In this document: one piece after another, positions 1-64,000 of the stretch
Layout: each line of letters opens with the position of its first letter
How positions within the stretch are numbered: the stretch's first letter is position 1
Assembly: GCA_024679065.1 (NCBI GenBank)
Contig: JAGIQG010000016.1
Location: 13,330,001-13,394,000 of the forward strand
Direction of reading: 5' to 3'
Source of the DNA: Sphyrna mokarran
Taxonomy: Eukaryota
Length of the DNA stretch: 64,000 nt
Translations under genes and position numbers: made by a program
The notes under the pieces: model-generated
The model's input: only the letters and a program-made list of their open reading frames with translations
The model's database searches: none
Told to the model about the DNA's origin: nothing

Positions 1-2400
1 CGTGAGAAAAAGAACATACTTCTTCAGAAAAAGGACCCCAATACTCTAGGGGTGGCTTTACAAAGACTCCATATAACTGCATCAAAATATCTGTGCTCCT
101 GCACTCGAAACCTCCCGCAATGAAGGAAAACATTTATTTTGCTTTCTTTAAAAGGTGCTGCACCTGCATGCTTAAATTCAATGAATTGTGCAGAAGGATA
201 TCAAGGCCTTGTTGCACATTCATCTGTTCTAATTTAGAACAATTCAGCTGGTGATCTGCCTTCTGTTTGTTTGCTTCCAAATTTGAAAAAAAATCTCACA
301 TTTATTCAAATTATATTGTACCAGCCATTGAATTGCTCACTCACCCATCTGTCCAGATCACACTGAAGGATCTTTGGATCCTTTCTCACATCCTCCTACC
401 CAAATTTGTGTCATCTGTAAACTTTGAGATCTTACCTTTTGTTCCCTCATCCAAATCATCAATGTATATCGTAAATAGCTGAGGTCCCACCACCGATCTT
501 CACTGCACCCCACTTGTTGCTGCGTGCCAATTTGAAAAATACCCATTAATTCCAACTCTTTTTTTCTTCTCTTCCAACCTGTTTCTATCTATTTTAATAT
601 GTTTCCCTCAATTCTATGTGGTTTAATCTAAGAGCATGATACGCTCTTACGCAAGACTTTGTGAAATGCTTTCTGAAAGTCATAATTGCTCGCCAATGTT
701 GTTGTTCTCATCTTCAAAAAATTCCAAGAAATTTGTCAACCATAATTTCCACCTCATAAGTTCATAATGACTCTGTCTAATCCTGTCATTGTTTTCTAAA
801 TGTTCTGCTCTAATCTATCATTGATTCTAGCATTTTCCCCGCTACCAATGTTAAACTTACTGGTCCATCATTTTATGTATTTTATCTACCTTCGTTTTTG
901 AACATTGAAGTGGCAGTAGAAATCCTCCAAGTGGCATGGACTGTTCCAATATCTGTAGAAACCTGGGGTTGACCATTGATGTGTGAGTTATTTCTGGAGC
1001 CCCAGTTCCTTATGTACTCTGAGAAGTGCATTATCATGCCTGGCTATTTATCCGCCTTTAATGTCATCAATTTCTCCAGCACCATTCCTCTACAAATATT
1101 GATCACACTTTGCTCTTTCACCTCACTAAATCTTATATTACCCACATACTGGTATTTCATTTGTGCCATTTTTTTGTGAAGATAGACCAAAAGTATATAT
1201 TCATTTGCTCAGCCATGTCTTTCTCTCCTATTAGACATTCCCCTGTTTCTGTTAGTGGATGTTGTATATTTGTCTTCACCAACCTCTTTTCTCCTCATTA
1301 CCTCAAGCTTACTGCCACTCTTTACGCTCCCTGCGAACTTCTGTATTGTAATCATATCCCTCCACACATTCCCCACTCACCCCACCCCCTTGGTACTTAA
1401 GCAACCCCTTCGTCTTTGTTTGCTGAATTCTACACTGCTCCTAATCCTCAAAACTATCTGTTTTTCTCTCTTGACCAGCCTGTTGGCATCGTCCTTAGAT
1501 TGGATAATCTCTCTAATTTCCTTTGGAATCCATGAATTGGTCCTCTTACCCATTTTGCTTTTGGACAGGAACAAACAGTTTCTGCAGTTCACCCACATGT
1601 TCCTTGAATGTTTGTCATTGCCTATTCACTGTTATCCCTTTAAATTGCTTTCCACAATCTGTCAAGCCAATGCACGGCTCAGATTCTCATAGTTTCCTTT
1701 ATGAGGATTCAACACCCTAGTCTCTGAATCAACTACTTCACTCTTCATCTTTACAAAACATTCTATTGTATTATGTTTGCACATTCCCAAGGGATCTGGT
1801 ACAGCTAGATTGGCAATGATTCCCTTCGTATTACGCATTGCCCAATCTAAGGTATCTCGATGTCTCGTTGATTTTTCAACATATTGGTCAAGGAAGCCAT
1901 CCCGTAAAAATTCCATGAATTCCTCCTCTAAGGCATTGTGGTTAATTTTATTTGCTGAAGCTATGTACAGATTAAATCACGCATGATCACAGAGATCCCT
2001 TTGTCTCAAGAATATTCATGTTCGTATCTAATGTCATTCCCAACACCACCACTGCAGTTTGAGGGTCCATATATGATAATCACTAATGATTTTGCCCTTG
2101 ATATTTCATAACTCGACTCATACAGACTCCACTTTGCCAGAGCTAATAACCTCTCTCATTATTGTATTAATTTTCTCTTTAACCAGATGTGCCACTCCAC
2201 CAATTTTTCGGTAATGTCTGACCTTCATCAATATTGAATACAGTGTAACATCCCATCACCACCATGCTCACCCTGCAGTCATGCCTGCATGATCACAATT
2301 ATATCGTGCCTACTTACATCTATCTGCACTATTAGTTGAAACCGTCTATTGCAAATGTTCTGCATATTAATGCACAGGATCTTTAGGCGTAGATTTTAAT
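1..2400 (-). mobile_element. Degenerate CR1-clade LINE ORF2 (endonuclease to RT), frameshifted and internally deleted
   Basis: Minus-strand peptides LKILCINMQNI (APE N-terminus, ~2380), EFLRDGFLDQYV, and [11 protein letters not shown]...SKFTDDT-like RT motif near 400-480. Confidence 0.85.
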
Positions 2401-2469
2401 CATTGTTTGCCTTATTCACAATACTTCATATCTATAAGGACGTTGTTCTTGGTTTCCCTGTCTATCCCT

Positions 2470-2855
2470 TTGCAAGACTTGCCGGATCATGAACATGGAT
2501 GACATCATTTCACGTGAGAATACCATTAACCAGGTACACGGCACATACTCTTGCAACTTGCCTAACGTTGTCTATCAAATACGTTGCAAGAAATGATGTG
2601 CCGAAGCATCGTACTTTGGGGAGACCATGCAGACACTACGACAGCGGATGAATGAACATCGCTCGACAATCATCAGGCAAGACTGTTCCCTTCCTGGTTT
2701 CGGGCATTCGGCCTCCGACCTTCGGGTAAGCATTCTCCAAGTTGGTCTTCATGGCGCACGACAGCGAAGAGTCGCTGAGAAGAGGCTGACAGCCAAGTTC
2801 CGCACATATGAGGATGGTCTTAACAGGGATCTTGGGTTCATGTCATACTATTTGT
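2470..2855 (+). mobile_element. Penelope-like element, GIY-YIG endonuclease C-terminal fragment
   Basis: NVVYQIRC...YFGETMQTLRQRMNEH...DGLNRD peptide. Confidence 0.8.
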
Positions 2856-3310
2856 AACAAAGAACAAAGAACAAAGAGCAAAGAACAAAGAACAAAGAGC
2901 AACACAGCACGGCAAACAGGCCCTTCGGCCCAACGAGCCCGCGCCGCCATCCTAACGTCTTAATGACATATAGGGACCAATATAAGGCCTTAGGGTGAGG
3001 GGGGCTATGTATAAGACGAATATTAGAGGGCAGTTTTTCACACAAGGGGTAGTGGGGGTGTGGAATGCACGACCGAGTAAGATGGTGAGAGCAGGCGTTC
3101 TATCCATTTCTAATGGTGGAAAAAGCTTACCACCATTTACTCTATCTATACCCCTCATAATCTTATATACCTCTAATAGATCCCCTCTCAACCGACGTCT
3201 TTCAAGGGAAAACAACCCCAGTGTGTTCAATCTTTCCTCGTAAGACAGACCTTCCATCCCAGGCAGCATCCTGGTAAATCTCCTCTGCACTCTCTCCAGG
3301 GCCTCCACAT
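2856..3310 (-). mobile_element. CR1/HE1-type 3' fragment inserted into the Penelope element, with inverted internal segment
   Basis: (AAAGAAC)n tail; minus-strand VEALERVQRRFTRMLPG...; plus-strand RGAMYKTNIRGQFFTQ at ~2990-3097. Confidence 0.85.
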
Positions 3311-3615
3311 GACTTGCCTGGGTTTGCAAGACCTCACTTACTGTACTGTCTGGAGACAATACATATCTCCTTAACCTGTGCTCAGTGCTCCTTCCACTCA
3401 CATTGTTAGCCACTTTAAGACTTGAATAGCAGGTTAGGTGTGAAGATTTACATTCTAATCAGTAATCTGTAAACTGTCTGTGCTATTATATGTGCTGTTT
3501 GAGACCAGAAAACCTCATTCACCTGACGAAGAGGGGGACCTCGAAACCTTGTGAGTTGACTATCAAATAAATCGGCTGGACATAAACCTGGTGTTGTCAG
3601 ACTTCTTGCTGTGTT
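3311..3615 (+). mobile_element. Penelope-like 3' region/pseudo-LTR with hammerhead-like motif
   Basis: CTGACGA-GAGG/CCTC stem-GAAA at 3523-3546 followed by aataaa...cctggtgttgtcaga, similar to 29640-29680. Confidence 0.7.
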
Positions 3616-4378
3616 TACGTGTGAAAAGCAATGAGGCCATTCATTTTTTAGGTTATTATTCCACTGTACTTCAAATGAGTGAATGGTTTGTTGAGGGTGG
3701 TTTTATAACCTGAATACTGCTGAGCTTGGCACATTTCATGCGGCTTTGAGAAGAAAATTTACAATTAACTGAACTAAAGCACAATCTTTGCAATCAGTGT
3801 TCTGATTTTAGCAAGACTAACTAACTTCATATAAGATATAGCACATTTCCTGCTAGGTATTCATCAAATTCATTGCAAGCCCTATGGAAATTAAAGATCA
3901 TTTGAAATAAAAGGACCACGTCCTAGTTGTGTCATGTTTAGCAGTATCAAGTGTGACGTTTCTCGCAATAATGTTGTGAAATCTATTAAAATGGAATATC
4001 AGCTAATTATTCGTGAACCTCAGTGTTTCATTCCTCATTATAAACCACATAATAACTTCGAGTTATTTCTCATAGATTCTGTCCAATTGTGCATCACCAG
4101 TTCATAGCTCCTGAAAGTCCTAGTTGGTGGATTTATAGCCATGAAATATTCAGTTTTGGCACAAAGCATTTCTATTAAATGAGGCTCTTTGTCATGCATT
4201 CCGAAACAAAATTTGGGCTGTTATTTAAATTGAATTGTTATTTGCAAGCTTAACTGATAAGATAGTTTGGGTGTGTCTCATTATTTCAAAGTTTTATTGT
4301 TTTCCCAAATGTGCCACGTTAAACCATTTTGATCGTTTTTAACGGAAATGTTTATAATCATCATTTTATTGATTTCAG

Positions 4379-4414
4379 AGCTTTCCACGTGCAAAACTGC
4401 ATTGAAGAAGCTCG
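4379..4414 (+). CDS. 36-nt microexon, (E)LSTCKTALKKL
   Basis: ttttattgatttcag|AGCTTTCC...AAGCTCG|gtgaga. Confidence 0.88.
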
Positions 4415-7400
4415 GTGAGAAACTAGAGGTTTTTACAAAGAAAAATGAAACAGCCAAATAGTGACCAAGCATCACACCTGGGCAAAAAACAAAATAAGTT
4501 GTGTGACATTCTACTGACCATCCTTTTTTTTCCGAAGGGACCTTGTTTTGTGTTTGCATTCAATTATACTCAATTAACTATTGCAAAGTATAAAATATGC
4601 ATTTAGGGCAATATCAGCCATTCATCTCCTGCATCATCCATTTAATCGCAAGAGCATAACATTGAATCTCGTGACGCATCAATGAATTTGCCAGTGACAA
4701 CCTCAATGCCCTCCATTCAATTGTCTAAAATTGCATTTGTCAGCAATTGCATCTGTTTTGTGGACTGATATTCTGATCGCGAAATTGAGGAGATAAATAA
4801 CAACAGCATTTTTTGTTTTCGTCTTACAGAAGAAAAGCTGCAAGTGACGTCAAAAGGTGTTACGTTTTGCAATGCAACTGCGACATATCAAAAGTGTCTC
4901 TATTAGAATGGTTTTCATTCAACTGAGCCCGCAGGTTCGACTGCATTCACGGTATTATTAATTTTGTCTTAAAGCTGACGTCATTTACATGTTGGCAACT
5001 AACGAATGAATGACATTCAATTTTAATCATGATTCAAAAACTGATGTAAACATTTGTGAATATGCAGCTGACGGGCAATGAAACGGTACTTTTAGCTTTC
5101 CATATTTATAAAATTATGAACAGTTCGCTTCAATTGGATTGTCAAAATGCATTATGAGTTGCTGCAAAATGACGATCTTGGAAAGACACATCTCTTTTTT
5201 GCAAAAAAAGTTGCTTTTTCAATGATAATAAAATGATATTTGCTGATTTTGTGCTTCCTTAAAGTGAGCATTGTTATCCATTAATTTATAATCAGTAAGC
5301 TTACTAGGCAGATATTGTAAACATTTGATCACTTGTCTATGAAATGATTTCCAAATCATAAAAGCGGAGATATAATGAAGGAAATGGTTATCATATCAGG
5401 AGGAGCAACTACGTATTTGAAGTCTTAATCTCTTTATTGATCAGCATACCTTCTCTGATGCATTAACAAACACAATTTCCCGAAACATCATCAATATAAC
5501 GGGGATTGCTCGCAGCATGTGCACATGCGAGAATCTGTATTTGGTAGGTTGGCAATAATTGATATGGACTGTTTTCTTCTTATAGAAACAGATGATGTTC
5601 CCGGCACGACTGGCGATTCAGGTTTGCAGGAATAGTATGATGCTCGGTTTGAACGTTTTATTTTATTTTGCAGCTAATAAGACATCGTGGAGTAGAATAA
5701 TAATGAGACATTATAAACCACTGTCCGTTCAATGAAAATTAGTGGCTTTAGGATTTTGTCAAATGGCTGAAAAAGAATACGAAGGCAGTTAATTTGTTAA
5801 TTAGTATTCTGTTAAAAAATTAATTCGACCTTACCTGGTTAAATGCAGAGGCCATAATTGGGACCTGTTTGTGGCTGTTATGTCAATTGGATATTTCACT
5901 TTTACTAACGGATACATATGCAAGCTAAAAGCTGATTTTAACAGATCTGAGAACATTGTGGGTAGTAATTGATCACGGAACGTGCATCTCCGCAGTCTTC
6001 CCTTCAACAATTATAAACTCATTGATACATATATCTCAGCTAAATATAGTGTCTGTACTTCAGGTGTTTTGGAAATGTATGTATGAAAGTCAAATGGCTT
6101 CAGTGACACAACAACTTAAACCGCGACATTTCGGAGAAATGTACAGGAAGAATCATATCGATTTTAGATAATGTGAATGTAATTCACGAACATCAGTAGA
6201 AAAGCGCATTCTTATTGTAGTTATACAAAGCAATTCCTTGATCATTTTATTAATTCAGTGCTTCTTTCCCTAAATGGAATCAGTTGTACAATTTAAAAAT
6301 AATAATGCGGGGTAGGCGGCTGTACAGTGTTTTTTTTTCAGTTGACAATCGAAAGGCAGAGGATAATGCAGTGTGGGCATGTATTCGAAGCAAAGACAGG
6401 TGCTGAAAAATGATCCATATAATTTGGAATGATTTGAAATTATGAAATCAAAGTAATTATAAAATTGTTTTAAAAGCGGATCTGTTTCATGAATGCGCTT
6501 CAGGCCAAATACTAGTTCTTTACCCTAAGTTCGTTATACATTACCTTAAACCGACAGCAAGGTTATTGACTTTTCACTTGCTCACTAAAATTAGTCGTTG
6601 CCATTTTTTCAAGAGAAAAGATGAGTGGGCAATAAATACGAACGCACGCAATGAAAGCCTAAATGTTCTCGATGACAAATGGTATCCTATGTGCTCAAAT
6701 CCTGAAGACAATAATTTCCGAGAAAATAGTTTATACATTCTGGTTTCGGAAAATAATCGTCGCACACAATTATGCCGCTGCGTTAATCTGCGGATACAGT
6801 TGCCTGATCGGCAAGGAATGAATTGATTGCATTCATTTCTTGGGAGGGGATACTTTGTACCCTTTACCGTTGAGACAAATATGGCTGTAGCAGATCAGAG
6901 CGTACACCGTGTTGAGGACTTTTTTTTTCAATAGTTTGCCTTTTAACATGGATGCACATTTTCAGCTCCATCTGTAAACCAAGACGTCTGGGCCCTTTGC
7001 AAAGCTTACACTGTCCTGGCTCCTCAATTGTGCATTAGGTGAGAGTTCCATTTCCGCTTTGCAAGATTTCCATTCTTTACCGGGATATGAGTCATTGGTT
7101 CCGACTACGTTCGTTGAACAACCAGATTTCTGTTGAGATGGGTGTCATGCTGTTCAAATTTAGATCGACTTTTAAAGACCTACGCATTGTGTGGGTTGGC
7201 GAGAGCCTGCCACCCAGCCGATTCAGAATGTCTGATTGTCTTCACGTTGTCACTCACGTTGACGATTATTTACCGCTAGTCATTATGGTTTCCTTGGTCA
7301 GCGAATCGGTCCTCTGATTAATTCAATACTTTTTTTATTAAGTTATTGTCTACAGCGATATTGACTTGGCCGCTGGGTTACGAATCGATACTACTGCTGA

Positions 7401-10400
7401 CCACGACTCCACCAGCCTCCCTGTAGAAACGATTTTTTGATGACATAAATTATGACGTTTTGATTTATTTTGTTCTGATGTCCCTTTTTAGTCCGAGGAA
7501 ATTCTAACCCTTTGATATTTCAGTCAATTGCCAAAATTGCATTTGATAGTCAAGTGACTTGAGCCAACTTCTTGAAAAAAAACATGGTAATGCAAATCCC
7601 AATGTCTTGTGCAAATTGTGGATGAAAGCACAATGCTACCAAGACTGTTACCTCAATAATCTGGGCATGCTAATAATGCAAACAGTTTCCTTTTTATTTA
7701 ACAGCGATGAAATCGTTATATGTACATGCTTCAACTCTCAGTTGAATGTAAAGCGTTTTTTTTTAGGAGAACCATACTTGTGTTCATTGAAATATCTTTC
7801 ACACTCTTTTACAGAATTGAAACTGAAATCAAAGGAGGCAGGTATGCTGTTGTGGATTGTTAATATACATAGTAAAATTAAGATAAAACTATTTTAATCC
7901 ACTTATAGCCCACAAAATGGTACCTATATATCTAGAGTCATAGAGCCATAGATGTTTACAGCATGGAAACAGGTCCTTCGTCCGAACTCGTCTGTACTTT
8001 TCTTTTAGAGAAGCTCCTACACTTAACTCAATTACACGAATTTGGCCCATACCCCTCGATACGCATTGCAACCATGCAACTACCTATTTTTCTTAAGACA
8101 GAATTGCACCTGTCTCTATGACAATATCTGGCAACTTGTTCCAGACACTCACCACTCCATCTGTGAAAAAAAATGTCACTCTGGATGTTTTTATACCTGT
8201 CATCTCTCACCCTAAACTTATGCCCTCTAGTTTTAGACTCCCCTACATTTGGAAAAATAATTTGATTGTCTAGCTGTTCTGTATCCCTCATTATTCCATA
8301 TACCTCTTTGAGAGCACCCCACAGCCTCCTACATTTCAGAGAAAAATGTCCAAGTCTATCAGGCTATCCTTATATCTCAATCCATCAAGTCACAGTAGCA
8401 TCCCTACTTTTCTGCACTTTTTGTAGTTTAATAATATCTATTCTATCATAGGGGGACCAAAACTGCACATAGTATTGCAAGTGTGGCCTCACCGATGTCT
8501 AGTATAACTTCAACAAGACATTGAACTTTTGAACTCAATGTTCTGACCAATGAAACCAAATATGCCGAATGTCATCTTCACCACTTTGTTCACTTTGGCT
8601 CAACTTTCAAGAAACTATGAACATGGACCCATACATCTCTTTGCTTTGTAACTCTCCCCAGCGCTCGACCATGAATTGAGTAAGTCCTGCCCTGTTCTGC
8701 GTGTAAGCGAAAGACGGCTGCAGTAGCGATTGAACATATTTCCAGTCTTTATATGGACCGTAGCGTGAACTTTATTTTTGTAAGATTGTTAAGTTATGAC
8801 AGTGGTTTATCTATCAGATTGTTTTTTTTTTTTTGGTGAGCAAACTGACAGATAAATATATTGCGCGTTGCTATGGCGCATTTGGGTATTATTCATACCG
8901 GATTACGGCAGACCAAATTGTTTCCCGAATTTGTGGGGACATTTCCAAAACTTCGTTTTGAATGAGGAAAGGTGGGTCCCACACTCTTTTACAAACGGAG
9001 CATGCTATTTTTTTCTTAATTATAGCCGAGAATCAACTTCATTTTCTCCGAGTCAGTATTATTTTACCCACAATTGCACTCTAGACAACATTAAATGCAA
9101 TAATTTACTTTTCACTCAATCAGTAGCAATTGTGAAATACAAGCGCGGCCCATTTGTTTAGACATTGTCAACTATATTTTGCGTGTAATTCTAGATGTTT
9201 TTTCGCAGTATCGATTGTGAGGAAATGCGGAATCCAGATCCTATATTAAACAGGTCACGACAACCTTCCATAATTTATAATTTATGATTAACTTGGTTGT
9301 CTCTGAGCCAGTGGACACCATCGTTTCACCCTCAGTTGCACACTTGGCAAAACTAAATGTGATTTTGTTTTCACTCATTCAGCCTCAGTTGCAAGAGTAC
9401 ACGTGCGGACCAATTGTTTAATTATTTTTAACTCTGTTTTGTGTGTAACGTTAAATTTTTGCTTTTAGTATTTTACCTATCGTAGCTACTGGCTCTAAAT
9501 CGTCCTTGGATAACCACATTACAGCAAAACCGATATTGTTCTTCAGGTTGGCTAATACCACCTGTTCCCAAGTAAAACAGATACACAAATAAGGATAGAA
9601 AAGTTGTCCATCCATGTTGCAATGAACAAGAGTTTTTTTTCTCCCCACTCCCCCCAACGGATAACTTACCAAACGTAAAGGTGAATTAAGTGATCTCGGT
9701 AAGGGATTCCGATCTACATAGTAAAATAACCGGCAGAATTTTCCGCTGAATATATTTTACGTTGAACTGCTTCCGTATTCGGATGTGGCGAAGCAAACAA
9801 TTCATGTTTAATTTATTCCCTGTCTGCGATTGTGCAACGGTTATCCGGTACCGGTTTGTTGTGGAAATTCTCGGCGTTTACAACTGCATGTGCAAAATGG
9901 CAAGGACATCATACGTGGCTAGTTTTTGAAATTAATTTACTTGACATGGGCGTCACAGGCAAGACGAGTATTCATTACCTGGATAATCCACATTAGCCCA
10001 ATAACACTGACTACGATTTATGCTGTAATATAGAGCAAAATACTCCCAATTAAATAATTATGATTAATTTTCGCAAAACAATAATGAGGAAAGGGACAAA
10101 GTAAAATTGGTATGATGTTGCACTTTTAAGTTGGACAATATGTGATCGGCTATGAGCTCGCTGTCCGTCACTTTTGACGGCATAATTTGGACCCGCCGAT
10201 AAAGATTTTAAAAAGTGTTTTTTTTTCGGCTTTGAACTGCGACATTGAACAGGAGAATGAACTGCACAAATGGGATTTCTCCTTCCCCTTTTGCGATGCG
10301 CTATTGCTATATGGAATGTTGACGTGTCGGCATTGTTTGTTATTTACGTCGTCGTCTGTTTATTTCCTATTTCTCCAATTTGGGAAAGTTTAACTGTGTC

Positions 10401-13400
10401 TCCAGGATGGAAAAATTATTTTCGTTCTGAAAACTGGAATTGCATCATAAATTAAAATTGCGTGTTCAGGCACGTTGAAGTCTCTTCTGAGTATCAGTTC
10501 TCATCTGGTAATTGAAAAGACTCTCAAATAAGCTAATGATGTTTTGGAATGATTACTTAGCCCCCTAACGTACATGTTTGCACTTTAACGGAAGGAAAAG
10601 TTAAATCACAAAACGAGGGTAATTGTTATTATTTATTCGCTGAAAAAAATAAGCAAAACTTCTAATGACTTGAAGGGAAAATCATTATATGCGATATTAG
10701 AGGGAGAAGGGTTGCAGAAGCAATTGCCATTTTCTTTTGTTTTTCGTTTTTGTGGTGGGATGACGGGAGCTTGCCTATTTTAAGTCTTAAGTGCAGTAAA
10801 ATACCCTGTACTTCAGGTTGACATTCTTGCGCACTAAGTAATATGTGCATGGCTCCACTGGGAAATTTTTGACGCAGGTAGTCTACAATGGCTAAATTGG
10901 CGATTTTGTCCACCCTTATTCAGATGGTGATGTGTTGACCTTGGAACGAACTTTCCTGAAAAAAAAGGATAATGTTGGATGGCTTTATATGCCAGTGTTC
11001 TGATTCCTTACTGCTGCGAATTTAATGAAGTTTTTGGTTGCCATAATAAACTGTTTGTCCTTATACATTTTCCTGAACATGTTCTAAGGCCATGATAGTG
11101 AGGAGCATCAAGCCATTTCTGTTTCAATTTAATGCCTCAGCTTTCCTAAGTCATGACTAAAAATTTGCTTAAACCAGGCTTTAATCTGTTAATTTATCTT
11201 GAGTTAAAAAAAAAGATAAGGAAATAAAGACAATTCAAACTTCCGGGCCTACTACCAAATTTTGATCTTACCCTCTTGCTTACTCATCGCTGCAATTTGC
11301 ATTTTTTAAAATATATATTTGAGCTGCTAACACTCAAGTGATTCTAAAGCTTATCACTGCTTGAATCAATGTTTTGAAGCTCGTAAGAAGTAGACGCAAA
11401 TGCATCTTAACATGACCAGCTTTCAAATGCTTCGCATTTACTTGGATACATGTTGTAGTGATAAGTAAATGTAACTGATGTTTCATTGACGATGTGTTCA
11501 ATTAGAATTCTGATCTATTTTCCACCAATGGTAGCCCTCACTTAAGTTCTCCCGGTGATTCATTCAGCTGCAAATAGTCTAGTCACTGTAATTGCCGGGT
11601 GAAATAAACTATTTCAGAATTTGTCATGCTTCTGAACTGACACATTGTTTTGTTTCCTGAAATTCTCCAAATTTACTTATCTCATTTCTGCATTGTTCTA
11701 TGTGGAGGAATGTACATCTTACTATGCCCTGAATAATTGCCCAGTCGAAGCGCTTCGAAAGACTTTAAATACATCAACATATCAATACACCTCAGGCTGT
11801 TTTGAATTTAATTGCTCAAAACATGCCGTCCATCATTCTAGAAAATATCACATGCAAGAAAGCTTCGGAAGATTTCGGTGAGACAATATACTCGCTCATT
11901 GAACAAAACCATTATGTACGGACTTAATGTGGTAGAGAATGTAAGCGATATCGAACTAATCAAACCTTGACAACGTAAAATTTGTTTCGCAATAATCGCA
12001 CAATTCGAAATATTTCCACGCTCATGCGAGAAAACATACTCTGCATTTTGTCTGTCTTGAACATTATCACTGTTATCACTGTTTATCACTTAATAATGAT
12101 CGTATTGCAGAATACAAGTTGAATGACAAGCACAAAGATATTATGATTTATAATTGATAAAATTTTAACGTATTAACATAAGTGTTAGCACAAAAATTGC
12201 CCGATGAAAGATACCAATTCTAATATAGAACATAGAACATTCTAATATGAATGCCATTTCGCTCTTGTTTGTTCTTTGTATCGACTTTATATGTAGTCGA
12301 TATGGATTTTTTTTTTGAAAATCAGAGGGCGGCATTCGTGTATCGAGTCAAAATAAATGTTGCCTCTGGCGTCATATGCCAAATCTTTGTGTTTGCTTTT
12401 ATTCTGCAGTTTTTAGTGTCACGGAGAACCGTGCGCAGAATTCATTCGATGATAATCAGATGCGTTTTGGCACTATTATGCTTCAGACATTGAATGACGT
12501 ACTGAATGAAAAAAAAGTTGTATGATTTATTTCCATTACATGTTTTCAGCACAATTTAATGACGAATATTGTTCTGCGGTTCCTCATTAAACAGCAATAG
12601 GGTTGGTTCGTTGTAAATTTGAGTCTCTTGACTTTATGTAGTAACACATAAAGTACCATTCAGAACTGGCCAACACCAAGAAAGCCATTGAAGAGGAAGG
12701 CCAGATTAGCGCTGGCGTTGCGGTGTGGGAAATTATTATTTGCATATATTGAAAACTTCGTGGTGTATTCGAAAATGGGCTTATGAGGCAAGATTCTTGA
12801 TTAGTTTTCTAACAGATTCGTGCGCTGAAAATAGCGAAATTGAAATCAATTTGTCCAAAAATATCTTGGGCAATAGTATTTTGAGTTGGAACACAATTTG
12901 ATTAATCCAACAGAGTTACTTGGCTGGCATTGCATTGCATTGGTTAAATTATCCGAATCGATTTGGCAAATAATATATGGGAAAACAAAATGTTGGTCTT
13001 AACGTATATGAGGAATGTTAGCGTGGCTAAGAGTTCTGCAGTGAATGGGTTCTCGTTTCTTTCTGCATTATTGACTGTTTTTTAAAGGAAACTATCTGAT
13101 GTTAATTATTGCTTTCCAATGTTAATTCGCATGCTGAATTCCACGAAATGCAAAATTATGAATAGAAGTACCCAGAAAAGTCACATTTTACGAAGAAAGG
13201 ACAGATCGCACATGAATATAATTCTAGAAGTGCATGACATCCTTCTTAAAGTCGTTCCAACGAATATTTCGACTGCAACCAGCTTCAGTTGAGAGAATGG
13301 ATGCGATAGAATTTAGTGTTTTTTTTAGTTTCATACAAGTCAAATAGTTAACGTGTTCCTCACAATTAATTCGTCCAAACACGATGTGATCGCACATTCG

Positions 13401-16400
13401 CATGCGATACTCAGTAACGAGCAATAATAACATTAAAATAAATACACTACTGTTCCAAGAAACTCTTAAGTAGAAACATATAAAAAATGAAGCAGGTGTG
13501 AGTCATTTGACATTTCCAGCATCTCCGCCATTCATTGGAATCCCAGCTGAACATCAAATTGAATATTTTGACTCACCCTTCCCTTTGTTCTTTTAGCCGC
13601 AAGAGTGCTATCTAATTTAAACTGGAAATCATATAATATTTCGGCGACACCAACTTTCTATGGCAGTGAGCTCCACACATTCACCACTACCTGTTGAAGA
13701 AACGTCCCCTCACCATTGTCCAAATAGCTTTACTTTTATTCTCTGAATATGACAACGATTCTGGCCTCCCTAGCATCGCGATCAATCCTCTCTGAATTTA
13801 CCCGTTCTAACCCGGTTAGAATTCTATAAATTTCGATGAAAGCCCCTCCCACTCTTGTAAAAGTAAGTGAACACCATCATAACTTGATTAGTCTCTACTC
13901 AATATAGAAACATATAAACTTGAAAAACGTTCAATAATAATTGCCGTCAATCTGCACGATGTGCAATTAATGTCAATGCAAGAAAATAGCCGATAGATTC
14001 GGCACCCGGAATCTGAAGTTTACCTGAATTAGCAAATGAACTGCAGATTACCTTACTTTTCAATATCTTGCGTTCAAATTGGAGCAGGGTGAAAAAATCT
14101 GAATTTTGAATTCTCTGTGCACTATTCCTTTTTATTAGCAGATTTTTTTCAAGCTTCTATGTTTCCAAGTGTTAGCAGAGATTAAGCAAATTAATCTGTT
14201 GTTAATTTGCTTTTACAAGAACGGCAGGGGCTCTCGTCGAAACTTACAAAATTCTAACCGTGTGAGGCAAATATGAATTCGCAAAATATGAAAGCGACAC
14301 TGCCGGAGCCCAGAAGTGGATGTCATAGCCAGGGGATAAAAGAAAACCTACTTGAAGTTTCATTGTTATATCCAAATGTGAGCGTGAAGTGAGGAAATAT
14401 TATAAGTGCATAACATCAATGTGAAATTTCAATTTCTTACTACAAAATGTGGAAGTTTTAAATAATGATCTGGTCATTAGCGGAATAAATTTAGAGAAAA
14501 AAAACTTGTCAATTTTTAGATTTAAATTGAAATGTTGGTGGGGCCATACCGGAACCATCGATACTGAATTAATTTGATTTATACACAACAGCAGTACATC
14601 ATGCCAACTTTTTTTGTGAAAGTAGAATTGCTGCCATGCCAATCTCAGCGTCGAATTGGAAGTGGAACTTCCGATGTCCTTTGCCAAGAAGATGAAAGCA
14701 TATTTCCCATTATGCATTTCAACATTACTGACTCAAATTGTGCACAGTACATACGCCATATTTCCGTTTACCTTGTCCAAAATCCAGGTGCTATCATCGA
14801 AACATCTTGCTACATTTAACAATTCAGTAACCTCGAGGATGCATCACGAAGAACAGGAAATTGCTTTTTTTTCGAGCAGTGGCGTTCGAGATATCTGACA
14901 GAATAATGAAACGCAATACACGGTCAATTATTAAAATCTAGAATGACAAAAGATAGCATGTCATCTGGTTTAAAAATAAGTCTCAGGTTGGCTGTGAGAT
15001 ATAACATATCTATTTGTAGACTAAATTACCCTTACAGATTGAAATTCAGGCAAGTTATATAAGGATCCGTCGAATTAGATTTGAACTTGCGCCCAAGACG
15101 TAAGTCGAGGACAATAAACTTATCGCAGAGATTATTCTTTTTTCCTAGGTTCAACATGAAACGTACAGGCTGAATAGCTGCTACTACTTTGGTGCAGAAG
15201 AGGGACAATTTTCATCCGGCCAAGTCATGCTGACTCACTCTGCTGAATTCTTCTCTGTCTAATTGACACTTCATCCCAACTCCGAATTTATTCCAATAAT
15301 AAATAAAGTTATATTCTCGAAGGAAAATGAGTAGTCATATGTCCAGGAGCATAATTTAATTCCAATAATAGTGAATCACTATGAAGCAACTCATTAAATT
15401 AAGTTGTTACCGATAATTGAATATCGAAATTTACCAATCTGTATTGAGAAAAGAGAAGTTTGGTTGCAAGGGTGCAGGCTAGTGAAATAATCATTTTTTT
15501 CTAAAAATATCACACACAGGAACACAAATCTCTGAGTTGAAAGAAAAAAAAACACATGAAAACATGAATACAATGTTTGTTGTGTACATAACTTATTGGA
15601 AAATAACGTGTAATGAACATGCTAATCGAGTATATTGCAAGTAAAATATGCTTGGAATGCACTGGAAAAGCTGCAACGAAGAAAGAGAATGAAGATTTTG
15701 GAACTGAGGCATTTTAAACATCACTAAGCTGGTTGTGCTTTGTACATTTACTTCTGACGGAGTGTAGGAAACATGAACGACTCTTACGAGGAATTATCAG
15801 TTTAGAACAAATTAACCTGCCTGTGTAATATAAATAACCATCCTTCCATTATAGGAAAACAACTGGAGTCAAAAGAAGACGGTAACTCTTTTAACAAATT
15901 TCGATTTATCTTACACTATCCGCCCCTCAAGCGCCATGACAGAGAATCTGTTAATTATACTAATGAAAAATGTGGCAGGTGGTGTAAACTGGAAAGTAAA
16001 GAACACAGTTCTGAATTTCTTTGGCAGGCGGACAATATCCGTTCAATCTTAAAATAGTATATTTTGACTTCAGCACACTTCAATCGTATTGGAATGTGTT
16101 TGAGATTTATTAATTTTTCGTAACACACAAAAAAACAGAAAATAGTTACTTTGGGAAAGTTGTTTGTAACATTATGGTCTGCGAAATTCCGGCCTGGATT
16201 TCGTGTCACGCTTCAGCGTGTGGGTGGGGTGCAGTGGGAAGAATAATGCGGTACTTACGTTAGTTCGCGCAGCGCAGCCATTCTCTTTCTGCTCAAAATT
16301 AACATATGCTGTGGGAACACCCTGCACAAGGACATCAGAATTGAAACTCTGAATGTCTCATATTAAATGGAAAATGTGGCTTTGAATTCGCCTTTACTGC

Positions 16401-19400
16401 CACGTAGTCATAGAAAGCAGCTGAATGATTTGAGGTCAAAGGCATTTCTCCAAAGAATGCGAAGGGAAGTTTCAGACATGAGGTTCCCAGATTGCACTTT
16501 GCGTTTTTTTGGAACGATCCAATCTCCAGTATTCCAAAAAAAAAATGATCAGATCGATTTTAGAACTCGTACACCGACAATCCGCCCCTATTCAACAAAT
16601 CCTGTGGCACGTCTCTGCACTAAAAAAACTTCTCAGTCCCCTTCTGTATTCTCCTGGCTGACTCAATGCAAATATATGTCGAATTATGCCGTTACCTTGA
16701 CTTCTACAGTGTCAGGCAATTCAGCTGTGCAAGCCTTGATATCAATAAAGGGGGTTCTCCATCGTGTTTCCCAGGGGTTTATTGTTGCAGGCAGATTTTG
16801 CAAATATTTTTTTCTTCCTTCCAGAAAAAAAACGTAGCTTGCTCCCTGAGTCACTTCGAAATTCGCCTGCGTCTGCAGAGACCTGGACAAAGCGACAAAA
16901 TCACAATTTTTCTTGCGATTTCATACAGAGTCTCACATTAATAACAGGAATTGTCCATTCAACGCCTCATTTTAACTTCCCCATTGAATATGAAAACATT
17001 CGATCTGAGTGCAACTTCAAAATCACTCCTCGCGTAAACTTTTGCTGTAGTGTTAATTGAATTCGTCTCGCTGGCCTTACACAAAAAAAACTTTTTTTTT
17101 TCACGAGGGGAGTAGCGTTTAAGAACTGAAACGTGTTCCGGAAAAGATATTAACCGTTTCAAGATATGTTTTCCATCATTCTGAAGTTCATTTTTGTCCA
17201 ACTCGTGCCGTTTTCTCCAAGTGGAAGAAGCATGTTCTCCAGACACAAATTGTTCAAGTCCTTAGGAAACTTAAACGTTTCAATCAAGACAAGCCTTACT
17301 CGTCTAATCTCTGAATACTCCTAAAACCTTTCCACCACTTTTTCATCAGAAGTTCTCGTATGCATGTTTCAATTTTGTAAAAATTCTGCCGATGGATTCT
17401 AAGAACTTGGATAATCCCTCTCATAAGGAAATCAATGTTGTGCACAATAATCCAGAAGTCTGAACACTAATTGCCCATGCATTTCAATAACGAGCGACCT
17501 ACATTTGTACCAAATTGTCCTGACAGTAAACGAGAACATTCAATCATCTACCTTACTTACTTTCAGTACCGGTCAGCTCGTCTATCATGTTTGCATTCAG
17601 ATTAAATATGTATAAATATTAACAGAAGTAAAAGTACGATAAATATGTCAACACTTCTTGATACCTGAAATTGATGCATACATGTCTTAATCATAACAGA
17701 ACTCAACGAGTGCGAAAAAGATTTGGAAGCTTCAGGTTGGTAAATAGCGTTGACATTTACAGATAATTGGAACGATAAGAGTTTGAATCGCTGAATTAGC
17801 CTGTAACACAAAATTGATTACAACCTCGGGATTTCTGCTTAGGTCCTTCATTTATTTATTTATTTAATCATTGTCAATGATAGCTAATTCAATCTCCATT
17901 ATCCAACTGAAAGATCCTATCAAGAAAATGATTTTGATATAGGCAACTCACTTCCCAGATGGACTTTTTTTTCCTGAATTGCTCCTTGGAAATGATGTTG
18001 AAATTTTTTCACTGATGCTGCAGGTGATTTATTCGCCAATTTACCTCAGCAAATTTTGAAAATAATGACAAATGCGGACGTTCGTATTCTTAATTTTTTT
18101 TTTGAAAATATCAAAGTGTTTGAATGAATCACCAATTACCAGTTACAGTTTGACAAGATATAAGACAGAACCTAGGACATAGCTGGTTTGCAAACTCATG
18201 TTTTCCGTTGATTATTACGAAATATTCGAGTCGAATCTTGTAACTGCAGATCACAATCTGGTCGGAGTACAAAAGAAAAGCCGTATTTTTATTCTGCTGA
18301 AGGCACACTTGTTGGCCATCTTTCCTTTATTTTCTTACTTTGTAGTGGTTTACGAACATGAAGAGTGATCTGGCATATCTCGGCGAGCAGAATAGCATTC
18401 TCCAATAGTTGTTGCTAACATCAAATTCAGTGAAAATGGATTATTGACGTATGACAATTATGTAAATCTGTAGTGGAGAAGCCCCTCGGATAATCAATTG
18501 ACAATAACAATACTTGTACAAACAAACATAAAAACATGCCATCATCGAATTTAACGTATTGGCAAAATTTGAAAAAAAGAAACACACCAAGAGTGAAATG
18601 ACACAAAATTTTGCGAGAAATTATTGCATCTGCCAACTTAGGGTTTGAACGAATGTGAGAACTGAAGATAAAGACGTAAGAGAGCAATTTAAAGGCAGAC
18701 AGTGGAATGAGAAATTGTAGTGGCAATCCTTGATAATTAATCACGAGAAGAACTGGAAATTTAAAAAAAAAGTGAAGATGGGTATACAATTTAAGCCTTG
18801 GCGATACAGTTTAATTTCCCCAAACGAGAAAAAGTGTCAACATGTATAGAAATTTCAATTCATCAAATTATTACACGTTTTATGGTTTGTGTCGAGACAG
18901 GCACCATTGATATTTTGTCTTGTATTGAAATACTGACAGCAAAAATATATTTTGTGAAAATAGTTAATTAGTTGCGGTTTGGGGAAAAGAAGTTCAAATG
19001 CATTATGCACGACTTCATTGCTTGTTCAGTTAACACGGAATATTACAGTTAATTCTGCAACCGAGCCTCGTTCACCATTCAGATTCATGTTGCCTGATCA
19101 CATAATCATTGAATTCGTGCAGGACAGAAGGAGGCCTTTCAGCCTATTGAGTCAACACCGATTACGATCTCACCCAGGCCCTACTTCCATAAACCCATGC
19201 ATTTATCCTGGCTAGTTCCCCGACATGAATGGATTACTTTAGTAAGGCCATAATCGGAACTCGCACATCTTTAATTATGGGAGGAAGTAGAGCGCCCGAG
19301 GAAACCCACAGGGACACATAAAGAAGGAGCAATCTCCGCACAGTCGTGGCCACAATCGAATCCGAATTCCTGGCGCTGGGAGACAGCAGTGATGACCATT

Positions 19401-22400
19401 AATCCACCGTGTCAATCATCAGCAGATCTTAATCTTATCTCCTAAATGAATAATATTACATTTCCAGGCTTTGCCTGAAAAAGAAAGTCTGCAAATGAAA
19501 TATTCCTGAGCTTAATCAACGATTTGCTTCAAAAGTTTCTGCATTCGCCCAATGAAGGGCTGAGGCACATTCCCTCGCCTTGCCACTTAATCGCAAGGCA
19601 GAGCCATTATCCTACTCTTCCCGTCGGAGACCTGGCTACTTTCTATAAATGGCATTGACCTAATTATACATTTGCAACTTGCCAATGAAATTTTGATTGA
19701 ATAAACTATAATCTACAGCATAAAAAACAGAGTGCATTCGATCATCGCTTAAGCCTGTTTAGACTGAAATCAGATGGGCAATGATTTACACCATTCCCTG
19801 TGAGCGAACGTTGTGCAGGAAAGATTTCAACCAGGGCCAAAAAATGTGAAATGACACATCGGTCCTTTTGAATGTTCATCGATCTTGATTATATGATTTC
19901 CAATATTTTCTGATATCATGTTTTTTTTCTATGCAGAAGACAATTTGAAATTGAAAGAGAATGGTATTCTGATTTGCGTGTCTTTTTTTGTTGGCGTAGA
20001 CTGCAATAAATTGACAATGAAAAACTGAGTTACGGTTCAATGTTGAACGGAGGTGGGCCAACGTTATCAATGTGGTGACGTGGTTGTGGGTGAGTTTAGT
20101 TGTGTTTCTATCGAATGCCATGTGTCGGCATTGTCGCTACTCATAAGATAGAAAAGGGTTAAACTGTTTCTCGGCCAAGAAAACAGAAAAAAACATTTGG
20201 AACGAACATCAGTCTTATGCTCAATTCAGCGAATAGAATTCTTCCCTGGGCAGATAAATTTTCCAACTGAAGTTTACACTTCTCATGCGATAGATGTGGA
20301 TTCTGATTGTGGTTTCGTCCCAATGCCCCCGTTTCGCATGTGTTTCTGGATATTAGCGCCATTTATTTCATTACTTTTCGAATTTTGCCCTCATTCTTAC
20401 GTTGCAATGCATATTAGCCATTGTACACGAGGGTTACTGCACATCTGGATCGCATATTAATTTGAAGAGCATCCATACATTACTCCATGATTTTCAGTAT
20501 GTCTGTTCTGCTCGCGATAATGCAATTCAAAGCCCTGCTGCTTTGGGCTGCTCTACTCTGCTTTTATTCTATGGCAGAACACCGAATTCAGGCTTAGAAA
20601 AATGTAAGTTACATTTACAAGATTTACATTTAAGCTGTTCAAAGTTCAAAGAAACTGGGCTAACTCCTTCAATCACTTTAATACATAAATTAATAAATTA
20701 TTTGCAAACATGTATGAATCGAGTTCTACGTAGTTTAATGTAATTTTGATGTGGGCAGTGTTGTTCAATATGTGGGAACTCCTACCTATAGGCCAGTGGT
20801 TTGAATGTCCCAATGGCTTTCTGAGGATGCGCTCCACAATTTCAACAAAAAAGTATATTCTCTGCTGAACTTTCCAACGCTTCACCCGTTTCGAGCACTA
20901 AAAGTTAAATTAATTACTGCTAACATCATGTAAAAAAATCCTTGCTTCATGTAATGTTACAAGTACGTAATTGTGCATACTACAGTAATTTCGGTCTTAC
21001 CTTCAGGTATCGGCAAGAGAATTCTGAAACCGCCCATTATACCAATATATTTTCTGACTTTTTTCATCTCCTTTGAGATTTATTTGAATGCATTTCTCTA
21101 AGTGAGCATTCAAGCAATCAGTGCGCGTGTGGCTCGCTGTAAACATACTGTTACAGAGATTGACTACCCGTTACTCTTAGTCTTTTGCATTCCCAGGTTA
21201 CTTGCAGTTAAACTTGATATTTTCCATTTGCAAAGGCTTTATGATTTTAGACAACTTTTTGATTTTGCATTGCAAAGTTCATATCGATTGGTCAGAGAGT
21301 TTTTGACCCCCTAAATTCTTTGAAACATATGACTGTTCTTACACTATAAATAAATTCTAAGGTTAATTTTGGGGGTGTAATGGCGGAATGGTATTATCGG
21401 TAGTTCGCCCAGAAAATTTAAAAAAATATTCCGGGAATCCGAGCTCGAATCCTGCCATGACAGGATTTTTGTTTAAATAAATACGATGCGGAAATAAAAG
21501 TCTATCGATGTCAATGTCATTGTTATTGATGAAAAAAAATCGGATTCACTAATGCTCTTTATTGAACTGAATCTATCGTCCTCACATGGTTAGGAAACCA
21601 TTTCTCTCCAGAACTACAGCAATACGGTGACTCCCAAGTGCTTTAAAAAGTCACTTAATCATGGGGAATAAATACTAGACAGCCAATCATGCCCATGTCC
21701 GAAAAACGAAAAAAAAATGATTCCAAGTATTCGCTACACAATACCATGTATGCTAGAATTTACATAAACTCAGTTCACATTAAGATTTTATCTTGTACAG
21801 TGGCTCAATGTAACATTAAAATGTGCCGAAGAATTTTCTTCAAAGTTTATTGATATGTTTGGATATAAATATTCCTGAAACTACCGGCAAATGGGGAGTG
21901 GGTAATTCCCCATTTTATTTACACATATCAAACAAGATTCTTCAATCCGTGGCTGCTTTTGAAACAAGTAATACGTTTTGGAAGGTCTAAAGCATCTAGG
22001 AATTATAGAGCAAATGACAAAGTTTTTCGTAATATTCGTAGGCAAAGACAATTGGGTGTACATGTCCATGGGGCACTGAAAGTGGCAACACAGTTAGATA
22101 AGGTATAACAAAAAGGCATACGGCAAGCTTGCCTTCATCTTTCCAGCACTGAGTATAAAATTTTGCCGGTCATGCCGCAGCCATGCTGAATTGTATTTCG
22201 GTCTCGTTTACAATATTGCGTGCATTTTTGGGCGCCGCACTACCAAAAAGTCGTGGATGCTTTGGAGAGGATTACCAAAATATTGTCTACTGTGGAGGTT
22301 ATTAATTATCAGTAGAACGTGGATAAATTATATTTGTTCTCAATGGGACAGCGGGGGTGAGCGGTGACTTGATCGAAGTTTAAACATCGACTTGACCGAA

Positions 22401-25400
22401 ATTTAAAATATGATAAACGACATGGACTGAGTGGGCCGTTAGCATTATCTTTCCAATGGTAGAAACGTCAAATACTTGGGATCGTATGTTTAAGGGGCTC
22501 GTGACATAGTTTAGAGCAGATGTGCCAGGCATTTTTTTTATATTTTACACGGAAGGTGATGAATATTTGTAACGCGCTGCTCGTGGTCGTGGTGGGAGGA
22601 AGTAAGATAGCGGCATTTAAGGAGCAATTCGACAAATGCACGAATAGGATAGGAATGGAAGGTTACCGACTCCACAAGTGCATACGATTTTTTTTAAGCA
22701 GGCATCATGATCGGCGCAGGCTTGAAGGTCCGAAGAATGTTTCCATTGTTGTGCTTTTCTTTGTTAATCGTTTGTAAATGATCAACACCTCAAGTACGTA
22801 TTGCTATGGTTATTTGAATATTTCCAGTTTTTGTGAAAATGATGCATACAAGATGGGAATATGTTTGAATACTTAATCTAGGTCCCAAAAGCTCAACAGT
22901 CTGCCGAATAGAATGATTTCTGAGCAGCTTTCCGCTAAACTGAAAGAGATGATTGTTTCCACGTTGAAAACATGAGCAGAATCACGAATAAGAGAAATAT
23001 GCGGTACTGTCCGTTGCTGCAGTCGATATTATTGCGGACAATGATGCGAAGTCGAGGTTGACATTAATAATGAATTAATACTTTTGGTATAACTGTTTAC
23101 AATAATGGATTTGCTGTGTTTGTATTAGTGGCACTTACGTTTTTTGTTTACGTTAGCAATACAATGCTGATTGTTGAGTGTTTCAATTAAAAGTCAACTG
23201 AGAGAAAACATGTGTTGCAAGTTATTCTCATTTATTTAATTGTAAGGCGTGGTGACTGTGATACCACGCCATGCGTGGAGGGAGAAGGTCGTGTAATCAA
23301 ATGTTATGCAGTGCATTGAGCGCCGTATTCAAAGCAGTAACAATGAATAAATGTGGGAGAGAAATAAACATATTGTAGTGTAATCTTGAGGGAACACTTC
23401 AACATTCGAGATAACCACTAATTCTCGAGCATCAGACGATAGAAGCAGGTTCATTGTGTATCTGTCGAGAACGGAGTCTCGCATGATAATATCGTGAATA
23501 ATAACCTGGCATAACACAACGCTTTCATGCCAATTGTTCCCCATCAAATATGATTGAACTGCCCATTATCATATTGTTGGTTATGGGTACTGGAAGAAAT
23601 TGGTTTTGCTGGGAAACCGTGTGGAGAACATAATTAGCCATGATCTCCGAGCAGCAGTGCAGCATAGCGCGCCAAAAACTCCCAACATACTGTTGCGAAT
23701 CAATCATTCTAATCCCCGCTCCATTTACCCGCCAGACTCGCCTTCGTGAGGGTTTCACTATCAAGTTACAAAGTTATAGGGGCAATTGTGATGCAGCTGA
23801 ATCCGTATGAAAAGATATGAATAGCGAACTTCAGAGCTTCAAAATTTTGCATCATGAGTGGCAGTGTAATGTTTTAGGAATTAAAACAATGTTTTCATCT
23901 TTTTCTCAATAGCGTTGACGCATTCCGAAATTCATGAAGCTACCGTGGCCCTTCAGACTCATGGGACCTGTGAAATTACTTCAGGTCACACTTTACTAAA
24001 AGATCATTCAATCTTGCATGGTTCGTTGCAGCTCATGTCGGAAATGCGGCGCTGACATACTTACGAGTAATAAGGAGGTCTTGAACTTATTTTGGTCTAT
24101 GAATGGCTTTTGAACATTATGAGGGCCGTGTTTTGCGCATTGTAAGTGCATTTTCAACCTTTAACAGTTCATATTTTAACAAATTTAGAAAGTTTTTTTT
24201 TCAAATATTGCAATTTAAATTATGGTTCAATGATATATTTGACATTAACGGTTACTATAATTTATATCATTCTATCTCCCAGACCTGACTTCATGCACAC
24301 GATCTCTAAAGGAATTAGGTAAGAATGGGAGATCTATTATGAAAACAAATACTTTATTTTCGTAAGCATGTTCATAGCACGAACAACAATATCAAGGAAG
24401 CACGATCATAAAACTGCCAAAATTGTCAATGTTTGCTATAAGTCAACGGCTGAATACTCTGATTTGTAACACAAACAAATATTGCAGAGATAATTAGAGA
24501 AAATGATATAAATTGTGCAGCGGCGGTAGGTACTTTTGCGGTTGTATTTTCTCGCACTGCAATGCATTGTTTAAAATGGAGATTTCAAGCTGCATTACGA
24601 AGTTTTACTCGTCAAGCATAATAATCTGGCAATCTAACCTAAAACTGCACCATAAATCTGATTTCAGATGAAAGAAATTTAAAATCAGACAATTGAATTT
24701 TCGCTCTGCATAATATCACTCTATGGGCATGAAATCATGTTATTATTATTGTTGTTATTAAAATTACTACTACTACTACTATTACTACGACTACTACTAC
24801 GCCAGATGAGTGAACAGACGATTTAGCATGACTCTTGCGAGTGTTTTTCCTGTGATGGAGAGCAGCGAGATTCCTCGGTGGTTGTCGCATACCTGCTGAT
24901 TACCCTTCCTCTTGTAGAAGTGTATATTGGAAGCATCTTTATGTCCCCGGGGAATAGATCCTTGCTTCCAAAAGGACTGGAACAACTCGGTGAGCTTCTC
25001 GATAAGTGCAGTTCACTTACTTTGGCAGCACCCTCTCCCAAGCAGTGACGATTGATGCAAAAGTAAACTGCAGAATAGCAAAGACAATTTCTGCTTTTGG
25101 TAAACGGGAACGTTGAGACATTAGCCCATCAAGAAAACTGAAGGTCTACAACGCCGTTGTACTCACTACCCTCCTGCATGCCTCTGAATCGTGGACTGTG
25201 TATCGAAGGCATGCAAGACAGCTCAATTATTCCCACATGACTTGTCTTCGCAGAATATTACTCATCCGATGACATGACAAAGTACCAGAATCTGAAGTTC
25301 TCTCTAAAGCAAGTCTATCATCAATCCACACACTGCTGTAGAGAGCGCAGACCCGGTGGGCAGGTCATGTCATCCGTATGTCAGACGAGCGCATACTCAA

Positions 25401-28400
25401 GCAGCTCTTTTTTTGGGAAACTTTCTGCAGGAAGACGGTCACGTGGAGGGCAGAAGAAACGTTTCGAAGGCATACTCAAAGCCTCCCTGAAGTCGCTTGA
25501 CATTGACCCGACCACCTGGAAAGCGCTGGCACAAAACCGGCCTTCCAGGGGCTGCCTCATCCACAAAGGCTGTTAAGCTCAGAAAACAAGGTGTATTGCT
25601 GATGCACAACTTAAGAGCGAGCTGCGCAAGTCCAGAGCCAACAGCGCATCAACGACAGTGTCGACACAAGTCTGTCCAGTACGTGCCAGGACATATTGCC
25701 CGAATTGGCCTGAGCAGTCATCTTCGGAAATATCGCAACCGGCCTCAAAATGACAAATGGTGCCGACGTCCTCATCGATGATGATAGACCAGCATAATGA
25801 TAATTATTATTACTATTATTATTGTTGTTGTTAATAATACGATTAGTAATTGATTTGCTGTAGGTCTTATTGATCTGAATTTGCCATGTCGGTGATATTA
25901 TCATAAAAAATTCTGTGTTCAGAATTATTCGTATATCACCTTTTGTTTGAACGTAGTACACTTCTGCATATGGGCTGTTTGGGTAACTTTAATGGCTGGC
26001 CAGATTCAAATATATCAACGAACACGAAATAATGATGCAACTTGCAATTTGAAAAAAAAACGCGTATTTAATGAGATAGCGAACAAATATTTTCAAATTA
26101 ACAAAAGTTGTGTGCGTTTCAATTGTACCATGTTCCAACAAACTCTGTTGTATAGTGCACGGACAGATACATGAAATTGGCCGCTTGACCTCCAAATTGA
26201 TATGATGATAATTCACGGCTCAAAAATGGTTGTCATCAATCCTGATTTTCAATAATTCAGATTGTTCATATTTATAGACAACTCCGCAGTGCAAAGTGTA
26301 CTTTGTTCTCACTGCAAACCTTGGTTTGGGCAAAGTTGCATTAATTAAAAATAAAATGATTTCAAGTGTTAGGTTTGCTGAAAAACATAACAAATGTGAA
26401 GGCCACATGCAGAAGGTTACAAATTACTTGCGCAAAATATTAGAAACAATGTTGCACCTAAATGCTAGACAAAGTGTTTAAAAAAGGGAGGTGCTGAAAA
26501 GTAAAGCGTGTACAAAATCTAAGATAGTGAAGTGTGGATTTATATATACAGTTAAAACAATATCCACTGATAAACGTTTGAAAGGTTTATGAAGTTAAAA
26601 AAGCAGTAAATATTGTTTCAAATGTTCACTCCAATGCAAATATCACACAGAATTAACTGAAATTGGTTTGCTTGCTCTAAAAAATAAAATTAGCGTAATG
26701 CAATCGTGTTTTTTTTTAACTCATTGTTTTCAATCAGTATAAGTTTTCTAACGTTCCAGTGCTGAAATTACGTTTGTTGGATTAATATTTTAATACTTAC
26801 AAAGAAAAAAGAACAAAACAGCACGGGAAACAGGCCCTTCAGCCCAACGAGCCCGCGCAGCCACCCCGATGTTCCCACCTCGACCCGCAATCCCTGTCCA
26901 TGTTTATAGATCTATGGATTAAAAACCAAATTTGAGACAATTTAGGGAGTATTTGTTTTGCCAATTAGCCTAAGAGCACATCTTTGGGATGTGGGAGGAA
27001 ACCGGAGGTCCCGGAGAAAACCCACGCGAGCATGGGGAGAATGCGCAAACTCCCACAGACACAGGCACAAATCCATGTATCTGCACAGCACAGCGATAGT
27101 TACTGAGCTGTCGTGTTGTCCATCAAATGGTCCAGGTCAAGCGTACACTAACGACGTGAAGCAATAGGATACTCTCGAAAAAGATGCAAGAGCAGCCCTC
27201 TCACGACCCATTGCGTGTATGGTCCTCGTTAGACAACTAGGTGAACCAAGGTAATCTGTAGGATAAAAACAATTACATCAATATCATCATCTATTTACAC
27301 ACTTCCTAGGGACTCGCAAGGCTCATTATCCATGTTTTAAATCAGTTTTCTATACCCCTCCATTTCCATTCTGTTCATGTGCCCATCTAAGTATTTCTTA
27401 AATAACTCCAGAGTACCTGCCTCCACCACTTTACTTGGCAGCGCATTCCATACCCCCACCACCCTCTGTGTGAAAAAACCTCCCTCTAGCATCCAAATTA
27501 TACCTTACCCCCTCAACCTAACCCCGTGACCCCTCGTGCTATTAGAGTCCATCCTAGGGAAGAACTTAACCCTGTTTGCTCTATCTATCCCCTTCATAAT
27601 CTTGTACACCTCTATTAGATCTCCTCTAAGTCTACGTCTTTCTAAAGAAAACATTCCCAATTTGCCTAATCTCTCCACGTAAGTCAGACCTTCCATACCA
27701 GACAGCATCTTGGTAAACCTCCTCTGCACTCTCTTCAGAGTCTCCACGTCCTTCCAGTAGTAAGGCGACCAGGACGGGACGCAGTATTCCAAATGAGGTC
27801 TTATCAGCGTTTTATACAACTGCAACATTAAAGGCCTGCTCTTGAGGGAATTGAAGCTAAGATCTTAATATTAACGCTGAGAGAGGCCCCTTTTTTCCAT
27901 AATGTGGCTCTGTCTTAATCAAAAACCGAAAACAAGTTGCTCTCCAGCAATTATTTTTTCCTTCTGCAATGAATTCGCTTGCATGTCACCTTCGTGCAAG
28001 CAAGGTAATTAGGAGCACATGATATTACTTGTTGAACTGAAGAAATGATACGTGTGTATTGAACCTGAGGCGCTGTCTATCGTTATGGTGCATGGATTCG
28101 AATTTAGTCAGGGCAACTGGTGGTATTCAAGTTATGTTACGCGTCAATAAAGCTTCGCTCAATAATTATGGCAAATAAACCTCCGATCTTAAATGCAAAC
28201 TTGATTCACGACAATATTTTTGCAAAAGAATTTTGCCCTTCTTACATGTGCGACATTGGCATTTGACTCAAGGTCTTCCTCTGAATTGGTGACACAATTA
28301 TTTCAGAACATTTTAAAGGATATCTGCAGCCTCGTCACAGTTCGGCCCTCCGATCCAACATGATATCAAATGCAAATTTTGAAAGGTTGCATTGTGTTCT

Positions 28401-31400
28401 CTCATCCAAATCATTAATATATATTTTGAATTGCTGAGGTCCCAGCACCGATCCCTATGGCACTCCACCAGTTACTGCCTGCCAGTTTGAAGAAAACACT
28501 CGTCAATTCCTACTCCGTGTTTCCTTTTTTGCTAAAGAGCATTTTTTCCCCTATCTCAATACACTACCCCAATCCAATGCACTTTAATCTTGCATGATAA
28601 CTTCTTATGAGGAAGTTGATCAAACAATTCTGAAAGTCCAAATATATTATATCGACCTGCTCTCCCTTATCAACTCCACTAATTAGATTTTCAAATACTT
28701 CTGAAACATTGGCAAACATGATTTCTATTTCATAAATCGGAGAAGAGTGTGCTGGAAAAGTTCCGATGTTGACTAAAAAGTTCATATGGTATTTTGAAAT
28801 ACGCTGAAGGGAGTGATGAATCTATAAATACGTTAAATGAACTGGTAAACAAAAAAAACAAACTTTGTATTGGGTGGGGCGAGACGTAGAGGACGGCGGT
28901 GATGGAATGTGTGAATGAGGCCCAATCCCAGCTTTTCTGTTGTAGGAAACATAAATAAACAATATTGTAACGGAGTGTTGGAAATTTGAGAACGTGATTG
29001 ATGGAGTGTATTAGGTGAAGTTGCTTCTGTTGGTTGAGCTGCTATAAACATAGGACAACATAAAGCAACAGATTTTTTTCGATTTACTGATGTTATTGAT
29101 ATTTACTTTTTGAAACCAAGTGATTCGTTCTTTTTTTTTCAGGAGAGGAGTTAAAAATTAAAGAGCATGGTAACAATTTTAGAAGTGTTTATCATAATTA
29201 TTTTGGAGCTTTCTCAAACCCACCCCATCTCTGCTCCACCAACTCATGGATACATACACTCACTCACAGATTGCATAGCTAATAACAACTGACACGAGAC
29301 TTAACTTCGGACTATAATAACTGACAACATTGGTTATATATAATTTCATGAACATGTTGTTTTCAGTTCTGATTTTTAATTCTTCTCCAAATAGAACGAA
29401 GAACCTAGCTGACAATTTAATTGTTTGTGTAAAAGGAATTACTGGAATTATGCGAGACATTAATGTGAATAAATGATTTACCAATCATTTAAGTTGGGTA
29501 GATCCAATAAGAGGTCTGACAACATCAATTTTAAATCCAACCAATTTATTTGATAGTAAACTTGCTAGCTTTCGGCCTTTGTGCTTTCGTCGGGTGAATG
29601 GCGAGGCACAATGGCCAAAATCTAGCAAGTTTACTATCAAATAAATCGGTTGGATTTAAAATTGGTGTTGTCAGGCCTCTTACTGAGTTTACCCCAGTCC
29701 AACGCCGGCATGCCTCCAATAAAACATGGCTAAGAAGAACACCAAGTTTCTCAGGTATTCGGAATGCAACATGATTTGTCGCAAATTGCAAAATAAAACT
29801 GCTACTGTGGTGTACACAAACTCATCCCTGGATGTGACTAGAACACAGCAGGCCCAGTATTGATGTATCCTTAAAACTCACTCAGATGTTTAATTTCAGT
29901 TGGGCAGATAATGTTCGTTTCAAGAGATAGTCAGAGGCAAAGAGTCCCGCAGAGAGAACAACCAATGATTTCCGTGTACCTCACCCGGTCGTCACACAAT
30001 TATTGTGTCAATGATCCTGTCATGATCACACCTGGAAGTAATGGACGTCGAAGTTCCTACAATATATTCCTAGCTGCAAGTTCAGTCACTGTCAGTGCGA
30101 AGTGTACGCGGTCTCCCCGTGTCTGCGTGCATTTTCTCCGTGTGCAGCTGTTTCCTTCCACAGTCAAAAAGACACGCACGTTAGGTGGATTGATCGTGCT
30201 AAATGTTCTCTGAATGTCCTTGAACAGGCATGTGTGGTGACGGTTTTTTTGTTTTAACCGCATTGCACAATTTCATTTAAACCCCTTCCTGAAACTAATA
30301 AATAAGCTTTCTTATACTTACTTCAAATGTTGCACTTTAAATATTCCATTCATAGTGCCATTTTAATTGAGGTTGTTTGGTTCAAATATTCAGCATATAT
30401 GAAAATCGACTACTGCTTAATAACAGCTGCAGTAGGTTACATTCATAAAGCTAGGTAATAAATGAATAACTGTCGGTATTGTTTTCTATATTACAGAGCT
30501 CATTGCATTCAAGACGTCCATGAAAGTTTTAGGTACGTGGAAAAAATCGCTCTGTCTTTTAAAAGGATAAATTGGGTGGCATGTTTCCACTGTGAACTGA
30601 CATGTTTGACCAACCATTTCGAAGTGATGCAACTGATTGCGCAGGAACTTCAGGATTCACCTGATAGTTCTGAACAAAATTAAAAAAGACATGGCAGAGT
30701 GGATAGTCAGAGGCTTTTTTTTTCAGAGTAGAAATGCCTATTAAAAGGGGACACAGATTCGACCAGACGGGGGTAAGGTTTAAGGGTGATACACAGGGCA
30801 GTTTTTTTTTCGAAAATAGTGGTAGGTACCTGGAACGTGCGGCCAGAGGGACTGATGGAAGCATGCATGCAAGGAATATTTAAGAGGCATCTGGATGGGC
30901 ACACATATAGGAAAGGAATAGAATGATACGGACAGAGTACGGGCAGAAGCATAATCGGCACAGACTTGGAGGACGGAAGGGCCTGACCGTGTGCTGCACT
31001 TTTCCTTGTCTTTTTGTTTTCCTTCTTCAAATAACGAGGTTTAAAGTTCGCATCGTTCTGATTACCTTGAGCTGCGTATTTTTGTTTTAAGGAATAATGC
31101 TTTATTACAAATGGCAGAAATTACAAGTGCATTATCAGTAACTGGCCTCACGTGTAGGAGACATTTCTGAGAATTGAAATAGGCGTGCATAACCGTACAT
31201 CAAATATTTTTATTTCAGGCAAACTTACCGGGTTTTTTTATGCAAGTGGATCACATGGTCTTTTACAGAGGAAATGTGGGAAGCAAAGGATGAACGTGAG
31301 TGTATTTTACATTTTGTGATATACAACTTAAACATTCAGAGACCCATACAAAAACAAACCCGAAACAAAGTTTTGGAAAATCCTACAGATTCAGTTTACT

Positions 31401-34400
31401 GGAATTTCCGCCTTTGCCGCAGGATTGATAAACAAGAAATTTTAACAGATAATGCGGACAGAAAGGTAGTGACACTGGAATTGCCAATGACGGACTGTCT
31501 CATAAATGAAAAGTCTATATAATTTATCGCTAATGTCATTTACACCAAGATAATCATAATCAATCTCTCATTTGAAAAAAAAATGTATCATTAATTATTT
31601 GCTATGTTGTCCACTGGTTCGTTCTGGTAACAACATTATCTTTGGAATTTCTGGTTACATTCATATCAGGGAACTTTCTTGCATTTTTTGACATGGTAGG
31701 TAATCTGTGACAACACGTTGCCATACTAAAAATACCAATAAGCCCTACATCATACTTTTTTTTATGGGATCAGGTGTAATGGATTACAAATGATCACATA
31801 ATCGATTGCCGACAGCCACTTACACTCTCAATGGTTTGCATTTAATAATCAAATGTTTTCTTCTAAACATATAAACATAACTTCTACTCTTGAAAGATTT
31901 CTACATTTCCTTCTCAACTTTGGAAGAAACTTCACGGGAATTTATATTTCCTTATGTGCACGACAGATCGTATACTCTTTCTCCACACTAATTCTATGGC
32001 TAACTCTTCAGAATTTCAATCGAAATTGCTATTTACGAACTCCCTTTTGACGAAGACTCACTTTTCCCTCAATTAGCCCCATAGTGATATTTAGCAGCAG
32101 ATGAATGTCCCATTTGAATCGCATTAATGCCAATGTAATCAACATTGTGGCGTGTTGTTCCAGATCTCGTGAATGATCGCAAACAATTCATTGTGATTAA
32201 ATCAATTGGGAAGGATTGTGGTTGCACAGTCATGTTTTGCGTAATGTCATTCCAGAACATGATGGCTTCCAAATTGAAATTACTGGCAGTTTTCAATAAT
32301 CCTGTAGACTGCACAAGCTTTAATGTGAATAAATCCTTGGCTATTCCTGTTCAAAAGAAGTAAGCCATTGGCATGACCTCGATTTCCTTATTTACCAAAC
32401 TGCAGAACTCAAAACGTGCGACGAGTTAGAAAGAAAATTAGGTAAGGGAAATGCTTCATGCACACTTAAATTTGGTTACCCTTTAAAAGTGCATGGGTAA
32501 GTGTAGATACTGTGATTTCATCCTTAAAGTGTATTATTTTTGTTCCTTTGCTGGATCCCATTTTCCTAATCCTGTACTGTAAGACTTTTTTTGTTTATTT
32601 CACACGTTGATGAAAGACATTCCTTTTCATTTTGTGACCTCGCATCTCAGAGAGAATGGTCAAAGTCAGGATTTGAAAACATCAGGTATATATGCCGATA
32701 GAATGTCAACTGAATTAGGCCGTTTTGAAAAAAAAAACAAACCAAAAAAAAAAGTGACACGGAACTGCTGCAGGAAATAGTAATTTAAAACCCTAACTAT
32801 TTCAGCGGACAAAATCGAGATGTGTATTTAAAAAGTGAGCAGTTGTTCAATTCATGTTCTGCGCTTCAAGAACATGCTGTATGTTCTAAATTTCGGGAGG
32901 CCATAATTAAAATCAGTTTTTAATTATAGGCAGCCAATGTTGCCAATATACCAAGACGGTTCTGTGTGTTTTGACTGATACAAACGCGAAGATAGTGATA
33001 TTGGGAAAAAAGGATAGCCATCGTTTGAATGCCAAGTTGTTTTTTTTTTGCGTATCAAGAATGCCCCAGGCCGTTATTGATAGAAACAGAAGATTGGTGC
33101 GGCATTAATTCTTTTGCGCAAGACATGCAACCATCTTTCTTGTGTACAAAGAAAACTTGTGAAACACAGTAGGTGCTACAATCTCATCTCAACAGTTTAA
33201 CCGTAGGTAGAAGTCCCAATGGTATCGAAAATGTCTGGCGAAAGAGATTACGGAATAATGGTCAGGTTTGAAATCTACACTGAAATCCAAAGTTGCAAAC
33301 ATCAATAGTAACCCTACTTTACCGAATTTGGGAAAGAAAATTCATCAGCATTTTATCTACTGTAGAGGAACCAACGTCGTAGAGTGGGACTTTAGTTCAG
33401 ATTGCTCTGAAAGTAAAATGATGGATAATATTTCCCACGGCAGGTGTATGGAACCAGGGGGCGAGACTTGCCCTGTTATGATCGTGGAATTAGGCGACCA
33501 GATATCAGAAAAGTTTGACCAAAATATCAGCGTATTGAAACAACATGCCAGGGTTTCTCAGAATGCATCTTCGCTCTGAGGGCAAGCAAACGTCCATTAG
33601 ATCTAATTAAAACGATTTTTTTTTCCAATCTAAAATGAGCAACTATTCTCTACTATTATCTGTCGACCACTGTGACGTCCATTCTGATCAAGATTTTTTT
33701 TTAGTATTTGTAATGGCTTATCTGGTAATACCGTGCTTCTGCTTCTGCCTTTACAAACAGTCTTGTAATCTATGCACAGGATAGTAATCTGACTTTGTAA
33801 CTGTATTGACCTTGCTTTAGCTCACGGTTAATTGTTGTGAATCGTTTGGTTTCGATATAATTGCAATATGTGAGCTTCAAATGTTCGAAATCACGTAAAT
33901 GGTATCCGTCTTACTCACGTTTTCAATACGCTTTTGAGCATGTGCCAAGTTCAGCAGATTGTGGACTCATATCTGCTGCTTAACTGGAAATGCACTTCCT
34001 ACATCTCCACTTCGCACAAGACTACTACGATAGTAATAACGTTCATAATATTGCGAATCAATTTCCAGCAGGTAACTCATCATAGTTCTTGTGATGACTT
34101 CTTCCTACTATAACTAAAGTTGGGAAATTTCAAACTGAGTATCATCTGGACCCATCTCGTCAATATGAAATATGGTCGCTAGGAGATAGTCCTTCTCCAT
34201 TCTTTCCCTATCAAAATGCCACTTGACATATCACCATGAAACTTCTAATTGAGCCCATTCAACCTGCGGTTCTTATCAAGTATTCCAGCTCACTTAATCC
34301 CCTATCTTTCATTATTATTAGTAGTAGTAGCATGTTTGTTGTTGTTTTTGTTTTTATCATGTGCTGCCTAATTATCGCATCAGCCCAGACATACTCCCCT

Positions 34401-37400
34401 ACATTTTTGGCACAAAGTCTAAAAATATAGCCTAAGAAGCCGGGCTCACCATTTCTCCTTGATCATTTCAATTGGTCTTTTAACCTCATGGCTAAAGATC
34501 AATTCAATTTGAATGAATGCTGTTGATTTAATTGGTGCATGCATAATTATATTTTTAAAAAATCGCAATCTTCTGGATAATCGTAACTAATTCACCTAAT
34601 ACAATATTTAAAATATAACGATATTTTTTTGTTTGACATCTGCTGTGATTCCGGATGAGGTGCAGTCACCACAAATTACATTACCTGTAAGTTATCCCTA
34701 ATTTCACTATTTGCCTTCCGTATAATAGTAGAGTTCCGATCTGAGTGTATTCCAAAATGTTCTCAGCATTGGGTGAAAGAAATGTAAAATAAAAATTGTT
34801 CTACCGTCATTTTAGTTACATTATTACTAGACAATGTGATTTTTAGAAAACACAGTGACGCATCTATTACTGTGAACATATACGTATTCGTTTTTTTTTT
34901 GTGTGTGTCAGCCAGGTGCCTGAGCCGATCAATTGGACCCATAAGAAAAAAGTTCCACCGATTTCTGAGTGTGTTTTAAGTGTTCTGCTTTCACTAACAC
35001 TTGCATTTTTCATTTTATTTAGCAAAGGTGACATAAGGCAAAATTATATAACTTCCTTTTGAAGTACAGTTTACTGAAAAATATTTCAGCATTTTCATGT
35101 GTTTTCTTTAATTACCCTCTCATGAAACTTGTGTACTTCCCTCAACATCTCATTTCTGTAATCACCTTGAAGCACAATTGTAAACTGCTCCGAATTTCTC
35201 ATCCGACTTAATTTGTGAAGGTTTCAATTTCCCCATTAAGACTTATTTCTTTCAATACACTCTGGTGCACTTCGAAATATTCGTTCCTTGTCGGCTTTCT
35301 GTTAGAATAACCTTATCTCTACCGCTTTTATTTGTGTAATTCTGCCAATATTGCTGAACTAAATGCATAAATTTGATTTATTGATCGCATTAACACTGCG
35401 ATGAAGTTATTGTGAAAAAAAAAACCTCATCGTCTCGCTCCGCCGCCTTTTCGGGTGCACTGAGGGACAAATTAGCATGATCATGTCTTTAGACTGTGGA
35501 AGGGACCGGATGACCTGGGTGGAAAGCACGCAGACATCCAAACTCCGGAAAGACAGTGACTTACTCCGGGAATCAACACCGGGTCTCAAGCTCTGTGAGG
35601 TAGCAATGCTAACCATTCTCCCACCATGCTGCCCCAATGTGTTATGTTAACTGGACCTTACAGTAATTATCTCTACTTCTTTCTCCGTATCCTCATCACC
35701 GTTGACCTCGTTACCAGACACGGACTGCAATCCGGATACGCTCCCTGCACCATTTCAGTTGCTTGGATTACTCTGGTTGTTCGATCCGAACAAACATTAC
35801 ATGTAGCCGCAAACAAGCTATATCATTAGTTGCTCTATTATCTCACAGAATCATAAAAACCCTGCAGTGTAGAAAAAAAGGCATTTGGCCCATCGAGTCT
35901 GCACCGACCACAATCCTACCCGGTAAAATTTAATTTCTGTACCTTTCTTTCCACCGCTTCACCACATTTCACCGGATTCTGCAACCTTACCTTAAATAAC
36001 GAATCACTTTTTATTTCAGCATTAAGTCCATTTATTCCCACCTTTTCTACAAAAGTCCATTCCAAACAACATGCCTCCTCATTCCGCCAACATTAAATTT
36101 GGATTGTTCCTGTATTCCACACGATCATAACTGTGTTACGTGCTCCTTCTTGTACGCATGAACAAACATTGCCAGAACAACGAAAATCTTGAAATGTGTC
36201 AGACACTTGCTACACAACCAGACTTTCCAATAGGCTGTGCGATATTTTCACCGCTTCAGCGCCAGCCATTATTTCCTTTGCCGATTTGACAAATTGCACT
36301 GGCTCATCCGGCTGTATTGTATTCGCCGATCCATTATCGTTCTTAAATCAACAACTCTGCGATTTTGCATTGTCAATTTAATTAAAACGAAAACACGTAA
36401 CCTTTCTTCTTACTTATTGACTTTCATGTGTTTCTTAGTTAGCTTTCGGCAACTGTCCTTACTCTCAACAACGAGGCACTATTTCTTTGGCCATGTGAAG
36501 ATCGTTATTTCTTTCGTTTAAAATTCATACCGAAGAAACAATTCCGATTATTAAGCAATTCAAAACAAGTTGCTATTTTTGCAAAGAATCTCGTAACTTT
36601 AACCCAAAGGTCTTCCAAATGCGTCTTTATGACTTCGGAATTGATTTTTGAAATTCTTACAAAATAGCTGCTCTCATATGAATGACACATGTTTGGCCTA
36701 ATTTGAATGATTTGACCCACCTTTCAAACGTAATTTAGTCGAATCATTTCATTTTTTTTAGAGAGTCTGGCATTTGTCTCTCTTGAGATTTCTAAACGTC
36801 GTCTGTGGGCTTCTTGGCACGGATTCACATATCCTAAAGACTACCTTTCTTATCTTCACATAATTGTAGATAACCCCGCTGGAAATCAGATTTTTTTTTT
36901 GCGTTAAGTTATCCAGCAACTTGATTTAAATAAACACTTCGCACTTGGCCAATGCCGGTTTTCATAGTGCCGGTACTTTCTCAACTGGAATAAAAATTAT
37001 TTCAGAATTGGTCTTTTCAAAATGTGGCAACACTCGAACAATCTCCACTTTAGGAATTTGACTATTTTTTTAATTACTCTCTTTCTACTCCGGCTCTCTC
37101 TCCCTCTCTCCGTCTCCTCCCTGTCTCCTGTCTTTCTCTCTCTCTCATCCTCTCTCGCCATCTCTCCTAATGCAATTATGCCTTAGCTTTTCTTCTGTCA
37201 TGGGCACCCTTTCTCATTCATCTGTCCCTCTCGTCTGTGTTGGGAGAGTTGGAGAGAGGCGGAGATGAACAAATGTAGACGTCATGCCCCAACGCATCAA
37301 CAATCATAGACGCCCATGGTATGCAATACCCCCAGCCACATGTCCCCGATAATCAGAGCCCCCACATACCTCCCAAACCCTTCAGCCACATGCTCTTCAG

Positions 37401-40400
37401 AATCACAGTTCCTGGTGAAGTTCAGAGGCTTCAACATTGCTATCTGTATGGGTTTTGTGTACATCCTTCGTCTGAAGTGGGATGAGTATGTTCGGGCCCA
37501 GCAGCACTGCAAGATCCCAGGTCACTCCTCATAACCCGTCCGTGCTGCAAGACAAACGCGGAGACCTGCAGAGTATAGCACCCCCACTTACACACACACA
37601 CACACATACACACACACATACACACACTCGCACAGGAAAACAGTGAATAGCAGAGAGCCGTCGGACGCCGTGCACTTACCTCCTCGCGAACCCTCACTGA
37701 TGGAATCCCCGAATCAGACTTTTATTGAACATTTCCATTTCGTCCCGATTCCGGATTGGCGAACGCGCTGCTAAAAGGGAAAATGATCATAAAGTTGAGC
37801 GGGCAGTTCATTAATTCAACTGAAATGCTTTTGCATGTATTTAAATCGCCGTTGCGCCTATGTCGTGAGCGAATAGGATCTCGGCCATTGCCGGGTCCGG
37901 GAAAGTCTCCATATGCGCAGACGGGACGCAGGTCGCATTAATGGATTACGGCCAAAATACCAGATTTACGCGCCCGAAAACGGGCGCGACGAAATGATAA
38001 ACTCGGTCCCATCGTGTGTAATAAATGACTGAAAACATACATTAGCCAAAGTCACTGGTTTCAACTTCAGTAATCCAAAATCGAATAACGAATCATACTT
38101 TTAAATACCGTTAGCGGCGCAATTGTTTTTAAAGAACAAAGAACAAACAACTAGAAGTTTTTTTACGAAGACACAACAATACAGCTAGAATTTTTCAATT
38201 TTAAATAATTGCGCAGGTAAGATATTTTGCGCAAAGAATAAGCCCACCAGTAGTTAGTGGACTAACAATCAATATTTAACAAACAAGTGTAAATGCAACT
38301 CTTAAAAAACAGCGTGTCTCCAAACCACTGAACGACACTTAAAACAGGAAAAGTAACGACAATTTAGCTTCTCACATATTAGACATATTCAGTTCCAAAC
38401 ATTCAACTTGTATCTTAGAGAATTGAAATGCATATCAGAATCCATAAAATAACTCAATATGGTAAGTGAAAGCAATCTGAATCATTCAAAACGAGACAAC
38501 CATCAGATTGCACAAAAACAGTTTTTTTTTCCAAACCAGTTTCAGGCACAACTGTAAAACTCATTTTCTGCTGCTGATTTAGCTCCTCTCATAAACCACC
38601 TCATCATTTTGCCTTGTGCGCTTAAGTCCAGTGCTTACCCAATTCCTCCTCGCATTTAATTATTCGAAACACTGTTTTAAATATCCATCTCAGCAAAAAT
38701 GAACTAACTCTACACCAATTCCGCGCTACAGCATCAGAATGAAAACAAAAATCCTACTCTCCCAGCATTTCAGGTTATTTTATCCAAGCGAACCAGCTGT
38801 TTCTGCAATGGAGCTAAAAGATAATAAGTGCATATACTTATAGTCAATCTGTCATCAAATTCTCCATCTCTACATCAGACAAATACTGTGGGTTTTGGTT
38901 GGCCTAGCATTGCCCTTTGCTGCAATGATCTTGTCATGATTTTTAGAAAGGGGGGAAAACACGCACTGACAAGTGCAGGTCTTTGTTACTTGCAGTAAAA
39001 AAAAACCTTTTTTTGACAATTTGAGTTATTCGTATTCAAAATTAAAATTCTGAAGAAGAGGTTTCAGGATAAATGCTTCAGATTTGGAAAACAAAATATG
39101 TTTATTAAACCGGATATTGCAATGTGTTTGACTCGTTCGCCTTCATTGCTACGTCAGAAAAATGGCAGAGTAGTTCCATGTTAACTTTGCCTCCCGACGA
39201 AAATACGTTTATTTACATTTTGGCAAATCAGATCTCTTGAGCCCTCCTTCGATATTGTCTGACATGAGAAATGCACATTTTTGGTGAAAACATGAAAATA
39301 AATTCCCCCTTTGCATGCATTTTCAAATTGATACATTATCGATCGATATGTGATGGAAGCAAACTTTATTCTTCCTCTTGTATTTCCTTACCACAAGACA
39401 TTAAAATAAATAATTAATTATTACTTCTCCTCAAGCAACTTACAAACATCCTTTGTCCTCTCAATCCATGTACATTGAACAACCATTTCTGTTTCTTCCT
39501 AATTTGCAACGAGCATTCACATAGTCCGTAAGTGTGCATCTATTTTTGTTTATGTTAAAACAAATTCCCCGTTAATATTAGTAAATTATATTGGAATATT
39601 AATGCAGCTGGTGTACCGATCTTGCTCACCATAATTCTATCCTTACATGTTTACATTGCAATCTGGTCCCTTTATTCCTCCTATTCATTAATTGTTCGTA
39701 TGCATTTCTTATCATTCGATTCCCTTCCTCGTATTATCGAACCGCCTCACATTATGCATCTCATTCCTTCCGTTTTCTTATTTTATAATACAGCTTCTCA
39801 TCCGCCTTCCGAGTTACTGCATATCAAGCGCATCACATTCAAATTCAACATACCATATTATATTAGGTTGCTATACACCCTCTGCCACGAGAGTGCCACC
39901 AGTTACGTGCTGCCAGGATGTGAATCTCTCCTGCGTGCATCATGTCTTTCTGCGTATCTAATAGTTATGAATGTAATAGTTATGAATATGATTGTTGTTT
40001 TCCTTCTTATTTTAGTGGTATTGTTCTGGTAGAAATGCTACTTTTATTCTCCGTGTGAACGACATCACCATGATTTCGTCAATTGTTATCATCCAGTGCC
40101 ACTTAGAAGTTTCATTCTGAGCTTCTCGTAATATGTCGTCGAAACTCAATATATGTTCAGTCTGCCCAAAGAGGGAACGAATATTTTTGGATCACGGACT
40201 TAATGCTGGATGCCAATAGTTGCCAATAGTTTTTCTTTCTGTGCTGTTGGCAGGAAGACAGGATATACAATAATTTACAGTAACGGTTAAAAAAAAATCT
40301 GTCCCTTCGAATATGGATCTTTCAGAACTGCTGTATTGCTAATTTTAGAAGTTACATCCCGTGATGCACTTCGTGCTTTCTTAAGACAAAACTAATGATT

Positions 40401-43400
40401 TATGCACATTATGTGTTTATAGAAAAACGAATCATGGCATTCCATTGTTTCATAACCGAATTGAATCATCGAACATGCTATTTAAATTTGGTGTTTTGGA
40501 AGCTGAAGACTGTCCCATCAATGATTAGATTTACATATGATAAGAATGTGCGCTTAACTGACTTTGCGATTCCGCTCAATCGTTCTGCAAGATCATTCGT
40601 AATCCAATTGTAACTTCAACATCGCATTCCCGCCAACCATCGCTGACCGTTCACACCCTTGTTAATCACACATCCAAAGCAAATTTGCCGACATAAATTC
40701 AAACTCTCCTTATTTTATACTTGCAGAAAGAGCGCCCAGAACCCAACATCATTGAAGCGAGATGAAAAATAGTATTTTAGAAATGTGCAGCATCGTGTTA
40801 AATAAGGGAAACTACCTATTCATATAACCTGGCAATATCTTCCAGGATGTTGATTAATTTGAATTCGTAATTACAGTTACGAATTAACAAACAGTTAATT
40901 CGTAACTCTAAAGCACATTTACGAATTAGCAAACTGCCTTTTACTAAAAAGAGATTATATTACAGGTTTAACTATTATCCATAAAGATGCTAGTTATCCT
41001 CCCTCAATGATAACTTTTACATTTATTTTCATGTACGGATCTAATCCTGGACTATCTTTCTGTCCAACATAGGCTTCCACGTTGAGATTAGGAAAGCCAG
41101 TGGAAATAATTTTGATGAGAATTAGATGTTCGAGAAATCATGTTCTCAAATGAATTATTATTTAATTGAATAGTTAAAGACGAGATGAATAAAGAGAATG
41201 AAGGTAAGCAATCAATGAGATTTCAGGACAATGTTTGGCCATTCCATCTAAGAGTCAAACTGGAAAGAAGCCTAAAATTATGTGGGCACGGGACTGAATG
41301 CGAATCGTGTCATTATTTTGCCAATTGCTTCATTGCAGTTTCCCAGCAAGCGAACTTTTTTTTCACAAATTGTAGTTTCCTGCAATTCAGCCAGTAAATC
41401 CAAACCAATATCTCTTCAAATTTTCTCTTCAGCAATGGCGTGTGCCATATTTTCTGAAGTCTCTTAAGAACTGCAATTTGGCATTTTGTGTCACCAGTGC
41501 ATGCCTTTGCGATGGGTTCGGCTCTTTAGGTTACATAGAGAATGAAATTTGAGATGTACTTCGTATTTTAAGCAAAGAGACTACAATATAATATTTTTTC
41601 CTGCAGGTTATGTTTGCTGCCTGGCTTGGTAGGACTGGCGCCACTGTCTGCTGCACATTCTGTCCAACAACTTTCCGCATCTTCCCTCATTCACGCAATC
41701 ACCACGCGATCACCTCAATTTTCAAAACTGCAGTTATTGGATGAAATAATTTTATTAGATTTAAAAATGAGAATTAATGTTTCGAAGCGTCCATCATGAA
41801 AACAGCAACGCTTATTGGTTTTCATCGTTCAAGGACTATGTTTATGATACATGAGAAGAGTGCCATCATTTCCCCAATGAAGAAATAAATTGTTGCATCT
41901 TGTACATAAACATGCCACGTTCGTAGAAGAAATATTCAGAGCCAATTATTCTTCCCCATACTTACGTTGCAGCTTGGCTTTCGATTTCCATACCGAAGTG
42001 GATTAAAGTGACTGCTTTCCCATCCATGGATAATGGATCATTTCAAAAGCCGTTGTCAATATTTTTCTTCATTTCAGATATTACCGATGCCAACAAAATG
42101 TTGAAAGAAGCAGGTCTGAAAATACATCTTGATATTCGGGACTTCAACACCATCAATTCACAACATTTACACTGTCATATTCTTGCCTAGCTCTCAACTT
42201 CCCGGAAGTTCAATATGGGTGCTTACAGTGTCAGCAAACCGATTTGAGGAGCAGCGAACACATTATTGCCAGTTCTTTGAAAAGTTATAACACATCCAAC
42301 AGAATTGTGCTGATCCAAGGAATACATGATTTCTCTAGTGATATTTTAATGTTCATTAGTACGATGCCATAACCAAATGAATACGCCGTAGATACATGTT
42401 TGAAGGAAAGCACAACTTCCTCTTGATCAAACATGAAAAAGGTAACATGAAATCTATAAATGCGATTGTCGGGAATGAAGCACAATGCAAGATAAACGAA
42501 TCAGCAAGAACAGTAACCAACATGCCACACCCATCCTTTACTGCCACGTAATCAGTTGATGGCTGATCTCACGCTGTACTCAACTTCACTGAACTGATTT
42601 CACTACATTTCCTTTTTGGCTCCCGTTCCTATCTAAAATATATCGATCTATTTTTTAAACAAAACTCAACTCCCCCGCCTCAACACTCGCCGTGTTGGGG
42701 AGTATAACTGCAAACGCACACTGTGCTATGTGAGAAACATCACTACCGCGTGCATGTATATTTCGGAAGTTCCCGACTTCCAAAGTGGTCTGGCTCCATC
42801 AACTCATATGGTTGTTTGCATTCTCCTCATTGCCGAGACATTTCAGCTGCCTATGTATTTAAGACATAATGGGCCCGCTTTTACCATATCGATTCTAAAT
42901 GCTGAACCTAGCGTGATTCAGATCCGAATTGAAAAAAACCTGATCTCATTCACCCCAATAATCCCTCAGTCTGAAAAAAAAAAGTCGCGAATCCAAACAG
43001 TGCTGAGGGTGGGGCTTATCCCACCGAAACGCGCTGCGATCGGACTTTCCAACTGTGAGATCAGAGTGAATAAATGTTGAGAAACGCTCCCCTTCCACCA
43101 CCACCCCACCATCCCACAGCCCCCCTCTCCCCCTCCACATCCATCCCTCCTCCAAAAAGCGTATAAAGTAGCTCGGAAGGATGGGCCCATTAGCCATTGC
43201 ACGATCCCACAACATAACTATTCCCCTCGGTAGCCAGACTGATCACCAAACCTTGCCCCTCAAGCAGTCGCTCGCGGACAGGCAGCAGACCCCTTTTTCC
43301 CCACCACTGATCGCCTGATCTCTCGCAGGGTGGCAACCGAAACCCCCGCTCCCTATTTCATCCCTCCTCAACACAGGTCCATCTGTCCTACCTCTCTGCA

Positions 43401-46400
43401 CCAGAAAACGATTGGCCTCCCCCCACTCCGTAAACAACAATATGGCCTCCCTCCTGCCACCCCCTCCCCCTAACCAGAGAATACCGTGGCCTGCATCCTC
43501 CCCCATCAGAGATAGATCTGTCGTGCATCATTCCCCACCCTTCCCCTAAGTATAGAACGATTCTGCCTCATCTCCCTCCCTTGAAATCGCACCCAAAAGT
43601 CCTCTCCCACACAACAGGAAGTGTTCTGGCCCCCTTATCTACCCGCAACCTACCCACACCCCAGCTCCCACCGTTTCCCACAGCCAATCTGCGTTATAGA
43701 GCCCCTGGAATCTTCTTGACCTCCTTCTCGACCTTCCAATTTTCAGTTCAGCTTTGAATATTCAGGCCAAGCATTTGTTTTCACTCTTCATCGAATTATC
43801 TGCAATAGTTCTCTGGTAAACCAAATCTCTCTCTCTCTCTTTCTCTCTCCCTTTCTCTAGACCAACATAAATGTGTTGATCTCATTGCTTGTCATAGTGA
43901 TATGCCAATATAGTTGTTTTATATCATTTGCAATATGAAACCTTATCGGTTTTTACGTATCTCTGGTTTTAGGCTCTGTCCTGTCGTGTCATTTTACGAT
44001 TGCAATTGAACGTCTTAATGCCACCTTAAATGGTATTTCCTTTTCTGCCTTATTTTTTTCACCTTTTCCCTCAATTGACATTTCAACTCCAACGATTACT
44101 TTAATATGCACTGTAATGCTCCCATAATGCAATTTTCCAGAGCATCTAAGTACATTTCACGTAAAAAAAAAAATCTTTACATTTCGTCCCATTACTGCCA
44201 TGGTCCAGAAATGGCAAATTATTTATCCCACACCCTTATTGAAGCGAACCCAATTCACTTATGTTACATCAATTTGGCTGCAAGCAAGTACTCTGATCAA
44301 TTTCACCAGGAGGTTCATAAATGATTTTGCATTGACTCTTATTGAACATAGAACATAGAACAGTACAGCACAGTGCAGGTCCTTCCGCTTATGATGTTAT
44401 GCCGAGCATTGCCCGAAACCAAGGGCAAGCTATCTCACTCCCTATCATTCTGGTGTGCCTGTCTAATAATCGCTTGAAAGTTCCGATTCACTATCACAGC
44501 AGGCAGTCCATTTCATACCTCAACCACTCTCTTAAAAGAGAACTTACCTCCGATATCTCTCCTATATGCCGCCTAGTAGAACATAGAACATAGAACATTA
44601 CAGCACAGAACAGGCCCTTCGGCCTTCGATGTTGTGCCGACCAAAATAAAAAGCAATGCCCCTCCAAACTAAACCATTCCCTTCTCTTCCATATACTTAT
44701 CAATTAACCTCTTAAACGCCACCAAACTTGGCGCATCTACAACAGCTGCAGGCAGGGCATTCCACTCCCTAATCACTCTTTGAGTAAAGAACCTACCTCT
44801 GATATGCGTCCTATAACTCATACCCCTTAATTTAAAGCTGTGTCCCCTCGTGCTAGCTTTCTCCATCCTAGGAAAAAGGCTATCACTGTCCACCCTATCT
44901 AAACCTCTAATCATCTTATATGTTTCAATAAGGTCCCCTCTTAGCCGCCTCCTTTCTAACGAAAACAACCTCAAATCCCTCAGCCTCTCTTCATAAGACC
45001 TGCCCTCCATACCAGGCAACATCCTGGTAAACCTCCTCTGTACCCTCTCCAATGCCTCCACATCTTTCTTATAATGTGGGGACCAGAACTGCACACAATA
45101 CTCCAAGTGCGGCCGCACTAGAGTTTTGTACAGTTGCAACATGATGCTGCGGCTCCTAAATTCAATCCCCCTACCAATAAAAGCTAAGACTCCATATGCC
45201 TTCTTAACAACTTTATCCACTTGACTGCCTACTTTCAGGGATCTATTGACACATACACCAAGATCCTTCTGTTCCTCAACACTATTAAGAGCCCTACCAT
45301 TAGCCCTATACTCTACACATTTATTGTTCCTGCGAAAGTGCATTACCTCACACTTTTCCACATTAAACTCCATTTGCCACCTCTCGGCCCAGCTCTGCAA
45401 CTTGTCCAAGTCACAAATAACAAGTAATTCAACTTCAAGTCACTTCAGTAACACTTCAGTAAGTCACTTCAAGTAACAGCTACATCACTCGTGGAACCAG
45501 TTTCTGAACGTCTATTGCATCTATGTCCTCATCATCTTAAAAACCTTTATTAAATCGCCTCTCATCCTTTTCTGTTCTAAAGCGAAACCCCCTGGTTGTC
45601 TCAATCTTGCCTCATAATACCTACTCCACAAACCAGGAAATATCCTGATAAATCTCCTCTGCACTCACTCCAATTCGTCCACATCTTTCTTATAGTGAAG
45701 TGACCAGAACTTCATATAATGTTCCGAATGTGTATCTCACTAAATGCATTCACGCAAATTGTCATTATTTATCGACCATTTTTCCCTTGAATGCTTTCAT
45801 TCAATGGGAGCAAGAAAGTTTATCATCTGCTCAACAATACTGCTGTAACTTGTTACTTCCGCAAACTGTTTCGGAAATTGCAAATGTTGATTCTCTTTCT
45901 TTTCTACTTTCGCCAGCGGCTTATCGGCTTTCTGTTAGCTTCCTTTGCCCAACGATATATTTAGCAAAGCAAATTTGATGAGGAGTTGCTGGAATTCAAT
46001 TGAAATTCACCTGCAACACGCCATGGAAAAAAGGGCTGAAAAAAACGCTGCAAAAGCTCAGCAGGTCTGACAGCGTCTGTGGACAGAGCGAACAGCCAAA
46101 GTTTCGAGATCAGATGCTCCTTCGCCAGTGCTGAAAGGAATGAAACTTCAGCAGAGATTTATATGTATGTCGTGTTTATTAAGCGATCTGAATGAGTGAT
46201 TTGTAAAACAAAAGTACAGTTTGGTAAAGGCCAGCCAAAGGAATGAGGCAATTGGCCTAAAAAAGCTGGGATAATGGAGGGGAGGGATGGATGTGGGGGC
46301 AGACTGAGTGGAGTGGATTGAAGGGCGGGGAAAAGTGAGAGCGATAAAATGCAGGACGAGATGCAATGAAATGAAACACAACAAACAGAAATCGGATGTA

Positions 46401-49400
46401 AGGGAGAGTTCATGTGCTGAAATAGTTGAACTCAATGTTCCGATTGGAAGGCTGTAAAATACCTAAGAGAAAGATAAGATGTTGTTCCTCCAGTTTGTGC
46501 TGCGGATCGACACAACATTGCAAAATGTCAAGGACGAACGTTAGGCCGAAGGCTAAGGTGGTGTGTTGAAGTGTTCTCCTACCACTTTCTTTAACCAACC
46601 GCCGCAGTACTCAGGCACTCCTTTACAAATTTGCACTTTTGTTTGGCAACTCGCGCATTCTGATCACTTAATGTACATTTCCAAGGTTTTTTTTTTAATT
46701 TGCCCTCTCCATGCTCATTTATATTTCTTTTGTCCAGTTTCACCAACCCTCCCGACCATCATAATATAAATCTGCTGACTCTTTTTTCGTTCCATCTCCG
46801 ACGAAGAGTCATCTGGAGTCCAAACTCTGTCTCTACTCGCTCCCACAGATGCTATCAGGACTGTTGAGATTTCCCAGCTCTTTTCGAATTTGATTAACAT
46901 TTCTGCACTCGGTACCCTTTGTGTTTTTTTTGGAAATAGAGGAAAATAGTCGTCCCTAAAATAGGCAGCCACGTGCCAACGCCCACAACAGTTGGTATTT
47001 TCATCGTGGATTTCCAGGAAGTTTCAAGGAATTAATTACTACGCGTCATTATGTTGGAAAATGATATATTTTAGAACTCGTATCTTCGGCATTATATTTT
47101 ATTCATCCTGAAAAGCAAACCAGATTTAGCAATTCATTTTACGTCTTTATAAGCATTTTTTCTGTCCATATTGAGGAAATAATGCATGCACGGCTTGAAG
47201 AATTAAAGATGTTTCTTTATTTTGAGCAGAAGAAAAGCTAAAATCAACAGAAGAAGGTATACGAGTTTTCATTGTTTTTATCAGTAATACGCACGAATCA
47301 ATTGTGGTGAATACATAGAAATGATCTCCGTTTGATAATCTGACTTCAAAAGAGAGGTCAGAAGGAGAATTAGCCCAACAATCTAAGTGAATTTCCGCAT
47401 GCCTTGACTAATGTTCGAAGTGCCGAATATTTAGTAATGCTTAAATATTTATTTTCACGTATTCTGCCGCGAACGGGCAACGCATCGTATGACACAACTT
47501 CCGAATGTTCGGTGTTCCCTCTAAGTTGACGACTTACCAACCGTTGGAACCGATGACTAATTACATTAATGTCATCTAAAAGTGTTCGGCCATCTGCTCC
47601 ATGGCACGTTCAGAATCCAGAGGCAAAGTGATCAGAAATTGATTATTAAGCTTCTTCAACGCACGCATCACGTATCTGTTTTTGATTGCAGTCGAATTTA
47701 GAGATTTGTGCTCGAAAAAAAATCAATGATGAGGCTTAATTTTAAAAGGGCACTGTTATCCTGCGCGTTTTTTTTTCGTGCAGCAACATTTTGCACCTTG
47801 AGCGTCGGCCTCGTCATACTGCAATGAAAAAGGCACGGACACATTGCGGAGGCTGTAGAGACCTGCGTATGGAGAATCTGATACGCCTGCGGATATCGAA
47901 ATCACGCCACGAATTATAAGGTAGATTTGAAGGCAGTGATTGAAATGCGTTTATTTTCACGAGAATGTCATGTCCTTTATCAGAAATAAAATGCCATTAA
48001 GTTTTTTTTTTAATAAGATGCAACGTTTTGCGAATGACTTAGTATTGTTTCTCTTAGTAAATATAAGAAGCAATGTCCCTTATATCTTGCAAACTGATAA
48101 ATTAGAATGTTTGTATCATAAGAAAGGCTGGTCTGTTGGACAATTACCTTAGAATCATGACATTCTGACTGTGCAAAGGGAAGTTACTCTCACCATACAA
48201 TTCGCACCAGCTAGCAGATAGACTGTCTTAACCAGGTGATTTTCCTAGTGTATCCCGTAACCAGAATATTCACCATGAATACTCTATGTAACCTTCTATT
48301 ACGCGAATGCAACATGGGCAACACATGTTGGACTGATAGAAGAACTCAAGCAGAAACGGGGTGACGGTGCAAATTCCCTCCAGGCACAACCCGAGGCCAG
48401 AATCAATTTTGTATCCTTGGGCTCGTGAGACAGCAGCCTTCAACACTATTATTCCTACGAAACTCATCTGGCCTGGACCTCGGCAAACTCCGTGGCCTGT
48501 GCCTGGGTACCTCCCTCTGCGTCTGGATTCTGAACTTCCAACTCACAGACAATAATCAGTAAGGATAGGTAACATCACCTTCTCTACGATAATCTTCAAT
48601 ACCAGAGCCCCAGAAAGCTGTGTTCCCAGGCCCCTACTACATTCCTTGTACACCTATGACTGTGTGGCCAAATTCTCCTTCAATTCGATTTTTGCTGAGG
48701 ACAGCATGGTAGTGGATCTGATCTCAAACAATGAAGGGACAAAGTATAGCAATGACAAAGGAGAATCTAATGAACTGATGTGGCAACCATGATTTCTCCT
48801 TCAATGTCAACAAAACTAAGGAGATTCTCATCGACTTCAGGAAGCGGAAAGGAGAACATTCACCTATCTACATCAGAAAGGGTTAAAAGCTTCAAAGTTT
48901 TCGGTGTCCAGATCACCAAAATCTTGTCTTGGTCCTCCCATGCCGAAAGCCCACTTTACTTTCTCAGAAGACTAAATAAATTTGGCATGCCAGTTATGAC
49001 TCTCGTCAACTTTAACAGATGCACCATAAAAAAAAATGTTTCTGGTTATATCACAGCTGTCTATAGCTCGTGTTCTGCCCAAGACCGCAAGAAACTGCAG
49101 AAGTTCGTGAAGATATCCCAATCCATCACGCAAAACATCCTCCCAACCAGTCACTCTGTCTACACTTGCCAACTGTAAGATAAAAAAAAGACAGCATAAT
49201 AAGGACCCCACGAGCCCAGATATTTTCTCTTTGAGCTTTTTCATTCGAAAAAAAAGTATAAAAGTCTGAGGTCGGGTATCAACTCACTCAAGAACATTTC
49301 TTCCCCGCTGCTGTCAGACTTTTGAATGGACTTACCTTGCAATAAGTTGAGCTTTCTTTACATCCCAGCTATGAATGTAACACTACATTTTGCTCTGTCT

Positions 49401-52400
49401 CGTTTTCCATTCTATGAACGACATACTTTAGCTGTTTCGCGTGCAAGAAACCATACTTTCCCCCGTATACGTGCGACAATAATAAATCAAATCAATTCAA
49501 AAATAATCGTTGTGCCACTGAGCTGCCATAAGAAGCAGTGCCACCGCTAAGAGACTGAAATGCGGAACTTCTTGCTTCACAGGAAATAAATGAAGTAACT
49601 GCATCTGATGGCCTGAAAAATAGTACTGACAACGTAATGCAAGACATTTTATTTACCAACTGGTTAAGCCAATTCGCAACAGGTTTTTTGAAGATTCTGG
49701 AATTCGTGAATGCGAGCGATTCAAGAAATAGCTTGTGTTTTTGGTTCACAGAGAGAAACATCTTTCCTGAAAATGTTATGAAGCAGAAATAAATTTAGAC
49801 ACCCAAGACCAAAAAAAAAATGTAATAAAATCAGGTTGGACAGTGGACCATTACGTTTTACCACTGAATAGCAGGCGACATAGCATGGGTGCATAACGGG
49901 AAGCAGCTGAAAAATAAGTCTGAGGGACGTGGCATAATGGTCAAAGCTGACACGTTTTGGAATACTCTGCCAGAGAAAAAAAATCCCAGATAATGGAAAG
50001 TGACTGCAAGCTCCACAGGACAGTTGAAATAGTTAAAGTTGGAACGTCGTACTGTGTTGCTGGAAACCTCGGACCTCGGAAGGAAACACTCGCTGTTATT
50101 GGGAAAAAAAAATCTCATAGGCTGCCGAGCAGTCTCATGAAGTCTGAATCATTATTTCCTCAGCAATCAAATGCGCAATCTATGCTTTAAACTTGCGCAA
50201 TTCTCTGAGATTCACTGCTTTCTTCGTGGTGGTATTAACACGTCGTTAGGAAAAGAAACAACGAAGTTATAATCCGATGTTCCTTCCAACTGCTTCCCTT
50301 TTAGTCATAGTATTTGATTTCGCTGTATTAACGCAGCTGGAGAGTGGCGTGACAGAAAATTGTTTCCACACCTGCTGTATCCAAAGGCGCGGTTGAACAT
50401 AAAGAACTTGCATTGATTTGACTTATCAATGTCGCATAGATTTGCGTCCAAAGAAAGATGAATATTTTGTGCGCTTTAGAGACAGAACATACTGTTCGTA
50501 GAGTATGTCGGGAAGTAGGAAAAGAAAGAGTTGAGGACATATTGTTACAGGCATACTAAAGTTGCAAAGAAAATAAATTCATATTTGGCAATCATTACGA
50601 TGTCTGAAGGCAGCAGAGGCGAAGTTGTTCTTGAGTCCGTTGTTTCTGATCTCCGAGTTTTATAACATTTTTTTTCCAGGCAGAAGAAAGTGGAAGATAG
50701 TATATTGGGGGGTGCACGGGCCATTGAATGAGCCGGCTGCTGTTCTGAGACAGAGGGAAATACAGAAAGATTCCATGAATGGGAGGCTAGTACGCGTGAT
50801 AGTCTAGGCTTTGTTCACAGTAGTTTCATGCGTTCTTGGACAGAGCAGGAGCTATACCAAATTGCGATGTGCCTAGAAATGATGCATTCTATGGCGCATC
50901 TGTGCAAATTACTGAGAGTTATAGCGGATATCCCAAATTCCGTTCGCCTCCTGAGAATGTAAAGGCTTTGGCGGACTTTGGCGAGCCCACTAACTCGAAA
51001 TATGCCCGTCGGAGATTCTTCGGCTCCTCATACAAACAATAAATAACTTTCTTAATGGGATACTTCCATAACCTTTTTGTTTGCCGGTAAACCTGGAGCA
51101 AGGCCACAGTCTAATGGTTTGATTTACTCAAGTGTGGACGAGCGAAACAGTGGTACGCATGGATGATGTCTGTATAGCAATGATCGGAGATGTTTGGATC
51201 TCATCTGGAGCACTGAATATGTTCAGAGTATCTTAGAAAGGTACTGTTGAAATTGGCCTGGCCGGATTCCCCAGCCGTGAACACAAAGACCTTCGAATAT
51301 TTTGTCCTAAGGCTATAAGTGCTAATGTATATTTCATTAAGCGCGGTCTTCACGTCCAGGTGTGGCGGGATGGAAACTGTTGTGAAGATAGCTAATGTGA
51401 AGTTGCTCAGAAGGTAGTAGGGGCGGCATTTCAGCGTCCAGTATTGTAAGTCAGGGGAGCACAAGCCCGCCAGTGTCCTCATGCCAAAACACCAAGAGGA
51501 GTTGATTAGAAGGCAAAGCCAACCTCACCTACCATAGTTTCAGGTCACTGTACGATCGATGCTGTTTATTGAAAAGCTCTCTGATTGCAGCCAGAATGTG
51601 GTGAAGTAGGAGTGCCTAAGTCTCTTTTAAACGCAGCGCACGGTCGTCTCTCAGCTTCTTTCGAAAGACGAAACTGGTTTTATTTTCATCTAACTTTTTT
51701 TGTAGAGTTTGGATACTTACCATGAGTAACAGCTGAAGAAGGAGTTGGGAACGTATTGATTTCACTGTCACTTACACGGCTGCGCGATATCTGGAATGGT
51801 TGTTTGTTTTAATGCCTGAGGTGGGATATGACTGTTATGCAGTTTCAAATTGTGTATGGTTCACCAGTGAGGTTCTTCACTTTTTTTCGGGTTAGTATGG
51901 ATGATTCAGAACATGCGATGAATCGGCATATAGATATTGATTCGGTGTATCAACCGCTGCGCAGGAAAGAACTGAATAATCGGAGCACTCAGCACTAAGA
52001 TTCAAACCGACCCGCAAGGCGATCAAGGGACAAGATCGGATGCAGATGCAACAATTCCAGCAAATCCCAAAAAGCAACCAATCAAATTTCAAGACAAGGA
52101 CCTCGAATGAACTAAAAAAGATTCACAGAGAGATCAAACAACCAATCAAAGTGGAGCATGGTCACTGAAATGATGGAATCACAACACAACAAGTTCAACA
52201 ATTAATTAATCAAATAGGACTAGGGTCATTACAATTAACCAATCAAAAGCAAGTAGATTTACTACTGTTCAATTTGCTATATAAACGTAGGTACTATGCA
52301 GGAACACACCCACAGCTAAGCACCGACGATGTTTCCTCGTTTGGTGACGAAACGTCTGCAAGCCAATTGCCAAGCTCGGCGAACACAACAACAGATGGAA

Positions 52401-55400
52401 GATTTCTTGCCACGTATATATCTGAGAAAGAAGTGCAGGAAAATATCAAAGTTGGTTCTAGGCACTTAGAGATCTCGAAAACTGAACATGAATCAGTTTT
52501 TAAAAATAAAATCATTGTGTGACTGCTATGGCGGTGAATTTTGGCGGCTACTGATAGGCCTGTAGAAATGTTACCAAATCCTTCTAATTTGTAATTTTTC
52601 AATCTAATTTTTTGGTTCGCAATACTTCATCGTTGTCTGGAATAACGTGAGGAGCAACGGACAACAAAATGGCAATTTGTCCTGCCTTTATTTAAAGAAT
52701 CGAGAGCATAATATTAAAAAGAAGATTGAAAACAGGAAAAGTCGACAAGGACAATAATGAATAACAAATCATAAGCATACGGACTACTTAACAACACAAC
52801 TCCCCTAAAATTACCTCTCCTTCCCAACTTAACTACGTTGTTTGGAAACACAGACATTGTTTTCCAAAAAAAATCATAACGATTGTTACCTCTGCAATTC
52901 AAATTCAGTTCATTGCCACCACGATTTAGGTGGCCATGTCTGCAATGCTATCAGTGTGAGGTCAGCAAAGGCATACATCTGCGCGTTGTGGAGGAGAATA
53001 CCGGCAATATGCATTCCCTCTTACTTTCAAGGGAGTTTTGGGCGATCTGGCAGTTGAACGTCAACTACTCTCTCGGGCTTCGGATTTGTATAGTTTCCTC
53101 AATATGGCAATGCTTGCAATGATAATACTTTATCTCCGTGACATTTCAATCTCTGGATTCAGTTGCCAAAATATCTCAAATTGCCTGAATTTAGAAAATC
53201 GCATGCACATAAGTAATTAACTCAAAGTATTCGAGGGAAGTTTTTTTCCTATAAATAGTGCAATTTACATGTAATTTGGCTCGATATCTGCTATCATTGT
53301 TACGAGTAAATCCAAACCCTATCTTCACTTGGTTTGGCAGGTACGCGTGCCATAATGAACATATTTAACCGCTTCTGTGCCATTTGTGTCTGATCATAAC
53401 TTCGTACTGTTGCTGTTTTTGATGGACAGTTCCCTATCAATACGCGATTTAAACTTTTTTTTTCTTGTTTTCAAATTTACACATTCAGCTCTGGAGAAAT
53501 GCAAAGCTATAGTGCAGAAATTGAGTGAAAAGAACTATTTTCCCATTCGTTATTTTTTCAAAGCTATTTGGCACCAGATACAAATGTGCTGTAATTTATT
53601 TTCAGCAAACAGGATGATTCGTTCTAAAACATCTAAAAAAAGTATTTGTGATTGTTTGATCTAATACTACCAGTTACCAAATTTGGACTTACGGCTCATC
53701 TTAGTTTTTTGTTGAATTCGTAATGTATAGTCTGCCATGAGCAACAAAGCACAATGTTAACGCAAATGCATTAAGGTGGCAGAAGGGTATAGTTTAGAAC
53801 AGTGCGCCCCCACCTCACCCCCCACACCCTACATAGCTATACGCAATAAGCCCAATGCCAAATTCTTGTCCTCAGTGGGAAGCTTTGGAGGAATATCATG
53901 ACAAATATACCGTGCATTAGTCATTGAATATTGGACTCCTAAACATTATGCAACCTAAATATCTTAGTTCTATTTCCAATAGTGCAGCGTAGTATTAGAG
54001 AAAAAAAAACGATTATTCCTTCTGTTTTTGTTTGTCTGTCAAGCTATTACTTAAAACATAAACTGAATTCTAATCTCACGAATTCCGAATGCTCCTTTTT
54101 TTTTGCATTTCATTCATATCTCTGAAAAAAAAAACGAAGGAACCGTTCTCTGTATAATGCTTCCTTTTTTTTTGACCAATTCCAGTGAACCCATACTAAT
54201 ATTTTGTTGTCTATTTAATATCCCCAAAGACGCTGCTGTAACGTTTTGAACTGCGTGATTTTTATTTCCTGCCTGCTCTTTAATAGTCTTTTTTTTATGT
54301 CTTTCATTTTCTTACACTTTGAGCACATCAATACTGCTTGTTATTCAATGGGAATGTACTCGATAATCGCTTCGATTCGTTTATCATCTCTATTGCCTGA
54401 TCCATTAACCCATATTGAACTCATACACAGGCCGTATCCTACTTTAGACATCCTCACGAATTTAACACAAAAAAAATAGGATTTGAAGTAATTAAAAGAC
54501 CAGTGATTAAGGCAGTATTCCCCATTTCTGCCCAAATCTGGATTGTATCTTGATTTGTAGTTACGTCTCCTGTTTCTAATGTCTAAGATTAGGGGAAATA
54601 TAATACACACGCCTGACCAATTCATTCATTTCATGATTCTGAAGGTTTCGTTGAGCTCAACCCGGATTCTTGGAAACATTTCAGACTAAAGAAATGTATC
54701 CAATTATTTTCATGATGCGGCACTAAATTGCGAGGGACAACATTCCCAATCTTAACTATTTCGTATTGCCATTAATTGTGAATTTTATTCAAGTTTCTGA
54801 TCCAAATATGAAAGATATTTTCTTTCATGGGCAACTCTCACTGCACTTCCACAGTAATATCCATCTTGATCCACGTAACCAAAATTGTCCCCCCTCCACC
54901 CCCCGCCCCCGGCGTGCTTATTACATTGTAATTATACTCGAAGGAAAATTCCATTACAATGTGCTGGCAAACACCTTAATGAGGAATACCGCATCATGAG
55001 CCTTCCTCACTTCCTCAGTTCGATATAACTGCTGTCCGGTGTGTCTTAGTGAACAGCATATATTGAAAACTTTAGCTTCTAACTTCTCCCAATGAAATCC
55101 GTTCACCCTTCCCAAGCCACAGCGTGATTTTTTCTCTATTATATCCTTCTGTTTTGAGCATATGGAAATAGGGCAGAATTTAACTAATTTATGGCATGTC
55201 TTACCAATCTGCGATTGGCTGAAAAGGGGGAACGCCATCGACTAATGTTACAACACAGTTTCTCCAGACTTATCTTTAAAATATGAATCATTGGTATAAT
55301 AATTGTTCTCATGAAAAGTAAGATTTGTTACTGTAACGACATCTTCCTGATACGAAAATCAACGTGTCTTTGTTGCCAAAATGTTTAAGACAGGGGAACG

Positions 55401-58400
55401 AATCCTGTGAAGGCCTTAGAAATGATGACGTGATGCATTGATAAATTTTATAAAGATTTAAATTGTTGATAGCGTTAATACGCTTGTCTAATGTGAATTT
55501 CGAATTCAGTGCATCGACATGACACATCGGACATATCTACAGCCTCCCTGTTCATTGATGATTTTTTTTTTCCGACCTTTGTTCTTTGGAAGAAGTGACT
55601 TTAATTTTAAAAAGTAGTGAGTCAGCGGTCGAAACGATTAGAACGTAATCATTCATTTGATGACTATTTGCAAAGTATCACAAGGCACATACCCAAAATA
55701 ATCTAAATTAGGCAATACTATGTTGTCGTAAGCAATGCATATAAAAGTTAAGTGCAAAACAGTAAACAGTGTTTAGAATGACAGCAAGTATTCTCTAATT
55801 ATACACCCGATTAATAAAACGTCTAAATGATGGAATTCAGAACGGACTAGAACGGTAGAAAAGCCGCAACATACTGCTGCAAATTCTGTAACTCAAGAAT
55901 GCACTTAGTTCAATACATCTTTTAATTTTCGAAAAGACGACACATTTAATGTATCTTCCTGTAGTGATAACCCTTTTTATTCTTTCCAAATTTTATCAAA
56001 CAATAAGTCATTTCAATCTTTTGTTTATTGAAAACAAAATGTTGTACAATACCGTGCATTCTGTGAAGGATTTAAGCTTGCCCAGTCAAGAGTTACCTTA
56101 TAAATTTATCCAATAGTATGCCAACTCTGCAAAACAATCTCAGAAGCTTTATATGTTTTGGAATGTTGACGTCCTTCATTCTTTACAGCTGAAACAGAGT
56201 AATTTACACTTAGGTCTGTTAGCTCGAGTAAAGCTAATCAAGAACACTCAAAATTCGGAAGGAGAATTAGGTAATGCCCGTCCTGTGGTCCAGTCTTATA
56301 CTGTGAGTCATTCATTCAACCGTCAGCATTGAAATTCAGTTAAATCTGCAAGCTAGTGTTGGCAATGGCCGCATTGAATCAATCACTGCTTAGAACATAG
56401 TTGTACGCTTGGTGCGTATGTTTTCCTGGTTCGTTAGCGCACTTCAGCAAAGGAAATCTGCACTCTTGAGCAACACTATTTCAAAATATTAACTCACATG
56501 TGCCCACTCAGAGATCTCATAATGCCACGCCGCTAAAGGCAATTACGTATCGATGTCATTTACCTATCACCAAAAAAAGGGAAATTGCAAAAAGAAACAA
56601 CTAAATGTGTTGTTTTCGGGAGAAATCAGATGAAAAGCTTTTTTTTTCCCTGAGATCCGTTGTAAAAACTAAGTTAAATTCTGAAAGCAAGGTAGAAATG
56701 AACAACCATCTCAGTTGGATCGAGAATACAATTTACGTGCGCATGTCGCAAACAATAAAACAGTACTAAGTGTGGAACGGCAACAAGATATTGGAGCCAA
56801 GCAGGATATAAGCAAATATGGGAGTGGTATCATTGCGCTACTCCATGATTGTTTTGCACTTAGTCAGTAAAGAGGTAGAGTTGACAGATTCATATTGAAT
56901 GCGACCTATGTATATAACCTTTGATTACAACCTTCAGAAGGGAAAGCCGGAGCAAGATATGAGGGGTGATTGTTTGTGGATGTTGGCCGACATGAAGGAT
57001 AAATCAATAGCTACAAAGCAATATCGATGCTGGGGATGTTTTCAGTTATCGAAAGGCATTTGACCAAAATCTGGTTAATTAAGCAAACTTATTGCCCCTT
57101 AGGTTAAAAAAAAACTACATGGTAAGCCAAGTTATTTCTGAGACGCAGGTAATAATAGATGAGTGAAAAATTTGGTGTTGAGCATTTGGAATTGCAAATC
57201 CATTTTCTAGAGCACCACATAACAACGAGGTTACCCAAGTTGAAGACCATTGAGTAAAATTCTTGTAGGATCATGGAAGACGGTCAGGTTAAGCAACATC
57301 GAATAGAACATTCGTAACGGCGTGTTTAACAGCACACAACATCACCGTAAATTGAGTGTCTGCACTTTATCTTCGTAAGGGTATACCAGGCCCCGTTCGA
57401 GATTTTCGGTTGAAATAATACATCGAAATTCATCGAATAGTGTGATGAATAAAGAGTCGACTTCAATTTGGCAAAAAAATAGACTACGAAATGAGGCTAG
57501 GTGAGCGGAGCGAGGGTATGCATTTTGTCGTGTTGGTGCACTTTATTACTGAACATCGAACGCAGTTCTGCAAATTTAGAAACACAGTGGAATAATTGAA
57601 AGTTGTGAAGCTATTTCTGGTTGGTGCAGCGCTGTGAAACTTCGATCAGAAACTTAAACTGAAGGATGGCTCTTGTATAAAATATGGATGTTATGGATCT
57701 TTTTTTTTACGCGAATAATTCCTTCATTTTTAGAGGAGAATTTGAAAGGGAAAGAGAAAGGTAATAGTGTTAAAGTTGTTTTTGGACAATTCATTTTAAG
57801 TTCAACAGTAATATCACCACCCGGATCTTCACCCCCTCATTCACAATAGATACGCAATTGCACTTGGAGGCACAAAACGGACAGTGGTGTGCACATGTGA
57901 AAAATGTTGATACAGTTGATTGATGTGCACATGCATAACTCTATAATTTATCAATGCATGCGTCAAAAAGCCATTTACTTGTGAACCAGCGTGAGGAAAA
58001 TAATATTTCCACTTTTATTACCTGTGTTCCAAGATTCAGAATTTTTTTAAAACTGACCAACGCCATGAGAATCAATTCCTGTCCTTTGTAGGTTAAATAT
58101 TTTATAATTTGGTGCCATGTGTCTCGATGTTTTGTCTCCGTGCCTCAAAACGATAAGGAACAGAGATCAATTCTTTCTCTGGGTGGTTATCTGTGTGGAA
58201 AGTGCACATTCTGTCCATATATGCATTGATTTAATTTGTGTGCTCCGGTTTCTCGATGCATCAAGCAATTCTAACCATGTTATTATTATAAATAATATTG
58301 CGTTGTTGTTTTTGTAATTATTATTGTTAGCAACATTTTTATTAGAGCTACAACAATAAATAACTTTGTGAATAGCAGCGGCAGGAATTCAACTATTATT

Positions 58401-61400
58401 ATCTCAGTGCTTCCTTGCTTTAAATTCCCCCGTGTTGTTCAAAACGATTTATTGAAACTCAATACGTTCCCCCTTCCCCCCACGCCCCCCGCCCCTCCGC
58501 CTCTCTCTCTCTCTCTTTCTCTCTCGATAGCACAGGGTTTTCTGACTAATATTCCAATACAAGATGCTCCATACTTTACCAAGTCTTTTTTTTTCCAAAA
58601 TATCATCGGCCAGGATGAAAAACGTTACCGATTCAAATTAATAGTTAAAACAATGAATCTGTTTCCCTTTGACTGTGGGAAATTTCAGAATTACTGCATT
58701 ATAAATTATGGAATTGATATTTGTGCAGTTTGTGTACCTTATTAAAAGAAAGCACTTCTACATTGAGAATGTGCTGCTGCATAACCAAATTGAGTTGACT
58801 GACAACGTATACAGGAAAAGTGCTTCGCACACTGGATAATTTTTCAAAATTAATTATGTTTCTTTCTGTAATGAACGTGGTTTTTTAACGCAACTGTTCT
58901 GTCATCTTCACATCACCTCAATCTCTGTAGTATATATAAAAAAAACTACGCATCGAAACATTTGGACGAATTTCAAAACTTAATATAGATACGCGTTGCA
59001 GTCAAACAAGTGCATTGGCTCCCTGACATTCTGCGTTACGATTTCTTATGATTCAACCAAGTTCAAATTTCACTCTCATCACTAATGTATACCTCATCCT
59101 GTGTTCCAAACTGATGCACCCTAATTCCATTTTTTGCATAACATATGATGCCATCATTTCACTCGGAAAACGATATCGCATTTCAGTGTCTTTTATCATC
59201 TAATGAAACCGTGTACCATACGTCTACAGTTCAGTGAACACTAAGCAAACCTTGAGCTTGTGTTTCTTAATACCTACAACGTTGATCACTGTAATATGTC
59301 TTCAGAACCAGACATTCCTTCACAAAATCGCTTTGTTTACAAATTCTTAACACCAGTACAAAGAATGCTGGCAGTTAACAGTCAATCTCTGCGGGAGTCA
59401 GGGGAAATGACACCCATGGTTCAGTGCAAGGCAATATCTCTCTGATTGGCCCATTAACTGGATCCTTAATGAGAGAGTTCATTCTCGAACAGGCCGACAT
59501 CAATTGCATGATTGAAATCATTGCAGCCTCAAAATTCCGGAAGAAAGTTAAATGGAAGGTTCAACTCAACATGTTTTACACCGGAGGTGTGTACAGTGGT
59601 TTGGATGTAGTTTAAACAATACGATTTGCTGCTTGAATAAGATTTCTCTTTTGCGTTTATGCGCAATCTTCCTTGCCGATATTCCATTTCGTTTATCGGT
59701 TGAAAAATGCAAATTTGCCTATTTTCATTTACATAGTATTTTCAGAAAAGGCAAACATACAAAAAATATACAATTATTGGGCGCTCTGTCATTAGGATTG
59801 TGTTCAAATATGCAGCAAAATAACGTCTGATCTTGTGATAACTTAAACATCGTATTGTTTACGGTTGGTGACTTTTCATGATGTTGTTAATCAAAGACAC
59901 ATGTACCCCCAACTGCCTTAACTCTCCTACAAATACGTTGTGGAAAAAGGAACATGTTCCATGCATTAACAAGTTTGAGAGAGAAAATAACTTTCTTTTC
60001 AGAAAGGGACAGAGTCATTTCGGACCTTTCAAGGTGGCATGATTTTCCCATTCCGTTGCAGTGAATGGAAATTTGACATGTCTCCAAATTCTTATTTTCG
60101 CTGCAGCGAGATCATGCCGTGAATTGAGTTACAATTGCGCCTTTCGTTAAACTGGTTGAAAGCCCTTTCACATACCTATCCTGTTCATAAATTTTGGGTT
60201 CATGATGTCCGAAAAACACGTTAACACAAAGCAAAGAACATTTTACTAACAAGAAAGAACACGCATTACAGGTTTAACACATACTGCTTGAGTCCTCTGT
60301 TTTCGTTTCTGACTGATTCCTGTTTTTTTTTTATCTACCGGTTTCAGTTCCACCTTCATCTCCTCCAAAACATCCATACTATTTATGGCAATGCGAACTA
60401 CAGATCAATATACTGCTTAATTGTAATTTCTGGCAAGCAAATTCATCCTTCTGGCAAATTGATTTATTTTCCTGATCTGTTGAAGAGGAGTCCAACAAGA
60501 GCAGTAAAGGTAAATTCCTATTCAATCCTGCAACTTGAATGAATGAGTTTTAGGTTCGAATATTTCCTTGTAAGCTGGGCACGGGCAAAAGCAGCTAAAA
60601 TCAATATGAAAAATATGGTGAATGTGAATATTAAAAAAAATAACTGTTACACGGCAGGAACTGACATTAATTTCATTCTTAAAATGGGATGAATTTTAAT
60701 CACGTATTTCGTTTTAATCCTTAAAAGGGAGGAGGGGTGACTTTGAAAAAGTATCAACGCTTAATCATTGATCTATAAACTCAGCTAAAGTTTGGGGACC
60801 CGGGTTCGAATCCCGTCACGCGGCTGGTGGAACTTGAAATCAATAAAATAGCTGAAATATATATATTTTTAATGCCTATGAAACAATTACGAACTATGGC
60901 GAAAAGGGACTTGGAGGATGGGGAGACTAAATAACATTGGGTTACGAACGTCCATTATGGAATGAAATTTGCCTTTCTTACAACGGCGATGACGATATAT
61001 CTAAATCTCAACTGTTCGCTCGCTGAAATGGCAGAGAAAGCCATTCGGTTTCATGTGAATATGTCTGTGAGCAACATATGCTGGCCTGGTAACGACTCTC
61101 ATTTTATCCGAATAATTGGAAGCATTAGGTACAACAAATCGATTCTGTTCAGCATTGTCTGGCTTACGCATTGCCTCAACTGATTTTTTTTTCACTGTAA
61201 ATCAACATACAGAAAACATACGTCCTCATTTGTTTCATCAGTCAGATAACACATCACGTTTTTTTTTCAGTACGAGAAATTACAGTATACTTTCTATTTT
61301 CAGCGTTATTTTACAACTGCCAGAATTGCATTGGACTTCCAAAGATTGAGTTTCCTATTTGTAGTTACTTTCAGCAAAAGTATCCTTTTCGATTTTCCCA

Positions 61401-63923
61401 GGGATTCTTCTATATCATATATGATGATTCCTTTGCATTCATCGTACGCTGCAATTTGTGTTCGAATCATTCGATATACATGGGATCATCTCAGAGACTA
61501 TCGCTGTTGCTGTGCTCACACATGGATTTGGGCCTGTGTCTGCGGGAGTTTGCGCGTTCTCCCCGTGGTTGCGTGGGTTTCCTCCGGGTGTTCCGGTTTC
61601 CTCCCACATCCCAAAAATGTACTCTTAGGCTGATTAGCTAACAAATTATCCCTATATTGGTCCCTATATGGGAATCTTCAACAATAGGCATAGCCTAAAG
61701 TCAAGGATATGTCATTAAGACGTTAGGACGGCGGCGTGGGCTCGTTGGGCCGAAGGGCCTGTTTCCCGTGCTGTGTTGCTCTTTGTTCTTTGTTCTTGTT
61801 ATCATTTGATTGGCCGTTCTTCAACGTTTCAATTGAGCAATGCATTTAAATTGTAATGATTTTTTTTGCGAAAACCACTGACCCAACACACATTTCTTTA
61901 CATTATGTTCCATTGAGTAGCCAATACAGTGTCCCAATGTTTAGCACTGAAGCCTCAAAGCGCAAGTGACTTGGGTTTGATATTCACCTTGGATCACTGC
62001 ATATGCAGAGTTTGCACGTTCTCCCCGTGTCTCCATGTGTGTCTTCTAAAATCTCAGGTTTCCTCCTACAAACCGAAATGAAATGTTGCTTGAATGCATT
62101 GGTCATGCTATATTATCCCTCACTGTATCTGAATAGACGTCCAAGTGAGACGACTAGAGGATCTTCAAATTAACTTAATTGCAGTGTTAACGTTAGCCGA
62201 CTTGAGACTAACATAATAATAGATTTCTTTATCTTAAAATATGGTGGAATCTGCATTTTAATACATTCATGACGTCATCTGAGACGTGATCTTGTAGCTC
62301 CTTCCAAAAATATAGCAAATTATCTGATGTAATTTTAAACATTTCACCATAAGGACGAAACTTTCTATGCTTTATCGACCCAGGATAAAGGAATGGCAAC
62401 ATCATTCTAAGTCAATGTAATGCTTTCTTTCCGGATAAAACTGGGAAGATATTCTTCTCATGTAATTTTTCGCTTTATGCTTGAAAGTATTTGAGCTGAT
62501 AATTTTGGAAACAAAATGGCAAATTACACGCCAGTTTGGAAGATCTTTCTTCATGGATAACTTCCATGCCCGGGCCTGTTGCTGCCATTTGAAGAAAACA
62601 TACAAGAGAAGATAGCTTCAAAGCAATCCTGAAAATCTGATAAATGTGTTGGGCTATTTGATGGGATCAGCTGCAGAGTTTCCAAATTCAGAAATGCTAA
62701 TACACGCGCTCTTGTCGTAGCTTCAGTGTAACTGCCACTTCCGCTTTTTGCTAAAAGTTAGCTACATTTTGTTGAAGTTTAGTCTCAAAGATTGGGAAAG
62801 TGAAGAAAGCATAGTGTCATTGGATTGCTATAATATAGACGGAATCCTTTCACCATTGCAGCAAAACATGCCAGTTCTGCGAAATGTATGTTTTTGTACC
62901 TCAAGACTGTTTTGGCTGTTATTGTATATTTTGTATACTCCACTTTATTATCAATTTAGTTTTGTAGGTCACCAGATAAACAGTTACCTCTAACTTCACA
63001 GACAACATTTTAGAGATCTAACATACTAACTTGAAATACCTTTTGGCTCATGTTGCCATTCATTTTCCTGTTGCCGGTAATCTTAAATTAATGCCTTGTG
63101 GTCTCCACCCCTCCAGCCATGGAAAAGTATGTCACAATGGCCGCTGCCTACACGGCTGATAATTATGAAAATAATTCCGAAATTTCTGTTTAAACAGAAA
63201 AGTAGAGAAACCACATCATTCAAAGCTATCACTCAAAATTAATCACCCGTTCGTGCTATTCGTAAATGGTCGGTTAATGTGCATCACACTTTAAGCTGCA
63301 GTGATACGATTGATGTTGGATTATGTGTCTAATAAGAAAATCTTGCTCTGTAGAATTTATTGGAGAACATATTTTCTTGTTCGAATTGCGTGGCTTGTGT
63401 CGGCATAAGCCACCGACAAAAGTACATTCGGCACATCATCCTCATACCCTCTCAACCCAAGCCACACGTCACCACATCGTTTAATGGAATTAAGTCGATT
63501 GACTGACTTCACCACATGCTAGACAATATTTGAAAGTGTACGTTGACAGCACGCTATTACTAAAAACCAAACGGTTTTATATTTAATACTTACGATCGAT
63601 ATCAATCTACAGTATGAATGCTTATCAATGAGAACCCAATGTTGTGCAATCGAGACAATATGGCATGTTCATAAATTAATGCACGTCGTTCCAATTAATG
63701 AAACCTTCAAAGAAAATAATTGTTCACTGCACGTTTGTCTTTCATTCGGATCCACGTGCCGCCATCAAACCCCCCCCCCCCCCCCCCTTACTACCTTCAC
63801 TGCCACCCCCTTAGGGCTGCAGGATTTTCCCCACCGATGACGCCGAGTTTTAAGTAACCATTTGCAGTTATTTATTTTTAATTTCAGATCTTACTGACAC
63901 CAAAGAAAAGTTGGAAGAAGCAG
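4379..63923 (+). CDS. Internal part of a multi-exon gene: array of ~21 alternating 36-nt/27-nt phase-1 microexons encoding a 21-aa-repeat coiled coil; start and stop outside the window
   Basis: Repeated pyrimidine-tract+AG / 36 or 27 nt / GT units in alternation; spliced frame is open and shows heptad hydrophobic periodicity (positions 2,5,9,12,16 of each 21-mer). Confidence 0.88.
4830..4856 (+). CDS. 27-nt microexon, EEKLQVTSK
   Basis: ttttgttttcgtcttacag|AAGAAAAG...TCAAAAG|gtgtta. Confidence 0.82.
5586..5621 (+). CDS. 36-nt microexon, ETDDVPGTTGDS (atypical, non-helical)
   Basis: gttttcttcttatag|AAACAG...GATTCAG|gtttgc; exact length and slot in the alternation; ends TCAG|gtt like the 17700 exon; composition is divergent. 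Confidence 0.55.
7815..7841 (+). CDS. 27-nt microexon, ELKLKSKEA
   Basis: actcttttacag|AATTGAAA...GGAGGCAG|gtatgc. Confidence 0.88.
7935..8700 (-). mobile_element. CR1 LINE 3' fragment
   Basis: (agagtcat/agagccat) tail; minus ORF ...ESKTRGHKFRVR... Confidence 0.85.
11842..11877 (+). CDS. 36-nt microexon, ENITCKKASEDF
   Basis: catcattctag|AAAATATC...GATTTCG|gtgaga; TCK motif and donor shared with the 4379 exon. Confidence 0.85.
12111..12137 (+). pseudogene. 27-nt microexon-like unit EYKLNDKHK with non-canonical (AT) donor; probable dead exon
   Basis: gtattgcag|AATACAAG...CACAAAG|atatta; right size, slot and xxKL motif, but GT replaced by AT. Confidence 0.55.
12664..12699 (+). CDS. 36-nt microexon, ELANTKKAIEEE, GC donor
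   Basis: ccattcag|AACTGGCC...GAGGAAG|gccaga; resembles the 63888 exon, whose donor is gtcaga. Confidence 0.68.
13468..13900 (-). mobile_element. Highly degenerate CR1 3' fragment
   Basis: tagaaacat tail, cacacattcaccactacctgttgaagaaac and aattctataaatttcgatg...ccccctc segments resemble other CR1 copies. Confidence 0.55.
15855..15881 (+). CDS. 27-nt microexon, GKQLESKED
   Basis: tccttccattatag|GAAAACAA...GAAGACG|gtaact. Confidence 0.87.
17700..17735 (+). CDS. 36-nt microexon, ELNECEKDLEAS
   Basis: cttaatcataacag|AACTCAAC...GCTTCAG|gttggt. Confidence 0.87.
19105..19415 (-). mobile_element. HE1-like tRNA-derived SINE, degenerate
   Basis: ggccttt...gggaggaag...gaggaaacccacag...ctccgcacag pattern shared with 26800-27120. 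Confidence 0.65.
19937..19963 (+). CDS. 27-nt microexon, EDNLKLKEN
   Basis: ttttttttctatgcag|AAGACAAT...GAGAATG|gtattc. Confidence 0.88.
21370..21700 (+). mobile_element. tRNA-derived SINE, degenerate
   Basis: A-box-like tggcggaatgg and B-box-like gagctcgaatcc; related fragment at 60790-60850. Confidence 0.5.
21960..22775 (+). mobile_element. Degenerate CR1 3' fragment
   Basis: ctgaaagtggcaacacagttagataagg..., FTRKVMNICNAL..., 3' end gaaggtccgaag...ttctttgt. Confidence 0.8.
24283..24318 (+). CDS. 36-nt microexon, DLTSCTRSLKEL
   Basis: tctatctcccag|ACCTGACT...GAATTAG|gtaaga. Confidence 0.9.
24738..24800. repeat. (TAT)n/(TAC)n microsatellite
   Basis: tattattatt...tactactactactattactacgactactactac. 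Confidence 0.9.
24800..25795 (+). mobile_element. RTE-clade LINE fragment; 5' portion (24800-~25005) inverted
   Basis: Minus: WKQGSIP...CDNHRGISLLSITGKTLARVMLNRL; plus: FTYFGSTL..., GRRSRGGQKKRF..., ARIGLSSHLR; followed by (TAT)n repeats. Confidence 0.85.
26800..27120 (-). mobile_element. HE1-like SINE
   Basis: aaagaacaaaacagcacgggaaacaggcccttc tail; gggaggaaaccggag...gaaaacccacgc...ggggagaatg body. Confidence 0.8.
27330..27840 (-). mobile_element. CR1 3' fragment
   Basis: ORF 27505-27828 MLQLYKTLIRPHLEYCV...LERRRLRGDLIEVYKIM. Confidence 0.92.
28330..28735 (-). mobile_element. Degenerate CR1 RT fragment
   Basis: VDKGEQVDIIYLDFQ; gaggtcccagcaccgatccc...ggcactccac (reverse of SGVPxGSVLGP). 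Confidence 0.8.
29143..29169 (+). CDS. 27-nt microexon, GEELKIKEH
   Basis: tttttttttcag|GAGAGGAG...GAGCATG|gtaaca. Confidence 0.9.
29508..29682. repeat. Long inverted repeat (~84-bp arms) derived from Penelope terminal sequence
   Basis: taagaggtctgacaacatcaattttaaatccaacc... pairs with ...ggttggatttaaaattggtgttgtcaggcctctta. Confidence 0.92.
30070..30240 (+). mobile_element. SINE fragment (HE1-like body)
   Basis: tctccccgtgtctgcgtgc...ttccttccacagtcaaaaagac...gttaggtggattg. Confidence 0.7.
30497..30532 (+). CDS. 36-nt microexon, ELIAFKTSMKVL
   Basis: ttttctatattacag|AGCTCATT...GTTTTAG|gtacgt. Confidence 0.87.
30690..31030 (+). mobile_element. CR1 3' end
   Basis: gtggatagtcagaggctttttt...ggtaggtacctggaacg...gaagggcctg. 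Confidence 0.8.
31269..31295 (+). CDS. 27-nt microexon, EEMWEAKDE
   Basis: ggtcttttacag|AGGAAATG...GATGAAC|gtgagt. Confidence 0.87.
32406..32441 (+). CDS. 36-nt microexon, QLKTCDELERKL
   Basis: ccaaactgcag|AACTCAAA...AAATTAG|gtaagg. Confidence 0.88.
35445..35637 (-). mobile_element. tRNA-derived SINE 5' part
   Basis: Reverse complement starts ggggcagcatggtgggagaatggttagcattgct...cccggtgttgattccc. Confidence 0.75.
37080..38010. mobile_element. GC-rich putative non-autonomous DNA transposon fragment (Harbinger-like end), includes (CT)n and (CA)n tracts
   Basis: Abrupt GC/CpG-rich block ending gaaatgataaactcggtccc, whose reverse complement resembles the start of the block at 42871; internal palindrome cgcgcccg-aaaa-cgggcgcg. 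Confidence 0.4.
37589..37627. repeat. (CA)n microsatellite
   Basis: cacacacacacacacatacacacacacatacacacac. Confidence 0.95.
41174..41203 (+). CDS. Length-variant short microexon: 30 nt (VKDEMNKENE) or 24 nt from 41180 (DEMNKENE)
   Basis: Strong donor GAAG|gtaagc; two in-frame acceptors (gaatag|, ttaaag|); occupies the 27-nt slot between two 36-nt exons. Confidence 0.68.
42078..42113 (+). CDS. 36-nt microexon, DITDANKMLKEA
   Basis: tttttcttcatttcag|ATATTACC...GAAGCAG|gtctga; 28/36 identical to the 63888 exon. Confidence 0.88.
42871..43725. mobile_element. C-rich putative non-autonomous DNA transposon fragment (Harbinger-like end)
   Basis: Starts gggcccgcttttaccatatc (TIR-like), followed by a strongly C-skewed interior. 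Confidence 0.4.
44343..44575 (-). mobile_element. CR1 3' end (older copy); probable continuation at ~45500-45740
   Basis: gaacatagaacatagaacagtacagcac tail. Confidence 0.75.
44576..45412 (-). mobile_element. Young 5'-truncated CR1 (HER1-like) with intact 246-aa ORF2 C-terminus
   Basis: ORF 44669-45409 WAERWQMEFNVEKCEVMHF...LVRPHLEYCVQFWSPH...; (AGAACAT)n tail. Confidence 0.95.
46035..46900 (-). mobile_element. Penelope-like remnant with inverted terminal repeats
   Basis: Minus peptide KLEEQHLIFLLGILQP..NIEF; 46045-46135 is an imperfect reverse complement of 46790-46885. Confidence 0.75.
47230..47256 (+). CDS. 27-nt microexon, EEKLKSTEE
   Basis: tttctttattttgagcag|AAGAAAAG...AGAAGAAG|gtatac. 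Confidence 0.87.
48150..48445 (-). mobile_element. Degenerate HE1-like SINE
   Basis: tagaatcat tail; cccgaggccagaatcaa...gtgagacagcagc 5' end. Confidence 0.55.
48465..49500 (+). mobile_element. Rex1/Babar-like LINE 3' fragment
   Basis: RT-like segment (ctggattctg...gccccag...cttgtacacctatgactgtgtggcc); LYFLRRLNKFG...CSAQDRKKLQ; ends aataaatcaaatcaa. Confidence 0.75.
50560..51700 (-). mobile_element. Rex1/Babar-like LINE, deleted fragments
   Basis: CSPDLQYWTLKCRPYYL...VSIPP endonuclease-like peptide; degenerate 3' part at 50560-50970. Confidence 0.7.
51885..52395 (+). mobile_element. Penelope-like non-coding terminal region with hammerhead-like motif
   Basis: ccgacga-tgtttcc...ggtgac-gaaacgtct...caagctcggcgaac at 52323-52385. 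Confidence 0.55.
53489..53524 (+). CDS. 36-nt microexon, ALEKCKAIVQKL
   Basis: tttacacattcag|CTCTGGAG...AAATTGA|gtgaaa; conserved CK motif. Confidence 0.8.
54340..54700 (-). mobile_element. Very old CR1-like 3' fragment
   Basis: ttcatgattctgaaggtttcgttgagctcaaccc-type segment; weak. Confidence 0.3.
57734..57760 (+). CDS. 27-nt microexon, (K)ENLKGKEK
   Basis: ccttcatttttag|AGGAGAAT...GAGAAAG|gtaata. Confidence 0.88.
60486..60509 (+). CDS. Possible 24-nt microexon, EESNKSSK
   Basis: ttttcctgatctgttgaag|AGGAGTCC...AGTAAAG|gtaaat; in frame and parallels the 24-nt option at 41180, but breaks the alternation. Confidence 0.4.
61530..61800 (+). mobile_element. HE1-like SINE
   Basis: gagtttgcgcgttctccccgtgg...ccggtttcctcccacatcccaaa; tail gggccgaagggcctgtttccc...(ttctttg)n, reverse complement of 2856-2970. 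Confidence 0.85.
61925..62225 (+). mobile_element. tRNA-derived SINE (second family)
   Basis: ttagcactg..gcctca...gagtttgcacgttctccccgtgtct...ggtttcctcc. Confidence 0.7.
62975..63240 (-). mobile_element. Very degenerate CR1 3' fragment
   Basis: atcttaaattaatgccttgtggtctccacccctccagccatggaaa resembles the reverse of the CR1 FP...TRGH region. Confidence 0.4.
63888..63923 (+). CDS. 36-nt microexon, DLTDTKEKLEEA
   Basis: tttatttttaatttcag|ATCTTACT...GAAGCAG|gtcaga. Confidence 0.9.
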
Positions 63924-64000
63924 GTCAGAATAATGTACCTACCTATTCGGAATTTTAATCGTCTAAATTCGCCGCATCTCCATTCATCTATACCTCGTTA

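Follow-up and report, generated by a model that had tools for sequence, protein, structure and literature searches.

The window analysed here is a 64,000-nucleotide stretch of DNA (C668:13330001-13394000, where C668 is the contig that carries it, in a 2.77-Gb genome), in which the original prediction placed 21 short units on the + strand. All 21 were found at the predicted positions, each following an AG acceptor, and a single phase-1 frame, as had been claimed, stays open through 21/21 of them. Nearly all were expected to end at a GT donor, and 19/21 do so, the other two being the unit at 12664, which has GC, and the unit at 12111, starred in the original prediction, which has none (AT). The predicted alternation of 36-nt and 27-nt units holds, as one of long and short, across all 21, with the short unit at 41174 measuring 30 nt. 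Moreover, the 20 donor-bearing units total 642 nt, or 1.0% of the window, in agreement with the earlier estimate that ~1% is coding. The features, in window numbering, are the following.

4379-63923, + strand: central segment of one large gene, from array scans; putatively linked to a terminal B30.2 exon
4379-4414, + strand: 36-nt microexon, first half of module, GT donor
4830-4856, + strand: 27-nt microexon, second half of module, GT donor
5586-5621, + strand: 36-nt atypical Thr/Asp/Pro/Gly-rich microexon; strong splice sites, module profile unmatched
7815-7841, + strand: 27-nt microexon
11842-11877, + strand: 36-nt microexon
12111-12137, + strand: 27-nt unit without donor (AT)
12664-12699, + strand: 36-nt microexon, GC donor
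15855-15881, + strand: 27-nt microexon
17700-17735, + strand: 36-nt microexon
19937-19963, + strand: 27-nt microexon
24283-24318, + strand: 36-nt microexon
29143-29169, + strand: 27-nt microexon
30497-30532, + strand: 36-nt microexon
31269-31295, + strand: 27-nt microexon
32406-32441, + strand: 36-nt microexon
41174-41203, + strand: 30-nt variant of the short microexon
42078-42113, + strand: 36-nt microexon
47230-47256, + strand: 27-nt microexon
53489-53524, + strand: 36-nt microexon, weak donor
57734-57760, + strand: 27-nt microexon
63888-63923, + strand: 36-nt microexon

The rest of the window holds short simple repeats, together with ORFs that we take to be LINE-like. Three stretches that look like the tail of a LINE reverse transcriptase, and presumably derive from one, lie at 2952-3458 (- strand), 44669-45439 (- strand), and 48774-49178 (+ strand); two of the three sit in introns between units, and Pfam gave no reverse-transcriptase match. 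A retroelement or tandem-repeat origin of the units was rejected, there being neither a long ORF nor a tandem array at the units, and so was an RNA family, the window having no Rfam matches.

To set the units against chance, the opposite strand and resampled sequence, both proposed earlier as nulls, were scanned. A generic splice filter, which demanded a G at the exon end (a condition picked after the units were seen), gave eight 27-nt and nine 36-nt units on the + strand, vs one and two on the - strand, and 0-3 units at each of the other lengths in the same window. A splice-site-only model, itself trained on the window units, gave nine 27-nt and nine 36-nt units on the + strand, vs one and none on the - strand; in 40 dinucleotide resamples, its means were 0.78 (27 nt) and 0.43 (36 nt), with a maximum of 3. 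The excess of microexon-like units is, hence, specific to the + strand and to units of 27 and 36 nt. Held-out DNA behaved similarly. Downstream of the window, a profile trained on the window units alone found 18 new 36-nt units scoring >12, with none on the minus strand, as well as 22 further 27-nt matches vs 2 on the minus strand, these matches including a few donor-less or spurious ones. In an unseen 40 kb upstream, a retrained profile gave 14 units scoring >12, and 14/14 were stop-free, where a chance AG..GT segment stays open 55-61% of the time. Across a 304-kb array, 57/78 neighbouring 27/36 pairs alternate (permutation p 2e-5), which makes the alternation looser outside the window than within it.

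The 21-aa coiled-coil module that had been proposed was confirmed: three heptads are encoded jointly by a 36-nt and a 27-nt exon, both symmetric and in phase 1. Across 24 modules, Leu dominates positions 2, 9, 12, and 16 and Lys position 19, the core follows an a-d-a-d-a-d pattern, autocorrelation peaks at 21, 42, and 7, and Cys occupies position 5, a core position, in 13/24. Of the three g-e' pairs, 1/6 is attractive in 11 of the 24 modules and repulsive in 1, and 15/20 is attractive in 11 and repulsive in 2, while 8/13 is never attractive and is repulsive in 2; with two of three pairs attractive, the charges would fit a parallel, in-register coil. Selection on the coding sequence is visible in units that were picked by likeness and compared in non-independent pairs: identity by codon position runs 2>1>3, both in the 36-nt units (0.55/0.48/0.37, n=31) and in the 27-nt units (0.72/0.61/0.45, n=24), and pN lies below pS (0.50 vs 0.69 and 0.31 vs 0.85, respectively). 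Exon omega was 0.46 on 4 alignable pairs, too few to carry weight. Duplicated blocks are only 65-79% alike, which suggests that the exons outlasted their introns. The unit at 5586-5621, which has the 36-nt length but is of another type, is likely a helix-breaking spacer in the rod; by eye, it resembles repeats near residues 900-1015 of a chimaera relative (XP_042192744), and this exon and the chimaera repeats may be flexible hinges. The unit at 12111-12137 is probably a dead exon that is skipped, and the frame would survive the skipping.

The array extends far beyond the window, reaching at least 267 kb upstream, where units are still present at C668:13063338, and at least 196 kb downstream, through at least C668:13590518. 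On the same strand, 322 kb past the window, lies a phase-1 B30.2 (PRY-SPRY) exon with a terminal stop (C668:13715942-13716462), which matches PF00622 (E 3.6e-17) as well as the solved structures of BTN3A1, TRIM58, pyrin, and TRIM21 (E 1e-22 to 1e-18). We infer that the window array is joined to this exon, although no units were found in the 6.9 kb directly before it; the gene would then span at least 653 kb and encode a chain of about 1,800 aa or more, as extrapolated from the measured unit density. The original reading, a lineage-expanded phase-1 microexon coiled-coil gene of butyrophilin/BG-like build, was borne out as that of a real gene, except that the window appears to hold only about 10% of it.

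Outside the window, ~298 kb of sequence was read, with 13.096-13.290 Mb covered by pattern matches alone, while C668 13.594-13.709 Mb (115 kb) and everything 5' of 13.056 Mb, and so the first exon, lay beyond the reading. The 304-kb list holds 89 units, of which 5 have no donor and 83 are distinct and donor-bearing, encoding ~849 stop-free aa (the listed count of 84 and 858 aa includes the unit at 109238, an inner acceptor of the unit at 109229); 13/89 were entered manually on the basis of previous scans, chiefly the splice-only one, which required an open frame. Module-like units that have lost their donors were seen in the window at 6342 and 30727 and downstream, in window numbering, at 68732, 72097, 82444, 163184, 199792, 205082, and 228298, and one decayed module-like unit contains a stop. 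To judge by their sequence, the lost-donor units are decaying exon copies, a sign of microexon birth and death. Three near-identical 27-nt units, 13-17 kb apart at C668:13267944, 13280792, and 13298010, would be a recent block triplication within the gene. The median intron is 741 nt after a 36-nt exon (n=26) vs 2,246 nt after a 27-nt exon (n=28), and the 36+27 pair may therefore be defined and duplicated as a unit.

Decay of this kind bears on an alternative that we hold to be very improbable, namely that the array is made up of at least two genes in tandem, or is a locus in decay, and that its window part is not joined to the B30.2 exon. Such a locus would account for the 5/89 donor-less units and about five more decayed ones, one with a stop, as well as for a stop in one related B30.2 exon on another contig (C1548), and the 115-kb gap and the 5' end lie outside the sequence read. 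However, the phase-1 frame has no stop in the 84 listed donor-bearing units, an absence partly due to unit selection, vs stops in 59 and 31 of them in the other two frames; pN is below pS; and the relatives considered below show the same joined architecture. Furthermore, neither genome searches nor the DNA read contained a second B30.2 between C668 13.06 and 13.716 Mb, and tblastn with 193 proteins found no Ig, RING, B-box, or other B30.2 exon in the DNA read. That a single microexon gene with a coiled-coil-rod/B30.2 architecture is present is, on this sequence evidence, highly probable.

The gene belongs to a family. At least eight B30.2 exons of its subfamily are present in the genome (two clade-domain queries, with 150/191 and 150/185 candidates scored), of which six listed are on C668 (8.558, 11.338, 11.879, 11.926, 13.716, and 14.320 Mb) and two on C1548 (99.103 and 101.418 Mb), one of the C1548 exons having the stop mentioned above in its matched stretch. 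A 27-nt-unit pattern gave 97 matches genome-wide vs 19 for a reversed-pattern control, and 71/97 precede, on the same strand, 7 of the 8 listed exons (8, 2, 6, 19, 28, 7, and 1, in listed order), with none upstream of the 14.320 Mb exon. A perfect 27-nt match at C1548:98132492 (- strand) is upstream of no clade B30.2 found. Within the paralogue at C668:11.96-12.42 Mb (- strand), 27-nt units that are almost identical reappear at intervals of about 63-75 kb (12199733, 12268459, and 12340004; also 12167734, 12232146, 12307556, and 12370497), which suggests recent tandem duplication of large blocks inside that gene. The region C1548:81-113 Mb, which includes two family members at 99-101.5 Mb, is dense in immune exons: besides a V-set cluster at 81 Mb, it carries some 100 SPRY exons, about ten butyrophilin IgV-IgC pairs, and numerous RING/B-box exons of TRIM type; it is possibly MHC-linked.

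In other species, the most similar B30.2 domains, with identities of up to 46%, belong to models from Leucoraja, Scyliorhinus, Narcine, Cetorhinus, and Callorhinchus and to two assembly fragments. In a 53-row tree (midpoint root, outgroups from match lists, isoform duplicates omitted, no cartilaginous-fish butyrophilin among the rows), these relatives, the window gene, and one paralogue form a clade of 11 with a long stem (support 100/99), which is cartilaginous-fish-only and separate from the TRIM and butyrophilin B30.2 domains sampled. The earlier view that annotation misses such a gene was right insofar as genes of this kind are mostly fragmented and misnamed, but RefSeq does hold partial, misnamed relatives in five cartilaginous fishes (XP_042192744, called 'nuclear-pore anchor-like', XP_038671249, XP_038672306, XP_055510696, XP_069775384, and XP_078422387), these being automatic models, mostly short or partial, named after unrelated proteins. 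In a further model, XP_038668997, the N-terminal part (residues 63-118) matches a repeat present in multiple copies, with 8 occurrences in the DNA read, and is an annotation artefact.

Two models that end in a clade B30.2 contain the window module repeatedly: Callorhinchus XP_042192744, of 1,697 aa, has 7 scoring copies, vs a mean of 0.06 and a maximum of 1 in 100 shuffles, and Scyliorhinus XP_038671249, of 945 aa, has 5, vs a shuffle mean of 0.03. The module scores once in the Narcine model, not at all in 3/6 relatives tested, and once in 1/5 control proteins. Internal 9-aa blocks differ between RefSeq isoforms in 3/3 groups of relatives compared, and 6-aa blocks in one, which are the sizes of 27- and 18-nt cassette exons; the 9-aa cassettes would be the best indirect sign that the microexons splice to the B30.2 exon. 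Genome searches gave no matching exon for the first 331 residues of the chimaera relative, nor for the whole chimaera protein outside its B30.2 and low-complexity stretches, and word-index protein searches returned distant TRIM-like models, multi-B30.2 models, or the query's own cluster. For the skate relative, AlphaFold run on the single sequence gave a low-quality model (mean pLDDT 45) that placed two long helices before a beta domain.

We propose that the chains would pair in register into a parallel coiled-coil rod of roughly 270 nm, at the coiled-coil rise of 0.15 nm per residue, with the B30.2 heads at one end. Because all exons keep the frame, duplication, donor loss (5/89 units), and skipping would alter the rod length without breaking the protein. 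An N-terminal hydrophobic leader would export the rod from the cell, core cysteines would lock the chains by disulfides, and the clustered heads would bind a repeating target by avidity, in the manner of stalk-plus-head innate binders. This secreted, disulfide-linked mode is tentative, and we give it somewhat less than an even chance. Counted for export are (i) hydrophobic N-termini in 2/7 non-fragment relatives, Leucoraja XP_055510696 and Callorhinchus XP_042192744 (11-residue hydropathy 2.9 and 2.85), both within the window gene's subclade; (ii) the core Cys in 13/24 modules; and (iii) a Cys-poor clade B30.2 (0.7 vs 2.5, p 3e-4, a value made optimistic by the relatedness of the sequences), which is also rich in Trp and basic residues. 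Counted against it are the 5/7 non-fragment relatives that have no hydrophobic leader, one of them with a repeat-derived N-terminus; the Callorhinchus leader, whose hydrophobic stretch runs into basic residues and would suit a membrane-anchored protein with its rod in the cytosol just as well; the lack of enrichment of N-glycosylation sequons in the clade B30.2 (p 0.35); and the cytosolic B30.2 of TRIMs and butyrophilins.

The same Callorhinchus N-terminus speaks for a membrane-anchored protein with both coiled coil and B30.2 on the cytosolic side. Such a protein, which we consider rather unlikely, would resemble a butyrophilin/BG receptor tail behind a tiny or highly divergent ectodomain and would act as a long tether or sensor below the membrane. 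The best solved-structure match of the terminal B30.2 agrees with it, being BTN3A1 (E 1e-22), narrowly above TRIM58, and so do two precedents: in the cited part of PMC6790196, butyrophilins place very short heptad exons between the transmembrane exon and the cytosolic B30.2, and chicken BG tails, in the section of PMC4046983 concerned, are many 7-8 aa exons in variable number. However, of the flanking B30.2 and IgV exons that had been suggested for checking, a B30.2 was found and no IgV. Specifically, butyrophilin IgV (85/85 candidates scored) is absent from C668 from 5.4 Mb to the end and IgC PF22705 (88/88 scored) from C668 beyond 3.4 Mb, true butyrophilin IgV/IgC exons mapping to C1548 109-111.6 Mb and elsewhere; a V-set search scored 150/1,261 candidates, and a very divergent IgV could escape detection. 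The 19-residue hydropathy is, moreover, only 1.5-1.6 at best in the two leader-bearing relatives (and 0.35 in the ~850 aa mapped here, the 5' end lying outside the mapped stretch), and the B30.2 stands apart from butyrophilins in a tree that held no cartilaginous-fish butyrophilin.

The leaderless relatives, among them a Narcine model with five isoforms, argue instead for a soluble cytosolic coiled-coil-B30.2 protein, a RING/B-box-less TRIM or an enterophilin-like scaffold that would bind targets or the cytoskeleton with no ligase activity, a reading that seems improbable to us. It agrees with the domain searches, in which RING PF15227 (150/391 candidates scored) matched C668 at 3.8 and 48.2 Mb only and B-box PF00643 (150/325 scored) at 48.2 Mb only, leaving C668 8-15 Mb free of both among the candidates scored, and in which the relatives (7/7 scanned) showed SPRY as the only Pfam domain above cut-off and no IgV, RING, or B-box. 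Likewise, the ESM Atlas has chordate clusters, 1,277-1,802 aa long, that show PRY-SPRY but neither Ig nor RING, some of them labelled as isoforms with high numbers; as these clusters are given without species, the architecture may extend beyond cartilaginous fishes. On the other side, 5'-incomplete models are to be expected for such genes, both leader-bearing relatives fall within the window gene's subclade, and a regular core cysteine would be easier to explain extracellularly. Taken together, the Ig, RING, and B-box searches point to a butyrophilin- or BG-tail-like build that is, on the features tested, outside butyrophilins, BG, and TRIMs.

B30.2 domains are central vertebrate immune sensors (TRIM5, TRIM21, pyrin, BTN3A1), and in a secreted rod the domain would work outside the cell. 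In a literature that was mostly open-access, we found no account of cartilaginous fishes having a microexon coiled-coil-B30.2 family, though supplements to papers may list its genes. The clade occurs in chimaera, sharks, and rays alike; this genome carries about 8 copies, and six of these are scattered across megabases of a single chromosome. It was apparently overlooked because ~1% of the locus codes and annotation often keeps the last exons, misnamed. The full proposition, that chimaeras, sharks, and rays share an undescribed family of B30.2 rods that are secreted, linked by disulfides, and as long as ~270 nm, and that form a third B30.2 branch, is speculative, and we rate it as doubtful as a whole. 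If it is true, the gain, loss, and skipping of >100 frame-keeping microexons in the largest genes would determine how far an extracellular pattern binder of B30.2 type reaches and what valency it has, and a branch beside TRIMs and butyrophilins would gain isoform diversity by splicing. The gene would also show in extreme form how tandem duplication of a two-exon module can build a protein, and its shifts in rod length without frameshift would extend the chicken BG model. The coordinates given here should ease annotation of the family's genes.

Among known systems, class IV TRIM proteins (TRIM39/21/58-like, A33-like), after which RefSeq names relatives, likewise carry a coiled coil followed by a B30.2. 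TRIM dimers are antiparallel, and their B30.2 is cytosolic. In contrast, the window-gene coil is several times longer, microexonic, and of a charge pattern that fits a parallel pair, with no RING/B-box in 7/7 relatives or, among the candidates scored, near the loci. Enterophilin combines heptads with a B30.2, without Ig or RING, and the vespryns share a B30.2 without Ig or RING, ohanin having 107 aa and no rod. Ohanin is described, in the passage of PMC12730704 drawn on here, as a B30.2 protein purified from venom, and the stingray 'ohanin/vespryn' labels are, in the corresponding part of PMC4768133, database best matches. A venom toxin was rejected as a reading, the stingray labels being mere best matches; the family is present in catshark and basking shark, so that nothing points to venom. 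Among the heptad-exon analogies drawn originally, the butyrophilin/BG build is supported, the co-oriented terminal exon at 7 loci being a B30.2, whereas CD23 would be an analogy only, since no lectin exon is needed to explain the array. Chicken BG, as portrayed in the relevant portion of PMC4046983, is likewise a multigene family whose long coiled coil comes from small exons that expand, contract, and splice alternatively, but it has an IgV, a transmembrane exon, 21-nt exons, and no B30.2, whereas the window gene has 36+27-nt pairs, a B30.2 exon, and no IgV found. The closest parallel in exon order is with the butyrophilins (BTN1A1, BTN2A, BTN3A, BTNL), in which short heptad exons lead to a terminal B30.2 exon, the domain being cytosolic (PMC6790196, in the part cited), and in which heptad number differs between species (PMC12841164, likewise in part). 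They have few heptad exons, whereas the window gene has >80 mapped, in a two-exon 12+9-aa module, with no IgV/IgC found, a B30.2 in a separate clade, and the genome's real butyrophilins elsewhere. By its sequence, the window gene thus reads as a new form of the butyrophilin/BG/TRIM B30.2 rod-and-head design.

Follow-up and report, generated by a model that had tools for sequence, protein, structure and literature searches.

A predicted gene of at least 750 kb in the shark Sphyrna mokarran probably encodes a micro-exon coiled-coil stalk with a C-terminal B30.2 domain

The window, a stretch of 64,000 nucleotides of Sphyrna mokarran DNA (contig C668:13330001-13394000, + strand, within a 2.77-Gb genome), is probably the middle part of one very large and intact gene, in which a coiled-coil stalk encoded by micro-exons is followed by a C-terminal B30.2 domain, and which has grown by blocks and is subject to skipping of single exons. 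The predicted gene spans at least 750 kb, with the window at its middle; positions outside 1-64000 extend the window numbering. The stalk would be built from two ancient micro-exon types, of 36 and 27 nt and both of phase 1-1, whose combination corresponds to three heptads.

A first scan of the window revealed that AG..GT segments of 36 and 27 nt have related translations. In total, 19 segments bounded by AG..GT/GC and adding up to 612 nt were found on the + strand between 4379 and 63923: 11 of 36 nt (type A) and 8 of 27 nt (type B). As Table 1 shows, these segments are predicted exons, all of phase 1-1. The initial annotation had stated that all exon lengths are multiples of 3 and of phase 1-1, such that any skip is frame-safe, and all 19 exons of the window fit this description. 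Joined in order, the 19 exons contained no stop in the phase-1 frame, compared with 19 and 7 stops in the other frames. The order was ABABAABABABABAABABA, with alternation at 16 of the 18 junctions. The Pro/Gly/Thr-rich exon is probably a hinge, and the exon with the GC donor is a weak candidate for constitutive use. By eye, exon-like 3' ends with good donors, lacking an in-frame 27/36-nt acceptor, were seen at 41173-41202 (between two A exons) and at 56240-56272, and are possibly further variant or dead exon copies. The introns of the window also carried decayed interspersed repeats (1-3600, 25000-25800, 27350-27830, 44340-45700, 48500-49450, 30100 and 61550-62080), which we take to be LINE/SINE elements. 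Some of these repeats recurred within the window and some contained reverse-transcriptase-like frames; a Pfam search with five repeat frames from the window introns gave no match over the cut-off.

Table 1. Predicted exons, broken copies, terminal exon and paralogous genes (window numbering unless C668 is given)
Feature	Position	Strand	Remarks
Exon A (Cys type)	4379..4414	+	36 nt, phase 1-1; donor TCG/gtgaga; array also runs upstream of window
Exon B	4830..4856	+	27 nt, phase 1-1; donor AAG/gtgtta
Exon, Pro/Gly/Thr-rich, non-heptad	5586..5621	+	36 nt, phase 1-1; donor CAG/gtttgc; found by splice sites alone, missed by A profile
Exon B	7815..7841	+	27 nt
Dead B copy	10592..10618	+	acceptor AG lost; relaxed scan
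Exon A	11842..11877	+	36 nt
Dead B copy	12111..12137	+	donor GT lost, leaving an A-A junction; relaxed scan
Exon A	12664..12699	+	36 nt; donor AAG/gccaga, sole GC donor among 154
Exon B	15855..15881	+	27 nt
Exon A	17700..17735	+	36 nt
Exon B	19937..19963	+	27 nt
Exon A	24283..24318	+	36 nt; donor TAG/gtaaga
Exon B	29143..29169	+	27 nt
Exon A	30497..30532	+	36 nt
Exon B	31269..31295	+	27 nt; donor AAC/gtgagt
Exon A	32406..32441	+	36 nt
Exon A	42078..42113	+	36 nt; donor CAG/gtctga; preceded by A, no B detected between
Exon B	47230..47256	+	27 nt
Exon A	53489..53524	+	36 nt; donor TGA/gtgaaa, 4/9 consensus matches, weakest in window
Exon B	57734..57760	+	27 nt
Exon A	63888..63923	+	36 nt; array runs on downstream toward terminal B30.2/SPRY exon outside window
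Terminal B30.2 (SPRY) exon	C668:13715942-13716462 (+385942 to +386462)	+	pyrimidine-rich phase-1 acceptor; closed by stop
Paralog gene	C668 8.56-8.82 Mb	-	B30.2 at 8.56; span by pattern matches
Paralog gene	C668 11.18-11.34 Mb	+	B30.2 at 11.34; span by pattern matches
Paralog gene	C668 11.56-11.88 Mb	+	B30.2 at 11.88; span by pattern matches
Paralog gene	C668 11.93-12.46 Mb	-	B30.2 at 11.93; span by pattern matches
Paralog gene	C668 13.77-14.32 Mb	+	B30.2 at 14.32; span by pattern matches

The exon catalogue was built with iterated profiles run on 264, 464, 814 and 834 kb. At the working threshold, the full exon profile found 154 intact exons on the + strand and none on the reverse strand. With intron-side splice scores only (750 kb, lengths of 15-63 nt), 34 candidates of 27 nt and 47 candidates of 36 nt were obtained. 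Other lengths, whether or not divisible by three, averaged about 5 candidates, as did the reverse strand; the same exons had been used to train the splice profiles, and the contrast between lengths served as the control. Because of this length contrast and the absence of reverse-strand matches, the 27- and 36-nt segments are not due to chance.

The array extended from at least 363.7 kb before window base 1 to about +379 kb, and its 5' start lies beyond the region read. At least 154 intact micro-exons (81 A and 73 B) were present, encoding a rod of at least 1,629 aa with a coding share of 0.65%. At a coiled-coil rise of 0.15 nm per residue, the rod would be about 245 nm long. Length variants of the A and B exons were found at -217312 (30 nt), -177083 (24 nt), -142750 (30 nt), -62829 (33 nt) and +93158 (18 nt), in a scan of multiples of three only. 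A recent tandem duplication of 474 nt (97%) at -343476 to -342525 copied an A-exon acceptor together with the first bases of the exon. A retrocopy was also considered and rejected: a short A-to-B junction motif had one match in the genome, with no open frame around it, and this was a chance match.

A SPRY search identified a 184-codon frame at +385.9 kb (SPRY E 3.8e-17), 322 kb past the window. The PRY family search gave no match on C668 among the best 150 of 208 candidates scored, because the PRY half of the rod-B30.2 family is divergent. We infer that all exons are joined in one transcript, on the basis of their common strand and phase and the absence of any other B30.2 between them. The predicted B30.2 fold was confirmed in a model of the skate relative, for which the top fold matches were the B30.2 domains of TRIM7 and TRIM58. 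The available text of PMC8813856 assigns ligand binding in TRIM proteins to their B30.2 domain, and a binding function would be expected for the shark domain as well. The protein most likely oligomerises via its rod, which would present several B30.2 heads at a distance.

The translated exons showed a clear heptad pattern. Hydrophobic residues were found at A2, A5, A9 and A12 (0.74-0.86 of copies) and at B4 (0.90). In the A+B unit, the core positions 2-5-9-12-16 (spacing 3-4-3-4) form an unbroken a/d pattern over 21 residues, which bears out the earlier proposal that 12 plus 9 residues amount to three heptads; the sixth and last core position was Lys in 53 of 73 copies. A5 was Cys in 32 of 81 copies. 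The core Cys residues occurred only in the central part of the array (-235 to +175 kb); in a secreted protein, they could form cross-links between chains. There was no enrichment of N-glycosylation sequons in the rod (8 observed, 6.3 expected). Types A and B alternated at 117 of 153 junctions, compared with 76.8 +/- 6.1 and a maximum of 99 in 20,000 shuffles. Since alternation was far above the shuffles, register matters, and the result supports the view that selection maintains the A-B alternation.

The remaining 36 junctions joined exons of the same type (22 A-A and 14 B-B), and in-register runs had a median of about 33 aa. A looser threshold gave a similar same-type share (42/178), and undetected divergent exons may account for part of these junctions. 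The initial annotation had also predicted that single skips shift the register. This agrees with the available text of PMC4786415: an A-A join equals heptad+5, with five extra residues that have to be distributed across two heptads, whilst a B-B join equals heptad+2, a two-residue insertion that broke the helices in the trimers studied there. The rod would thus be a chain of in-register segments in which the register breaks probably act as hinges, and occasional Pro/Gly/Thr exons, such as the one at 5586, may also segment the stalk. In a single-chain model of the skate relative, two long helices were broken at residues 58-66, inside a Gly-rich stretch of 18 residues (pLDDT <50) between A and B units, which weakly suggests hinges.

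A relaxed scan with no splice-site requirement gave 156 matches, of which 136 kept both splice sites and frame and 20 were broken; under neutral decay to the level of the intron divergence, 42-69% of sites would have been lost. Among copies with intact sites, 154 had no stop and 1 had a stop, compared with 21-32% with stops predicted under neutral decay, a contrast that is inflated by the preference of the exon profile for copies without stops. For 13 pairs of duplicated exons, which are few and non-independent, dN/dS was 0.49 and dS was 0.34, close to the intron divergence, and exons were more conserved than their flanks in most of these pairs. The broken copies, the short annotation of several relatives (RefSeq models of 230-460 aa) and the retroelement-like fragments filling the introns would suit a decaying relic, in which many exons have fallen out of use and expression is confined to a short 3' part with the B30.2. 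However, the retention of sites and frame, the conservation of exons over flanks and a chimaera relative annotated at 1,697 aa all argue against decay, and we regard this explanation as highly improbable. Purifying selection maintains the frame and, mostly, the A-B alternation, but single exons are gained and lost.

Five low-copy duplicated blocks with 71-74% identity were found, each carrying 3-6 exons of both types. The co-similarity of A and B was r 0.25 for true partners and r 0.20 and 0.27 for partners shifted by one; as true partners were no more co-similar than shifted ones, the unit of growth was the block and not the pair. Block duplication under selection is the most likely source of the alternation, and the stalk would have grown through duplicated multi-exon blocks that hold both types.

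The gene was not alone in the genome. The five closest other genomic B30.2 matches were all located on C668, with 37-49% identity, and each was found downstream of B-type exons on the same strand. A pattern search for B-type exons gave 61 matches, 50 of them on C668, with 7 in the control; for the 14.32-Mb paralog, the B-type exons were seen in the exon profile scan. The paralogs spanned roughly 0.15-0.55 Mb, and the genes ending at 11.88 (+) and 11.93 (-) were arranged tail to tail. In the paralog directly downstream, the first A-like copies, at extended positions 433551 and 436676, were broken (one with a stop, one with no donor), and a 2-kb tandem duplication was present ahead of them at 417.5-421.7 kb; a search for the first exon of this paralog gave no identifiable candidate. 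On a second contig (C1548), A and B exons at two places and one family-type B30.2 were found among 98.13, 99.81, 101.07 and 101.42 Mb, within a large TRIM/butyrophilin/lectin cluster; on the minus strand, the exons seen follow that B30.2 instead of preceding it. This cluster is a possible place of origin.

Relatives were collected by a search of 1.84 billion representatives and by a profile search in which 7,997 candidates were scored and the best 120 listed. Among the matches listed, the named members of the rod-B30.2 family were all predicted proteins of cartilaginous fish (chimaera, skate, electric ray and catshark): Callorhinchus milii XP_042192744.1 ('nuclear-pore anchor-like', 1,697 aa), Leucoraja erinacea XP_055510696.1, Narcine bancroftii XP_069775384-90, and Scyliorhinus canicula XP_038672306-10 and XP_038668997.1. 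These are predicted models under generic names, with a B30.2 identity of 30-41%, and single-sequence searches with the shark B30.2 found no close ortholog. In a midpoint-rooted tree, 14 family B30.2 domains, picked by likeness to the query, formed one clade with a support of 100/100, separate from the 24 remaining rows (TRIM, butyrophilin and others); the clade excluded 7 BTN rows, TRIM39/69/A33 and three B30.2 exons of the same genome that adjoin BTN-type IgC exons. For 6 of 7 rod sequences of the relatives, the fit to the A/B profiles exceeded the shuffle maximum (141 vs 31 in the chimaera), and most annotated members shared the 12/9-residue units with the shark array. With a B30.2 inside this clade and a rod of 12/9-residue units, the shark gene is a member of an unnamed chondrichthyan family of 36/27-exon rod-B30.2 genes, of which no description was found in the open-licence full-text literature. 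Within the rod of the chimaera relative, a mucin-like, Pro/Thr/Ser-rich tandem repeat of 8 residues was seen at about 900-1015, and three consecutive, nearly identical units of 12 residues at 650-685, an apparent duplication of a single A.

Several features of the gene are shared with known proteins. As described in the available text of PMC5938342 and PMC8813856, chicken BG proteins contain a long coiled coil pieced together from individual small exons, with the first codon split between exons, a repeat number that varies between genes and a cysteine in the rod. According to the same text, BG genes encode an IgV domain, a transmembrane segment and about 27-38 exons of 21 nt with no B30.2, and their tail length is altered by alternative splicing, reportedly through intron read-through and not through the skipping of pairs. 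In contrast, the shark gene has at least 154 exons of 36/27 nt over 750 kb and a B30.2 end, with no Ig or transmembrane exon in the part read. A search for 21-nt exons gave 5 candidates compared with 8 on the reverse strand, and only 27 and 36 nt exceeded the background. Butyrophilins (BTN/BTNL) also have a heptad region followed by a terminal B30.2 exon, and the B30.2 of BTN3A1 was the best solved-structure sequence match to the family profile (E 8e-34). However, as far as the available text describes them, they carry IgV, IgC, a transmembrane segment and a short heptad region, unlike a rod of at least 1,629 aa, and their B30.2 is separate from the shark-family clade. TRIM proteins with B30.2 (TRIM39, TRIM69 and A33-like) resemble the family in having a coiled coil before PRY-SPRY, and the RefSeq names of the relatives (TRIM39, TRIM69, A33-like) reflect the B30.2 domain only; unlike TRIMs, six relatives had no RING or B-box, the rod was made from micro-exons and the B30.2 clade was separate. 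In guinea-pig enterophilins, a long heptad leucine zipper lies directly before the B30.2, with no RING or Ig; these proteins are mammalian and cytosolic and contain a few dozen heptads. By analogy, the shark gene may work like a BG tail joined to a B30.2 of the butyrophilin/TRIM type, recalling the enterophilins.

These similarities would also suit a membrane-anchored BG/butyrophilin-like receptor, in which IgV and transmembrane exons lie farther upstream and the array encodes a cytoplasmic tail ending in B30.2. The heptad micro-exons with split first codons and the terminal B30.2 exon follow the BG/butyrophilin layout, the B30.2 of BTN3A1 was the top solved-structure sequence match, and the 5' end of the gene lies beyond the region read. 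However, no credible Ig or transmembrane exon was found in 814 kb around the window, a region that does not reach the gene's own 5' end, and the V-set and BTN-IgC searches matched C668 only at 2-5 Mb (V-set: best 150 of 1,261 candidates). Pfam searches with six relatives gave SPRY/PRY as the only meaningful domains, with no Ig, transmembrane, RING or B-box domain, and the best 19-residue hydropathy was at most 1.59 across eight relative sequences; BG proteins, by comparison, are disulphide-linked dimers with a single IgV domain and a transmembrane segment. Likewise, 111 open frames, 102 of them from the 52 kb before the first intact exon of the downstream paralog, had no Pfam match at the curated cut-off. 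Together with the exon sizes of 36/27 instead of 21 and the exclusion from the clade of the three B30.2 exons beside BTN-type IgC exons, these results make such a receptor quite unlikely. A C-type lectin stalk (CD23-like) was rejected, as there was no lectin match on C668 and no credible motif in 814 kb.

The preferred reading, a B30.2 protein on a micro-exon stalk, would place the protein outside the cell if the signal-peptide-like starts of two relatives apply to the shark gene. A hydrophobic, signal-peptide-like N-terminus was present in 2 of 6 relatives (skate and chimaera) and absent from the other four, which may be incomplete models. Hunts for a signal-peptide exon in this genome, including the region before the downstream paralog, gave chance-level candidates only.

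The initial annotation had proposed that adjacent A+B pairs are skipped or duplicated together, giving a splice-tunable ruler. Under this proposal, regulated skipping of pairs would produce in-register rods in steps of 21 residues (about 3 nm). The arithmetic of the proposal was sound, as A+B makes exactly three heptads. Alternation was far above chance, and mixed pairs accounted for 115 of 151 adjacent two-exon skips, none of which added a register break. Donors with at most 5/9 consensus matches were present in 16 of 154 exons, and chicken BG tails vary in length by splicing, according to the available text of PMC5938342. Introns shorter than 700 nt were found at 18 of 59 A-to-B positions compared with 2 of 58 B-to-A positions; this inherited spacing is the sole feature that could favour joint recognition of A and B. 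However, most partners are separated by introns of about 1 kb or more (medians 1.6 and 2.5 kb), 36 of 153 junctions are already off register, and a step of 1% on a rod of at least 1,600 aa would make a poor ruler.

Isoform lengths in multiples of 63 nt, as expected for a ruler, were looked for in the RefSeq models of relatives. The internal isoform differences were 6 and 9 aa in the ray, 9 aa in the catshark and 9 aa in the chimaera, just before the B30.2; none was a multiple of 7, and 0 of 4 corresponded to a pair, the kind of pattern that the initial annotation had named as speaking against a ruler. This count covers predicted models of three short relatives, which are genes other than that of the window, and leaves out four N-terminal variants and differences between chimaera releases (mostly 9 and 12 aa). 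As judged by eye, the skip in the catshark dropped an extra 9-mer between B and A units and restored the register, which suggests that single skips may switch a hinge on or off. Dead exons were examined as 18 of the 20 broken copies (the low-scoring copies at -239 kb and -136.5 kb were dropped) plus one stop-bearing copy. They formed 16 runs, of which 13 were single exons and 3 were mixed pairs; loss of the single exons left a new same-type junction in 7 cases, an A-B junction in 5 and an A-A junction as before in 1. Neither these runs nor these isoforms support pairs as the unit of skipping.

Donor variety had been taken as a sign of variable inclusion, and the six donors quoted were indeed present (gtaaga at 24283, gtgagt at 31269, gtgtta at 4830, gtttgc at 5586, gtctga at 42078 and gccaga at 12664). 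However, donor type mostly went with exon class: +5 G was found in 72 of the 81 A exons, compared with 17 of the 73 B exons (Fisher p 2e-17), and donor strength, counted as consensus matches over 9 places, had a median of 7/9 in both classes. Members of duplicated pairs shared the +3 base and the presence or absence of G at +5 in 13/13 cases, but their overall +3 to +6 identity was only 37/52, like that of introns. Among A exons, donor likeness was weakly related to exon likeness (r 0.15, p 0.004); B exons showed no such relation (p 0.14). Exons without -1 G had +5 G in 12 of 14 cases, compared with 77 of 140 others. This fits the general trade-off between exonic and intronic donor consensus in the available text of PMC10599564, where the -1/+5 coupling itself was undetected in animals. 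Because 16 of 154 donors are weak, some skipping is likely, and it would affect exons singly, with no pair preference. The ruler would be striking if true; the present evidence points away from it, and we consider it very unlikely.

A bolder form of the preferred reading would combine these features in a so far undescribed family, specific to cartilaginous fish, of coiled-coil fibres that are secreted, partly disulphide-linked and at least 250 nm long, with extracellular B30.2 heads. Such fibres would be encoded by half-megabase-scale genes with at least 150 symmetric micro-exons, from which single or pair skips would give very many rods differing in length and hinge position, a register-break switch and not a ruler. 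As a whole, we regard this combination as unlikely.

A gene of at least 750 kb, with less than 1% coding sequence and at least 154 exons of 27/36 nt, would represent an extreme of exon-by-exon rod building. It would belong to a multi-gene family whose members are labelled TRIM- or myosin-like in annotation from one domain. The family would represent a third mode of mounting B30.2, neither that of TRIMs nor that of butyrophilins and possibly extracellular, which predates the split between chimaeras and sharks. The array would also be a natural system in which to ask if the gain, loss and skipping of exons are limited by coiled-coil register, and how long series of micro-exons are processed by the spliceosome.
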